64,000 bases of DNA from Amoebophrya sp. A120 (lineage: Eukaryota > Protista > Dinoflagellata). Shown one piece after another: positions 1 to 64,000 of the stretch (the stretch's first letter is position 1; every line of letters begins with the position of its first letter). The stretch is taken from assembly GCA_905178155.1 (NCBI GenBank), contig CAJINV010000009.1, positions 3,342,768-3,406,767 on the forward strand. Direction: 5' to 3'. The notes below the pieces were generated by a model. It was not told the origin of the DNA. It saw only the letters and a program-made list of their open reading frames with translations, and ran no database searches. The position numbers and the translations under genes were made by a program.

Positions 1-39
1 CCTTTTTGGTATGGGGAGGGGGGATTTTTCCTTTCGATA
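1..39. mobile_element. 3' end of a family-B introner (truncated by window edge)
   Basis: TATGGGGAGGGGGGATTTTTCCTTTCGATA matches the right TIR of family B and is followed by TTCCA and helicase coding sequence. Confidence 0.85.
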
Positions 40-574
40 TTCCAAGCTCCCCATCGAACCCCGCATGGCCTACGCGGTGCTCCTCTCTTCCCTCCTCGGC
101 GTCGCGCAGCCCATGTGTCTGATCGCCGCTGCCTCCTGTTACCAGGACCCGGTGCGGTCCGACTCCCCGTTGAAGCAACAATACGTCCAGAACCCGTGCT
201 ACTCCGACCAGATTTTGATGCTGAAAATCCTCTACCAGTTGTTCGACACCCAGAAGCATTTAAACCCATCCTACTGTCGTGACAACGGCGTGAATATGCA
301 ATGCAAATATCGATCTGGGTCTGGAAAGGTTGAACTACCTGTATTGCGTGTTTCGCACCATATCTGAAAAATCTGTATTGCATAAGCAGCAAGGAATAAA
401 GCGCCACACCTTCGTCACGCAAAAGCGCAGTTTGTAATGTGTTCTGCGTACTATGAAAAAGCGTTTGAAAAATTTGTCATGCTGCACTGCACTGAAAGGC
501 ACAGTCAATCAGGACAATTCAGCATTACAAGTTCTTTCCAGACCCAGACATATTTTCGATGCATAGTGAACGGA
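40..574 (+). pseudogene. Partial second copy of the DHX9-like helicase (HA2 region), 3'-truncated; continues upstream of the window
   Basis: 40-294 encodes [37 protein letters not shown]...YCRDNGVN and is nearly identical to 26952-27362 minus one introner. It shares the introner 295-565 with 27363-27630. Similarity stops abruptly after GTGAACGGA (~574). Confidence 0.7.
295..565. mobile_element. Family-A introner
   Basis: TAT...ATA ends, TIR core TCTGGGTCTGGAA/TTCCAGACCCAGA, perfect TSD GTGAA. Confidence 0.9.
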
Positions 575-1009
575 GAGCGAAAGATCATCAGCTGGTCGAC
601 GGTCGTTTCTTTTCGTTCTGGCTTCAACAAACAAGAACAGAGCAGCAATTTCGTGAACCATTACCTACAACTTTGCCACATGGATTCGTTTTCAACGGTT
701 TGTCGTTTGTCGTCATCCCATTTAAAATTCGCCGTGTTCATCTTCTTGTCCTCGAGTCTGAAAAAGAGCGAGAAGTTGCATGTAGTCGTACTGGAGCGCA
801 ACATGAGATTACACTGTAGTTGTATTTGAATAAAAATTGAAAAATGAAACAAGCAAAGTGATAGTTTGTTGATGTGGCGTGGAGAGATGAGTCTGCTACT
901 GTTTCATCATCTACAGTTATCTGTAGCACTGCTCGTCCCTGCTGCACAAGTTGTGCACGGCTCTTTTCCGTATCGTTTTCCTCGTGATCGTGATGGTGAT
1001 TTATGGAAA

Positions 1010-1422
1010 ATTTGAAAAGATGCTCCTTTAGCATCTTTTCAAATTTTGAAAACCACAGACGAGTAAGCGGACCCCGTCTTCTGCGGCTTCAAAAATTGAA
1101 AAGATGCTCCTTCAGCATCTTTTCAAATTTTGAAAAGCCCAGAAGAGCAGGCGACCCTCCTCTTTTGCGCCTTTTGAAATTCGAAAAGATGTTCCTTCAG
1201 CATCTTTTCAAATCCTGGAAACCACAGAAGAGTAAATTGCTCGGGTCTCTTGTGGCTTCGTTATGGAAAAGATGCTCCTTCAGCATCTTTTCAAATTTTG
1301 CAGGCCAAAGGCCACGCGCTTCAGATTTGAAAAGATGCTGAGAGGGCATCTTTTCAAATCTCAAGAACCACAGGAGAGCACAGCAGCTTTTTCGCCTGTT
1401 GGTTTTCAGATTTGAAAAGATG
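1010..1422. repeat. Array of ~6 palindromic repeats (TTTGAAAAGATGCTCCTTCAGCATCTTTTCAAA), period mostly ~84 bp
   Basis: Copies near 1011, 1096, 1180, 1265, 1326 and 1411 (partial). Each unit is a GAAAAGATGC/GCATCTTTTC hairpin, and the spacers are related but diverged. Confidence 0.85.
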
Positions 1423-2142
1423 CGCCCCGAGGTATATTTCCCCGTTTCAGCCGTGTCCACATCTGAAAATGTTGCGCCATGAAGCACGGGCCACCTCGTC
1501 AGGGGTTGCTCGCTCTTCAGGTCTCCCGGATCTCTCGACCCCTTTGGCTTCTCGGACAGCTGTGGTCTGTGCGCGCCTCCCTATTCTACCTAGACCTCCC
1601 CTTCCAGTTGGCTTTTCCGGGTTTCCCAGCATACGCCGTCTGTCCTCATTTTACTGGGTGCGCGCCAAGTCCTGAACCGCTAGGGGTTTGGGAAGCTGCG
1701 CAGAAGATGCGGTGGGCGCTGTTTCCGAATCAGGCCCAAGCCAGGCCGGGGCTGATAAGAGGGGGGGCGCAGCCTTTCGCTTGGCTACGCCTTGTGGAGG
1801 GTAAATTCGCCGGGGGCATTTTCCGCGTTTGTCGCTATTGCCGGGCGCCTTGCCTTACCTGCGCAAGCAGTCAGAGGCGCGCTCAGGGTCCATGGCCTCA
1901 TATGATTGGGAGGCTCGTTTGGGTGGCTTTTCTCTTTGGGGTCTTTGGCTTGCGTTTCTGCCCCGGACCTCGGGGCAGAAATAGAACAGCCCGGCTTGGC
2001 GCGTTTGCAAAGGCGGACGCGCAGCCGCCATCGAAGAGGCGCTACGCGATAATCGGCGAGGGCGCCGCGCAATCAACTGGCCAAAATTTGAAAAGATGGG
2101 CGAAAAGGTGGATATTTTAGGGCCTTCCTTGTGCGGGGCTCG

Positions 2143-2179
2143 AGCAGGCCTTTTCGTAGTCGTTTTCCTCGTGATCGTG
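2143..2179. repeat. Dispersed 35-50 bp repeat GCAGGCCTTTTCGTAGTCGTTTTCCTCGTGATCGTG(ATGGTGATTTATGG)
   Basis: Same-orientation copies at ~961-1007, 2143-2179, 4258-4298 and 5361-5411. Confidence 0.85.
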
Positions 2180-2192
2180 CCGTTTGCGGTGT

Positions 2193-2454
2193 TATCAACT
2201 GTAAAAGTGCCTGGGTCTGGAAGATTTGAACTTGTCATGCTAAATCTGAATGATGCAAAAATCTGTGCCGCGTGAGTACCACAAGCTCTCCGCTTTTGAC
2301 CAAGTCGGGAGGGAGTTTCTCATGCAGGATAGGCCTGCGAGAGATCGCACAGAATCTGTCATGCCAGGTCCTGCATTCCAGACCTCATGGGTCATGGAAA
2401 AGCTGCATGACAAGTCGCGCATCCTTCCAGGCCCAGACACTTTTGCATTTGATA
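2193..2454. mobile_element. Family-A introner outside any confidently modelled gene
   Basis: TATCAACTG...CATTTGATA with perfect TSD GGTGT. Confidence 0.9.
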
Positions 2455-3292
2455 GGTGTGATGTTGAAGGACCACCACGGAAGGTCGCAGACAGGGACAA
2501 GGTGGGGGCTTTGAAGACAATGCGCACTGTATGTTTCGACGACATGTTGCGCACGCATACTGGCAAGCTCAGATTAATCGACAGTCGTGCTGTACGGCGA
2601 CGTGACAGACGGCGATTTGTCCTCATGTTGGATGAAAAACGCGAAGCAGGAATGAGGTCTTCAACAGTAGTCCCAAGGACAACAGGGTCGATTATACATC
2701 GGATAGCATTCAATAAAGACAAAACTTGACGGCCCAGCAGGATGACCCAGGAGACGAGGAACTGGTCAGTCATTTCGTGGGAATTTCAGGCACGGTTCGT
2801 TTCACCAATCGCTGCCACTGATGCCACTCACAACTACAACTTTCTGCGCCCCTCTGTGTGTCTGATGTCCTTCCAAATAAACTCGTGGCTCCCTAGTACT
2901 GTTTTTCGAAGATTTCGTGGTAAGTGGAATGTATTGACTTCGGTGCAGCTTTTACTTGATTTGTTGATGCAATTCGTTCGGTGGATTTGGATTTTGCAAG
3001 CCCGTCGTTTATTTTCGTGCCGAAGTCTATAAGTAAACTAAGAACAGCTTCATCATCAAAGAATCATCTCGAAGCGCGGGTAGAGGCGAGGCACACTCAG
3101 AGAACTTTTTGTTTCCCCGATCGCTCGCTCGCTCGTTCGCTCTGCTGTCCGCTTGTCGACTAAGAATGAATGGAGTACGAATTGCACCTGGACCTGATAT
3201 CAAGAACTGTTTATCGAGCCACTTATTAAGAAATTCAAAGCGAGGTACTTCTACTTTCTTTACTAATTCAACAGCGGCGGCACCTCACGGTC

Positions 3293-4273
3293 TTGAGCAA
3301 AAATCTGGGGCCGTTGGACCACGATCGAAGGCGGTTGATCAAGCAGTGGACCGCGGTTCTCTTCCCGCTGGTGGACGAGAACGCGGGAGGACAGCGACAG
3401 CCGTCTGGTGCTTCTCTACTTCCGGAAAAATGTAGTTCATCCACGAGTGGAAAAGAAGTTGGTGGCAAGAAACCAGAGGTAGGAACGACGTCTTCATCTA
3501 GCGGAATAAATGGAAAAGTAAATGAAGTTCTGTTACAAGAGCCAGTAGATTGTGCATCGCTTGAAACCAAGAAGAACAAGGACGACCTGCCTAGCACAAT
3601 AAAAAATCGCGCGAAACACGAACTAATATCGCGGTGCCTGCAGTTGCACCCCGACGACTTTGGCGTGGAGGAAATCGAAGCGCTCGAAGAGTTACGGAAA
3701 GCCATGCTCAAGAAAAGAAAAGCCCGCGCGCAGGTGTTGCAGAGCTTCTTGCACGACGGGCGGGGGTTGGGGTTGCATTTATTGCAGAACGGGAACCAGA
3801 AACAGGATGGAAAGCCTCCGCAGATGATGAACGACACGGGGGCATCAAATAAAACTACTACATCGAGAAGTCGCACACCAGAAGAGTCCTCGTGTGCAAC
3901 GCCCGCAAACCTGTTTTCCCAAACGCAGCATTTCTTTGCGGACGGATCGCACGACACGCAGACCGGGAACGAGAAGATCATGGAAGGCCCACGACCTGGT
4001 GTGGAAAAAATGACTGCTACTTCGGGTCAACAAACAGTGGCGGGAGATGAAAAGCAAGGACAGGGTGAAGTACTAGATGGCAGCTGCGGGAAGAACATGA
4101 CGCCCGGATTTTTTGCGTTTCCGTTTTCATCTTCAACATCTTCGCAAACCCCCGCGTTTAATAATACTCTTACGCCAGGTTACAACTACGGCACGAGCCG
4201 CTTGCTGCCGTTTCAAAACAAGAGGCGGAGAGGAGATATTGGCGAGAGGAGATATTGGCAGGCCTTTTCGTAG
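3293..4273 (+). CDS. Hypothetical protein (intronless ORF, low complexity)
   Basis: 326-codon ORF with no recognisable domain and an uncertain start. It ends inside the dispersed repeat at 4258. Confidence 0.3.
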   Translation: MSKNLGPLDHDRRRLIKQWTAVLFPLVDENAGGQRQPSGASLLPEKCSSSTSGKEVGGKKPEVGTTSSSSGINGKVNEVLLQEPVDCASLETKKNKDDLPSTIKNRAKHELISRCLQLHPDDFGVEEIEALEELRKAMLKKRKARAQVLQSFLHDGRGLGLHLLQNGNQKQDGKPPQMMNDTGASNKTTTSRSRTPEESSCATPANLFSQTQHFFADGSHDTQTGNEKIMEGPRPGVEKMTATSGQQTVAGDEKQGQGEVLDGSCGKNMTPGFFAFPFSSSTSSQTPAFNNTLTPGYNYGTSRLLPFQNKRRRGDIGERRYWQAFS

Positions 4274-5570
4274 TCGTTTTCCTCGTGATCGTGATGGTCA
4301 AGGGAAAAGTTGGAAAGAAAATCGCGGAGAAACGGGCGGGGAAGGTTGGTGGAGCAACGGTCGTGAAGACGAGCAATGACAAATCTGCTGCAGGAGAAGC
4401 TGTGAATCTGAATGATAAAACTGCCCCAGCCAGCGCCGGCACCAGCACTGGTGCCAAAAGCAAAAAAGCGAGCAACAAACGTCGCATGAGTTCTTTGAAT
4501 GCTGCTCGTGGTGGTGCAGCCGCGATGGCCGCTTCGTCGAATTGGGCAGCCTCCTCTTCGACTTCCGCGCCAGCTCTGAAAAAACCGAAAACCTTGTCCA
4601 GCTCGGTGCTTTCCGGGTTCCTGTGAAGGGATTGAAGAAGCAACAACGGGAGGACGATCTGCAAAGTGTAACTTCAGAAAAATTTCACTCTGTATCTTCC
4701 CCTGAAAAAAACCTCGACAGCTGCATCCGACATTTTGCGTATGATATGGAAAAAGCGATAATGTACTTGCGATTATTATGTTTCCTACCGCCCGGGCCGA
4801 TTGTTATTTTCGCGGCAAGCCGGCATATTGCGATTTCTTTTGCGCGTCCCATCACCTGCCGGTTATTTTTGTGTTCAGTTTATACTACTCGTTGTCGTAC
4901 TCTTAGCAGCTATTCAAAAAAGCCAAGGGATGAAAGGCTACTAGGTCACTGTGTTTTTTCCTTGTCTATAGCAGGCTGTAGTTCGCTCGTAACAAGAAGT
5001 AGGGAAAGATCCCAGGTGGAGATGGATCTCCCTGCTCGAACGGAAGATGATCCAAGCCCAGAAGATCTGGCCAGGTTTATTCGAGCGTGGCTTTGTCCGA
5101 TCTTCTCCACAGCGAGAAGAGGTACTACAGAGTGGCTGCAACAAACGAAGAAGAGAGCGGCTGGGAAGTCAGAGAGCGGCTCCGAAGGCTGAGGTTTTGT
5201 TGAGGGATCGTGCAATGTAATTAAGAAACTAGAACTACAGTTAGCCCTTTTTCATCGTGAAAACACGAGCAGAGTGGTTGATCAGTTGAAAGTAAGTAAA
5301 GTAGAGCATGATTTTCCGATTTTTGCGCTGTCGCCAACTACATCGTATGTAGTTCTTCTCAGCAGGCCTTTTCGTAGTCGTTTTCCTCGTGATCGTGATG
5401 GTGATTTATGGAGGTGTTGTCTAAACAAGCTTAATTTTCGCCTGTTTCAAAATTTTTCGTTGCGGTACAAAGCGTGCATTGAGGCGTAGCTGCGCCAAAA
5501 TCGATATAATTGCGTTTGTCCCTGTTGACCACGCTTCATTGCATGCTAAAGAACTTCTTGAAAAATAAAC

Positions 5571-8500
5571 ATGTTGGTCCACTTACTACGCCTTCTTCTC
5601 CGCCGAACCGCGCTTCATCTTCAAATCCTGCTCTACCTTTCCGCGCTTCTCTCCAACCCTGTGCCTTCGACCCAGAATGATGCCACACCTACCCTTTTTC
5701 TCGTCGCCGCCGAGCGGAGGCGCATGTTGCGCCGAGAACCCGTGCAGCTCCGGGACATCTTCGAGCCGGCGGAAGATGACGACGAGAGCCTTTTCGTGGG
5801 AAAAAATAAAGCCAGTCCACCTTCATTGTCCGCGAACCATGATGAGTCTGGTGAACAAAGAGCAGGTGGCCTCGCGGGACCAGAAAACTACCACGATGAA
5901 AGGGCAAGAGAAACAAGTGGAGCTAGTAGGAAGACGAGCGCCACAGTGGTAAATCGCATCGAGCCCGATCATCATGTCGACCGCGACACCAGGACGGCAC
6001 CGTTCGCGGTCACAAGTGACGCAGAGTACTACAACCCCTCCGCGGCGCTGGCGGTCGGGGAAAAAAAGGAAACGGTCGCGACCAGCACGAGGGAGCAGGT
6101 AGAAGAACAAGAATCTTTGCAGCGCACGAAGCGGATTAGGATCAAGGAAACAAGACGGGATGACGAGAAGCAGCAAGGCGAAGACGGCGAAAATAAAGAG
6201 AAGGCAACTCCTTCTACCGGGAAAACTACTTCCGCGACCTTCGAGCTCGTGAAAGAGTCCAGTCCCTTCGAGATGTCGAAGGCCGACGGCAGCGTGGTGC
6301 CATACGTTCTCCGGGCCGAACTGTATGAGAACACGAAGACCGGGGAGGGAAGCCGCTACCCCTGCGTGCTCACGGATTCCTTTCGTCTGATCGGCTACAA
6401 AATCGACGCGGAACAGTGCAAGAACGCCAAGATGTATCCGTGAAAAAAACTGTGTGAGCGTAACTTTGTAGCTAGGGCAGCATAAGAAATTCGTTTTGCA
6501 TTACAGAAACACCCTGTAATGCGCAGCTAGTACGTGAAAACAGTATGCAGCACGGCTATGACGCACTTCCAGCATGACAAGTGTAACTGTGTTGCATTTT
6601 CTGCATCAGTACATAGTTTTTTTCCTGCATAAGATGCAAACGAGGTTTCAGGAGGGCCGGTTCGCGTCGGACTACTACAAAGCGTGCTACATCGCAGTGC
6701 CGGAGTGGAATACTTTCGCTATCGACGAGGACGAAATGGTCCGGGTGAAGTTGGCGTATTGCGTTTTTTCCCTATACCGATCACGAATGTTTTTTTCTCG
6801 TCGTCCGTACAAAAAATTGGAATAGACTTCATTCACATGATCATGATGAAACAATTTGTCATGCGAGAAAGACCACGCAAGTTTTATTTTTAGTTTGTGT
6901 TTGTAATGCCGCGTTTCGCGCGGCGCTCGCGCTGGCGGTTTTGGTTTTCGCGTTCAACAACTACTTGTGGCAAGTACATTTGTGCAAACTTTGTACTTAT
7001 CAAATTTTCACTATGACAGGGAGCCCCAAGTTATGGATGTGTCAGGATTGAAATCGACAAAGTTGAAAGAACTTGTAATGCATGAAATCGATACCAGTTG
7101 AAAGCCCAGTTTCCAAGTGGCGCATGACAAATTTCGGCACCGTCTAAATCCAGTTTGTCATGCTGTTTAGGGACAGAAGGCGTCTTTTGTCATGCACTTC
7201 AGCAGCTCTATCTCAGACCCCAAACTGGCTGACAGTCGGCCTCACTTGCCATCCCTGCAAGAGAGGCACTTCATGCCTTGCAATTTATGCATGAGAAATT
7301 ATTTCAACTTTGACGATTTCGATCCTGACACTCCCATACAAGTGTTCGAAGCCGCGGCGGGGGCGATCGTGAAGATCGAGCCGGAAGAGGTTTCGGACCT
7401 ATATCATTTGTAAAAACGTCCCCACCCCAGAGTCAAGACGGGGATTTTGCAACACAAACCTTAAAGTTTTGGGAGCCACGCATGACAAGTTGCAGGCTGT
7501 AGTGTAATGCAGTTTTTCAAGGGAAGCCGCATAACAAATCCATCTCCTTATCCTGTTCACAGCATTACAAGTTCCAAAACACGACGGGGAATGCCTCTCA
7601 TGGGGATGCGCATTACAAATGCTCTTGTGCTTACAGATCTGCATGACGACTCTGTGGTGGCGGGGATGTTTTTGCACAGGATAACATACCCGAGTCCGAC
7701 AGCATGATACCGGAGCCGAGCACCGGCCTCGCCTTGGTCATTTTTCTGCTGTTCGTCTGCTGTTGGTGTGGCATGATTGTGTGCTCCATGATGATATCAA
7801 CTGCTAATGTGTCTGGGTCTTCTACAAGGTCACAACTACAACTTGTGATGCTGTCTTAGGATTCTAAAAACATTTGCATTTTTGCATGACCAGTAAGTAG
7901 AGGAGGTCCGACGTGGAGAGGGCATTTATGCTCATGCGGAATAGGCAACATGAAGCTTTAGCTTTCCAGAAATCCGTGAGGCTTCTAGTAGGCCATGCAT
8001 TACAGGTTTCGCGGTTCATGGAAAATATGCATGACAAACCTGGCAATCTAAATCTTCCAGACCTAGACATGTTTGCAGTGCATAGATGATGCTCAAGTGC
8101 GTGTTGGAAATGTTCGGAGTGAATACCTATCAAAAGTAAAAATGTCTGGGTCTGGAAACTTGTGATGCTGGGTGGCGTCTCATGATGAGGCTACAGATGC
8201 TGGCTTAACATGACAATTTTCTGAGCTCCTAGGTGTTGCCTACTCTGCATGACAAACTGCGCTTCTGCATCACAGAAAAACGCAGCTCTTGGGTAACGTG
8301 CATGACAGATTTAAGAGTCATGCCAGACAAGCATGACAAACATGAATTCTTCCAGACCCAGACATTTTTACAGTTGATAATACCAGCGTCGTCTTATCAA
8401 AAGAACAAATCCCCCTTTCATATCGAAAATGCACCACAGGGAAATTTGTTTTGCTGATTTGTGTACGCAAATGCCTCTGTATTTTTGCATACTTGGGAAG

Positions 8501-11080
8501 CAAGAGCGAAGCGACGCACTGGACAGGCCATCTGTTGTAATGCGTTTCAGCCTGGCTACAGCAGCAAGAACATCTATCATACTATTCGGTTAGACATCTG
8601 GAAACCTAAACAGGCCTAGCATGCGCCTCTGTTTCGGTTCTACTGCAAAACACAGCTGATTTGTCGTGGCCACAAATCAATCTGCAGCACGGATTTATTA
8701 TCGTTTTGATATGTGGCGGGGGGATTTATTTTCTTCTTCATACGTGTGGAAGGTGCTAGGCCAACTGAAAGCCGCGGCCTTGTCTCTCAAGGACACGCTC
8801 ACTGCCATGTTCCGTGGGAAAAATAAACCAGGCCCAGCGGAGGACGGACGGGAGGTAGAAGAAGGAGACATTGGGGCTGAAGACGGTGACAAGCCGAGTG
8901 AAGACGGGGAAGCGGAAAAGAACTCCGATGACGAAGGGCAGGACGGTGCTGACGCAGGAGCTCTGAAGGAGGACCACGCTGACGAAGCAGGGGCCGCGGG
9001 CGAAGCGCCCGTGCAGCCGGGAGGACCTGCTATCATCAAGGGCGGGAAAAAAGGACTTGCACCAGGACAGCAGAAGTCACCACCGCAGCTCGGCGCGATG
9101 CATAAAGGGGAAAAGACCAGCGGAACTATCCATTCCGGGAAAGAAAGTATCTTTTAGTACTGAAGCGACATGCATCCGCATCGCGAACGCGATCACAAAT
9201 TTTTGATCTGCTTGTTCAGAGTTGAGAAAATAGATTTGCAAGGCTGAAAAAGGTAAAAACGCTTGCCATGCAGTGTATGTTGCTGCAACCCGCCGTCGCA
9301 CGCAAGAACAGCAAAGGATAAGTACTTTTCCCTCGGATAGCCAAAACCGTGCAGAAAGGCGTGGTCGCAGGGGCCGCCGGCGGTTTGAAAGAAAGTGGAA
9401 AGGTGGTAAAGGGAGCAAAAGATGCGAAAAGCACAACGAAGCCGGACGGCACGCAGCCGCTGCAACAACCTGCCGCCCATCCCGGAGCTCCACCGGGAAA
9501 GCAGATGAAAATCCCAGCAGGAGCAGGCAAAGACGGTGATCATCCGGGAAAAATGAAAGGCGCGTCCTCCTCCGGACAGCTGCACAAAGAGGCAGGAGGA
9601 AAACCCGCACTGCAACAGCCAGCGGGTAGCAAACCCGCCGGTGTTCTCGCGGGGAAGGACCAACAGCAGCCGTCGCTGCCCAAGGGGCCGAAGGGCACGG
9701 GAATTACGCAATCGCCGGCGGGCAAGAGTCCGTCCGGGGGACAATCGCCGGCGGCGGGCAGGAGTACGAGTAGCAAGTCACCACCTGGAGGAGGAGGAGG
9801 TGGAGGCCCTCCTGCTGGAAGTGACCACAAGGGAGGCAAGAAGTCGCCGGAGAGCGCAAATATCAAGGGAACATCAAAATCTCCACCGCAGATGATGAAG
9901 TCCGGAGTTGGACCAACAAAACAGCCCGAAGCTCTTCTAGCGGCGAACAAGGGAACCACGGCAGGACCAGGGAAGGACGCCCTCGTCGGGAGTAGTGGTT
10001 TAGCACCAAAAGGAAAAAATAGTGCCAAGTCTCCACCACAAAACACGGCGCAGCCCCTATCGCAAGGAAAAATCCCCCCTCCCCATATTGAAGAGGTAGG
10101 TTTTCGAAAATTTGTGTTGCTGATTTGAGGTCACAAATCACGTTTGTGTTGCAAGAAGACAAGGGCAGCAGCTTCCGTCCCATTATGGAGGCGGTTTGTC
10201 ATGCTGTTGAGCCAACATCACGGACGCTTTTCATGCTAAGCGCCTAAGTCAAAGCCTCTCTACTCAGGCTTGATATGGGTCTGCAGTCCTCTCCAGCAAG
10301 ACAAATGCGATTTGTGTACTCAAATACAGCAACACAAATTTCGCTTTCGATATGGGGAGGGGGGATTTTTCCTCACAATAGCCCCCGTCTAGTAGTCCGC
10401 CGGGTCGTCCGGGAAGTTTGGTGGGCAGCAAGCAAGACGGGAGTAAGAAAGGCATGAATAGCAACAGCAACAATAAAGGAGCACCAGCTGGGCCAGGGGT
10501 CGGTATTGTAGTACCGTCGCAGGAGCAGCCGCCTTCTGAACGGCAGTCTGCGACGAGCGCGCCACGAGGACCCCAAGCAGGATCGCCTTCGCTTCCAACA
10601 CGCGGTTCTTCGGCGGGCGAAATGAAAGGGAAACAACAACAAATAACACCATCTTCTTCCAAGCCGGGAAGCAAAAGTGCAGCCGGTGCTGGATCACCAC
10701 CAGGGGGAGCACAACAACCAAAAGGAAGTAGTACAACTAAAATGACCTCCGACAAAGACAAGAACATGATGATGAACAAAGGCGGCGACAAGATGAAAGG
10801 AGTAAAAACGGGTAATATTCAACCAGATCTAGCCCCACCGCAAGAGGAAAGCGAGGTGGTGGTCAGGACCAAGCGGGCGAGTCACGATCGGGTAGACATG
10901 AATCAAAAAGGTGTAGGACTCCTGAATAAAGGAAAAGGATTTCCACCGCCTCCGGAACCGGAAAGCGAAGTTGTGGTCGTAACGAGAAGAGCGAGTCACG
11001 GCCACTCCGGGGAGGGCGGTCCGATGAATCACCCACTGCCGACGCCGGGTAATTTGGGCAAGGGAATGAAAAAGAAGTGA
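5571..11080 (+). CDS. Hypothetical type I membrane protein, ~1005 aa, with a G/P/K/Q/S-rich tail
   Basis: Exons 5571-6434, 6637-6755, 7020-7031, 7344-7401, 7689-7794, 8090-8127, 8385-8394, 8748-9146, 9341-10057, 10386-11080 (3018 nt, open frame). Hydrophobic N-terminus and TM segment GLALVIFLLFVCCWCGMIVCSMMM. Seven introners and two GT-AG introns. Confidence 0.8.
7032..7338. mobile_element. Family-E introner (TIR TATGGGAGTGTCAGGATCGAAAT, ~306-312 bp)
   Basis: Perfect TSD CAAGT. Other members: 14179-14490, 38230-38537, 51248-51553. Confidence 0.9.
10058..10380. mobile_element. Family-B introner (TIR core GAAAAATCCCCCCTCCCCATAT, ~290-350 bp)
   Basis: TSD GCCCC. Other members: 8395-8742, 12378-12699, 20516-20827, 23895-24204, 35868-36188, 37879-38199, 42079-42389, 48820-49108, 54638-54949 (variant), 57694-58105, 59369-59689. 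Confidence 0.9.
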
Positions 11081-11931
11081 GAAGACGCGAGCTTCGTCTT
11101 TTGCCAGGATTTGCGTTTTGAGTTTGACTTTGAATTTGATGCAGAATAGAAGATGACAAGCTGATTTTATGGATGTTTTGAATTTGATCATGTAGGATTT
11201 GAGGAGCTTCTGCGAGGCATTGCTGATGCCAAAAATGTTGCAAAGCTAAAGACTGCCTTCAGGCGATTTTTGGCGAAGATGATGAAATGTAAGATGAAAA
11301 CCCTTCAACTGTAACCACTTTTCCTATTCGAAGTACTCACCCCAATGTACCAAGATGAACTCAAAGAAACTATTCCAAGAAGAATGGCGGTCTTCAGCTG
11401 ATTTATTTCAGGAATCATTCGTCGGCAACGTCACGTTTATTGAGACGGCGCAGTTCGTCTTCGTAAGTAACTGGAAATTTTTGGCGGGTTCGCGATGGAT
11501 GGTACGTACTTGCTGTTCGACGAGAACATTGAAATATTGTATGCAGGAGCAATGCGCATGCCCTGCTCTAGTACCTGCAACTTTTACTTTCATAATTCTG
11601 TGAGTGAGAGTTTTTGTGCTGTGCTGTTTTGGGTGGGACAGCTTCCTTCTTTCACATGCTGAATCGTTTTCATACTGACAATTATGATTATCGGGTAGTT
11701 GCGACGAGAAATTTTTATGCTGTAGTGATTGTTTCTGCTTTTGTGATTTTCATTGCAGCGGTCGTGGTTGGTCCAGCCGTCAAAGAGCTTAAGTAGAAGA
11801 TGCCGTTCGAGGAACCCAGGTTGAGGACACCATAGGTGAGTAGGTTGAAGCACAATCTTGTAAAAACATTGTCCCCGTCGAGAAAACGAGTCGTCGTCGT
11901 GAGCATCATTTTACAACCATATACAAACAAG

Positions 11932-14900
11932 ATGCTCTTCGAACCGGCCCAGCACTCGCTGCGCCGTTCTAGCTCGTCGAGCTCCCGCCCTGCAACCGGA
12001 GCAGCATGTCGTCCAAGAAGTACGACCGGTTTGGGTTCGAACCCTGCTGGCGCCCCCAATAGAACAAAGTCCAAAAACACTAGTACAGCCTGCACTTCCT
12101 CCTCCTCCCGCTGCAAGAGGGCTACAGTAAGCAGTACGCACAGGAGCAGCGGCAGCAGCTTCCCCAGCATGAACAAGGCCTACTTTGCGGCGCTCACAGC
12201 CTCGCAAATTCTCCTGCTCGCCGACGCGAGAACCTTACTAGTCCACGGGCCGGTGGATCCGAATAAGGACGGCGGAAAACGGTTCTACGCTGAAATATCA
12301 ACAACTAATAGTGTATTTTCGGTGGACGTCGTGAAGCAACAGTTCGCGGAGGAGCACCTGAAACAGGACACTGGGGGTATTGCGAGGAAAAATCTCCCCT
12401 CCCCATTTCGAAAAGGAAATTTGTGATGCTGATTTGTGACCACCACCACACTCAAATCAGCTCTGTCTTGCGTACAAGGCAAACGGCACCCATGTGGCGC
12501 ATTGTGCAGCGAGTCTGTCATGCGTTTTCGCCTATGTCAGGCTTGTTTCTCATGCTCAGCTGCTAGCCGGATGCGTACCCAAATGGGCTTAGAATATGCC
12601 AACAAGCTCTCGCTGCAATACAAAGTTCATTTGTGTACACAAATGCAGCAACGCAAGTTGTCTTCTGAATATGGGGTGGGGGCTTTTTTCACTCTGATAG
12701 TAGGGGAGGCCCGGCGCTACTACCGGGACCTCACCGGATTTTCTCTAGTGTACGACGGGCGGAAAATTGTCGGTATTTATTTTCATCATGTTGGACTGAT
12801 CGATGTTTGTCATGCAGGATATGCTTGCAAATGCAAAAGATAAGATTTTGTCATCTGGCATTTTACACACGGACGACCATCACAAGAGCCTGTTTTGCTG
12901 CTACCTGGATCCATTCAATCAAGAATTTCTACTAGCTCTCATCATCCTTTTCGCAGTGTCTACTCTCTATAATAAGTACAAAAACCAGAAACTTAAACCA
13001 CACATCAACAGACGGCCCTGCTTCCGATTCCGCGCGCAAACACCAAGCGGACGACATCGATACGATATCCCTCGAAGACATCCCGGACCGCGCAGAGATC
13101 CAGCTTCAGCGAGCTCGGGGCTCCGTGGGCGAGATGCACCGGTGGTCCCACAGCATCACCGGGATTTCGAGTTTGTACGGGGGCAGCTCCAGCGACGATG
13201 CTGCATCCGACGCGGACAGTTCATCATCCACCTCCTCAGCGGATTTGTTCACCTTTGCCTGGCAGCGAGATCTGTACCTGGCGACTGGAGTGGTACTGGA
13301 TCTCACCGATGTGAAGGTGATCGGGGTGATGCTTTTACTCCTGGCGGTACTGCTCATTCTGGTCACGAAACTCTGCTCCGCCTTGCTCGGAACGAGTACC
13401 GCCAGCTCGAAGAATCTGATCAGTTCGCCACCTCCGAGAGGGAAATCCGCAATGTCGTCAAGGTCAGCCTCGACAGCGGCGAACCGCGGGTTTTCCCGCA
13501 CACCCGGAGGGACAACGGCTGGTAGTGCGATGAAAAAAGGTTCAAAGAAAGACGATTCTCCCTCTCTACTCTACCAAGACGACGAAGAGGAGCTTTCTGT
13601 CGGGCAGAAACTGGTCCGCCGCGTGACGACGGCGATGAAGGTAAGCCCCGTGTCTGCCATGAAGGGAGGCAGTGGGAGTAGCAAGCCTTTGACAGAGAAG
13701 GGAAAAGTGAAAATATCCGGGTTCGAAGTGAAGAATTGGAACGGGGTTTACTACAATAGCATTTCAACTAGTACATCCTCTAGAAGTGGTGCTAGCAGCA
13801 GTAATTCTAGCTACAAGCTGCTGTCAAGTTCTTCGAAAAAGCACCAAGCGGTGCAATTCGTCCGGAAAATATGCATTGCAAATATGTCGGGGTCTGGAAA
13901 AGGACCAAGTTTGTCATGCATATTTTCCATGAATCATGAAGTCTGTGATGCATGCCCGAGCATCACACATTCTGCGAGAGCTTTCTGATGCTCATACCGC
14001 TTGAGAAATGCCCCCTTCGCGTGGCAAAAACTGGGTCTCTTTTGCTGTTCATGCAATACAGGTTTTATGTAGAGTCCCAAGGTAGCATGACAAGTTGCAT
14101 CCTCCCAGACCCAGACATATTTGCAATGGATAGAAAAAACCGCGGAGCAAAACGGAGCAATACGTGTTGGAAGCGAATTATGGAAGTGTCAGAATCGAAA
14201 TCGACAAAATCGAAATGATTTGTCATGCATATAATGGATTCCAGTTCTTGTTCGAACCCAGTTTCTTAGCGGTGCATGACAAATTCTGGCGTTGCCGTAT
14301 TCCAGTTTGTAATGCTGTTTAGGCAAAGAAGACTGATTCTCTCATGCTGCTTTAGCAGCTCGAGCTATAACCCCAAACAGGCTTACAATCGGCTTCACTT
14401 GCCTGCTCTGCAACACACGTATTGCGCGTCATGCATTTTATGCATCACAAATCTTTCGACTTTGTCAATTTCGATCCTGACAGTTCCATACAAATCTGTC
14501 AGCGACGAAATGGAGTTTGTTTCTAGAGAATGAGCAAACGGACGAGAAAAAGCTCCTAGCCGAGACAACGTCCATGCTATGAATTGCAAAAATGTCTGGG
14601 TCTGGAAGATAATTGCAACTTGTCATGGTAAATCTGAAGCATGCAAAAATCTGTGTTGCATGAGTGCCAAAAGCTGTCCACTTTTGACCAAGTTGGACCG
14701 GAGTTTCTCATGCAGAATAGGCATGATAGGGATCTCACAGAATGTCTGTCATGCTAAGTCCCGCATAGCAGACCGCATGGGTCATGGAAAATCTGCATGA
14801 CAGGTCTACACTCTTCCAGACCCAGACACGTTTGCACTTGATACATGCTGGGTGGCGGCAACAGCAGCGGCGTTGCAGACTGGAATTGTGTGGCGTCCGA

Positions 14901-14955
14901 GGGAGACGCGGGTACATTTCTGTCCGAGATTGTAGAAGATGTGAGGATAGAATGA
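11932..14955 (+). CDS. Hypothetical membrane protein with a possible ubiquitin-like domain, ~533 aa (alternative start 12169)
   Basis: Exons 11932-12377, 12705-12772, 13012-13869, 14138-14178, 14496-14577, 14849-14955 (1602 nt, in frame). [20 protein letters not shown] is signal-like, [12 protein letters not shown]...EIQL is Ubl-like (weak), and [16 protein letters not shown] is a TM segment. Confidence 0.7.
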
Positions 14956-15423
14956 AGTATTTTACGTAGTAGAGGAGCAGCAGGCGTTGATCATTTCTCG
15001 TGCTGTCTTCACGCGTGACGCATGTTTGTATAGTTACAGCTGCTACATCGTAAGCGTAGCGGAAAAGAAAGAAACGAAAGAAGCATCCATCTCAATATTT
15101 TACGGGAAAAGCACCAGAGTTGTGCAACAAGACGCTTTCCCCAAGAAGTTCCCGTGTTCGTAGCAAAGGGCCGTAAATTATGCTGCTTTATAAAGGGCCG
15201 TAATTTTTCTTGAAGATCTGCATTCAATATTACGCATTGCATTTTCTTTGCTTGTGCAGATCGATACTTGTTGACACGACGAAAAATCAAGAAACCGCAC
15301 AAGAACATGACCGAACGCAGTAGAACATCATCGTGATCCACCTCTTTGTAACATTTGGAAGGGAGAAATCATGATGATCATTTTTGCCTCTCCGCTTTGA
15401 CTCATGTGATCCTGTCCTCGCGG

Positions 15424-15535
15424 CATTTTTTCGCAACGCAACGACAAGCAACTTTGATGCCAAGGAGTTGTCAAAAGTTCATTTTTTCGCAACGCAACGA
15501 CAAGCATCTTTGATGCCAAGGAGTTGTCAAAAGTA
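15424..15535. repeat. Tandem duplication of a ~56-bp unit
   Basis: CATTTTTTCGCAACGCAACGACAAGCA.CTTTGATGCCAAGGAGTTGTCAAAAGT occurs twice in intergenic DNA. Confidence 0.8.
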
Positions 15536-16290
15536 TCCGAACCAAAGCCCCACAAGTTCCTCCTTTGCAAGCCGATCTCTTTTGCGAATAAATATGTTTT
15601 TGAGTTGGAACAAAAAACGATAGAGCATAATGGACACTAAAAGAAGATGCAAAGTTGGGACGCAGGAATTGTTTTCTCTGCTACGACCTATGAATGTGCA
15701 TGACGAAACTGCTCCCCCATCGATGAACCGATATCGAAATCTGCAGAAAGAAAAGAAAACCAGAACACAGATCCCGGAAACTGACTTTACATCAAAATTG
15801 CAATCCCCGGCTAGTTCACGCACAACCCATTTAGTTCTTTTATTTCTTCCTATCGAAAAATTACTACGAATTACTTCCCCCTGCAGCGCGAAAAAAAAGA
15901 TTGTTTCCCCGAGGTTGTTTTGATGAATGTGTAAAAACAAAGTAGAGAATTTCTGAATTAAAAAGTTTCATTTCTAAATATTGTGGCGACACAAGAAAAA
16001 CGTCATGATGAGGTCTTTTTCCAAAACGCCTAGCATCGCGTCTTGATGAGCACCCTTTGTAAAAAAAAGTAGCGACATCGGCACATCAATGTAGTTTCTG
16101 CTTGTACTTTTTTCTTTTGGCGACTCACTCGGTAGTACTACACAACGAGCATTTATCAAAGTACAACTTCCTTGATGTTGTACTTCTTGTAGGGATAGCG
16201 ATTTTTGTTTGTCTCTGCTTCTTGACAACAGCATTCATATTCTTGCATCTTCTGTAGACACCACGACCACGACTAAACAGAAACGACAAT

Positions 16291-19200
16291 ATGTCGTGGC
16301 ATAACAACCGCGGTTGGGGGTACAACAAGGGGGGTGGTAAGCACCACCCCGGCTACAAGCAACCCCTAATCGAGTACTTCATGGACTTTTGCCGGGACAG
16401 CGACAAGTCCGGGGTTCTGACCACCCCGACCTTTGCCTTCAACCAGCTGCCTATCGAGATCGGCGATCCGGCGGGAAAATGGTACTGCGAGCTGACGGTT
16501 TTCGACAAGGAAAAGCGGTGCCAACTGACGTATACCAACATGGAGCCGCAATTGGTGAAGAAAACCGCGCAGGAACAGTCCATCGTGCAGTTTATCAACT
16601 GCAAAAATGTCTGGGTCTGTAAGAGTGCAAGACTTGTGATGCTGCATCAGGATGTGAAAAAAATCTGTGTTGCATGAGCAGCAGAAGGAGCCTAATTTTT
16701 GTTACGCAGAGAGGGCATCTGTCATGCGGAATAGGCATGAAGAATCCCTCAAAAAACCTGTGAAGATGCTAGAGCATGCATCACAGACATCACGGCCCAT
16801 GCAAAACGTGCATGACAAGTCTCAGAATCATCTGCCAGACCCAGACATTTTTGCATTTGATACAATTCTTCGAGCAACGGTTCATCCCCCTCGACGTGAA
16901 CCAGTTTTACTCCACTTTAGGGGAGGCCGAGCGGCAGAAGTCGCATGTGGAGCGGCTCCGACAGCAAAAAATCATCGGGCTGACCAAAAAACAGATCGCG
17001 GAGCGGAAGGCCCAGGGTGTGGGGTTCGAGTACCTGGCCCAAGCGCAGGGCGATGGAAACCTCATGAATGCGGCAGTGGATACGCTGACCGACGAACAGC
17101 TGTTGGCGCTGTCGCAACAAAACGTGGACTTCGGGAAAGAAGTGAAGTTGCTAACCGAAGACGAAGAGAGACGATTGCTAATCGAGGGGGGAGCGGATTT
17201 GGCCCCGGCGATTGGTGGAGGAAGTATGTCGGAAGAGGAAAGCGCAGGGAAGATGGCGTATTTATTACTAAATTCTTTTGATGTACAACTTTACAATAAA
17301 TGGCACTTCGCATGACAAGTTACTCATTCAAAAATTTTGGTCTGTGATGCATTGCCAGTGTATAGAGATTAGAGTTTGTGATGCGCATGTCACAATACAA
17401 ACAGCGCCGACGACGAGTACCTGAAATACCTGCTTCCGATATCAGCTGCAAAAATGTTTGGGTCTGGAAGATTGCAACTTGTGATGCTGTTTTTGGACTC
17501 TAAGAAAATTTGTATTGCATGACCAGCAAGAGGGGTGCGCTTTGTGCTACACGGACAGGGCATTTCTCATGCGCAAGGTGCACCAGGAAGGGTTCTAAAA
17601 ATCTGTAATGCTAGGTCATACATTACAGACTATCATGGGTCATGAGAAATATGCATGACAAGTCTTGCATTCTTCCAGACCCAGACATTTTTGCATTTGA
17701 TATCCGAACGAGGACGACGACGACGAGGACATGGACCCGGATCTGAAGCTATGCAATGCAAATTTTTCATCTCGGTCTGAATTTGTGATGCGAGATGTGC
17801 ATGCGAGAAGGATCTGTCGTGCAGGAAGAGAACCGGCGTTTATTTTTTTGTCATGCGGGCTGCCACGTCGAAGTCGACCGCCAGTTTGTCATGCAAGTCA
17901 CAATTGGAAAATGAAAAATGAAAATCCGGAAGTGGAACAAGCCTTTATTGAACTGCTCACTCGTACGCGTAGTTTTTGATGCCGTATCAAAGGCACCAGA
18001 CCTACGTAGGTTTGGTCATGCAAGACTCAACAGCATGATATAAAAAACCAAAAATCTTCAAAAATTCTCTTGCTTTGTTCATCTCAGACCCAGATTAGGA
18101 TTTTTTCCATTGCATACGAACAATCCCTCGGCCTGCCCCCAAACGCGAAAAAACAACGGACGGATAAAGGTTCTGCTTTCAAGGGCGCGGCCGTATCCCA
18201 CAGAAAAAAGCAAGCAGGTCATATTTGTCATGCAAAAGTAAATAGACAAAAAAATCTGTATTGCGTTTGCGTGTCCTAAGCAGCTGCACCATGCTATGGG
18301 CTCGCCGATGACAGATTTTTTCGTGTATTTATTTTTGCATTACAAATCTGACCTGCCTGTCTTTTTCTGTGGCATAGGCGGGTACGGGCGCGAACAACAC
18401 CGGGCTCGGGCAGAAGGTCGAGTACCCGAACATGATGCCGACGAAGGGGGGCAAGTGGGGGAAGTTTGGGAAGCTGCCGCAACAGGGCTGGGGAAACTGG
18501 AAGGGATATCCTATGTAAAAACGTCCTCACCCCAGAGTCAAAATCGGAAATCTGCAACACAAATCTCCAAGCTTTGGGAGTTCTGCATGACAAGTTTCCA
18601 TCTGCAGGGTAGTGCTAGTTAGCAAGGGCAGCCGCAGGAGAAACCCAGCTTCTCATCCTGTTTACAGCATTACAAAGTCCAAAACACGATTGGAAATGCC
18701 TCTCATGCAGATACGCATCACAAATGGTTCTGTCATTGCGCATTTGCATGACAACTCTGGTGTCGTGGGGACGGTTTTGCCGAGGATAAGGGAAAAGGCG
18801 GGGGCAAGCACGACATCCCGGACTGGCTGAAGAACAGCAACCAGGCGGAGATGCTGCTCCGCGGCCAGAGCGGCCGGCTCGGGAAAAAGCACAACCCGAA
18901 CGAGATTGCGCTGCCCGGCGAGCTATGCATGGCAAATATGTCTGGGTCTGGAAGATTGTGAGATTTCTCATGCTAGTTTGGCATGACTCTGAACTCTGTA
19001 TTGCGTAGGGCCATCGGAAGACCTCCTCTTGTCTGTCATGCAAAAACGATGTTTCTCATGCGGAATACGCAACACAGAGCCACGGGAAAATCTGTCATGC
19101 TTGACGGTGCATTACAGTGCGCTTCCTGTTCACTAACATGCATCACAAGTTTCCAGACCCAGACATTTTTACGCTTGATACGAGCAGTTCAAACGCGCGG

Positions 19201-22200
19201 TCGAAGCCGTCAGCAAGGAAGAGGAGGTATGACAGTGCACAACTCCCCCTCCCCCTCATTTGTATTGCGTGAACAGCAATACAAACACCGCCACACGTGG
19301 AGCCTGTGCATGACAAATTCATGCGCCTACTGTAGTGCTGTTTGGGCTTCCGGAATCTGTCATGCAAACAGTGCGACAGAAGAGCACTTGGATTTGGTAT
19401 TTTGCATGACAAATGAGGGGGAGGGGGAGTTGTGCACTTTCATAGGAGGACGAGGAGTTTGCGCGCATGCAGCCGCCGGAACCGTTACCGGCCGGGGCGA
19501 TTCCGCTGTTACCTTTAGGTGGATCCTATCAATTGCAAATATGTCTGGGTCTGGAAATTTGTGATGCTAAAATGTGCATGATGAAAACACCTCCTCATGT
19601 AGGAAAGCATGACAAGTCTGCGCAACGCTTTATCATACGAGCTCCGCATGAGAAACTGCGTTTTTGTATGACGTGAGAGGCTGCCACTTTTGTTGGTCAT
19701 GCAATACAGATTTCACAGGAATGCAAGACCAGCATTACAAGTTCCAACTTTCCAGACCCAGACATTTTTACATTTGATAGATCCGCGGGGGAGATCCGGG
19801 AGGCGGTCGCGCGAAACGCGATTGCTATGCATTGCAAATATGTCTGGGTCTGGAAGAATGCAAACTTGTGATGCGCATTGTGCAATCTCTCATGCGCAGG
19901 CAGCAAAAGCTGCCCCCTTTTTGTCTCCAAAGTGGGGCATTTGTCATGCGGATTCGGCATTGCGGGAGCTTGTCGAAACCTGTCATGCTAGAGCTTCCAT
20001 GCCAGACCTTCTGTGTCATGCAAAAGTAGCATGATTTTTCTTCCAGACCCAGATATATTTGCATTTGATAATTGCGCCCGAGCCGACGAATCCGAAGTTC
20101 AAGGAGGAAAAAGCTCTGCCCATGGCGGGGACCTTGATGCCCTTGCCGAAAGGGGATATGTCGATCACCTCCGCAATCATCAAGTATGGAATGGAAATAT
20201 GTCTGAGTCGGCAAGGTTGCAACTTGTGATGCTGTCTTTGGAGGCTAAAAAAAAATAAAATTTGTATTGCATGACCAGCAAGAGGAGTTCAGTTTGTCTT
20301 TGTGCCACGCGGAGTGGGCATTTCTAATGCGGAATACGCATCAGAAGGCCCTTTTTGAAAATCTGTGATGCTAGGTCATGTATTACAAGGTTCATGGGTT
20401 ATAATGCAGAATATGCAAGACATCAAACCTGGCAAAAATCTTCCAGACCCAGACATATTTGCAATCCATATCAAGCAGGCCGTGACGAAAGCGCCGGAGG
20501 CGAAGGACGACCCGATATTGTAATGAAAAATCCCCCCTTCCCATATCGAACTGAAAATTTGTGATGCTGATTTGTGGCCACAAATCAGCTTTGTCTTGCG
20601 TACAAGGCAAACGGCACCCATGTGGCGCATTTTACAGCGAGTCTGTCATGCGTTTTCGCCTAAGTCAGACTTGTTTCTGATGCTCAGCTGCTAGCCGTAT
20701 GCGTACCCACATGGGCGTAGAATAAGCCGACAAGCTCTTGCTGCAATACAAAGCTCATTCGTGTACTCAAATCCAGCAACACAAATTGCTTCTTTGATAT
20801 GGGGTGGGGGCTTTTTTCAGTTTGATACCCGAAACTCCGCGCCGCGATGAAGAGGGAGAAAATCGTGCAGGAGGCGGCCAAACGGTTCGAGATGGCGCAA
20901 TCCCGCGGGCAGTTTTTGGACCCGAAGCCCGGGTTCGCGTACCGGACCTTCATATGCAATGCAAAAATGTCTGGGTCTGGACGATTCTTACATTTGTCAT
21001 GTGCATGTCTGACATGACTCGAGAATCTGTGATGCATAGGGGCATTGGAATAAAAGGCTCTCCTATCTGTCATGTAAAACGTTGTTTGTCATGCGGAATA
21101 CACATAGCAGCTCAAAAGTTTGTCATGCCTGGCTGCGTATTGCAGTCCGGCCATCATCCACTTTTAGCATTACAAGTTTCCAGACATCCAGGGATTTTTG
21201 CAGTTGATACTTCAAATTGGTCACAGGCGTGGAAATCCCCGAGCCAGTGTTGAACATCCAGGGACTGTTATGCAAGAAAAAAACTATGTCTGTGTAAGTC
21301 AAAGTCTATGATGCAGGAAATGCAAAACTGTTACACTTGTCATGCTGGATCTGCGTAATAGGCTAGCTTCATACGTGTTTCCACTGATACTAGCTGCGCA
21401 TGACAGGTTTTCCCTGTAATGCAAAACGAATCTGTGATGCTGCTATTCCTAGAAAGTTAATACACCTACACAGTTTTTTTCCTGGATAACTGTGGTCCGT
21501 CGTGGACCCGCAGGCCCGGCCGGCCGGGTCCGCAGTCGCGGAAGCGCGCGGGGTCGGCATCGGGGCGCCGGCGTTTCAGCCGCAGGAGGGGCGGGGCGGC
21601 GAAACCGCGGGGGACAACGATTCGGAGGGGGAGGACGGCCTGGGTCCGGGCAAGGACGCGGGGCAGTATCAAATGCAAATATGTCTGGGTCTGGAAACTT
21701 GTGATGCAAGGAAGGGAATAGTGCGCACACTGTAATGCGCTGCCAAGCATGACAAGTTTTTCCGTGGTTCTGAGTTGCGTACTCCGCATGAGAAGCTGCG
21801 TTTTTGCATGACAGGCCAGAGGAGCTCTCTGTGGTGACGCAACACAGAGTTCACAGTCATGCCAGACTAGCATGACAAATCTCGCAACTTCTACTTCCCA
21901 GACCTTGACTCGTATTTGCGTTTGATAGCCAGTCCGCGCTGATGAAGGCGGGCGTGGATGCGGAGATGGAGCACGAAACCGGGTATCCAAGAAAAAAAGG
22001 TTGTTCGTGTAAATTTGTGATGCGCAACATGCATTAATTGATTGAGCCTGTCATGCTGTGCCTGCATTGTAGGGTCCATTCAGTGGCGTTTTCCCCTACT
22101 ATCTGCGCATGACAGGTTTTTGCTGTCATGCGAAAGATATTTGTCATGCTGATCCTCCAAGAGAGTTACATCTACAATCTTTTCTTCCTGGATACCGGGG

Positions 22201-25200
22201 AGCTGAACACGATTATTATCGAAGAGAATTATTTCCGCAGCAGTAAAGACCCCTTCCGGAAAAGGAACCTGCACATGAGTACCGACGGGCTGAGTTTTCT
22301 GTACTTGGACGACCGGTATCAAATGTAAAAATGTCTGGGTCTGGAAGATTCTGACACTTGTCATGCACGTTTTGCATGAGCCCTGATGTCTGTGATGCAT
22401 GCCCTAGCATCACAGATCTTTTGAGAGCTTCTTGATGCCTATTCCGCATGACAAATGCCCTCTCCGCGTAGCAAAAATTACATTCCCTTTGGTACTCATG
22501 CAATACAAATTTTTTTGGAATCCAAATGCAGCATCACAAGTTGCATTCTTCCAGACCCAGACATTTTTACATTTGATAACCGGGACATTTCGCAGGTCAA
22601 AGGGTACATGTCCCACGACAAAATATGCATTGCAAAAGCATCGTACTAGTACAAATTGCAATACAAATCGCTCAGCATGACAAATTAAATTTGTAATGCG
22701 GATCTACCTACAGCCACTAGATTTGTAATGCATAACTGCAATTAATAGTACGAGTCCGATGCTTTTGCACTGGATACAAAAGGACGAATAACAAAATGAT
22801 CCGGTGGAACACGCAGGAGGAGTGGGAGCCCGCGGTGACCCCGGAGTTGCCCGAGGAGGAGGAAGACGCCGGGGAAACGTACGGCTTCGATATGCAGAAC
22901 TCGAAACAACATTTAAATCAATTCCTCCAGAAGCGGAAACTCCCGACCGATGCCATGAAGGTGGAAAACCTCACCGTCGTCCCCGGGTTCCGTGCGACGA
23001 TCGACATGATGATCACCCCGAAAGAGCGCCTGCGCTGCTCCGTCGTCGCGGGTAGCAAGAAGGGTGCGGGCGCGGAGTTAGCGATGCGGGTGTGCAAAAT
23101 GTTGACCCGAAGGCGGTTGATCGCGAAGGCGAGCGACTTGTTGAATCCAGAGAACGCAATCCACGATCAGATCGAACCGGGGGAATTCGGTCTGTCCGCG
23201 CACATGCGGGGCGTGATTCGGAAGTTCATCACGCAAACGTGTAACTTTGAACCGGTGGAGTTCGACCCGAATGCGCCCGTGATTGACGTGGGGTTGAAGA
23301 TCGACGCGGCACCCTGGTCCATGTCGGCAAATTACGAGTCGGAGGGGGCGATCTCCTGGTCCGAGCCGCGGGCCTGCGCGGACCCCTGGGGCGCGACGAC
23401 CAAGGAGCGCAGTGGAAACCACATTTACACCGGGGATGCGGTTAACCAACAGTTGTTACGGGAATTGCGGCAGATATCAAATGCAAAAATGTCTGGGTCT
23501 GGAAGATTCCGAGATTTGTCATGCAGTTTTTCCAAGCAGCCCCAAGTCTGGAATGCAGGGTTTAGCATCACAGGTTGCGCAGCCCCTTGGTGATGCCCAT
23601 TCTTCATGAGAAATGCCCTCCCAGCATGGCCAGAAGTGGGCATCTTTTGCATGTCATGCATCACAGATCTTTGTATGATCCGCAACACGCATCACAAGTT
23701 CGGATCCTTCCAGACCCAGACATTTTTACATTTGATAACAGAAACAGTCGAACAATTTGTATCAGATGATGCAGCGCGACCGGATTGCGTTGCCGATCTG
23801 GAACATGCAGCACGAGATTGTGTCCGAAATCGAGGGTTCGCAGGTGGTCTTAGTGCAGGGGGCCACGGGTTGCGGTAAGACGACGCAGATCCCGTATCAG
23901 AACGAAAAATCCCCCCTCCCCATATCGAAAACGGAGTTTGTGTTGCTGTATTTGAGTACACAAATGCAGTAAAGGACTGCACGCAGATCGTAAGCCTAAG
24001 GGGGGGCCTCTTGGTCTAGGGGACTAGCATGACAGACGTCTGCCCTACAGGCCTTGCAGCATTACAAATCGCCTGCATATCGTGGCGGAGTCTCTGAGTT
24101 TGCCCTCTTGCAAGAGAGACAGGACTTGTGGCCACAAATCAGCATTGCAAATTTTTCGAAACATACCTTTTCAGTATGGGGAGGGGGGGTTTTTCCTTTT
24201 GATATCCCGCAGTTTTTGTTGGACTACTACATCGGGAAGTCCGCGGGTGTGGATTGTAACATTATCGTGACGCAGCCGCGTCGTGTGGCCGCGATGAGTG
24301 TGGCGGAGCGGGTGTGTCAAGAGTATCCCACGAAAAAACTGTTTCACTGTGATGATCTTGCAAGATCTGCATCACAAGTTTGTTACACACGACACAGAAA
24401 AAAATTTGCCATGCGCGCATTTCCCATAGGGAAAAACACGGTTGAAACTCCAATGCTCTATGCAGGTGTAGCAAGACAAATCGTTCTGTGCTCCATTCTC
24501 TGCATCACAAGTTCACAGTGAAACAGTTTTTTCCTGCGATAAAGAGCGGGGGGAAAGTATTGGACAGAGTTGCGGGTACATGGTCAGGTTCGATCAGGTA
24601 TAAAAGAACAGATATAAGTTTTGTTGATCACCTTCGATATGCAAATGTGCATGACAGGCTGTGATTTCGATCTTGTTTGTGCAATACAGCTTTCAACTAA
24701 TCATGCCCGATGTTTCATTTAGGAGAGAATGCATGACAAAAATAAATTCACGGAACTATTAAAACTTGTATCAGATGCCTCCCCGCGCCTCTGGTTCTAT
24801 CTGCTACATGACGGTGGGTGTGCTACTCAAGCGTTTGGCCGCCGGTCTGCACGGGGTGTCCCACGTGATCGTGGATGAGGTGCACGAACGGGATGTCAAC
24901 ACCGACTTCCTCCTCATCGTCCTCCGCCGCTTGGTCGCCGCCAACCCCAAACTATGCATTGCAAAAGTACTATCTTCGTACTCGTATAAATGCATTACAA
25001 ATTTCCTCAGCATGAGAAATAAAATTTGTACTGCTAATTTGCCTTAAGAACTGGATTTGTAATGCATGATTACAATACGAGTGCGATACTTTTGCACAGG
25101 ATACAAACTCCGCGTGATTCTCATGTCCGCGACCATGGATTTGGCGAAACTGCAGGAGTATTTCAGTCAGAAATCCCGGCGCCAGTGCCGCATCATCGAC

Positions 25201-28200
25201 GTGCCGGGCCGGGCGTATCCGGTGACGGCGTATTATCTCGAGGATTTGGTCGAGCTATGGATTGCAAAAATGTCTGGGTCTGGAAGATTGCAACTTGTCA
25301 TGCTAAATCTGGATCATGCAAAAATCTGTGTTGCGTGAGTGCCAAAAGCTGCCCACTTTCGGCCAAGTTGGGAGGGGATTTCTCATGCAGGATAGGCATT
25401 AGAAAGGCCTCGCAGAATCTGTCATGCTAAGTCCTACATACCAGACCTCATGGCTCATAGAAAACCTGCATGACAAATCTGGCAATCTTCCAGACCCAGA
25501 CATTTTTGCAATCCATAGGAGCTGTTGAACTACAAACCCCCACCGGCGAAGAAGGACAAAGCTTACTGGAACGGGGACATTGAGTTCAACGACAGCATGA
25601 CGTACAGCGAAACGACCATGAATACCGTGCGGATGCTGAACGAGAACGACATGAACGTCGATTTGATTGAGAAAACGCTTTGTTACATTATGTCGCAGGA
25701 ACTGCGCGGCGGGGTGTTGATTTTCCTGGCGGGTTGGGACGAGATCACGAAGTGCTTGAAACACATGAGGAAATCGTACAAGTTGCAGGACTGCTACTTT
25801 CTCCCCTTACACTCTCAAGTCCCGAAATCGGAACAGCACTTGGTGTTCCAGCAATCCGGTCACGGGAAAACGAAGGTGGTGTTAGCGACCAACATCGCGG
25901 AAACCTCCGTGACGATCCCGGACATATCCTACGTGATCGACACGTGTAAATGCAAGATGAAGTACTACCGACCGGTCAACGACGGGCTGAATTTAGCGAC
26001 TGCGACGAACCGGGCACAGCCGTTGATGTCGAGAATGGATATTCACTGGGCAGCGAAACACAACTTGACGCAGCGGATGGGTCGTGCGGGTCGTACCCAT
26101 AGTGGGGTTTGCTTCCGGTTGTGCACGAAGTGGCGGTTTGACCAACTGCCGGATATGACGTCACCGGAAATTACCCGATCACCCTTGCACCAGAACGCTT
26201 TGTATGGATTGCAAAAGTGTCTGGGTCTGGAAGATTGCAACTTGTCATGCTAAATCTGAATTATGCAGAAATCTGTGTTGCATGAGTGCCAAAAGCTGTC
26301 CACTTTCGACCAAGTTTGGAGGGAGTTTCTCATGCAGGATAGGCATGGCAGAGACCTCACCGACTCTATCATGCTAGGTCCCGCATTCTAGACCTCGCGA
26401 GTCATGGAAAACCTGCATGACAAGTAAGTTTACACTCTTCCAGACCCAGACATTTTTGCATTTGATACTTTGATGGTCAAGTGGCTGCGGTTGGGAGAGA
26501 TCATGCAATTCTTGACGGAAGCGTTAGACCCACCAAGCCACGAGAATATCAACCGGGCGATCGCGGTATAATATCGAAGAAAAAACATTGTTAGTGTAAC
26601 TTTGTGATGCGCAACATGCAAAGTGATTGCGGCTCTCATGCTGGGGAATGCATTGCAAGGTCCATTCAAGGTGGTTTTCACGTACCATCTGCGCATGACA
26701 GGTTTTTGCTCTCATGCCAGACAGATTTGTAATGCTGTTTCTCCAAAAAGTTACACCTACAATCTTTTTTTCGTGGATATATAAACTTGGTGGTTAGATG
26801 AAGTAGATGTGCAGCAAAAATTTTTGCGTGGAATAGAGCAAATGATCGCAAAACCAAAGCAAGATGTTCCAAAAAAAAATCCAAAACAGGTCCTCCAAGA
26901 ACTGTACGCCATCGACCAATTTCAGCGTCTGACGCCGCTGGGCGTGCAGATTTCCAAGCTCCCCATCGAACCCCGCATGGCCTACGCGGTGCTCCTCTCT
27001 TCCCTCCTCGGCGTGGCACAGCCCATGTGTCTGATCGCCGCTGCCTCCTGTTACCAGGACCCGGTGCGGTCCGACTCCCCGTTGAAGCAACAATACGTCC
27101 AGAACCCGTGCTATTCCGACCAGATTTATCCACAGTAAATTTCCCGTACACGTACAAATGCGGTCTCTGCATGACAAAACTTGGCTTCGATCCTAGTTTA
27201 GCATGACAAATTTTACGCTCCAAATTGGTGAAATTTGTGATGCATCTTGTACATGTACGGGAAATGTGTATTGCATAAGCTTTTGATGCTGAAAATCCTC
27301 TACCAGTTGTTCGACACCCAAAAGCATTTAAACCCATCCTACTGTCGTGACAACGGGGTGAATATGCAATGCAAATATCAATCCGGGTCTGGAAAGGCTG
27401 AACTACCTGTATTGTGTGTTTCGCATATCTGAAAAATCTGTATTGCATAAGCAGCAAGGAATAAAGCGCCACACTTTCGTCACGCAAAAGCGCAGTTTGT
27501 AATGCGTTCTGCGTACTATGAAAAAGCGTTTGAAAGATTTGTAATGCTGCACTGCACTGAAAGGCACAGTCAATCATGACCATGCAGCATTACAAGTTCT
27601 TTCCAGACCCAGACATATTTGCAATGCATAGTGAACGGAAACGTCGTCCGGATCGTGTTCGATTCGGCCCGGCAGCTATGCAAGAAAAAAACTGTGTGTG
27701 TGTACGACTCTGTGATGCAGAAGGTGCAAAACTAGATTCACTTGTCATGCTGGATCTGCGTGATAGGCTACTCTCATACGAGTTTCCACATAGTAGCTGC
27801 GCATGACAGGTTTTCCCTGTAAAAATGCAAAGCGAATTTGTGATGCTGTTCTTCCTTACAAAGTTACACTGACACAGTTTTTTTCCTGGATAGCAGCTGG
27901 AACTGATGCTGACGCAGATGGGCTTCGAAACGCCCGTTCGGGTCGCGTGGTCCAAGCAGCGATGGGACATGCTGCAACTCCTCCTCTCCGTCGCGAACGA
28001 CCACTTCGCGCAGCACGCGGGCAGACGGAGATTGTGGATCGGGCCCATGGAAACCGGGAATATTCAGCAGGTTTCCTGTTGTTCGGATGAAGTTGCTGTT
28101 TATCGCAAGAAAAAACTGTTTCACTGTAAACTTGTAATGCAGAAAATGTATCTGAGAAGTGTCTGTCTTGCTACACATGCAAGACAATAGATTTTCAGCT

Positions 28201-29834
28201 GTGTTTTCCCTTAGGAATCGCGCATGGCAAATTTTTGCTCTGATGTAGATCAAACTTGTGATGCAAAACTTGCAAAATCCTTACAGTGAAACACTTTTTT
28301 CGTACGATACTGTTCCCCCGCAGAAATACTTCGTTTTCGAAGAACAGTCCGCGAATTCCGGTGCCGGGTTCAGGAAAGCGGGCAAGGTGATCGAGGCGGA
28401 CAGCACGGATCCGGTGCACGGGAACGTCCAGTGCCGGAACATGACGAATGTTTCCGTGATCGCGGTCATGCTCGGATTATGAGAGTGCACAAGAACTCCC
28501 CCTCGTTCTCATTTCTATCGCATGAACAGCAACACAAGCAGCACCAGAAAAGGGGCTTTCGCATGACAAATCTGGATGCGGATTGTAATACCATCTTAGT
28601 GCTTCCAAAATTTGTCATGCTAACAGTGCTTACGAGCAAGGTTCAAACTTGGTATTTTGCATCAGAAATGAGAACGAGGGGGAGTTGTGCACTCTCATAC
28701 GGATCCGCGATGGCGTTGACCTATTCCCAAGGCCATCTCTACATCGACGGCTGGATGCCGGTGCGGTATGCAACGAAAAAAGTGTAGTTACAGTTACACA
28801 TTGTATTGCAGAACGTGCTAGACAGACAGGCGCTCTCATTCTGGAAAGGCATGTGAGCCTCGTCTCATACGTGTTTTCCCTTAGGTTTTCTCTGCATTAC
28901 AGGTTTTCTCTGCAATGCAGAGTAAGTTTGTGTTGCTAAAGTTGCAAGAGCAAACGTGTAAGTGTAACACTTTTTTCTTTGCATATGCGGATGACATACG
29001 ACACTGCGAGTTTGATCGGCGCTTTGAAAGCCTGTCTGGAATCTTTGGTGTTACGATTAGCCCACACCCCGAAACTCATCAGTCAGAACGACGCCCCGTT
29101 GATGGAGTTGAAGCAGATCCTGCAGCAGGTCTGCGACGCCAACATCGTCATCCAGCCGGAGGAGGAAGCGGAGGAGGAGGAGGTGATGGGTATCGTATTT
29201 GAAAACGTGCCCACCCCATAGTTGTCATGCAAGTCTGCATGCTGAAAACGTTTCTCATGCGGAGCCCCATGAGAAGCACTTTCTAGTCGTGTTTTGCAAT
29301 TTATTACGCTCCAATCAGCATGATAAACTAGATCTGTGATGCTGCTGAGCTAGCTCAAACAGCACAACACTACGACTCCAAATTTGTCATGCAAGACAGC
29401 CAAAGCTTGTGGATTTGTCTAGCCAATTCCCCAGCTTGACCATGGGGTGGGGACGTTTTTACATAGGATAATGGGGGGCCAGATGGAACAGGAACAACTG
29501 GACATGATGGAGCAAATGGAACACTATAACCGCATATCAAATGTAAAAATGTCTGGGTCTGGAAGGATCCGAACTTGTGATGCGTGTTTCGGATCCCACA
29601 GAGATCTGTGATGCATAACGTGCAAAAGGTCCCTACTTCTGGCCATGCTGAGAGGGCATTTCTCATGCAGAATACGCATCACCAAGGAGCTGCAGAACCT
29701 GTGATGCTAGGCCCTGCATTCCAGACGTGGGGGAGCTTGGAAAAACTGCATGACAAATCTCGGAATCTTCCAGACCCAGACACTTTTGCATTTGATACCG
29801 CATGGTCGCGGCACTGCAGGCACCTAGTGGGTGA
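16291..29834 (+). CDS. DHX9: DExH-box RNA helicase, DHX9/RNA helicase A/MLE-like with two dsRBD-like domains, ~1714 aa
   Basis: 35 exons: 16291-16592, 16868-17257, 17405-17439, 17708-17749, 18122-18193, 18382-18506, 18794-18923, 19186-19227, 19450-19526, 19785-19825, 20076-20184, 20476-20515, 20833-20952, 21215-21268, 21494-21666, 21933-21983, 22200-22316, 22584-22623, 22782-23474, 23743-23894, 24210-24323, 24547-24597, 24775-24952, 25109-25255, 25523-26202, 26473-26565, 26890-27126, 27283-27362, 27636-27676, 27898-28100, 28315-28477, 28705-28766, 28991-29190, 29476-29534, 29803-29834 (5145 nt). Helicase motifs: [64 protein letters not shown]. Also HA2 ([15 protein letters not shown]), dsRBD-like [12 protein letters not shown]...GSKKGA and the DHX9-like ISWSEP...DPW. 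Confidence 0.88.
16593..16862. mobile_element. Family-A introner (TIR TATnnnnTGCAAAAATGTCTGGGTCTGGAA, ~245-290 bp), the most abundant family
   Basis: TSD CAGTT/CAATT. Other members: 7795-8084, 8128-8379, 13870-14132, 14578-14843, 17440-17702, 18924-19180, 19527-19779, 19826-20070, 20185-20470, 20953-21209, 21667-21927, 22317-22578, 23475-23737, 25256-25517, 26203-26467, 27363-27630, 29535-29797, 33804-34062, 34414-34688, 34775-35040, 36249-36520, 36592-36854, 43480-43746, 43786-44048, 49201-49483, 49540-49788, 50025-50287, 50343-50604, 52628-52879, 53433-53684, 54091-54343, 55098-55363, 56273-56526, 56775-57034, 58518-58768, 62383-62647. A degenerate copy lies at 17750-18116. Confidence 0.92.
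19228..19444. mobile_element. Family-G introner (TIR TATGAnAGTGCACAACTCCCCCTC)
   Basis: Long near-perfect TIR with TSD GGAGG. Second member 28478-28699 (TSD CGGAT). Confidence 0.9.
22624..22776. mobile_element. Family-F short introner (TIR core TGCAAAAGTATCGTACT, ~145-156 bp)
   Basis: TSD CAAAA. Other members: 24953-25103, 54423-54568, 55439-55583, 57095-57250, 58306-58455, and 63878 to window end. Confidence 0.88.
24324..24541. mobile_element. Family-D introner (TIR core GAAAAAAACTGT, ~165-225 bp, several subfamilies)
   Basis: TSD AAGAG. Other members: 6435-6631, 18194-18376, 21269-21488, 21984-22194, 26572-26779, 27677-27892, 28101-28309, 28767-28985, 32433-32650, 37279-37498, 40766-40976, 42455-42677, 53061-53259, 59109-59314, 61902-62068, 62684-63795. 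Confidence 0.88.
26572..26779. mobile_element. Introner nested in the canonical intron 26566-26889
   Basis: TSD TATAA at 26567-26571 and 26780-26784. The host intron GTATAA...AAACAG joins NRAIA to VLQELYAID. Confidence 0.88.
27127..27277. mobile_element. Family-H introner (TIR core TTTCCCGTACA)
   Basis: TSD AGATT/AGCTT. The empty site is visible in the paralog at ~210. Second member 53813-53978 is in the opposite orientation. Confidence 0.9.
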
Positions 29835-31040
29835 GTCGTGTGGTTGGAGAAATGTAGTAGTTCTTTTTTTGGGCGAAAATCATGTTGAACCACCGGTAAT
29901 AAGCGAACGATTTGATGAAAATGAAAAAACTCCTTTTATTTTACAGCCTCTATATTTACACCTTGATGAAAATGAAGACTCGGTCGGGTCTTCATATTCA
30001 TTTTGACAGAAAATATCAACTGTAGCAATTTGAATTTAAGTATTTCTGTTGTTACGAGTAGAAATTCGAAATTTGTTTCATTTTTTGAAATGACGACGGA
30101 ATGCTGATGAAGTGTAGTCTCGTGTTTTTCGGGAATACAGGCCGCAAACAGTGTACAAGAAGAGTAAATTGGTATAAACCGAGAAAGCCAAGCCAAAACC
30201 TGTACGCAACTACTCCAAAAGACTTGCAGAAAGGATACAACTACGAACCCAGAACACGATTTATTCGAGTTGCAAGTCTTTGTTTTTGGTTAAGATGTTC
30301 AAAAAGTAATTCGTACTCCCAGTGCCATTGCGATTGCAGGAGCAGGCGAGGATGTATTCGACTCCTCTCCATCGGGAGTTGTCGTGAAAAATAGCTTGTT
30401 CATCGCCGTTCTGCTCGACGTCAAGAAAGAACACCTGCGACCGAGTTGATTTTCGAGAGAAGTGGTCTCGAGATGCAAAATCATGCCTTCGTGTGACATC
30501 TTCGGATCGTAATATCAACAACTAGTAGAAGCCGTAGATGCTTTATCTTTTCTTCGTTGAGGTAGTGGTTTGTCTGTTCTCTCACTCTCTGCGAAGATCC
30601 AAGTTGAAAGGAAGTCCCAGCATCAGCATGGGGTTGTGGTGTTCGTTCGCTTGCAGATTTTTTGCTTTTCATTCCTATCTATCAGTCTTTGGTACGGTGA
30701 CTGGTCGTTTCGGGCATCGAATGATCCAGTTGTGTAGTTGAAGGAGAGACCATCATGATCCTCTTTTGCAATTTGGAAGATCGAGAGGTATTCACTAACT
30801 TTTTCAGGGTCGTCTACGTTTACTACTTCGAGATAATAATTTTCCCCTGTTTGGCGCCGAGCTGTGAAACATTAAAGGCAAAAATTTTATCATATAGAAA
30901 TTGTTCGAGTTCGCATGTAAATGCATCTCTTTCGCTCTCTATACACCGGCATTATGTGACGGATCTGTTTTAAGAACGCCATCAAAATCACCCACGCCTG
31001 GCTTTGACAGCACGAGTGCTGCATTTCCAGCAAAAGAAAA

Positions 31041-31527
31041 ATGGTTCTCGACTACGAGATTCTCCTTCCCCAGCTCGCTCTGATCCTCGCTCCCTTCGTC
31101 GTTTTCACGGTCTGGAGGTGGGACAGCGCAACAGCCTGGACAGATCAGAGGTTGCTTGATGCACAGGAGTCTTTGCCAAAAAATAAGGACGGGACGCCAG
31201 TACCATTGGCCACGGTTGAGGTACTTGTTTTTCCAGAATATATTGCTTGTTTTAGTTTTGCATGACAAATAGCGTGTGTTATGTTGAATATGAAATGTGT
31301 TTGTGCCGCTCTTGCACGAGACTACAAAAATCTTCACAACTCTGACCCATATACAGCGCGACCACGCTCCCATCCTGTCCGAGCCGTTATCACAGAAATG
31401 CACGGCCATCGTATTGGCGTTGGTCTGCCTCTACATATGTGTCTGCTACGCAGTAGTGCAGTACGAAAGAAACCGGGCAGAAAAAAGACAGATTGAAAGA
31501 CATCAGATGAGTAAGAAAAATGAATAG
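31041..31527 (+). CDS. Small two-TM membrane protein with C-terminal KKxx (KKNE), ~116 aa
   Basis: Exons 31041-31220 and 31357-31527 are joined in frame by the GT-AG intron 31221-31356. Two hydrophobic segments and a dilysine ER-retrieval-like end. Confidence 0.6.
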
Positions 31528-32299
31528 AACTGAAATATAATGTCGTGATCACTTATCATGGCCGCTAGGTGGTTTTCTCAAAGGCGCGGGCACCCCTGCC
31601 TTTATTGAGGTAGTGCCTCCACCACGTGCGGCAGCTGTAGCACCGAACAGTTTTTAAGCTGTTCTCCGATAGTACAGTTTGACCGCGTCTTTTCAGGTAC
31701 AACGTTGATTTCGGTGTTGTAGAAATTCTTTCCTCGCTCTTGCGATCGGTTTTCAGTCTTCTGGAGGCTCTATTTTTGCTGACTCGGTCACTGCGCATCA
31801 GCATCTCCATCTAGAAATTTTGATTGCACTTGCACCGTTTTCATTCCCTCGGTCAACTTGCATGCGCCTCTCCTTCAATTTAGAAACGTCGACGAAGAGG
31901 TGCTCGGTTTTGTCGGCAAAGGCACTGGTTTATTTTCGATTTCGGTCTGCCACTATCTTCGCAAAAAAAAAAAAACACTCGGTTTGTAGCGTTTTATGTC
32001 TATAGGCCCACCACTACGTGATTCTGTGTAGTTCAGCGCAGGAGGTTGGTTTCCATCCCGCTGCGGTCGCTCTTGCGGTAAAAGCCGGCCTATTCTCTAC
32101 GACTCCAGGACTCCATTCTCATTCTCGTTACAACATCAAGTGCTATTGTTACCATGTCATCAGTTCACGTTGAGTTTGTGTTCCCTTTTCGCGAAAAAGG
32201 ATAGGTTTTGCTCAGCACGACACTTATATATAATTTCTCCGATTTAATAATATTCAAGAACTTTAACTTTATCAAGAAGTTCGTCGTTCTTCGTGTACC

Positions 32300-35200
32300 A
32301 TGTTGGGCACCAAAGGCATCAAGGAGAAGAAGCGCCACAAGGAGCAGCGCGCGGAGGGTTCCGCCAGCTCCCCCCGCGCGGAGGGATCCTCCGGCGGCGG
32401 ACCACCCCGGGGCGAGGGGTCTTCCGGTCCCTTATCACAGGAAAAAAGTGTTACAATTACACACTTGTTGGAGTGTCTGCATCACAGACAAAGTTGCTCA
32501 ACATGGTAAAGAAATAAACCTGTGATGCGCAGACTACAAGGGAAAACACGTATGAACTGTCGTTGGCAAGCATTTTCTGCATGACAGAGGTTGTCTGTCT
32601 TGCTTGTCTCACAGCAGAGTGTGTCACTGTAACAGTTTTTTCTCACGATATCCCTACGCGCAGCACTATGCCGGGATCAACCGCATTGGCATTGACGTCA
32701 CGGGCACGAAATTTCCCAAACACGACACCTCACACGACAATGCGGGGACATCCGTTGGGTACGGAACCAGAAAAATGAACGACGACCGCTATATGGAGTA
32801 TCACGGACTCGCGAGTCCGGGCAGCCCAATGTCGGGGAAAAAGATGTCCGAACGGCAGAAAGTGCAGCGGCAGAAGCTGGACATGGGCTCGTGCCTCCTC
32901 TTCGACGACGGCAAGGCGCTCAAACGATTGGAGAAGATTCTCGGGCGGGGGCATATCGTATTTAAAAGCGTCCCCACCCCAGCTTTGTCATGCAGATTTG
33001 CACTCACAGGAAGATTTGTAATGCGCATCCCCATGAGAGGCATTTCCTATCGTGTTTTGGACTCTGAAATGCTATAAGGAGGATGAGTAGATGGCTTTGT
33101 GATGCGGCTGCACTTGCTAAACTGCACTACAATACAGAGCGGAACTTGTCATGCGTGACTCCCAAAACTTCTCGACTTGTGTTGCGAGATCCCCGTCTTG
33201 ACTCTGGTATGGGGATGTTTTTACAAATGATAGGGCAGGACGGGGCGTTACTAGCGCCGGAGAAGGTGCTGAAACACTCGGACTGGCGAAAGAACTACAT
33301 GCTGCGGCTGGACAAGGCCACGGCAAACGCGCCGAATCCAAAAACCACGAAGCAACAGCAAAGCCGGATGGAGTTCGTCGAGGGCCACCCGGTGGTGGTG
33401 TACGGGGAACATGCCGGCTTTGCGTCCGCGAGGTACAAGCTAAAGCCCGCTTCTGGTGCGGTGGTCCAAAGCATCGCCGGCACCATTGACGACAAAGATC
33501 AGAAGTTTGGAGGGGAAAATTTGCGGCAGTCACAGGTTCATAGAGCTTTGATGCCTCTGGTTAGGATGCTCATAAGATTCCGTTAATGTATTTTTTTCCG
33601 GCGTGCGCCCTGCATTAGCATTGTATTATAGAAAGTTGCTCTTGTTTGATTGAGATGAATTTATTTCACTACTTACTGAAACCGTATCCAAAACCAAACC
33701 AACCACAGGTTACGCCCGATCCGTGTCTCGACGGGGTAGAGATTAAGCGGCGGATAGGGGTTCTGAACAAAACCACGGGCGTGTATACGCAGGGCGGGAT
33801 ACATATCAAATGTAAAAATGTCTGGGTCTGGAAGAATGCGACTTGTGATGCTGCATTTGGATTCCAAAAAAATCTGTATTGCATGAGTACCACAGGGAAT
33901 GTAATTTTTGCTACGCGGAGAGGGCATTTGTCATGCGGAATAGGCATCAAGAAGCTCTCAAAAAATCTGTGATGCTAGATGCGTCACAGACATCAGGGCT
34001 CATGCAAAACGTGCATGACAAGTGTCAGAATCTTCCAGACCCAGACATTTTTACACTTGATAATACAAAAAGGCCAAGTTTACATTCGACAAGAAGACGG
34101 TAAGTGGGTCAAAGGCGACCTGCCGCCCAATGCTGGCGACCCGAGTCCGCCGGCGCACATCGGCCAGGGAGTCCCGCAGGACGACGACGCTGCTGCGCCC
34201 GAAGACGTCAGAAATTCCGCCGCCAACGCTTCCGCGAATGCTTCTATGAACAACGCGCCGCAGTCGAGCGGCGGTGCGAATAACTCTTCCGGCGCGGCTC
34301 CTGCCATGTCGAGCTACAAAGCCCCGGACACAGAGCCGGACCCGCCGCGCGCACCGACCCCAGAGCCGGAACCTCCGCGCGCGCCGACCCCAGAGCCGGA
34401 ACCTGCTAAGCGGTATGCATTGCAAATATCGATCTGGGTCTGGAAGGATGCAACTTGTGATGCTTGATTTGCATTCTACAATAAATCTGTATTGCTTGAA
34501 TGGCAAAAGAGGTCCAGTTTTTGCCATAAGCGAGAGGGCATTTCTTTTCCGGTAAAAGCATCAGGAAGCCCTGCTCATAAAATCTGTGATCCTAACGCAC
34601 GCATCGCAGACAGCAGGAGTCATGCAAAATGTGCACGACAACGACAAGCCTTGCATCCTACCAGATCCAAAGATATTTGCAATGGATAGGCTGCAGAGTA
34701 CCATTCCTCCGCCGGAGTCGAGTCAGTCCAATGCGAGTCCTCCGCCAAGATCAAGTCCGCCGGCGGTGCCGAAATATGCAATGCAAATACGTCTGGATCT
34801 TCTGGAAGGATGCAAGGTTTGTCATGCTTGTCTGGCGTGACTGAGGAGTTTGTGATGCGTGTGCAACAAGAAGAGACGCTTTTGCGTGTCATGCCAAAAC
34901 GCAGTCTGTCATGCGGAAAGCGCCACACGAAGCCGCGCAAATACTTATTTCTCATGCTTGGCTGTGCATGACGGAGCACTCACTATTCACAACCCAGCAT
35001 TACAAGTTTCCAGACTCTCCAGACATATTTGCAATCCATACAACATCCGACCCTCCAAAATCCGACCCGCCGAAATCCGACCCGCCGAAATCCGAACCGC
35101 CAAAGTCCGATATCCTGAGTAAAAATGTCCCCACCCCAGAGTTGTCATGCAGATTTGCGATTACAGGAAGATTTGTGATGCGCATCTCCTTGAGAGGCGT

Positions 35201-38200
35201 TTCCAATCGTGTTTTGGAATTTGTAATGCTGTAAGCAGGATAAGGAGATGGATTTGTGATGCGGTTGTCGTTGCTAACATGCACTACGCTACGGACTGCA
35301 ACTTGTCATGCGTGGTTCCCAAAACTTCTGCGCTTGTGTTGCTAAGTTCCCATCTTGACTCTGGTGATGTGGGGACGTTTTTACATATGATATCCGATCC
35401 GCCAAAATCAGAAGAGCCAGAGTCTGCGGAATCGGAAGCGCCCAAGTCCAGTGCCTCGTCAGCACCCGGGTCTGGAGAACCGTCCTCCGCAGCGAATGCG
35501 TCCGCGGCCAATGCGTCCGCAAATGCCCCGGGAAGTTCATACAATTTGTCGGGGAAAAAATCCAGCAGTGCCGATATGGAATGGAAATTGATAGATTATT
35601 TGCCGCTCGCTGCACGGTAGTTGTCAAAAGATAGTATGGCATCTTTTTTGAACGATCTCGGCAAGGAATCATAATTTTCAAGTTTACATTTATTTCAAAA
35701 CCTAACAGCAAGCCGAAATGTTGACTGGTAAGAGCACCGATTCTTCATAGACTGAAGTTGTTGATGTGACACTAATGACGCACAACTTTTGACGTCGTGC
35801 GCAACCGGCAAGAATAAATTTTCCTTCGCATATCCGACGACCCGAACTCGCAAGAAAACATACCGTCTATCACGAGGAAAAATCCCCCCTCCCCATATCA
35901 AAACGGAATTTCTGATGCTGGATTTGCGTATACAAATCAGGTTTGTCTTGCAGTAGAGGACAGCAGGCTCCTGCCAAGCCTGAGTAGAGAGCTTTTGGCC
36001 TAGGCACTTAGCATGAGAAACGTCTATGCTGTAGGCCCAACAGCATCACAAACCGCCTGCATAATGCGGCAGAGCCTGTGGAGTTGTCTTCTTGCAAGAC
36101 AGACGTGATTTGTGGTCTCAAATCAGCAAGACAAATTTTCGGAAGCATACCTTTTCGATATGGGTAGGGGGGATTTTTCCTCTCAATACCGTCGTCCACT
36201 TCTTCGGGCCCCATGAACCCGGACCCGCGGTTGTTGCGGGATAGTAACTATCAAATGCAAATATGTCTGGGCCTGGAAGAATGCAGGAGTTTGTCATGCA
36301 GATTTTGCATGATCCTCCATGAGGTCTGTGATGCATGCCCTCACATCAGAGATTCTGCGAGGACTTTCTAATGCTCAAGCCGCATGAGAAATGCCCTCCA
36401 CGCGTAGCACAAATTGCACCTCTTTTGCTGATGTTCATGCAATACAGATTTTGTGTAGAATCCAAAGGTAGCATGACAAGTTGCCATCTTCCAGACATCC
36501 AGGGATATTTGCAATGCATAGTAACCTAATACCGGATCCGAAAAAGGAGGAGGAGGAGGAAAAACCCCCGGAATCAGCGCTGAGTAGTCAATATGGATTG
36601 TAAAAATGTCTGGGTCCTCTGGAAGAATGGAAGGTCTGTCATGCTCTGCCAGCATGACCCCAACGTCTGTCATGCACGTTACCCAAGAGCTGCCCCGTTT
36701 TTTTTGTTATGCAGAAACGCAGTTTGTCATGCAGAAAAATAGGCAACACCTCAATGCTCAGAAACTTGCCATGCTGAGCCAGCACTTGTGGCCGCCTCAT
36801 GATACGCCAACCAGCATCACAAGTTTCCAGACCCAGACATTTTTACAGTTGATAGTCAAGGAACCGGGAGTTACATGGGCGCAGCTGACGATAGCGATGA
36901 CGATGATGATGATATGACAAGAACATTTCTGGAAAAAACTTCTTCTTCTACGCGACCTTCTGACTTCATTTTATTACATTGTCCTGGCGAACAAAATTGG
37001 TCGTGATGCCATCATGAAGTGCATCAAAGAGAAAGAACAAAGCGAGATCCGATTTTCGTTTGTTTTGTCATGATGATGTTGCGCCATGCAGCTGAGCTGG
37101 AGCCCGAATCCGAAAACAGTGTAGTTTTTGCATGAACTCATAACCCGGCAAAAATCGCAATTAGATATGATCATGCTGCTGAACGAAGAAGCAGGATGCT
37201 GTATGATTCAAGAAGTTTGAATTTCCTCCGGTGATACCCAACGACGCCCCGAACTCCTCCGCAAATAAGTCTAGCAGTTATCCAAGGAGAAAAACTGTGT
37301 ATAGTGTAAATTTGTGTTGCAGAAAATGCAAAACTGTTACACTTGTCGTGCTGGACATGCAGATGCACCATCAGAGGCAATTTTGGTGCGTGTTTTCACG
37401 TAGTAGCTACGCATGACAGGTTTTCAGTGTCATGCAGAGCAAACCTGTGATGCTATTTCTCCAAGAAACTTACACTTCCGCAGTTTTTTTCCTGGATAGC
37501 AGTGGCAATAAAAATAACTCTGGATCACAAGGTATCCTGAGTAAAAACGTACCCACACCAGAGTCAAGATGGAAAATCTGCTAGACAAATCGGCCAACTT
37601 TGCTTGTTTCGCATGACAACTTTGGACGCGTAGTGTAGTGCTGCTTGAGCTAGTTTAGCAGCATTACAGATCTAGTCTCTCATGCTGATTGGAGCATGAC
37701 AAATTTCCAAACGCCATTAGAAAATGCTTCTCATGGGGCTCCGCATGACAAACATTTTAAGCATGCAGATTTGCATAACAACTATGGTGTGGGGACGTTT
37801 TTACACAGGATACAAGGAGCGCCAGTCCCTTCGGGAGCCAATGACAGCGGCGGTCAACACAAGGCGTCGAAGCATTCGTATCAACAGGAAAAATCCCCCC
37901 TCCCCATATCAAAACGAAGTTTCTGATGCAGGATTTGCGTACACAAATAAGATCTGTCTTGCTAGAGAGGAATGCAGCCCCATACTAAGCCTAAGTAGAG
38001 AGGCTCTGGCCTAGGCGTCTAGCATGAGAAACGTCCATACTGTAGGCCCATCAGCATCACAAACCGCCTGCGCAATGCTGCGTAGCTTGTCGGATTGCCT
38101 TCTTGCAAGACAGACGTGATTTGAGGTCGCAAATCAGCAACACAAATTTCCGGAAGCATACCTTATCGATATGGGGAGGGGGGATTTTTCCTCTTAATAA

Positions 38201-39197
38201 TTCGGGCTCTTTATCCGGGGCGGCTCAGTTACGGGAGTGTCAGGATCGAAGTCGTCAAAGTTGAAATAGTTTGCCATGCATAAAATGCAACGCAAAAAGT
38301 GCTTCTAATGCAGAGGACGCAAGGGAGGCAGATTGTAGTGCTGGTAAGGGTCGAGAATGGGGCTGCTGATTAGCATCACAGAGGGGAGTCCCCTTGCCCT
38401 AAACAGCATAACAAACTGGCTTCCGGTACGGACAAAATTTGTCATGCACCGACTAGAAACTGTGGGTCCAATTGGTATCGATTTTATGCATGACAAATCA
38501 TTTCAACTTTGACGATTTCAATCCTGACACTCCCATATCAGTCGCAGTCCGGTTTCAGCAACCAGTCGGGGGCAGGAAACTCCAGCGGGAACCAGGCTTC
38601 CGGGGCGAATTCTAGTGGAAAGAAGTATCCAATTTGCATTTTTTCGTGGTGAGATTCAAGTCGAGGCCAATGTGGATGTATTGAAATCAGTAAAACATAC
38701 AAGCGACATGCTGGATGAACAAGAAGGCTGTTGGTGTTGTAGCTATCTGTAGTAGAAGATTTGTCGCGATCTATTTTTGCTACTCAGTAGCAGCCTCGTA
38801 GTCAATCGTTGCGTAGCACCGCAAGTGTATGTGAAGTCTGTTTCCTGCAAACAGGCGCTTTTCCTGAAGTTTTCTGTTCGTATACAAAAATATAAAATAG
38901 AAATTGACGAAGATAAAAAATACCACTGGTCTGACTTGCGCTAAGAAATCTTTCCCACCCCATAATCCAAGCGCGGACAATGATGACGACGACGACGACG
39001 ACGGCGATGATGACGACGAGGAGGAGGGTAGCGGGGACCCAAATGCTTCCGCAAATAAATCTGCGAACGCAAGTGGGAACCAAAAGAGTGGCAGTGGGGG
39101 TGGCGATGATGACGACGATGAAGATGACGAGGGCAGTGGTGGAGGGGATGATGACGGTAGCGATGGTGGGGATGATGATGATGACGACGAGGATTGA
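32300..39197 (+). CDS. Hypothetical protein, ~719 aa, with P/S-rich repeats (PPRAPTPEPE, SDPPK) and an acidic poly-Asp C-terminus
   Basis: 18 exons: 32300-32432, 32656-32953, 33238-33535, 33709-33803, 34068-34413, 34694-34774, 35046-35110, 35398-35574, 35838-35867, 36194-36248, 36526-36591, 36860-36912, 37242-37278, 37504-37532, 37818-37878, 38205-38229, 38543-38625, 38970-39197 (2160 nt, in frame). Three junctions rely on degenerate elements (35575-35832, 36913-37236, 38626-38964). Confidence 0.7.
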
Positions 39198-40395
39198 GAG
39201 GGAAAAAAACCACTTGCCAAATATGAATATTCTGTTTTTCGTTCTTTTCAAACTGGTATAAGCATTTTTGTTTAGTGTTTTCCAAGCTTCTATCATTTGA
39301 CTTGATTTATTTTTCAAAACATATTCTGGTACTACGATAATGCAATGCGCTTTTTTTCTGCATCTGGTAGAAGTATAGCAGGCCATGGCAGTTTATTAGT
39401 CTCGCAGGGAAAAATCTCGTCTGAGGTAAGCCAGTAGCAGTTTCGAACCCGGGTGAGGGCTAGGATTCTGCGCAACTGCTGGCATACTTTGAATGAGTTG
39501 CGAGCGCAGCAGGTTGAGCCTGCTAAGTGATTCTGATTGCTTTATGATTACACCCACGCTGGTACTCACACTGTAGTTGTGTGGATCCTAACATGACCGA
39601 AACTTCGCCTGTCGGCAATTATCGTTACTTTTAGCTGTTGATGTAAAAAATAAGGGCCAAGGCCGTGGTGTCTGTGGCGGTTGCGTCTGCTCTCGGTGTT
39701 GCCTCTGCCGGTTTGTTTTAGACCGACAATGCTGTTGGTTTTCGAGTTGATCTCATCCCTTTCGGTATAGACAGATGGTTCCTCACCATCTCAGCTTTCG
39801 GCAATGATGCCGTCTCCTGCTCTTGTAAAATGAAAATAAATGTGCTGTGGTGGTCAGTCTCTGCAAAGTGGAAGTTCTTGCGGTAGTCCTATCGGTGCAG
39901 TGCACAAGTTTCTATTCGCGCTCTATATTCGGTAGCTTTTTCCAGGTCGGTCGATCGTATCTACTGCGGTTGTTCGAACTAGTAAAAATGATCGGTTGCA
40001 GCTGGTCAATTTATGAAATTCTGAATGTAAAAACTTTCTCAAACTGATTTGAGATTCGTTTTCATCTGCATAGTCCCGTTTGAACTAGCGTTGAAACCAC
40101 CAAAGAAATCCATTGCGCTGTCAGTACTTACTTTCCCGCTGGTCGTAGTCACAAAAACTATGTGTTATGGCTAGCTTCGATTTGTTCTACCTTACCTGTA
40201 GAAGCTCGCCTAGTAAAACTACTGATACATCCTCGACATCTACCTCGAGGCACGACTAGCGGTATTTACGCAGTTGCATATAACGATCGAAAAATTTTAT
40301 GTTCTCCACACACGACATCATGGTCATTTAAAACATCTTACTGAAAAAACCCGACCTCGTTTTTCTCTTTGTCCAACACGCAGCACGACGAAATC

Positions 40396-43300
40396 ATGAT
40401 GAACCCCACGACTAGCATATCCTGAGTAAAAACGTACCCACACCAGAGTCAGGGTGAGGATTTTGCAACACAAGCCTAGGAGTTTTGTGAGTCACGCATG
40501 ACAAGTTGCACTATGCAGTGTAGTGCAGGTTAGCAAGTGCAGCCGCATCAAAGATTCATCTGCTCATACTGTTCACAGCATCACAAATTCCAAAACACGC
40601 TTGGAAATGGCTCTCATGGGGATGCGCATTACAAGTCTTCCTGTCTTTGCAAATCTGCAGTACAACTCTGGTGTGGGTACGTTTTTACTCAGGATATACG
40701 AGCAGCACGACGTCAACGGCCGACTACCAGCACCTGGACATCCGGACAATCCACGGGGAACGACTTATCCTGAGAAAAACGTGTTACAGTTACACATTGT
40801 GTTGCAGGCCAAGCAAGACAGACATGCTCTGTCATGCAGAAAATGCTTGCCAGCCTCATTTCGTGCGTGTTTTCCCTTACAGTGTGCGCATCACACGTTT
40901 TCTTTGCCATGTCGAGCAACTTTGTGATGCAGAAACTCCAACAAATGTGTAACTGGAACACTTCTTTCTCGCGATACGGCTGGAACCAAGAGTAGTAAAA
41001 CGCGAGGTCTTCGACAGTTTAACCGTGAAAGAGCTGCTTGATTTCGTCGACAGACTGAATGGGAAGGAGGAAACCAGAGGGCTGTGCCGGAATGGGAACA
41101 GGAAGAAGCTGGCGTTATTGGAGGTGGACGATGAGGGGGAAACGACGGCTAGCACAAAAGTTCTTGTCGAGAAGAAGGAACGGACAGTAAAGACCACCAC
41201 CCTGGACGCAAATATTTTCACCGATGAATCTGGTTTGATTTTTTCCGGAAATAAGGGTAAAAACGAGAGTCCGCAGCCTGGTCGTGGTCCCCGCAGTGGC
41301 CCCGGCGACTGGGAGATCCTGACTCATGCTGACAAAACTGGCGCACAACATCAAGCGTCGTCCGTTCGACACCAGCGCGACACGCCCACTGTCACAAGAG
41401 ATGCCGAGTTGGGGCTTCCCTACTTAACGCCAAGAGATGGAATAAATCATACAATTTCATGTAGCGACACGGAGACCTCGGATGTGGTGGATAGTGCAAC
41501 TACGGAGGCAGCGCGGGACAAAGTTCAGAGAGAACTACATCAAAGCAACCCGGAGACAAAGAAATCGCAGGAAAGCGGTCCTCCTCCCGTCGACAAAGAG
41601 AACTTCTACAAAAAGAGCGAGCGACTAGAGAAAGACAATGCCGATGACGAGGAACAACACCCCTTCAGCCCCTCGCCTCTGCACGAAGACACGCTGGTAG
41701 GGGAGATTTTTGGCATCCCAACGGCTCAGGAGATCGAATTCAATTCAAGAATTACGCTGTCGAACAAATCCAACAATTCCTTCACTTCCGCATTGAAAAC
41801 AACTTCTCCGGTCGAAAAAGATACTACAGCGAATCGCATTTCAACCTTCCTCCTGAAAGCAAAACAACCGATCGAGTTCCTGTGTATTCTATCCTACGGC
41901 GGCCCAAAACGACAGCCCTACTCGATTGAAATCATCAAGAACGAAGCGATTCTTCTCCGCCCCCACCACTGGCTCGGATGGAGAGATGTGGAAAACTTTC
42001 CATACAGATACAAGTGGACGCGGGTCAGTTTCTGGGTGAAGTGGCTAGCGGGGGGAGACATGAGGAATTCTGTGCCTCTATCAAAATGAAAAATCCCTTC
42101 TCCCCATATCAAAATGGAAGTCTGTGATGCGGGATTTCTGTACACAAATCATTTTGTCATGCTAGAAGGGAAGAGATGCGGTCTGTAGTGCTGGGTGGCG
42201 TGGGAAAGCCTTGCGTCTTCAGCATAACAGGAGGCAGCTGGAAGCGGGAAACAGCACGACAAATTGCCTGCAAACGAGGCCAAGACTGCATCTCTTGAGC
42301 CTCTAGCAATACAAGTCGACTTGTGTACACAAATACAGCATCACAAATTTCGTTTTCGACATCGGGAGGGGAGATTTTTCCTCATCATAACCTCCCTCCG
42401 ATAATTACGTTTTTGACGATTTTTCCGATGCGGGGTTGGAGATTTACGGCACGGTATCCCACGAAAAAACTGTTTCACTGTGATGGCTTTGCAAGATCTG
42501 CATCACAAGTTTGTTTACACATGACACAGAAATAAATTTGCCATGCGTGCTTCCAAAGCGAAAACACGCCTAAAAATTAATCCAATGTCTTGCAGGTGTA
42601 GGAGCAAGACAAATCGTTCTGTGCTCCATTCTATGCATCACAAGTTTATCACAGTGAAGCAGTTTTTTCTTGCGATAAACGAGATTCACCGACTGGCTTT
42701 TCGATGTGAAACCGAACGAGTGGGTATCCTGAGTAAAAACGTACCCACACCAGAGTTGTAGTGCAGATTTGCAAAGACAGGAAGACTTGTAATGCGCATC
42801 CTGATGAGAGCCATTTCCAATCGTGTTTTGGAATTTGTGATGCTGTGAACAGGATGAGCAGATGAATCTGTGACGCGGCTGCACTTGCTAACCTGCACTA
42901 CACTGCCGAGTGCAACTTGTCATGCGTGACTCACAAAGCTCCTACCTTTGTGTTGCAAAATCCCCATCCTGACTCTGGTGTGGGTACGTTTTTACTCAGG
43001 ATAGTGGGTCTTCTGCGAGGAGCACCACAGTATCCTGAGTAAAAACGTCCGCACCCCATAGTCAAGATGGAAAACCTGCTAGACAAATCTACAAGCTTAG
43101 GCTGTTGCGCATGACAAGCTTGGCCTCGTAGTGTAATCCTGTTTACTTTAGCTCGTTCAGAAGCATCACAGATCTACCCTACCATGCTGACTGGAGCGCT
43201 ACAGATTCCAAAACACGACTAGGAGTCGCTTCTCATGGGGCTCCGCATGAGAAGCATGCTGAGCATGCGTTTTTGCATGACAACTATGGGGTGGGGATGT

Positions 43301-44211
43301 TTTTACATAGGATACACCGGGTAGCTGATTTTAAGCAAACCAGCAACTGTATCCGGTTGTGTTTCATTTCCATGAAAACCAAACCAAGGCTATTGTTGAA
43401 CGATTTCCGGGTGGAGATTTTCGACGACGAAAACTTCGCGCTGGCCACTTCCCGGCGACTGTTGCTTCCCGGCACCGCGTATCAAATGCAAAAATGTCTG
43501 GGTCTGGAAGAATGCAAGATTTGTCATGCATATTTCTCATGACCCATGATAGTCTGTGATGTATGCCCTAGCGTCACAGGTTTTTAGAACCCTTCCTGAT
43601 GCACCTTCCGCATGAGAAATGCCCTGTCCGTGTAGCACAAACTGTATCCCTCTTGCTGGTCATGCAATACAAATTTTTGTAGAGTCCAAAAACAGCATGA
43701 CAAGTCTGGCACTCTTCCAGACATCCAGGGACTTTTGCAGTTGATACCGCGATGGAAGCAGAAGCGGTTGTCGCGAAACCGATAATATCAAATGCAAAAA
43801 TGTCTGGGTCTGGAAGGTTGCAACTTGTGATGCTGTTTTTGGAACGTAAAAAAAATCTGTATTGCATGACCAGCAAGAGGAGTTCAGTTTGTGCTACGCG
43901 GAGTGGGCGCGTCTCATGCGGAATGCGCATCAGAAGGCCCTTCAAAAATCTGTGATGCTAGGTCATGCATTACAAGCATCACGGGTTATGCAAAATACGC
44001 ATGACAAACCTGGCAATCTTCCAGACCCAGACATTTTTCCAGTTCATAGATGAGAGTACTGCAAGCTTTGCACCCGCGGTTGGTGAATGAAAATTTTTCC
44101 CAGTTGCCCTGGAAAGCGGACGAGGAGTTGTTGGCGATGGGGGACTTTTTGAGAAATCTCCCAGGCGCGACGCGGGGCATGGGGATGAATATTGTGGAGA
44201 CGCCGGAATAA
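40396..44211 (+). CDS. Hypothetical protein, ~552 aa
   Basis: Exons 40396-40417, 40702-40765, 40982-42078, 42395-42454, 42683-42724, 43009-43030, 43320-43479, 43752-43785, 44054-44211 (1659 nt, ATG to TAA in frame). All 8 introns are introners. Confidence 0.75.
40418..40696. mobile_element. Family-C introner (TIR TATCCTGAGTAAAAACGTACCCACACCAGAGT, ~280 bp)
   Basis: Perfect ~32-bp TIR. Other members: 7402-7683, 18507-18788, 29191-29470, 32954-33232, 35111-35392, 37533-37812, 42725-43003, 43031-43314, 55640-55921. Confidence 0.92.
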
Positions 44212-45089
44212 GGATCTACTTCGGTGGAGGGCCTGATCGATAGAAATGTCAGATTATGTTGATCTAGAACTTCAATACACGACGACTGGCACTTCTTCAA
44301 ACTATACTCCATTTTTTCTCTTGCGCTTGAACTACAACCCGAGCGTGTGACCACATGCTAGTACATATGCTTACGGCCGGGACGAGCCGGGAACACGTTC
44401 GTTGTACAACCAGTTTTCCGATGCGGTTTCCGCAATTGACTTGCTTTCATGGAGTCGTCGTTTGTTTGGTCTCTCCGACCCGGACGAAAACGAGAACGTT
44501 TATATCACATCAGAATGAATTTCGGCGGAGTCGTTCGCGCTAGACCGATGTGTTGTATTTCTACATCTTTCTACCAAAAGGCTTTTTGGGAGCAGAATCC
44601 ATGTGTTCTGACCGACACAACCAGAGGCAAGAAATCGTTCAACCGAAAAACAATCGTCCTTCCTTCGTTAGTTTTTGCAACCGTTCCAGCACCACTTCTC
44701 CCTAACGGCCGCGCATTCACTTCTACTCCGTATTGGTTTCTGTCTTCTCACTACGGTAGACTTCTATTTCGTCACGTTCTTTTACGCGTCACTCTTTTGC
44801 TGACCATGAAAAGTACAGTGGAAATGAAAATTTTTGAAGGTTTTCCCCAATTTCGCAGGACAGGAAAATCACTTCCCATTGCACGAAGATGTGATTCGGA
44901 GTCGAAATAGTAAGCTGCTTCACTTGGAGGTTTTAGCACCTCAGACGATAGTTCTTTCGATTCTGATGTTTCACCACCAGAAGTAGATAAAAAAATGTCC
45001 AAACCCAGCAAAGCCGATTTGTAGACGAGACCGCGGCGCTCCGGCTCCTCCTGCTGGACCGGCTGGCGCCGGCTGACAAAACCGGCACC

Positions 45090-45323
45090 ATGGGAACATC
45101 CAGTAGATCCTCGAGCAGGAGTCAAAGCGGCCGCCGGCCGAAAAAGAATACAATCGGACGGGAACTGATCAATCTTTTAGTCCTCTTCACGATCTTCAGC
45201 CTCATCATGTGGTTCTCGCCCCTACCGCATCTGCACCAGACGCACACGCAATGCTTGGAGACGGGCGTGGCACTGGCCATTGGGTTTTTGGTGGTCAGTT
45301 TTAGCTTCGCATTGTCGATATGA
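45090..45323 (+). CDS. Possible small two-TM protein
   Basis: 77-codon ATG ORF with two hydrophobic stretches and no other support. Confidence 0.25.
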   Translation: MGTSSRSSSRSQSGRRPKKNTIGRELINLLVLFTIFSLIMWFSPLPHLHQTHTQCLETGVALAIGFLVVSFSFALSI

Positions 45324-45889
45324 CAACAAGCCACTGAAAAGATAAACCCATTTAGCAATACATTGATTGTTTCCCCCGGGTAATAAATTAGGCGGGGATC
45401 ATGTTTTGCCAAAAATCAAGAAACTATCTTCAGAGAAGATCTTGACTTTCTCTTGCCAATGCTGCACGAGCCAGGCTCTTGTGAGGCGCATGACTTTCTG
45501 AAATTTCTTTCAGCTTGTTTGTTCGACGTCCACAAAGTAGAAAAAGCATGCAAGTACTTTTACTTGTAAAAATCGTCGTGCCTTGGTGCTGTGAGACAAG
45601 AACGTCGTAACGGCCGAGCGCGAGCGTCCTCCCATTTGTATTTCTAAATCGGAGATATGGTGAACAAGAGCGATCTATTTTGCTTGATCTCTATTGAGAG
45701 CGAGAGATCGGCTGGAAACTAACTTTTGAGAGGAGTCGTTAATTCCGCCAGCAGAGTGAAGAGATGAGCGATGATTGTGCTATACTAGATTGCCCGCTGC
45801 AGTTGCCTCGTCGATTCTTTTTCGTTGCAGCCCATGATAGTACGTGACTTCGCTCTACTTACTACTTATGATCGCAGGACCTCATTCAT

Positions 45890-47745
45890 ATTCATTCTAC
45901 CAAAATGCAGCGTGAATTCGAAGATCTGGTTTGTTTTTTGAAAAAGAAAGCTACATCCACGATTGCGTCTGCGACTGGTTTCAAAAAGGGGGAGTAGAGC
46001 AATTCGCAAACGACTACTTTCTCGAGGCGAAGAGGGGCGAGATTGTGGCCCACCTCTGCGAAAGGTCAGGGGTCTCGGAAGTAGCAGTTCGTACAGGTCA
46101 GGGGCTTTGGGGGGAGTACGCTAAGAAGTCCGGGTGTAATCTCGTCGGGGAAACAGACACTTCGGACTTTGTCGAAGCAGGGCGGCTGCATGAACTAGGC
46201 ATCGCAGCCGGGCGCCTCGTTGCGCAAAACAAACTTCGACTACAGGAGCGGATCTTGTACGCCGACGGCGGGAAGACTATCCAGCACCTGGCCGGCGATG
46301 ACTACCGCTGTGTTCTGTGTGGCGTCAACTTCACCGCCGCGCCGGATGTGATGCAAGATCACATCCAAACGCATGAAGATCTTGGCTTCTGCCGGTGGGT
46401 ACAGGACCCATCAACAAGTAGATGGAGGCCAGCAGAACAGTTCATCTACCCGGGTTCCGCCGGCGTCATCCTCCCGAAGGGGAAAAAGAAGTATATTCCC
46501 CCACCGGCGCGCGCACTAGTAACAACCAAGGCATTAGAATGTCGAAAATGTGGGGAGGAGGTTTGCAAATGGAATACCAGGATGAACCCCCACAAGCGGG
46601 GCGGAGCAATGAGAAGGTTCAACAACCACTACAAATCCTGCAAGGGGCGGGGCGAACCGACAGTGAGGAAGAAAGGAGGCAAGAGACAGTGAGGAGGAAA
46701 AGAAAGCGCGTGTTTGTGTCTGCGAAACAAGTATTAGAAATTCAAAACGTTCCGCTTTAGTCTTTGTTTTTGTTTTTGTTTCGCTCTACAACTGAACCAT
46801 TTTTGAAATGCCGTCTTGATAGCTCAAACACTGCTTTTCAAGTGGGTTGTAGCGAGTTTCCGAGGATTTTTGGCGAAAGTCCTCTAGGAGTTCGCTCCCA
46901 CCGACGAAGAAAGCCTTTTTCTTAAACCGTAAGAAACTCATCTTCTGTTACTTTTCCCACTCGCCTTGTCCCCATCTAAGAATGATTATTTGCAAAAAGT
47001 AAAAAGATTGAGAGTTATTTGGTCTCGAAGGGCGGTGCTGTGAAGAGAGCCAGTCCGAGCGACCAACCATGCTCTCTTTGCAGTAGTTACGTTTTTCATG
47101 TTTTTTGTCTAGACCTGTGTAGTGAGTCAACGCGAGAGAGTTCTACTTGCTGTCCTAGTTCCGCCGAGCTAAATCGGAAGTTCTGACGTTTTTGTATGGG
47201 CGGCGAGGTTAAAAACGCGTAGTCAGGTCGGCGGGTTTAGGACTCTATTTTTCGAAGACAGAACTTTTACTCAAAAACAGCCCACCAAACGCCGAAGCTG
47301 TTGTCATTTTTCTGTATCTTTGTAAGTCCAAACAGCGCGCCTTGTCCCCATGATACGGTGGACATTCCGTGCGAAATGAGACGAAGACTGTAAGGAAATT
47401 ATCTTCAAAAATCTGGAACTTTACCAAACCACGCTCCAAGTTTTAATCCAGTGCAGCGATTCCCAAGCTAGACTAAACAAAAGAAAACAAGAAATAACGC
47501 AGCGACTAATAGCAGGAAGGAGGAAGTACGAGTATTAATAGCTATACCTTACCCAAGTAGTTTTACCCAGACAGTTCTCTATCTTTCTTCTTTATTTTAG
47601 CTCACTTTTTACTTTTATTGTTTGCTAAACGAAAATAGCACGCGAAGCCCGCGCGTCCCCATGCACATTGATTGATTGATTGATTCATTCTACCAAAATG
47701 CAGCTTGAATTCGAAGATCTGGTTTGTTTTTTGAAAAAGAAAGCT
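45890..47745. repeat. 63-bp direct repeats (45890-45952 and 47683-47745) bracketing a 1.8-kb segment
   Basis: ATTCATTCTACCAAAATGCAGC(G/T)TGAATTCGAAGATCTGGTTTGTTTTTTGAAAAAGAAAGCT with one mismatch. The second copy is preceded by (ATTG)n. Confidence 0.85.
45931..46692 (+). CDS. Intronless zinc-finger protein (C2H2-like plus BED-like finger); true start uncertain
   Basis: CVLC-x13-HIQTH and CRKC...NNHYKSC motifs and a basic C-terminus. The ORF opens at TTG; the nearest upstream ATG (45905) is out of frame. Confidence 0.55.
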   Translation: MFFEKESYIHDCVCDWFQKGGVEQFANDYFLEAKRGEIVAHLCERSGVSEVAVRTGQGLWGEYAKKSGCNLVGETDTSDFVEAGRLHELGIAAGRLVAQNKLRLQERILYADGGKTIQHLAGDDYRCVLCGVNFTAAPDVMQDHIQTHEDLGFCRWVQDPSTSRWRPAEQFIYPGSAGVILPKGKKKYIPPPARALVTTKALECRKCGEEVCKWNTRMNPHKRGGAMRRFNNHYKSCKGRGEPTVRKKGGKRQ

Positions 47746-47924
47746 TCTCCGTTGGGAGCTTGAGCTTGAATTTTCTTCAAAAATGCGTTTAATGTTCTAC
47801 TCCGCCTGGCATCAGCATTGAGATTGGCGACGGTGCGCAACGACGACCCAGGGAGAGGTTTCTGTTGAATTGTGGACCAGGCCGCGTTCTTTTGTCAAAA
47901 TTGTGGCAACAGGCTCTGCAGCAT

Positions 47925-50900
47925 ATGTCCAAGATGTTGAAGTTGGACTTGTATACCGGAACTAGTTCTTCATCTTCCGCTTACCCGTCGCCCCGATGTA
48001 CAAGCAACTACGCTTCTTTTCCCGATGAAACACGGGCCCGAGAGCAACAGCGACTGCTACGGGGGGCGGAAGTAGTAGACGCAAATACTCCAGCACCAGT
48101 AGCAGATGATCCTGCGGGTGGCAGTGCTGCGGTCGCGTTCCTGCACGACCTGCACGACTACATGAAAGCCACGCTGGTGCGGATAAAAACAACACCACTG
48201 AAGGTTACATCGAGCTTTTTTTCAAAATCAAAATGCAGTAGTAGAGCTAACAGAACCAGAAGGAAGCGAAAGCGACCCAAAGAACCACCTGGACAGAAAT
48301 ACCCTTGTACTCCGATGGCGATTTCAGCGTCGAGGCTGCCAACCGCTTCATCTTTCTTCCACAGAGACCGGAGAAAAAGGAATAAGCACGACAAGAACTC
48401 CATACCCGGGTTCTCTTCAGCTCAAGAAATAAGAAAAACGAAAACCGCAGCGGCATTAGCTCTTCTCCTCTCCCTCTTCTTCTCCAACCTGTACCAAATT
48501 CTCCATTTTGTCCAAGCAAAAATCCCCGATGTCGCCGTTGACCAACTCCGCAGTTCCCTCCCGAACGGGAATTACATGGTGAACATGTTTGAACAGTGCG
48601 ACAAGGTTCTCCTTTCCACCCCGGGAAGGCCGGACGGGTGTCAAATTGACACGTATTCCGCGGAGTACGCTTTTGAAGTTTTCAACCTGAAACGCTTGTT
48701 CGAAACCGAGAAGACGTTCTTATTAACCACCTGTGACGGATACAGAAGGGTCCAGTCGAACATGATGCTTGCGGAAACGAGCTGCAAAACCGCTTCTACC
48801 CCGAACTTGGACTACTGGCTATCAAAAGGAAAAATCCCCCCTCCCCATATCGAAAACGAAAATTGTGATGCTGTATTTGAGTACACAAATTGTAACGCTA
48901 GAAGGCCAAGAGACGCAGGCAATTTGTCATGCTGTTTCCCACTTTCAGCTGCCCCCTGTCATGCTGAAGATGCAAGGCTTCCCCACGCCAACCAGCACTA
49001 CAGTCCGCATCTTTTCCCTTCTAGCATGACAAAGCTGATTTGTGGCCACAAATCTGCATCGCAATTTTCTAGTTTGAGTATGGGGTGGGGGGATTTTTCA
49101 CTTTGATACTGGCCTTTGGAGTGCATGATACTGCAGGCGGAATTGGACCGGCTCTACTTGAACAAAACACTGGAGCAAAACATCGTCTGCAACATGCTGA
49201 TATGCATTGCAAATATTTCTGGGTCATCTGGGAAAGTTGTGCAACCTGTCATGCTAAGTCTGGATCGTGCAAGAAAAGTCTGTGTTGCAGGATTTCCAAA
49301 AGATGTCTACTTTATTTGACCAAGAAGTCGAGAGGTAGTTTCTCATGCGGAAAAGCCATGATAAAGATCGCACAGAATGATCTGTGATGCCAGGGCATGC
49401 ATCGCAGATCTCACGCGTCATGCAAAATGTGCATGACAAACCTTCTTGCACCCTTCCTGGACCAGACATTTTTACATTTGATAGCTAACGCAGGGAAGAC
49501 GCGACGCCATGGCGGTGGAGGACGCAAGTCGGATCAATGTATCAAGTGCAAATATTTCTCTCTCTCTGGAAAGTTGTGATGCTAGTTTGCGAACCATTTA
49601 GCAACCTACAATATGCGGACGCGCATGGCAAGTTTTTGAGCGACGAGGTCGTCTTGCGTAAACTGCATGAGAAACTTCGTTTTCGCTTTACAGAAGAATA
49701 GCGCGATAGCGCAACATGCATAACAGGTCTTTCTCTCCAGCCAGCAGAGCATTACAATTTCCAGAGCCAGACATATTCGCAACGCATAGACCGTCGTGAA
49801 CTGCAACCAGCTCGCGCACTCCATGATCACAAAATACCACCCGTTTTTGTACCGGCCTCGCGTCGAGGGGATCGACCACCTGTTCCCGCAGAAGTGCCGG
49901 GAGAGACTGTGCACCACGCAGAAGTTTTTCTACTCCAGGATAAGGCCGAGGGCGGTGCAGAACTACACGTTGAATGCGAGTGCGAACTTAGTGTACACGA
50001 CGACCCCAGTGCCGGTGGTGGTCGTATCAAATGCGAAAATGTCTGGGTCTGGGAGATTCCGAGATTTGTCATGCAATTTTTTCAAGCTCACCCACGTCTG
50101 GAATGCAAGGCCTAGTATCACAGGTTCTGCGGCTCCTCGGTGATGCGTATTCTGCATGAGAAATGCCCTCTCAGCACGGCCAGAAGTGGGCACCTTTTGC
50201 ACGTTCTGCATCACAGATCTTTGTAGAATCCGAAACACGCATCACAAGTTCGGATCCTTCCAGACCCAGACATATTTGCATTTGATAGGTCGTGAATACG
50301 AGCAACGGGTCGAATGGGACGACGCTGTTACTGCGGGAGCTGTATCAAATGTAAAAATGTCTGGGTCTGGAAGAATCCAACTTGTCATGCTGATTTTGGA
50401 TTCTAAAAAAATCTGTATTGCATGAGCAGTAAAGAGGGTCCAAATTTTGCAGCACGGAAAGAGCATTTGTCATGCGGAATAGGCATCAGGAAGCCCTCTC
50501 GAAATCTGTGATGCTAGGGCATGCGTCACAGACTTGAGGAGTCATGCGAAATGTGCATGACAAACCCGGCAATCTTCCAGACCCAGACATTTTTACATTT
50601 GATAAGCTACTGGGGGAAAGTGAAAGAACAAAAGGGTATTCTTCATCATCTCTTGTCGAGCAATACAGCCTGCAGCTGAGCGAGAATGTGGAGCAGACAT
50701 TTTGGAAAGCGCGGAAGTCTTTGAACAACCAGGATTATAATGGGCAGCTTGAGGAGCTTCTACACGGGGGGAATAATAATAAACCAGCTGGAAATTCAGG
50801 GTCAGGACTGCATCCTGCCAACTCTGACGACGTCTTCCTTACGACCAATACACAGATGAGCAAGGAAAGTTGGAAACCGCGAGGGGAGCAGACAAGTGAA

Positions 50901-53900
50901 GCATCAAGACGGCTCGTCGCCCACAGAGCTGTGGACGCGAAGAGCAGCAGCCCAATAAGGGGAGACAAGGAATCACGACATGCAGCGAAGACGTCGAAAC
51001 CAAAAGAAGCCAGGTCGTACAACCACGACCGCCCTCCTCTGCAAGACCACGCTTTGGTGAAAAACATCAACGAAAATTTCCTTCTGGATTTTGACGGCGA
51101 GGTTAAGTTCGGAACACCAGCAGGTGATAGCAAAAATTATCCGCATGAAGACAAACACTTCGAGGAAGACTTCCAAAGGTACGACTCTCCCGTGCACTTC
51201 GAGTTCTACAGCGCGCTGATCGAAACGCATCGGGAATTGCGGAGTCTTATGGGAGTGTCAGGATCGAAATTGACAAAATCGAAAAATTTGTAATGCATAA
51301 AATGTAGGGCGCGTATGGCCTGTATTGGGGAGCAGGCAAATGAGACCGATTGCAAGCCTGTTTAGGGAAGGCGATGCGCTGCCGGAGTAGCATGACAGGA
51401 GCAGTCTTCTTTGCCAAAACAGCATGACAGGCTGGATTTTGTTGCTCCCGAAATTTATCATGCACCACTTGGAAACTGAGGCTCCAACTGGTGTCGAATT
51501 TATGCATCACAAATTATTTCGATTTTGTTGATTTCGATTCTGACGCTTCCATAAGTCTGGGGGAGAGGCGCGACAAGGATGAAGAGAACAAATTCCTGAG
51601 AAATAATAAAGCGGAAGGTCATACTATCAGCAGTAAATGGGCACCGAAACTGGAGGAAAAGACTACAAAGCGACTGCTTGAGGAGGCGGAGGAGAAGGTG
51701 GAAAGTGAAAAATTGGAGAGAAATAATCGGAGAAATCAACTCTTCGAAAAGTTCACACCCATTCTCCACCTCAAACTGCGAAGTAGGACGCGAACAAAGA
51801 CGAGAAGGTTGAAAAAAGAGAGCGGAAGTAGAATAAGTGGCTCTTCGAAACAAGCACAAGCAGTTGCAGGGAAAAACATCAAGAACCTCGAGCAGTACGT
51901 CAATAGCCTGACCATGGTCTTTGACCCGATCAGTGAGCAACAGAAGCAGCTGCAGGCTGAAGCAGGAGGATCCGCGTCGGTGAAGAGAAGATTGGACAAT
52001 GAGAATGAGCTGTATAGAAGTGATACCACCGAGGCAGCAGGCGGGCATCAAAATGAGCGAGCAATAGTACCAACTAGGACAGCTGGCACAACATCACACG
52101 ACCCACTCCAAGCAGCACAAGCAATTCCTCCTCCCGGTCTCCTACAGCTTCGCGCTCTCGACCAGCACATCGGGACCACCCCGGCGTACACGCTCTGGCC
52201 CGAGAATTTCTATCTCGACGGTTGCGAGAAGATTTCCTACATGCCGTTTGACGAATTCCAGTGCGCCGAATACTTGGAGAACCGCGCGTTTTGCGAGTGC
52301 GTCATCCCCCAACTGCAGAACGTAGACTTGCAGTTAGACGGCAACTGCTACGCGGAATACGAACGGTACTTTCTCTTCGGCAGACGCGGATTAGCCGAAG
52401 CGGTTCTGTCCGACGTGTGCGCGAACAGCCTCCGGTCGTTCATCGTGCAGATCCGGGATTTCCCGCAATGTTCCGTTGCGGACTTACCGAACGACCAGGA
52501 GATGCCGTATACGCCCTTCGCAATCGAAATGGCCGCCACGAAGGGGATCGAGGATGCAAACGTGGTGGGGAACATTCAGTACAATCAAATGCTGGAACTG
52601 GCGAAGCAACTGCGAACGGAGAGGCCATATGCATTGCAAATATGTCTGGGTCTGGAAACTTGTAATGCTAGTTTGCGAACGATGGGTGTACTGCAATACG
52701 CAGCCACGCATGACAAGTTTCTGGGCTCCTTTGTGTTTCGCTTTCCGCATGGCAAGCTGCACTTTTGCATGACAGGCAACAGGCTTTTTTCCTGCTCACG
52801 CATGGCAGATTCAACTGCCATGTGAGACAAGCATGACAAACCTGCACTCTTCCCGACCCAGACATTTTTGCAATGCATAGGCCAAGTTGTCCCTGGCTAC
52901 AAGATAGTGGGGAGTCCTTGATTATGGAGTGCATGGACCGGTTCCGCTGCCACGTGCAGTACGACGGCTGGGGCTGCTGTATCAAGTCCTACCGCTTCGC
53001 CATCGCCCAGCCGTGGCACTACGTGGAGGCCTACCACAGCGACCCGAATTTGTGTTGCGTTATCGCAAGAAAAAAGTGCTACAGTTACACATTGTGTTGC
53101 AGGCCAAGCAAGACAGACAAGCTCTGTCATGCCGGATATGCATAGGAGCTTCGTTTCCTAGGTGTTTTCCCGTAGGATTTCTGCATTATCTCATGCAGAG
53201 AAATTTGTGTTGCTGAATTGACTACAAATGTGTCACTGTAACACTTTTTTCGTGGGATATGCGTCCACAACGAAACGGTGAATGCGCAGGGGGAAATCGT
53301 GACGATCTTCGAGCGCCCGATTCCCAGTACGAGACCGGTTGGGAACCGCAGGTGTCCGCCCGAAGCGCCGCAGATGTGCAACGAGTTGTCCTCCGGGGGT
53401 GCGGGGGACTTCATCTGCCGAGCCGAGTGTCCTATCAAAGGCAAATATGTCTGGGTCTGGAAATTTGTGATGCTGGGTGGCGTATCATGATGAGGCCACA
53501 AGTGCTGGCCCGGCATGACATGTTTTGGAGTCTCTAGGTGTTGCCTATTCTGCATGACAGACTGCGTTTCTGCATGACAGAAAAGCGAGGCTCTTGGGCA
53601 ACGTGCATGACAGATTTAAGAGTCATGCCAGACAAGCATGACAAACATGCATTCTTCCAGACCCAGACACTTTTGCATTTGATATGTCCGAAAAAGCGTT
53701 CTTGCTCGCCGATCTTATTCCCGGAGCCTCTGTTGATGACGGCGACGAATGACACGAAACCTTACCCGCTGATGGAGTACCAGGGGAACGGCTGTTGCGT
53801 GTACGATGACATTATGCAATACAAATTTCTATTTCCCGTACATGATTTACAAGATGCATCTTCACAAAGTTCACCAACTTGGAACGTAAAACTTGTCATG

Positions 53901-56900
53901 CTAAACTAGGATCGAGGCCAAGTTTTGTCATGCGGACACCGCATTTGTACGTGTACGGGAAATTATTTACTGTGGATAGACATGTACGAAATCGCGATCA
54001 GTACCACGTCCAAAGTCGCCTGTCTCTTCCTCTGCGACATTGACCCCGATTGCCTCGGGGCGACGGTCTCCGCGGGGAATAACGCAAACCTATCAAATGT
54101 AAAAATGTCTGGGTCTGGAAACTTGTGATGTTAAAATGTGACTGGTGGACGGACTGCAATACGCAGCCAAGCATGACAAATTTTTCAATTACTGCTGTGC
54201 TTCGTTTTCCGCATGGCAAGCTGCGTTTTTGCATGACAGGCAAGAGGCCATTTTCCTGCTCATGCATTACAGATTTATGAGTCATGCCAGACAAGCATGA
54301 CAAACTTGCATTCTTCCAGACCCAGACATATTTGCAATCAATAAAACCCTTGCCGGCACCACTTACTCGACCCTTTGCGACGGAAGAAGTTGACCGGTTT
54401 TCGGCTCGGTTGTCAACCAAGTTATGCATGGCAAAAGTATCATATACTCGTAGTGCTGCATTACAAATTTTCTCAGCATTACAAACCCAAGGAAGTTGTA
54501 GTGCTGATTTAAGTCGAGAAAAACATTGCAATTGCTAGCCACTTACGAAGATACTTTTGCAATTCATACGAGTCTGTCCGCAGCGAGCTTAGAGCGGTCG
54601 GACCAGGATTGCTGGCTGAAGAAGATCATTTTAACTGTATTACAATGAAAAATGCCCCAACCCCCGAACTTGGGAGCATTTGTATTGCAAACCTTTCCAA
54701 GTGAAACGCTCGCCCTCTTGCATCTATCAACATCACAGATTTCCAATCATGATGAATAGCGAAAATTTGTATTGCAAAAGATCCCAGCAAGCGCGGCGCT
54801 TGTGATGCAAGCAATGCTATATACGCCTAGACTTTGCATCACAAAGATTCATATTCCTTTCATGCATGCATTACAAAAACCTTTCATTTGGAAACTTCGC
54901 ATCACAACTTAGTGCAACTTTGGGGGTGGGGGCGCTTTTCACTGTAATAAACTGAGTCACCAACAGAGGACCGGGAGGAGACCGACGTGATTCTGTATTT
55001 GATGATCGCCTTGGGCATCGTCGTTGGGGTAGCCGCCGCCGCGGGGCTGGCGGTGGTCGTTCGGTTTGGATTGTTGGAGTTGGAGAGGCGGAAACGGTAT
55101 GCATTGCAAATATGTCTGGGTCTGGAAGGATGGAACTCGTCATGCTGCGTCTCGAGGACAAAGAAATCTGTGTTGCAGGAACGCCAAAAGCTGCCTAATT
55201 CTTGCTAGGCAGAAGGCTGGCTCTCATGCGGAATAGGCACGAGGAAGGTTTGACGCAGAATTTGTCATGCTTTTGTGTGCCTGCCAGGAGACCATGCGTG
55301 TGGTCCGCGAGATGCATGACAAATCTCACACTCCTCCAGACCCAGACATATTCGCATTTGATAAACGGGAAAAGAGGAAGAGAAAAGTCGACCCGACGAA
55401 GTACGAAATGGAATTCGCGGCGGAAGGCGACGATCGGATATCGTGTGCAAAAGTATCGTACTCGTATTGCAATCATGCATTACAAATCTTTTTCTTAAGG
55501 TAAATCCGCATTACAAATTTTCTTTCTCATGCAGAGGAAATTTGTAATGCATTAATACGAGTACGATACTTGTGCAGTTCATATCGGAAGATCTTGGAAA
55601 ACCTGAAACAGCCGAAGACGGAGGAGGAAAAGTTGATGGTATCCTTTGCAAAACGGTGCCCACCCCATAGTCAAGCTGGTAATTCTGCAACACAAATCTC
55701 CAAGTTTTGGGAGTTGTGCACGACAAGTTTCCCTCTGCAATGTAGTTCTGGTAGCAAGAGAAGCCGCATGAGAAAGCCGTTGCGTCATCCTGTTTACAGC
55801 ATTACAAATTCCAAAACACGACTGGAAATGCCTTTGTTTCATGGAGCTGCGCATTACAAATGTTCCTGTCGTTGCGCATTTGCGTGACAACATTGGGGTG
55901 GGGAAGTTTTTACATAGGATAGATGGCGTTGGCAAAGATTGGGAAAGTGGTCCGCGCCGGGCAGAAGCTGGATTTCGCAAAGGATTTCGACCGCATTGAG
56001 AAGAAAGCGACAATTGACGCACCGAAACTGGAGAAGAAGATTGACCCCTTGTTAGACGACGACGACGACGCGATCTCCGATATGCAGATCGGCGAGGTGC
56101 AGGCGGCGGACGCGAAAAACTGGCGGGAACAGGACGACTTCAGGAAGATGCGGAGGTTGAAAAAGCGCGCGAGGAAAGCGGGGCTGAAACTCGATCGGTA
56201 TCTATCTTTACGGCAGCTGCAAGCGAGTAAGGGTTTGCGAGACCCGCGGACCATTAGATCCTTAACCATGCATATCAACTGCAAAAATGTCTAGGTCTGA
56301 AAACTTGTAATGCTGCGTTGGGAATAGTGAATGCTCTGTAATGCGCAGGCAAGCATGAGAAATGTCTGCGCTTCTTTGTGTTGCGTCTTTCGCATGACAA
56401 ACTGCGTTTTTGCATGACAGGCAAAAAGGGTCTCTTCTTGGACACGCATCACAAACTTTTTGGCCATGCCAGACAAGCATGACAAGTCTCGCAATCGTCC
56501 AGACCCAGATATTTTTGCATTTGATAATGCAGGAAAACGGGGAATTCACCATGAATGACGCGGACCGACCGTGGAAGGAGTCCAACGACGGGGCGCGCTA
56601 CATGGCGACGGATCGGAATAAGATGATCAAGGTGGGAGATGACGAGCACGGCGATTTCGATCTGAGCAAAATGGGCGTGGACACCAGCAAATTGGTGGGG
56701 ACGGGCCGGATCTCCTTCCTGGAAGACACGGAAACTGTGCCGGCTTACGCGCTAGAAGGAGGGCAAGGGCAAGATATCAAATGCAAATATGTCTGGGTCT
56801 GGAAGAGTCGGGGCTTGTCATGCACATTTTGCATCACCGGTGAGGTCTGCGATGCTGGTGCTAGCATCACAGATTTTTTGAGAGCTTCTTGATGCTAATC

Positions 56901-59900
56901 ACGCATGAGAAATGCCCTCTCCGCGTGCCAAGAACTGACTCCTCTTGCTGCTCCTGCAACATAGATACTTTTAGAATTCACAGACAGCATTACAAGTTGC
57001 ATTCTTCCAGACCCAGACATATTTGCATTTGATACAAGACTCCTTGACGCAACTCGACGCGGACTCGACCATGGACTTGCAAAAGAAATTGCACTACGCA
57101 TTGCAAAAGTACCGTACTCGTACTAATCACAGTCACGCAAGACAAATCTTTTCTGTAAGCCAAAACCCCATGACAAATTCCTTCTGTCATGTTGTGCTAG
57201 TTTGTATTGCAGGCACTACTAGAACAAGTACTATGCTTTTGCAATGCATAGGCAGCAGCCGGGGGCGAGCGTTACCGCCGAGGAGCGGGCACGACAGCTG
57301 TTGTCCGGCGATGTTACCGCGGGCGACTTTGTCGATCTGGAAGATTCCATGATGGACGACAGCTTCATAGAAGAGAGGAAAAAAGTCATGATCGACAAGT
57401 TCGCGCCGGTCAGCGACAAGAAGGGGGAGGTATAGTCGAGACTTTTGAATTCCGATGTTTTTTTGCGTTATTTTTCATCAAGCACTGCAAAGCCAAAGAT
57501 AAAGAAACAGAGGATCATGTAGGTTTTCGTTTTGCATGAAAAAAACCTCCCTCGTCGTCTCGATGCATATGTTAGTTTACATTTCAACCCAATTCACCTT
57601 GTCAGCTCCTGATGCGGCAGATCCAGCCGAAGAAAGGCCCGGCAAAGGAAACCATTCCGCAATCCCCGAAGCGCGAGAAGAAGTTTCCGGCGGTATCACA
57701 AGGAAAAATCCCCCCTCCCCATATCGAAAGGAAGTTTCTGATGCTGGAATTGCGTATACAAATCAGGTTTGTCTTGCAGTAGAGGACTGCAGGCTCCTGC
57801 CAAGCCTGAGTAGAGTGCTTTGGCCTAGGCGCTTAGCATGAGAAACGACTATGCTGTAGGAGCAACAGCATCACAAACCGCCTGCATAATGCGGCAGAGC
57901 CTGTGGAGTTGTGTTCTTGCAAGACAGACATGATTCGTGGTCTCAAATCAGCAAGATTTGGGGTTGAGAGTTCGGCGTGTTGGGGGTGAGGGACCCCCGA
58001 CGGCTGGCCTACGGATATTAGGTGGAACTAAGGCTCAAATCAGCAAGACAAATTTTCGGATACATACCTTTTCGATATGGGGAGGGGGGATTTTTCCTCT
58101 CAATAGGCGGGGACAGATTTAACCACGCAGCCGACGGAATTCAACCCGATGTCCCTCGAAGCGACGGATCCAAAACGGTCAATGGCAAGCTTTTCGGTCG
58201 AGCCAAAATCACCCCAGTCGCAGCGGATAAAATACAAAGAAGAATTCGAAAAAGAAGCAGCGGAGGAGGATTACTACGACCCGATAGAAAAATACCCGTC
58301 TTTAATATGAAATGCAAAAGCATCGTACTAGTATAAATCGCATCACAAATTTCCTCAGCATGAAAAATAAAATTTGTAATGCGGATTTCGCTTGAGCAAG
58401 AAACTTTTAATGCATGTTTGCAATTACTACGAGTACGATATTTTTGCACAGGATATTTAATCATCTCCGTGGATTTGTTCAAGGGGCACGGGGGAAGTTT
58501 AGGGTTGAAATTCGAAGTATCAAATGCAAAAATGTCTGGGTCTGGAAGAATGCAAGTTTGTCATGCTTGTCTGGCATGACTCGAGAATCTATGTTGCATA
58601 GGCACGAACGAGCCCTCTTAACTGTCAAGCGAAAAGGCAGTTTGCCATGCGAAATACGTAAGACATGGCAGCCACTAGATTTGTCATGCATAGCTGCGTA
58701 TTGCGGCGCGTCTACGATTCACTTTTAGCATTACTAGTCTCCAGACCCAGACATATTTGCAATCCATACGAAGACACGGATGTGAACCCAAATTCCACCA
58801 GAGTAATCGGCTTTCACGACCCGGTGCAGAAGCGTTGGGGTTGGCGAATCGGGGACGAGATCGTCGCGATTTTGCAGAGTAGAAGAGCGGGGGATAAAGC
58901 GTGGTTCCCGATCGAGAATTTCGACCAGCTTTACAAAAGGTATAGAAAAGTAGTTTACGATGGTTTGTGGCTTTTACTTTTTGTGATCGATGCATTGCTC
59001 CTCACAACATGCAGTGTTCCATTTGGGATGCGTGACTACTTCCTAATCAAGAAAGATGCTCATACCACTCACCGACATCAAAAATACTTCTATCAGGTTC
59101 ACGACTATTATGGAGAGAAAAAAGTGTGTCACAGTCACTAAGTTGCAGGTTTTGCATCACAAATTTTTTTAGCATCGCAACTTCTCCTTGTATTGCAGAA
59201 ACACTAGGGAAATCCCTTATGAAGTGTGGCTGTGATGCATTTTTACGCATGACAGACAATTTTGTGTTGCAAAAATGCCCATGAGTGATCGTGACGAACT
59301 TTTTTCTTTTGATAACCATCAAGGAGACGTGGCAGGAGTTCCAGGAAAACAAGCGGATTTACTTCGGTTATCAAAAGGAAAAATCTCCCCTCCCCATATC
59401 GAAAAGGAAATTTGTGATGCTGGATTTGCGTACGCAAATCGGATTTGCCTTGCAGTAATGGACTGCAGGCATATGCCAACCCTGGGCAGCGAGGTTTTGA
59501 CATAGGCGCCTAGCATTACAAACATCCACGGCGTAGGCCCAACAGCATCGCAAACCGCCTGCATAATGTGGCGGAGCCTGTGGCGTTGCCTTCTTGCAAC
59601 ACAGAGACGATTTGTGGTCACAATTCAGCATTGCAGCTTTTCTATGGTTTCCTTTTCGATATGGGGAGGGGGGATTTTTCCTTACGATATCGGTGTCTAC
59701 CGCCCCAACATCCCGAAGGGGGAAAAATACCCGCCCCTGCCGATGAAACTCCATATGATCACGGCACGGTATTTGGACGACCGCGGGTCCGATTTCGACG
59801 ACAGCTCAGAGGATGAGTACTGGCAGTTGACGGACGATATCAACGTGAAGAAGAAGCGAAAAACTTTGCCACGTGCGGACTGGCTGCGATACTGCGCGTG

Positions 59901-60490
59901 GAAATTCAACATCGAGAAAGAGAACCAAGCGGTGGTGGAGTACCAGCGCAGAATGCAGAAGAGATTGGATATCGAGGCTGGGGAGGGGAAATTCTTCCAG
60001 GACCCAGCGAATTTGGCGGACTTTCAAGAGGTATTTGATACGGGTTTAGACTTCAAGGGTGTGTAATTCTCATTCGGATGTTCGCATGACAAGTCGTGCT
60101 TCTGAGTGTACTTACGCAATGCAAACTACGACTTTATCATTTGTTATCTATCAGGTCGTCAACGTACTCGACGAATATGGTCGTTCCACCTACCACACCA
60201 TCCCCCGGGGAATTGACGTGCACTTGGAGAAGCAGCGGAAGATTGACAAGGAGAAAAATGCGGAAAAGCAGAAGAAATTGAAACAACGGGTAAAGAACAA
60301 GGACCAGATTCTACCGAGCAACGAGTCCGCGGACTTCCGGACGTGGCCAAATCCGGAGGCGGGAAAGGATATCACGCTGAAGTACGATTGGCCGGGAGAA
60401 ACGACGGGGTATTTGATGGTGTCGGAAGGGTACGACGTGGGCACGCATCCGATTGGCATGTACGACGACTTTCACGCCGGGTCGCCGTAG
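47925..60490 (+). CDS. Large membrane protein, ~2017 aa: Cys-rich ectodomain with a PAN/Apple-like module, a TM helix and a cytoplasmic PDZ-like domain
   Basis: 28 exons: 47925-48819, 49114-49200, 49489-49539, 49794-50024, 50293-50342, 50610-51247, 51559-52627, 52885-53060, 53265-53432, 53690-53812, 53984-54090, 54349-54422, 54574-54637, 54955-55097, 55369-55438, 55589-55639, 55927-56272, 56532-56774, 57040-57094, 57256-57429, 57606-57693, 58111-58305, 58461-58517, 58774-58939, 59097-59108, 59320-59368, 59695-60030, 60155-60490 (6054 nt, in frame). PAN-like SKVACLFLCDIDPDCLG...DCWLK, TM VILYLMIALGIVVGVAAAAGLAVVV, PDZ-like GGSLGLKF...GWRIGDEIVAI. Start codon uncertain. Confidence 0.75.
57957..58033. 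mobile_element. 77-bp G-rich insertion with a 15-bp target duplication inside a family-B introner
   Basis: CTCAAATCAGCAAGA at 57942-57956 and 58034-58048. The sibling element 35868-36188 has the empty site. Confidence 0.75.
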
Positions 60491-61645
60491 GTGGTTGTTC
60501 GTTGTGGGGTAAGTCATCTTGAAGTTGAATTTTACTATTACGTTTTGAAGATCCCTTGCAGCAGGACTTAGCGATTGCGATTTTACGATTAAAGTTATAC
60601 AGCAGAACTGAATTTGTGAACGAAGCGAATTTGACGCCGATTCTGATTGTGATTGCGATTTTATGACAGAACTGACCCAACGTGGTGGGCACTTGTTACG
60701 CTGGAAAAAAATCACGATTCTATGAGGTAGAAGCAAAGCATTAACACTCAGTTTCGTTCAAATTGACTGTTAGTTGATTGTCCGTCCGGACACAGGTGTT
60801 GTTCGTTAGAAGTGCGAGTAGAACAAGAAAGATTTCTTGGCGTTGAGAGCAGATGACTTCGACGTTGGCTACTGTGAATCTAATCACAAGATAGAACAAG
60901 AAGTAAACGAAAAATGTCGGTCAGCGCAATACAGAAAAGAACCCTCATCTGTTTTCCAACTCGACACGTAACTTCGGTTTTCGTCCACTCTTTGCTCGTT
61001 TGCAGCATGTCTCGTACAAAACGAAAACCCTGCCACCACCTCGCATGACGTCGATGCGAGGTGGCGACAGGCCGGCGGCGGTGGTCTCACTGGGAGGTGC
61101 TGGCTTCGGATAATATCCTGTACTACTTTCCGTTTGCGTTTCCCTGCCGCTCCTACTGGGGGACAACGATGATGATGTTCAACTTGATTCATCCCAGGCG
61201 ATCCCAGTTCTACATTTCCGTATCCCGGGTCGTCCATCTTGTTTACTTTCTACGTATCGAATTTCTTCTCCAAGTATTTCAATTTCTATTTCAGTCCAAC
61301 CTCTACACCTTCCTAAGGAAGTGGTTCTCTCTGGTGCTAGGTTTTGGTACTTGGTACTACGAACGTATAGTACTTATGTCCGCGTAAGCAACTACTTGCG
61401 CAACACTAAGAGCGATAGCATAAGAAGCAATCTTTCAATGTCAATTTGAGCACACCATCACCAACGTAGGTCGACGCAGAGCACGACTGAAAGACCCTTA
61501 AAAAAGAGTAAACAGTATTTTTTGGAAATCTTCTTTTCAACATCATCGATGTTAAAATTTCATCTCGTCTTTTTGTCAACATACAATTTGTATTGCTAGA
61601 GTCGCTATTACGTACTCTAGCACCTCCAGAACAAAAATAAATAAA

Positions 61646-63877
61646 ATGTTCGCAAAATCCTCTTCCACGCGATGCTTAGCCATCATCCCCGTGGTGGTGG
61701 TGTCGGTCCTGATAGTCTACGCAACGCTGACCTACAACTACTACTTTCTCTACGTCCTCCACCCCGAGCCCACCTTCGCGATTCCAGTAGGGCTTCTGTA
61801 CAACTTCTTCATCTCTTTAGCGGTGTGGAGCTACTTCAAAACTTTATTGACCGAGCCGGGGTTTGTCACGGAGGAATGGAGTATAAAAGCCATGGAGGAG
61901 GTATCACAAGAAAAAGTGTTAACGTTAACGGAATTTGTGAAGCAGTTATGCTTCAGAAAATGTGCGCAAATTTGTATTGCATAGTATGCATGGAAGGCAA
62001 AATTTGTAGTGCATGACTGCCATCTGTGAAAACGAAAACCGTTAATGTTAACACTTTTTTGTTTGATAGGAGGATTTGGGCACGTTGTGCAGAAAATGCC
62101 ACATAAAACGACCGATACGAGCGCACCACTGCGGGACGACGAACAGGTATGATTTAAAGGTTTTTAATTCTGACATTGACACTGACTCGAAAAGCAAAAG
62201 ATGATCCCGGCTCTCATGCGTAGGAGCAAGCTGCAATCAACATAGAGCTTCATAATTTTCTCATGCGCATTGTCCATTTAGAAAATCGAACTCCTGAATC
62301 ATATCAGATGCGTCCGCCGCATGGACCACTACTGTCCGTGGACAGGGAACACGATCGGGTTTGAGAACCACCGGCTTTTCATTATCAAATGCAAATATGT
62401 CTGGGTCTGGAAGGATCCGAACGTGTGATGCTGCATTCGGATTCCAAAAAAGTCTGTATTGCATGACGAGCAAGAGGAGTCGACTCTGTGCTACGCGGAG
62501 AGGGCATTTTTTGTCATGCAGTAAACGCATCGGGAAGCCCTCACAAGTCTGTGGTGCTAGGGCATGCATCACAAACATCATGGGTCATGCAAAATGTGCA
62601 TGACAAACCTGGCAGTCTTCCAACCCCAGACATATTCGCAATGCATATTCATCCTGTTCCTCCAATACACCTTTTTCGCCTCTTATCCAGGAAAATAACT
62701 GTGTAAGTGTAACTTTCTTGGAGGAATAGCATCACAAGTTGGGAAGATATGACAAGTTGGAAGCGCTTCAATCATGCGCAATTCAGCATCACAAGTCTTT
62801 CAGATTTTTGCATGCAGCTTCAGACTTACCATGACAAGTTGAAAAAGAAAGCACTTCGTTTTTCGTTTTTTGAAAGAAAGCACTTCGTTTTTTGAAGCAA
62901 AGCACTTCGTATTTCTGAAAGAAAGAACTTCGACGTGAATAAAAATAGTGCATGTGAAGATAAGCAGCAGATACTTCAACACCTGCGCAGCTTGCGGGGG
63001 GGTGACTCCTGTGGTCCCCCCCCACCAGCTGTGCCATTTCTCAAATCTCATAGGCGTGCGCTTCTTTTTTTTTCCAGCAGAGGCTGGCGGGGAACATAGC
63101 CAAGGGGGCCGTAGGTAGATCTATCTCTGGGCGTGTAGGTAGTAGAAATCAGTCTGTGTGCCTCCGTCGCTTCTTGTGACTTACCATATTCTGAAAGTTC
63201 AAGTTGTGCGCTGTTTGTCCGACAATAGTGAAGAGAAAGAATGAATTGCTACTGGCCGGAGGACTCTCTACGGGCCGCAGCCAAAGTCGAGCAGGATACA
63301 AAGGTCGAGCAGGATACAAGGTCGGAGTTGGGCGAGGACCGGGATGCGGTCGGAGCTTGCGGATCTTATCAAAAAGGTACGGCCTAAGGCCTCGGGAACG
63401 CCGAACAAAGCCGCGCTCTTCTTCGTGAAACGCCCACCGCTTTTTGCGCAATGGATAAGAAAAAAAATCAAAAGAAAAGAAAATGAAAAGAAAAAAAAAA
63501 TCATAAGAAGAAAGCAAAAAAAAAAAAATCAAGAAAAAAAAATCAAAAGAAAGCAGCGAAAAGAAAAGGAAAAGAAACAATTGCAAATCCATGCGCAGAG
63601 AGTTTAGAAAAAAAAAAAAAAAGAATAGCATCACAAGTTTCCTCTGCAAGCATGACACAGAAAACCTGTCATGCGTAGCTAGTACGTGAAAACACGCACG
63701 AAAATTGCCTCTGATGCATGTCCAGCATGACAAGTGTAACAGTTTTGCATTTTCTGCAACACAAATTTACACTTACACAGTTTTTTTCTTGGATACCTCT
63801 ATCACCCTGTTCGGCTCCGCGCTGCCCGACATCATCCAGCTGTTCAACGGGCGGCAGAGTTGGGACAAAAACACCCG
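61646..63877 (+). CDS. DHHC-family protein S-palmitoyltransferase (DHYC variant), 3'-incomplete
   Basis: Exons 61646-61901, 62074-62146, 62308-62382, 62653-62683, 63801-63877. Two N-terminal TMs, TEPG, and [48 protein letters not shown]. Confidence 0.9.
62741..63622 (+). mobile_element. 882-bp poly(A)-tailed retroposed insertion (SINE or truncated LINE-like) nested in introner 62684-63795
   Basis: 17-bp TSD GAATAGCATCACAAGTT (62724-62740 and 63623-63639) and A15 at 63608-63622. Removing it restores a family-D element resembling the reverse complement of 37279-37498. Confidence 0.85.
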
Positions 63878-64000
63878 TATCCTGTGCAAAAGTACCGTAC
63901 TGGTATTGCAATCATGCATTACAAATTTTTTTCTCAAGGTAAATCCGCATTACAAATTTTATTTCTCTTGCTGAGGGAATTTGTCATGCATTTATACGAG

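Follow-up and report, generated by a model that had tools for sequence, protein, structure and literature searches.

The internal eliminated sequences (IESs) of ciliates are short, transposon-derived inserts in coding sequence, bounded by TA, which are cut from the DNA while one copy of the repeat is kept. Euglenid nonconventional introns have border dinucleotides that are not conserved, and a stem joins the two ends of the intron. To our knowledge, they are not mobile repeat families with target-site duplications (TSDs). The introners of Amoebophrya sp. A120 are non-canonical introns with inverted repeats of 8–20 nt that form a hairpin and direct repeats of 3–5 nt at their borders; their copies, strain-specific and MITE-like, run into thousands, and no transposase is reported for A120 (Farhat et al., 2021; PMC7789003). 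The border of these introns was given in that study as 'unknown' or 'variable', because the direct repeats leave it ambiguous. Other introners, those of Micromonas and Aureococcus, consist, as the available accounts summarize it, of DNA transposons with inverted repeats and a TSD, which turn into introns on insertion (Huff et al., 2016, cited in PMC7789003; surveys in PMC9860276 and PMC12130899). A search of the literature found no report on the silent and non-silent make-up of the mismatches between introner repeats.

The window considered here, the whole stretch of 64,000 nucleotides that was analysed, is densely filled with elements that are the introners of the parasite Amoebophrya sp. A120, already known since their publication in 2021 (PMC7789003). 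Each starts with TAT(C/G), finishes with (C/G)ATA, carries terminal inverted repeats of ~24 nt and is flanked by a 5-bp TSD; as MITE-like insertions they range from 145 to 325 bp. TAT(C/G) is the start of the element at every site of the earlier tally of mismatched TSDs. When TAT…ATA pairs were sought that match at 15/24 or more inverted-repeat positions and whose 5-bp flanks differ at one position at most, ~80 elements were retrieved in the window, the complementarity of their 24 terminal bases being at least 15–24/24. Within 264 kb, TSDs flank 161 elements, 132 of them perfect and 29 with one mismatch, while 16,398 ends in the A120 genome fit a single repeat pattern with no more than two mismatches, which puts the copy number in the thousands. 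The inverted repeats of the element at 43786..44048 form a long hairpin in a fold computation (−114.8 kcal/mol, z = −7.3). Organism and elements are thus those of Farhat et al., with the same hairpin, border repeats, non-canonical sites and copy number.

The MITE-like character shows in the terminal inverted repeats, in the fixed length of the TSD and in insertion polymorphism with clean empty sites, found in both directions between A120 and a sister strain. At sites where A120 carries an element, the sister-strain contigs have the 5-mer just once, and the reverse case also occurs. Nearly all insertions in two orthologous blocks are strain-specific, with a clean empty site in the other strain. 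Reading frames continue across as many as 17 element junctions, and both a 2270-nt transcript contig and the A120 protein P0002 skip the elements. As in Micromonas and Aureococcus, so far as the summaries of those introners go, the element is spliced out with one TSD equivalent and the frame is restored. Elements diverge by 8–10% from their subfamily consensus (median nearest neighbour 11%), in subfamilies too mixed for a tight bound on age. Non-coding insertions in the sample are too few to be compared with coding ones. The elements that bear mismatched TSDs in the window are collected in the table.

Introners with mismatched TSDs in the window, and the gene that provides the RNA evidence (TSD given as upstream/downstream copy)
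Feature	Coordinates	Strand	TSD and reading
introner	7402..7683	+	ACCTA/ACATA, base 3, Leu/Ile-like; frame ambiguous (scores 5.0 vs 3.9)
introner	8395..8742	+	CGTCT/CGTGT, base 4, GTC/GTG Val; weak gapped inverted repeat, hand-read, outside ungapped repeat filter
introner	14179..14490	+	CGAAT/CAAAT, base 2, GCG/GCA
introner	16593..16862	+	CAGTT/CAATT, base 3, CAG/CAA
introner	18194..18376	+	GGCCG/GGCGG, base 4, GCC/GCG; inside 772-codon frame spanning 17 junctions
introner	21667..21927	+	GGCAG/GCCAG, base 2, GGG/GGC
introner	23475..23737	+	GCAGA/ACAGA, base 1, CGG/CGA
introner	25256..25517	+	CGAGC/GGAGC, base 1, GTC/GTG
introner	27127..27277	+	AGATT/AGCTT, base 3, Ile/Leu
introner	34414..34688	+	AGCGG/GGCTG, two mismatches (Lys-Arg vs Arg-Leu)
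introner	34775..35040	+	CGAAA/CAACA, two mismatches
introner	35575..35832	+	GCCGA/TCCGA, base 1, Ala/Ser (GCC/TCC); weak inverted repeat 13/24; annotated protein P0001 has Ala (upstream)
introner	40418..40696	+	TAGCA/TACGA; perfect 24/24 inverted repeat; RNA contig upstream at bases 3 and 4
introner	40766..40976	+	CGACT/CGGCT, base 3, CGA/CGG; RNA contig has upstream A
introner	42079..42389	+	GCCTC/ACCTC, base 1, GTG/GTA; RNA contig has upstream G
introner	42455..42677	+	CACGG/AACGA, bases 1 and 5; P0002 Arg is AGA, base 5 downstream
introner	43031..43314	+	CACAG/CACCG, base 4, AGG/CGG; RNA contig has upstream A
introner	43786..44048	+	GATAA/GATGA, base 4, Ile/Met; RNA contig and P0002 have Ile (upstream); hairpin
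introner	49201..49483	+	GCTGA/GCTAA, base 4, CTG/CTA
introner	50343..50604	+	AGCTG/AGCTA, base 5, CTG/CTA
introner	54423..54568	+	CAAGT/CGAGT, base 2, CCA/CCG
introner	59109..59314	+	ACTAT/ACCAT, base 3, ACT/ACC
gene for 552-aa A120 protein P0002	40123..44549	+	covered by 2270-nt transcript contig

Where PMC7789003 had to leave the intron border ambiguous, the repeats that differ from one another resolve it, for they indicate one register, in which the upstream copy supplies four bases and the downstream copy one. In the 2270-nt RNA contig, 6/6 informative positions (bases 1, 3, 3, 4, 4 and 4, in five elements) match the upstream copy, and the length of the contig accounts for seven elements, each removed along with a further 5 bases exactly. 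In the annotated A120 proteins, base 1 (Ala of P0001 at 35575) and base 4 (Ile of P0002 at 43786) again come from the upstream copy. For base 5 the evidence consists of one protein residue, one case of stop avoidance and one conserved base: the Arg of P0002 encoded by AGA at 42455, a residue which, taken alone, equally fits a whole downstream copy; position 113789, inside a 592-codon frame, where the upstream base would make an in-frame TAG and GAG stands in both the downstream copy and the sister strain; and position 162659, where the downstream base is identical to that of the ortholog. The RNA basis is one assembled contig with two annotation-derived proteins, and such a contig is blind to minor isoforms or to a leak of discarded bases. 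Taken together, this suggests that a fixed register, in which TSD bases 1–4 of the mRNA stem from the upstream copy and base 5 from the downstream one, fits better than a junction floating within the repeat. The first-pass annotation had argued that either copy can reach the mRNA. Both copies do contribute, as a fixed 4+1 chimera: at bases 1–4 the one contig carries the upstream base wherever the copies differ informatively. The fixed register in the contig and the proteins likewise lends no support to removal by a recombination or strand-transfer-like reaction between the direct repeats. A raw RNA run bearing the same species label (X11) gave 4 matching reads and is apparently from another strain, and P0001 is of little help at 34414 and 34775, where the gene model looks wrong.

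Under the inferred register, the first dinucleotide of the intron is GT in 183, AT in 161, CT in 124 and TT in 92 of 560 elements, and just 14 of these (2.5%) have GT…AG borders. The elements are not, by this count, canonical U2-type spliceosomal introns (GT…AG or GC…AG), unlike the introners of Micromonas and Aureococcus, which the summaries cited above present as GT-AG. By description at least, they resemble the nonconventional introns of euglenids, in that the border dinucleotides are not conserved and a stem connects the intron ends.

The make-up of the mismatches themselves had been the starting point. In the window, 14/18 single mismatches had been read as synonymous, and this count held: a program re-derived 16/18 sites, and the remaining two were read manually. 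Frames were chosen in two ways, by the length of the open frame and by a codon model, and the earlier codon pairs were recovered at the 16 sites, apart from 7402 with its ambiguous frame; those at 8395 (GTC/GTG) and 35575 (GCC/TCC) were read separately from the automatic calls. The mismatches do occupy all five TSD positions. A null in which one copy is free, based on an empirically determined spectrum of mutations plus a term for CpG, gives a synonymous share of 0.42–0.47, the upper figure being the most generous, omega = 0 bound. Against 0.42, the window departs with p = 0.002. Its 78% belongs to the upper tail of a wider spread, however, since a share of 0.60 yields at least 14/18 with a probability of 0.09. 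Across 354 kb of A120, 27/36 single mismatches are synonymous (0.75; 16/23 outside the window), while sister-strain contigs run through the same pipeline give 42/73 (0.58; Fisher p = 0.09 between the strains). Strict frames give 0.71, and the signal may be weakened by frame calls made in short contigs. The pooled data, double mismatches included, give 92/167 (0.55). Coding differences between A120 and the sister strain are synonymous in 52/73 cases (0.71, omega ~0.17), and this benchmark is rejected with p ~1e-5 (pooled data) to 0.02. The silent share, 0.55–0.63, is therefore about half-way between free and coding; both extremes are rejected, the most generous null being borderline outside the window once double mismatches are counted. 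The earlier statement that both copies evolve as if coding does not hold as a generalisation: there is an excess above the one-free-copy null, but 0.55 falls short of 0.71.

The sister strain shows, in addition, where the changes fell. Polarised against its empty sites, 6/8 changes lie on discarded bases, and these six comprise one stop, two missense-like and three silent-like changes. Discarded TSD bases do mutate. The fallback proposed in the first-pass annotation, that the removed copy is itself strongly constrained, is too strong for bases that have acquired a stop and two missense-like changes.

We consider it fairly probable, the last step being the more conjectural, that introners leave the pre-mRNA in one fixed register, that the TSD mismatches are a mixture, and that a residual silent excess comes from weak selection. 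Removal would take exactly five extra bases along, in a single register, with a cut after TSD base 4 on either side, the intron being N+TAT…ATA+NNNN and the mRNA retaining bases 1–4 upstream and base 5 downstream. Mismatches would then combine silent substitutions in retained bases with substitutions in discarded bases, and such a mixture would produce a third-position majority without any floating junction. The window, with its 14/18, would lie in the upper tail of the scatter around a true share of about 0.55–0.63. What remains of the silent excess, which is moderate, may reflect weak purifying selection on discarded bases, for example through rare splicing at a cut displaced within the repeat, which would affect a few transcripts. 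More tentatively, and as something we would not bet on, this selection would be codon-aware, a minority of mRNAs carrying bases of the 'wrong' copy through small register shifts in hairpin-guided splicing. If so, a small leak would suffice, in a very large population, to remove codon-changing substitutions, and the TSD would act as a buffer making imprecise non-canonical splicing harmless.

It is doubtful that the discarded bases are wholly unconstrained, with a fixed register, neutral decay and an excess born of sampling, choice of window or differences in rate outside the model, for instance silent sites that evolve faster than intronic ones. Double mismatches do agree with the null (23/58, 0.40); mismatches of every kind outside the window give 78/146 (0.53), borderline against the 0.47 of the omega = 0 bound (p = 0.07); the 6/8 polarised changes on discarded bases are close to the neutral expectation of 0.70; and the single shared element has a divergence of 0.074, lower than the Ks of 0.10 between the strains. 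Single mismatches tell otherwise: outside the window, A120 and sister strain together have 58/96 synonymous (0.60; p = 0.0057 against 0.47, p = 0.0002 against 0.42), and the pool that includes the window has 69/109 (p = 6e-6 against 0.42). A share of 0.60 would require silent sites to evolve ~3 times faster than discarded bases, and frame errors can push the observed share only downward.

That either copy is often found in mRNA and both are fully constrained as coding sequence, by way of a floating junction or of recombination or strand transfer between the repeats, is improbable. The window tally speaks for it, as does the share among A120 single mismatches, indistinguishable from the coding benchmark. 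Against it stand the upstream bases of the RNA contig and the proteins, the would-be stop and the missense-like changes on discarded bases, the pooled shares of 0.55–0.60, which reject 0.71, and the double-mismatch pairs, merely 40% synonymous. Gene conversion is more improbable still. Insertions specific to one strain, with clean empty sites, dominate the two orthologous blocks, which implies that filled and empty alleles existed side by side in the recent past; either copy of a young, polymorphic insertion might be overwritten by the coding-constrained copy of the empty allele, importing silent polymorphisms (silent divergence between strains is high, ~0.10) and erasing private changes, while the discarded copy would never be translated. 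Conversion tracts would have to stop exactly at the boundary of the insertion, often enough to concern ~1/5 of the elements, whereas the polymorphism estimated for a 5-bp stretch would not suffice for 0.2 silent mismatches per element. Finally, removal from the DNA of transcribing nuclei by direct-repeat recombination, in the manner of ciliate IESs, which are likewise TA-bounded inserts interrupting reading frames and leave one repeat copy behind, is very improbable, and so is the somatic excision raised in the first-pass annotation. The A120 elements are missing from RNA contigs alone and remain in the DNA: DNA contigs from this organism cross the borders between element and exon at a depth of 38–47 (42–45 at unique flanks), with no element-free joint among those listed, in a kind of assembly that drops rare forms.

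Several simpler sources of the silent excess were discarded. CpG transitions are just 2.2 times faster, and with CpG mutation the silent share of random changes tops out at ~0.31. A symmetric constraint that the copies must match leaves the expected ratio unchanged, by reasoning, because silent changes in the retained copy are penalised equally. If the discarded copy were frozen regardless of codons, it would have to change at 0.1–0.3 of the neutral rate, which predicts 21–40% of changes on discarded bases, where 6/8 are seen (p = 0.002–0.05). Asymmetry of strong and weak bases between the copies was uninformative as a marker of polarity (15 vs 16), and an apparent stop at L098:879 proved to be an artefact of a one-base swap within a codon with two mismatches.

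The freedom of the discarded repeat bases is now quantified and lies roughly midway between free and coding. The fixed register also provides a handle on how tens of thousands of introns without GT-AG borders are removed by a spliceosome seemingly devoid of U1. Irrespective of the flanking sequence, the intron appears to extend one base beyond the hairpin at its 5′ end and four bases beyond it at its 3′ end. This would place the element's invariant U-A-U at +2 to +4 of the intron, as in a GUAUG-type donor whose first base is free.

The elements of the window are the introners of Farhat et al. 2021 (PMC7789003). That work described introners with hairpin-forming inverted repeats, direct repeats of 3-5 nt spanning the borders and non-GT-AG splicing, and stated that where the intron border lies with respect to the hairpin 'remains unknown'. 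At each of the 18 coordinates listed by the first-pass annotation, an element begins with TAT(C/G). A scan for TAT…ATA pairs at a spacing of 40-4000 bp, requiring 15 or more of the 24 terminal bases to be inverted complementary and 5-bp flanks with at most one mismatch (the target site duplication, TSD), yields some 80 elements in the 64-kb window, mostly of 145-325 bp. Long ORFs appear on the + strand once each element is removed in silico together with five bases (772 codons over 17 junctions, 851 over 6 and 494 over 8). One element, folded with its flanks, forms a long stem, as expected (-114.8 kcal/mol, z = -7.3). The A120 assembly (115.52 Mb, 401 contigs) contains 16,398 matches to one repeat-end pattern at up to 2 mismatches. 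MAFFT reversed 34 of 72 main-family copies (354 kb), yet nearly all lie within + strand genes: the same element thus acts as an intron in both orientations.

Which of the two TSD copies reaches the mRNA? RNA and DNA contigs were aligned to window 39300-45200. A transcript contig of 2270 nt (depth 73) aligns there piecewise, and the lengths of the unaligned gaps match exactly the departure of each of 7 elements with five extra bases. At 40766 (base 3), 43031 (base 4) and 43786 (base 4) the pieces break off precisely where the downstream copy has its mismatched base, and at 42079 (base 1) and 40418 (bases 3 and 4) they contain the upstream base. Annotated proteins tell the same story for bases 1 and 4: P0001 has Ala at 35575, from base 1 of the upstream copy, and P0002, a 552-aa 'unnamed protein product [Amoebophrya sp. 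A120]' found by single-exon search, has Ile at 43786, from upstream base 4. Base 5 behaves otherwise. P0002 reads …YGT-R-FTDW… at element 42455, where Arg is AGA, so that the A of base 5 comes from the downstream copy. Two flank elements, located past the end of the window, support this origin: at 113789 the upstream base 5 would create an in-frame TAG inside a 592-codon frame, while GAG is found both in the downstream copy and at the empty site of JACKZZ01, a related genome considered below; at 162659 the downstream base 5 is that of the ortholog.

A cut after TSD base 4 on both sides would be the simplest rule fitting all the register data, and a fixed 4+1 register has the best support. It is preferred over the floating junction proposed by the first-pass annotation: the one transcript contig and the two proteins carry the upstream base at the informative positions among bases 1-4, and P0002 carries the downstream base 5. 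With the cut so placed, just 14 of 560 introns have GT…AG borders, and we read the invariant TAT as probably occupying intron positions +2 to +4. Insertion is biased in phase: junction phases 0/1/2 number 209/108/134, and in 209 of 451 coding elements of both genomes the first TSD base occupies codon position 3, which puts the inferred junction in phase 0 in 46%. Raw RNA-seq runs X11-X13 (2026; species label shared with the A120 runs) gave only 4 reads on 5.9 kb, and probably come from a different Amoebophrya strain. The model of P0001 (655 aa) seems wrong over window 34336-35392: exon 34063-34413 has lost its Pro/Glu-rich end, exon 34691-34774 is read in a different frame, and the 65-nt exon 35046-35110 is left out.

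The proposal of a floating junction had been founded on 14 synonymous changes among 18 single TSD mismatches. Frames were chosen first by ORF length, then by codon log-likelihood, with a model for which 57 long frames of a spliced 264-kb region (the window and 100 kb on either side) served as training set. The earlier codon pairs were reproduced at 16 of the 18 sites, with mismatches at all five TSD positions, as had been claimed; the frame at 7402 is ambiguous, and GTC/GTG at 8395 (by hand) and GCC/TCC at 35575 were verified separately. The tally is correct. What does not hold is its generalisation, that both copies evolve as if coding: in larger samples the synonymous share is 0.55-0.60, versus 0.71 in coding sequence, and 14 of 18 would be unremarkable if the true share were 0.60 (p=0.09). 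The A120 sample comprised 354 kb (window, 200 kb of flanks and thirty 3-kb loci), that of JACKZZ01 120 loci (827 kb) from a pattern scan of metagenome contigs. In the final pipeline either copy could supply the duplication when frames were called, because stop-creating versions are otherwise lost.

Synonymous TSD mismatches by genome and sample
Genome	Mismatches	Synonymous	Share
A120	single	27/36	0.75
A120	single, within window	11/13	0.85
A120	single, outside window	16/23	0.70
JACKZZ01	single	42/73	0.58
JACKZZ01	single, strictest frames	17/24	0.71
A120 + JACKZZ01	double-mismatch pairs	23/58	0.40
A120 + JACKZZ01	single, outside window	58/96	0.60
A120 + JACKZZ01	all pooled	92/167	0.55

These shares must be set against a mutation spectrum, which we took from element interiors, compared in 377 close pairs (283 in a stricter set). 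Transitions make up 57% of the differences in the 377 pairs, and CpG transitions are 2.2x faster than others in the stricter set. C<->G transversions, at 14.5% of close-copy differences in both genomes, are unusually frequent. Applied to perfect duplications in known frames, the spectrum makes a random change silent with probability 0.29-0.31; when one copy is free and its partner coding, silent shares of 0.46-0.47 (omega 0) and 0.42-0.44 (omega 0.15) are expected. Between A120 and JACKZZ01, 52 of 73 differences over 586 aligned codons are silent (0.71), which puts omega at ~0.17, Ks at ~0.10 and the one-free-copy null at 0.42. The share among TSD mismatches falls between the one-free-copy (0.42-0.47) and coding benchmarks. 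For single mismatches outside the window, it differs significantly from 0.42 (p=0.0002), 0.47 (p=0.006) and 0.71 (p=0.017), and for the pooled set from 0.42 (p=0.0004) and 0.71 (p ~1e-5). Taken jointly over retained and discarded copies, codon-changing positions evolve at 0.5-0.7 of the neutral rate, the expectation being ~1.17 with one free copy and ~0.34 with two coding copies. The initial observation is thus correct yet over-generalised, and a moderate surplus of silent mismatches remains beyond the fixed register. Rare splicing in a shifted register, under efficient selection, would be our preferred candidate explanation.

The first-pass annotation had offered, as an alternative, strong constraint on the removed copy. 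JACKZZ01 (a WGS record) is 83-95% identical to A120 over two orthologous blocks and has the same element families, and is therefore treated as a sister strain; its locus L072 is orthologous to 110-120 kb and L162 to 156-164 kb, in A120 flanks past the window end. Almost every insertion in these blocks is confined to one strain and faces a clean empty site in the other, a single one (92.6% identical) being common to both, so that TSD changes can be polarised. Six of 8 polarised changes lie on discarded bases (1 stop, 2 missense-like, 3 silent-like) and 2 on retained bases (1 silent, 1 without a called frame). Discarded TSD bases do decay, which speaks against strong constraint; the 8 changes fit neutrality or partial, codon-aware constraint. 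That the discarded copy is frozen in a codon-blind manner is disfavoured, given that six of the 8 changes lie on it (p = 0.002-0.05). As to removal at the somatic DNA level, contigs of DNA from the same organism run across element/exon borders at a depth of 38-47, versus 42-45 in unique flanks, and the assembled DNA over window 39300-45200 gives no sign of element-free molecules.

As for the insertions themselves, TSDs of coding elements in both genomes display no clear target motif, T being merely underrepresented. Composite elements of 1.1 kb with perfect 5-bp duplications, at window 62684-63795 and, in the flanks, at -10596..-9443 and 74831..75959, probably carry nested insertions.
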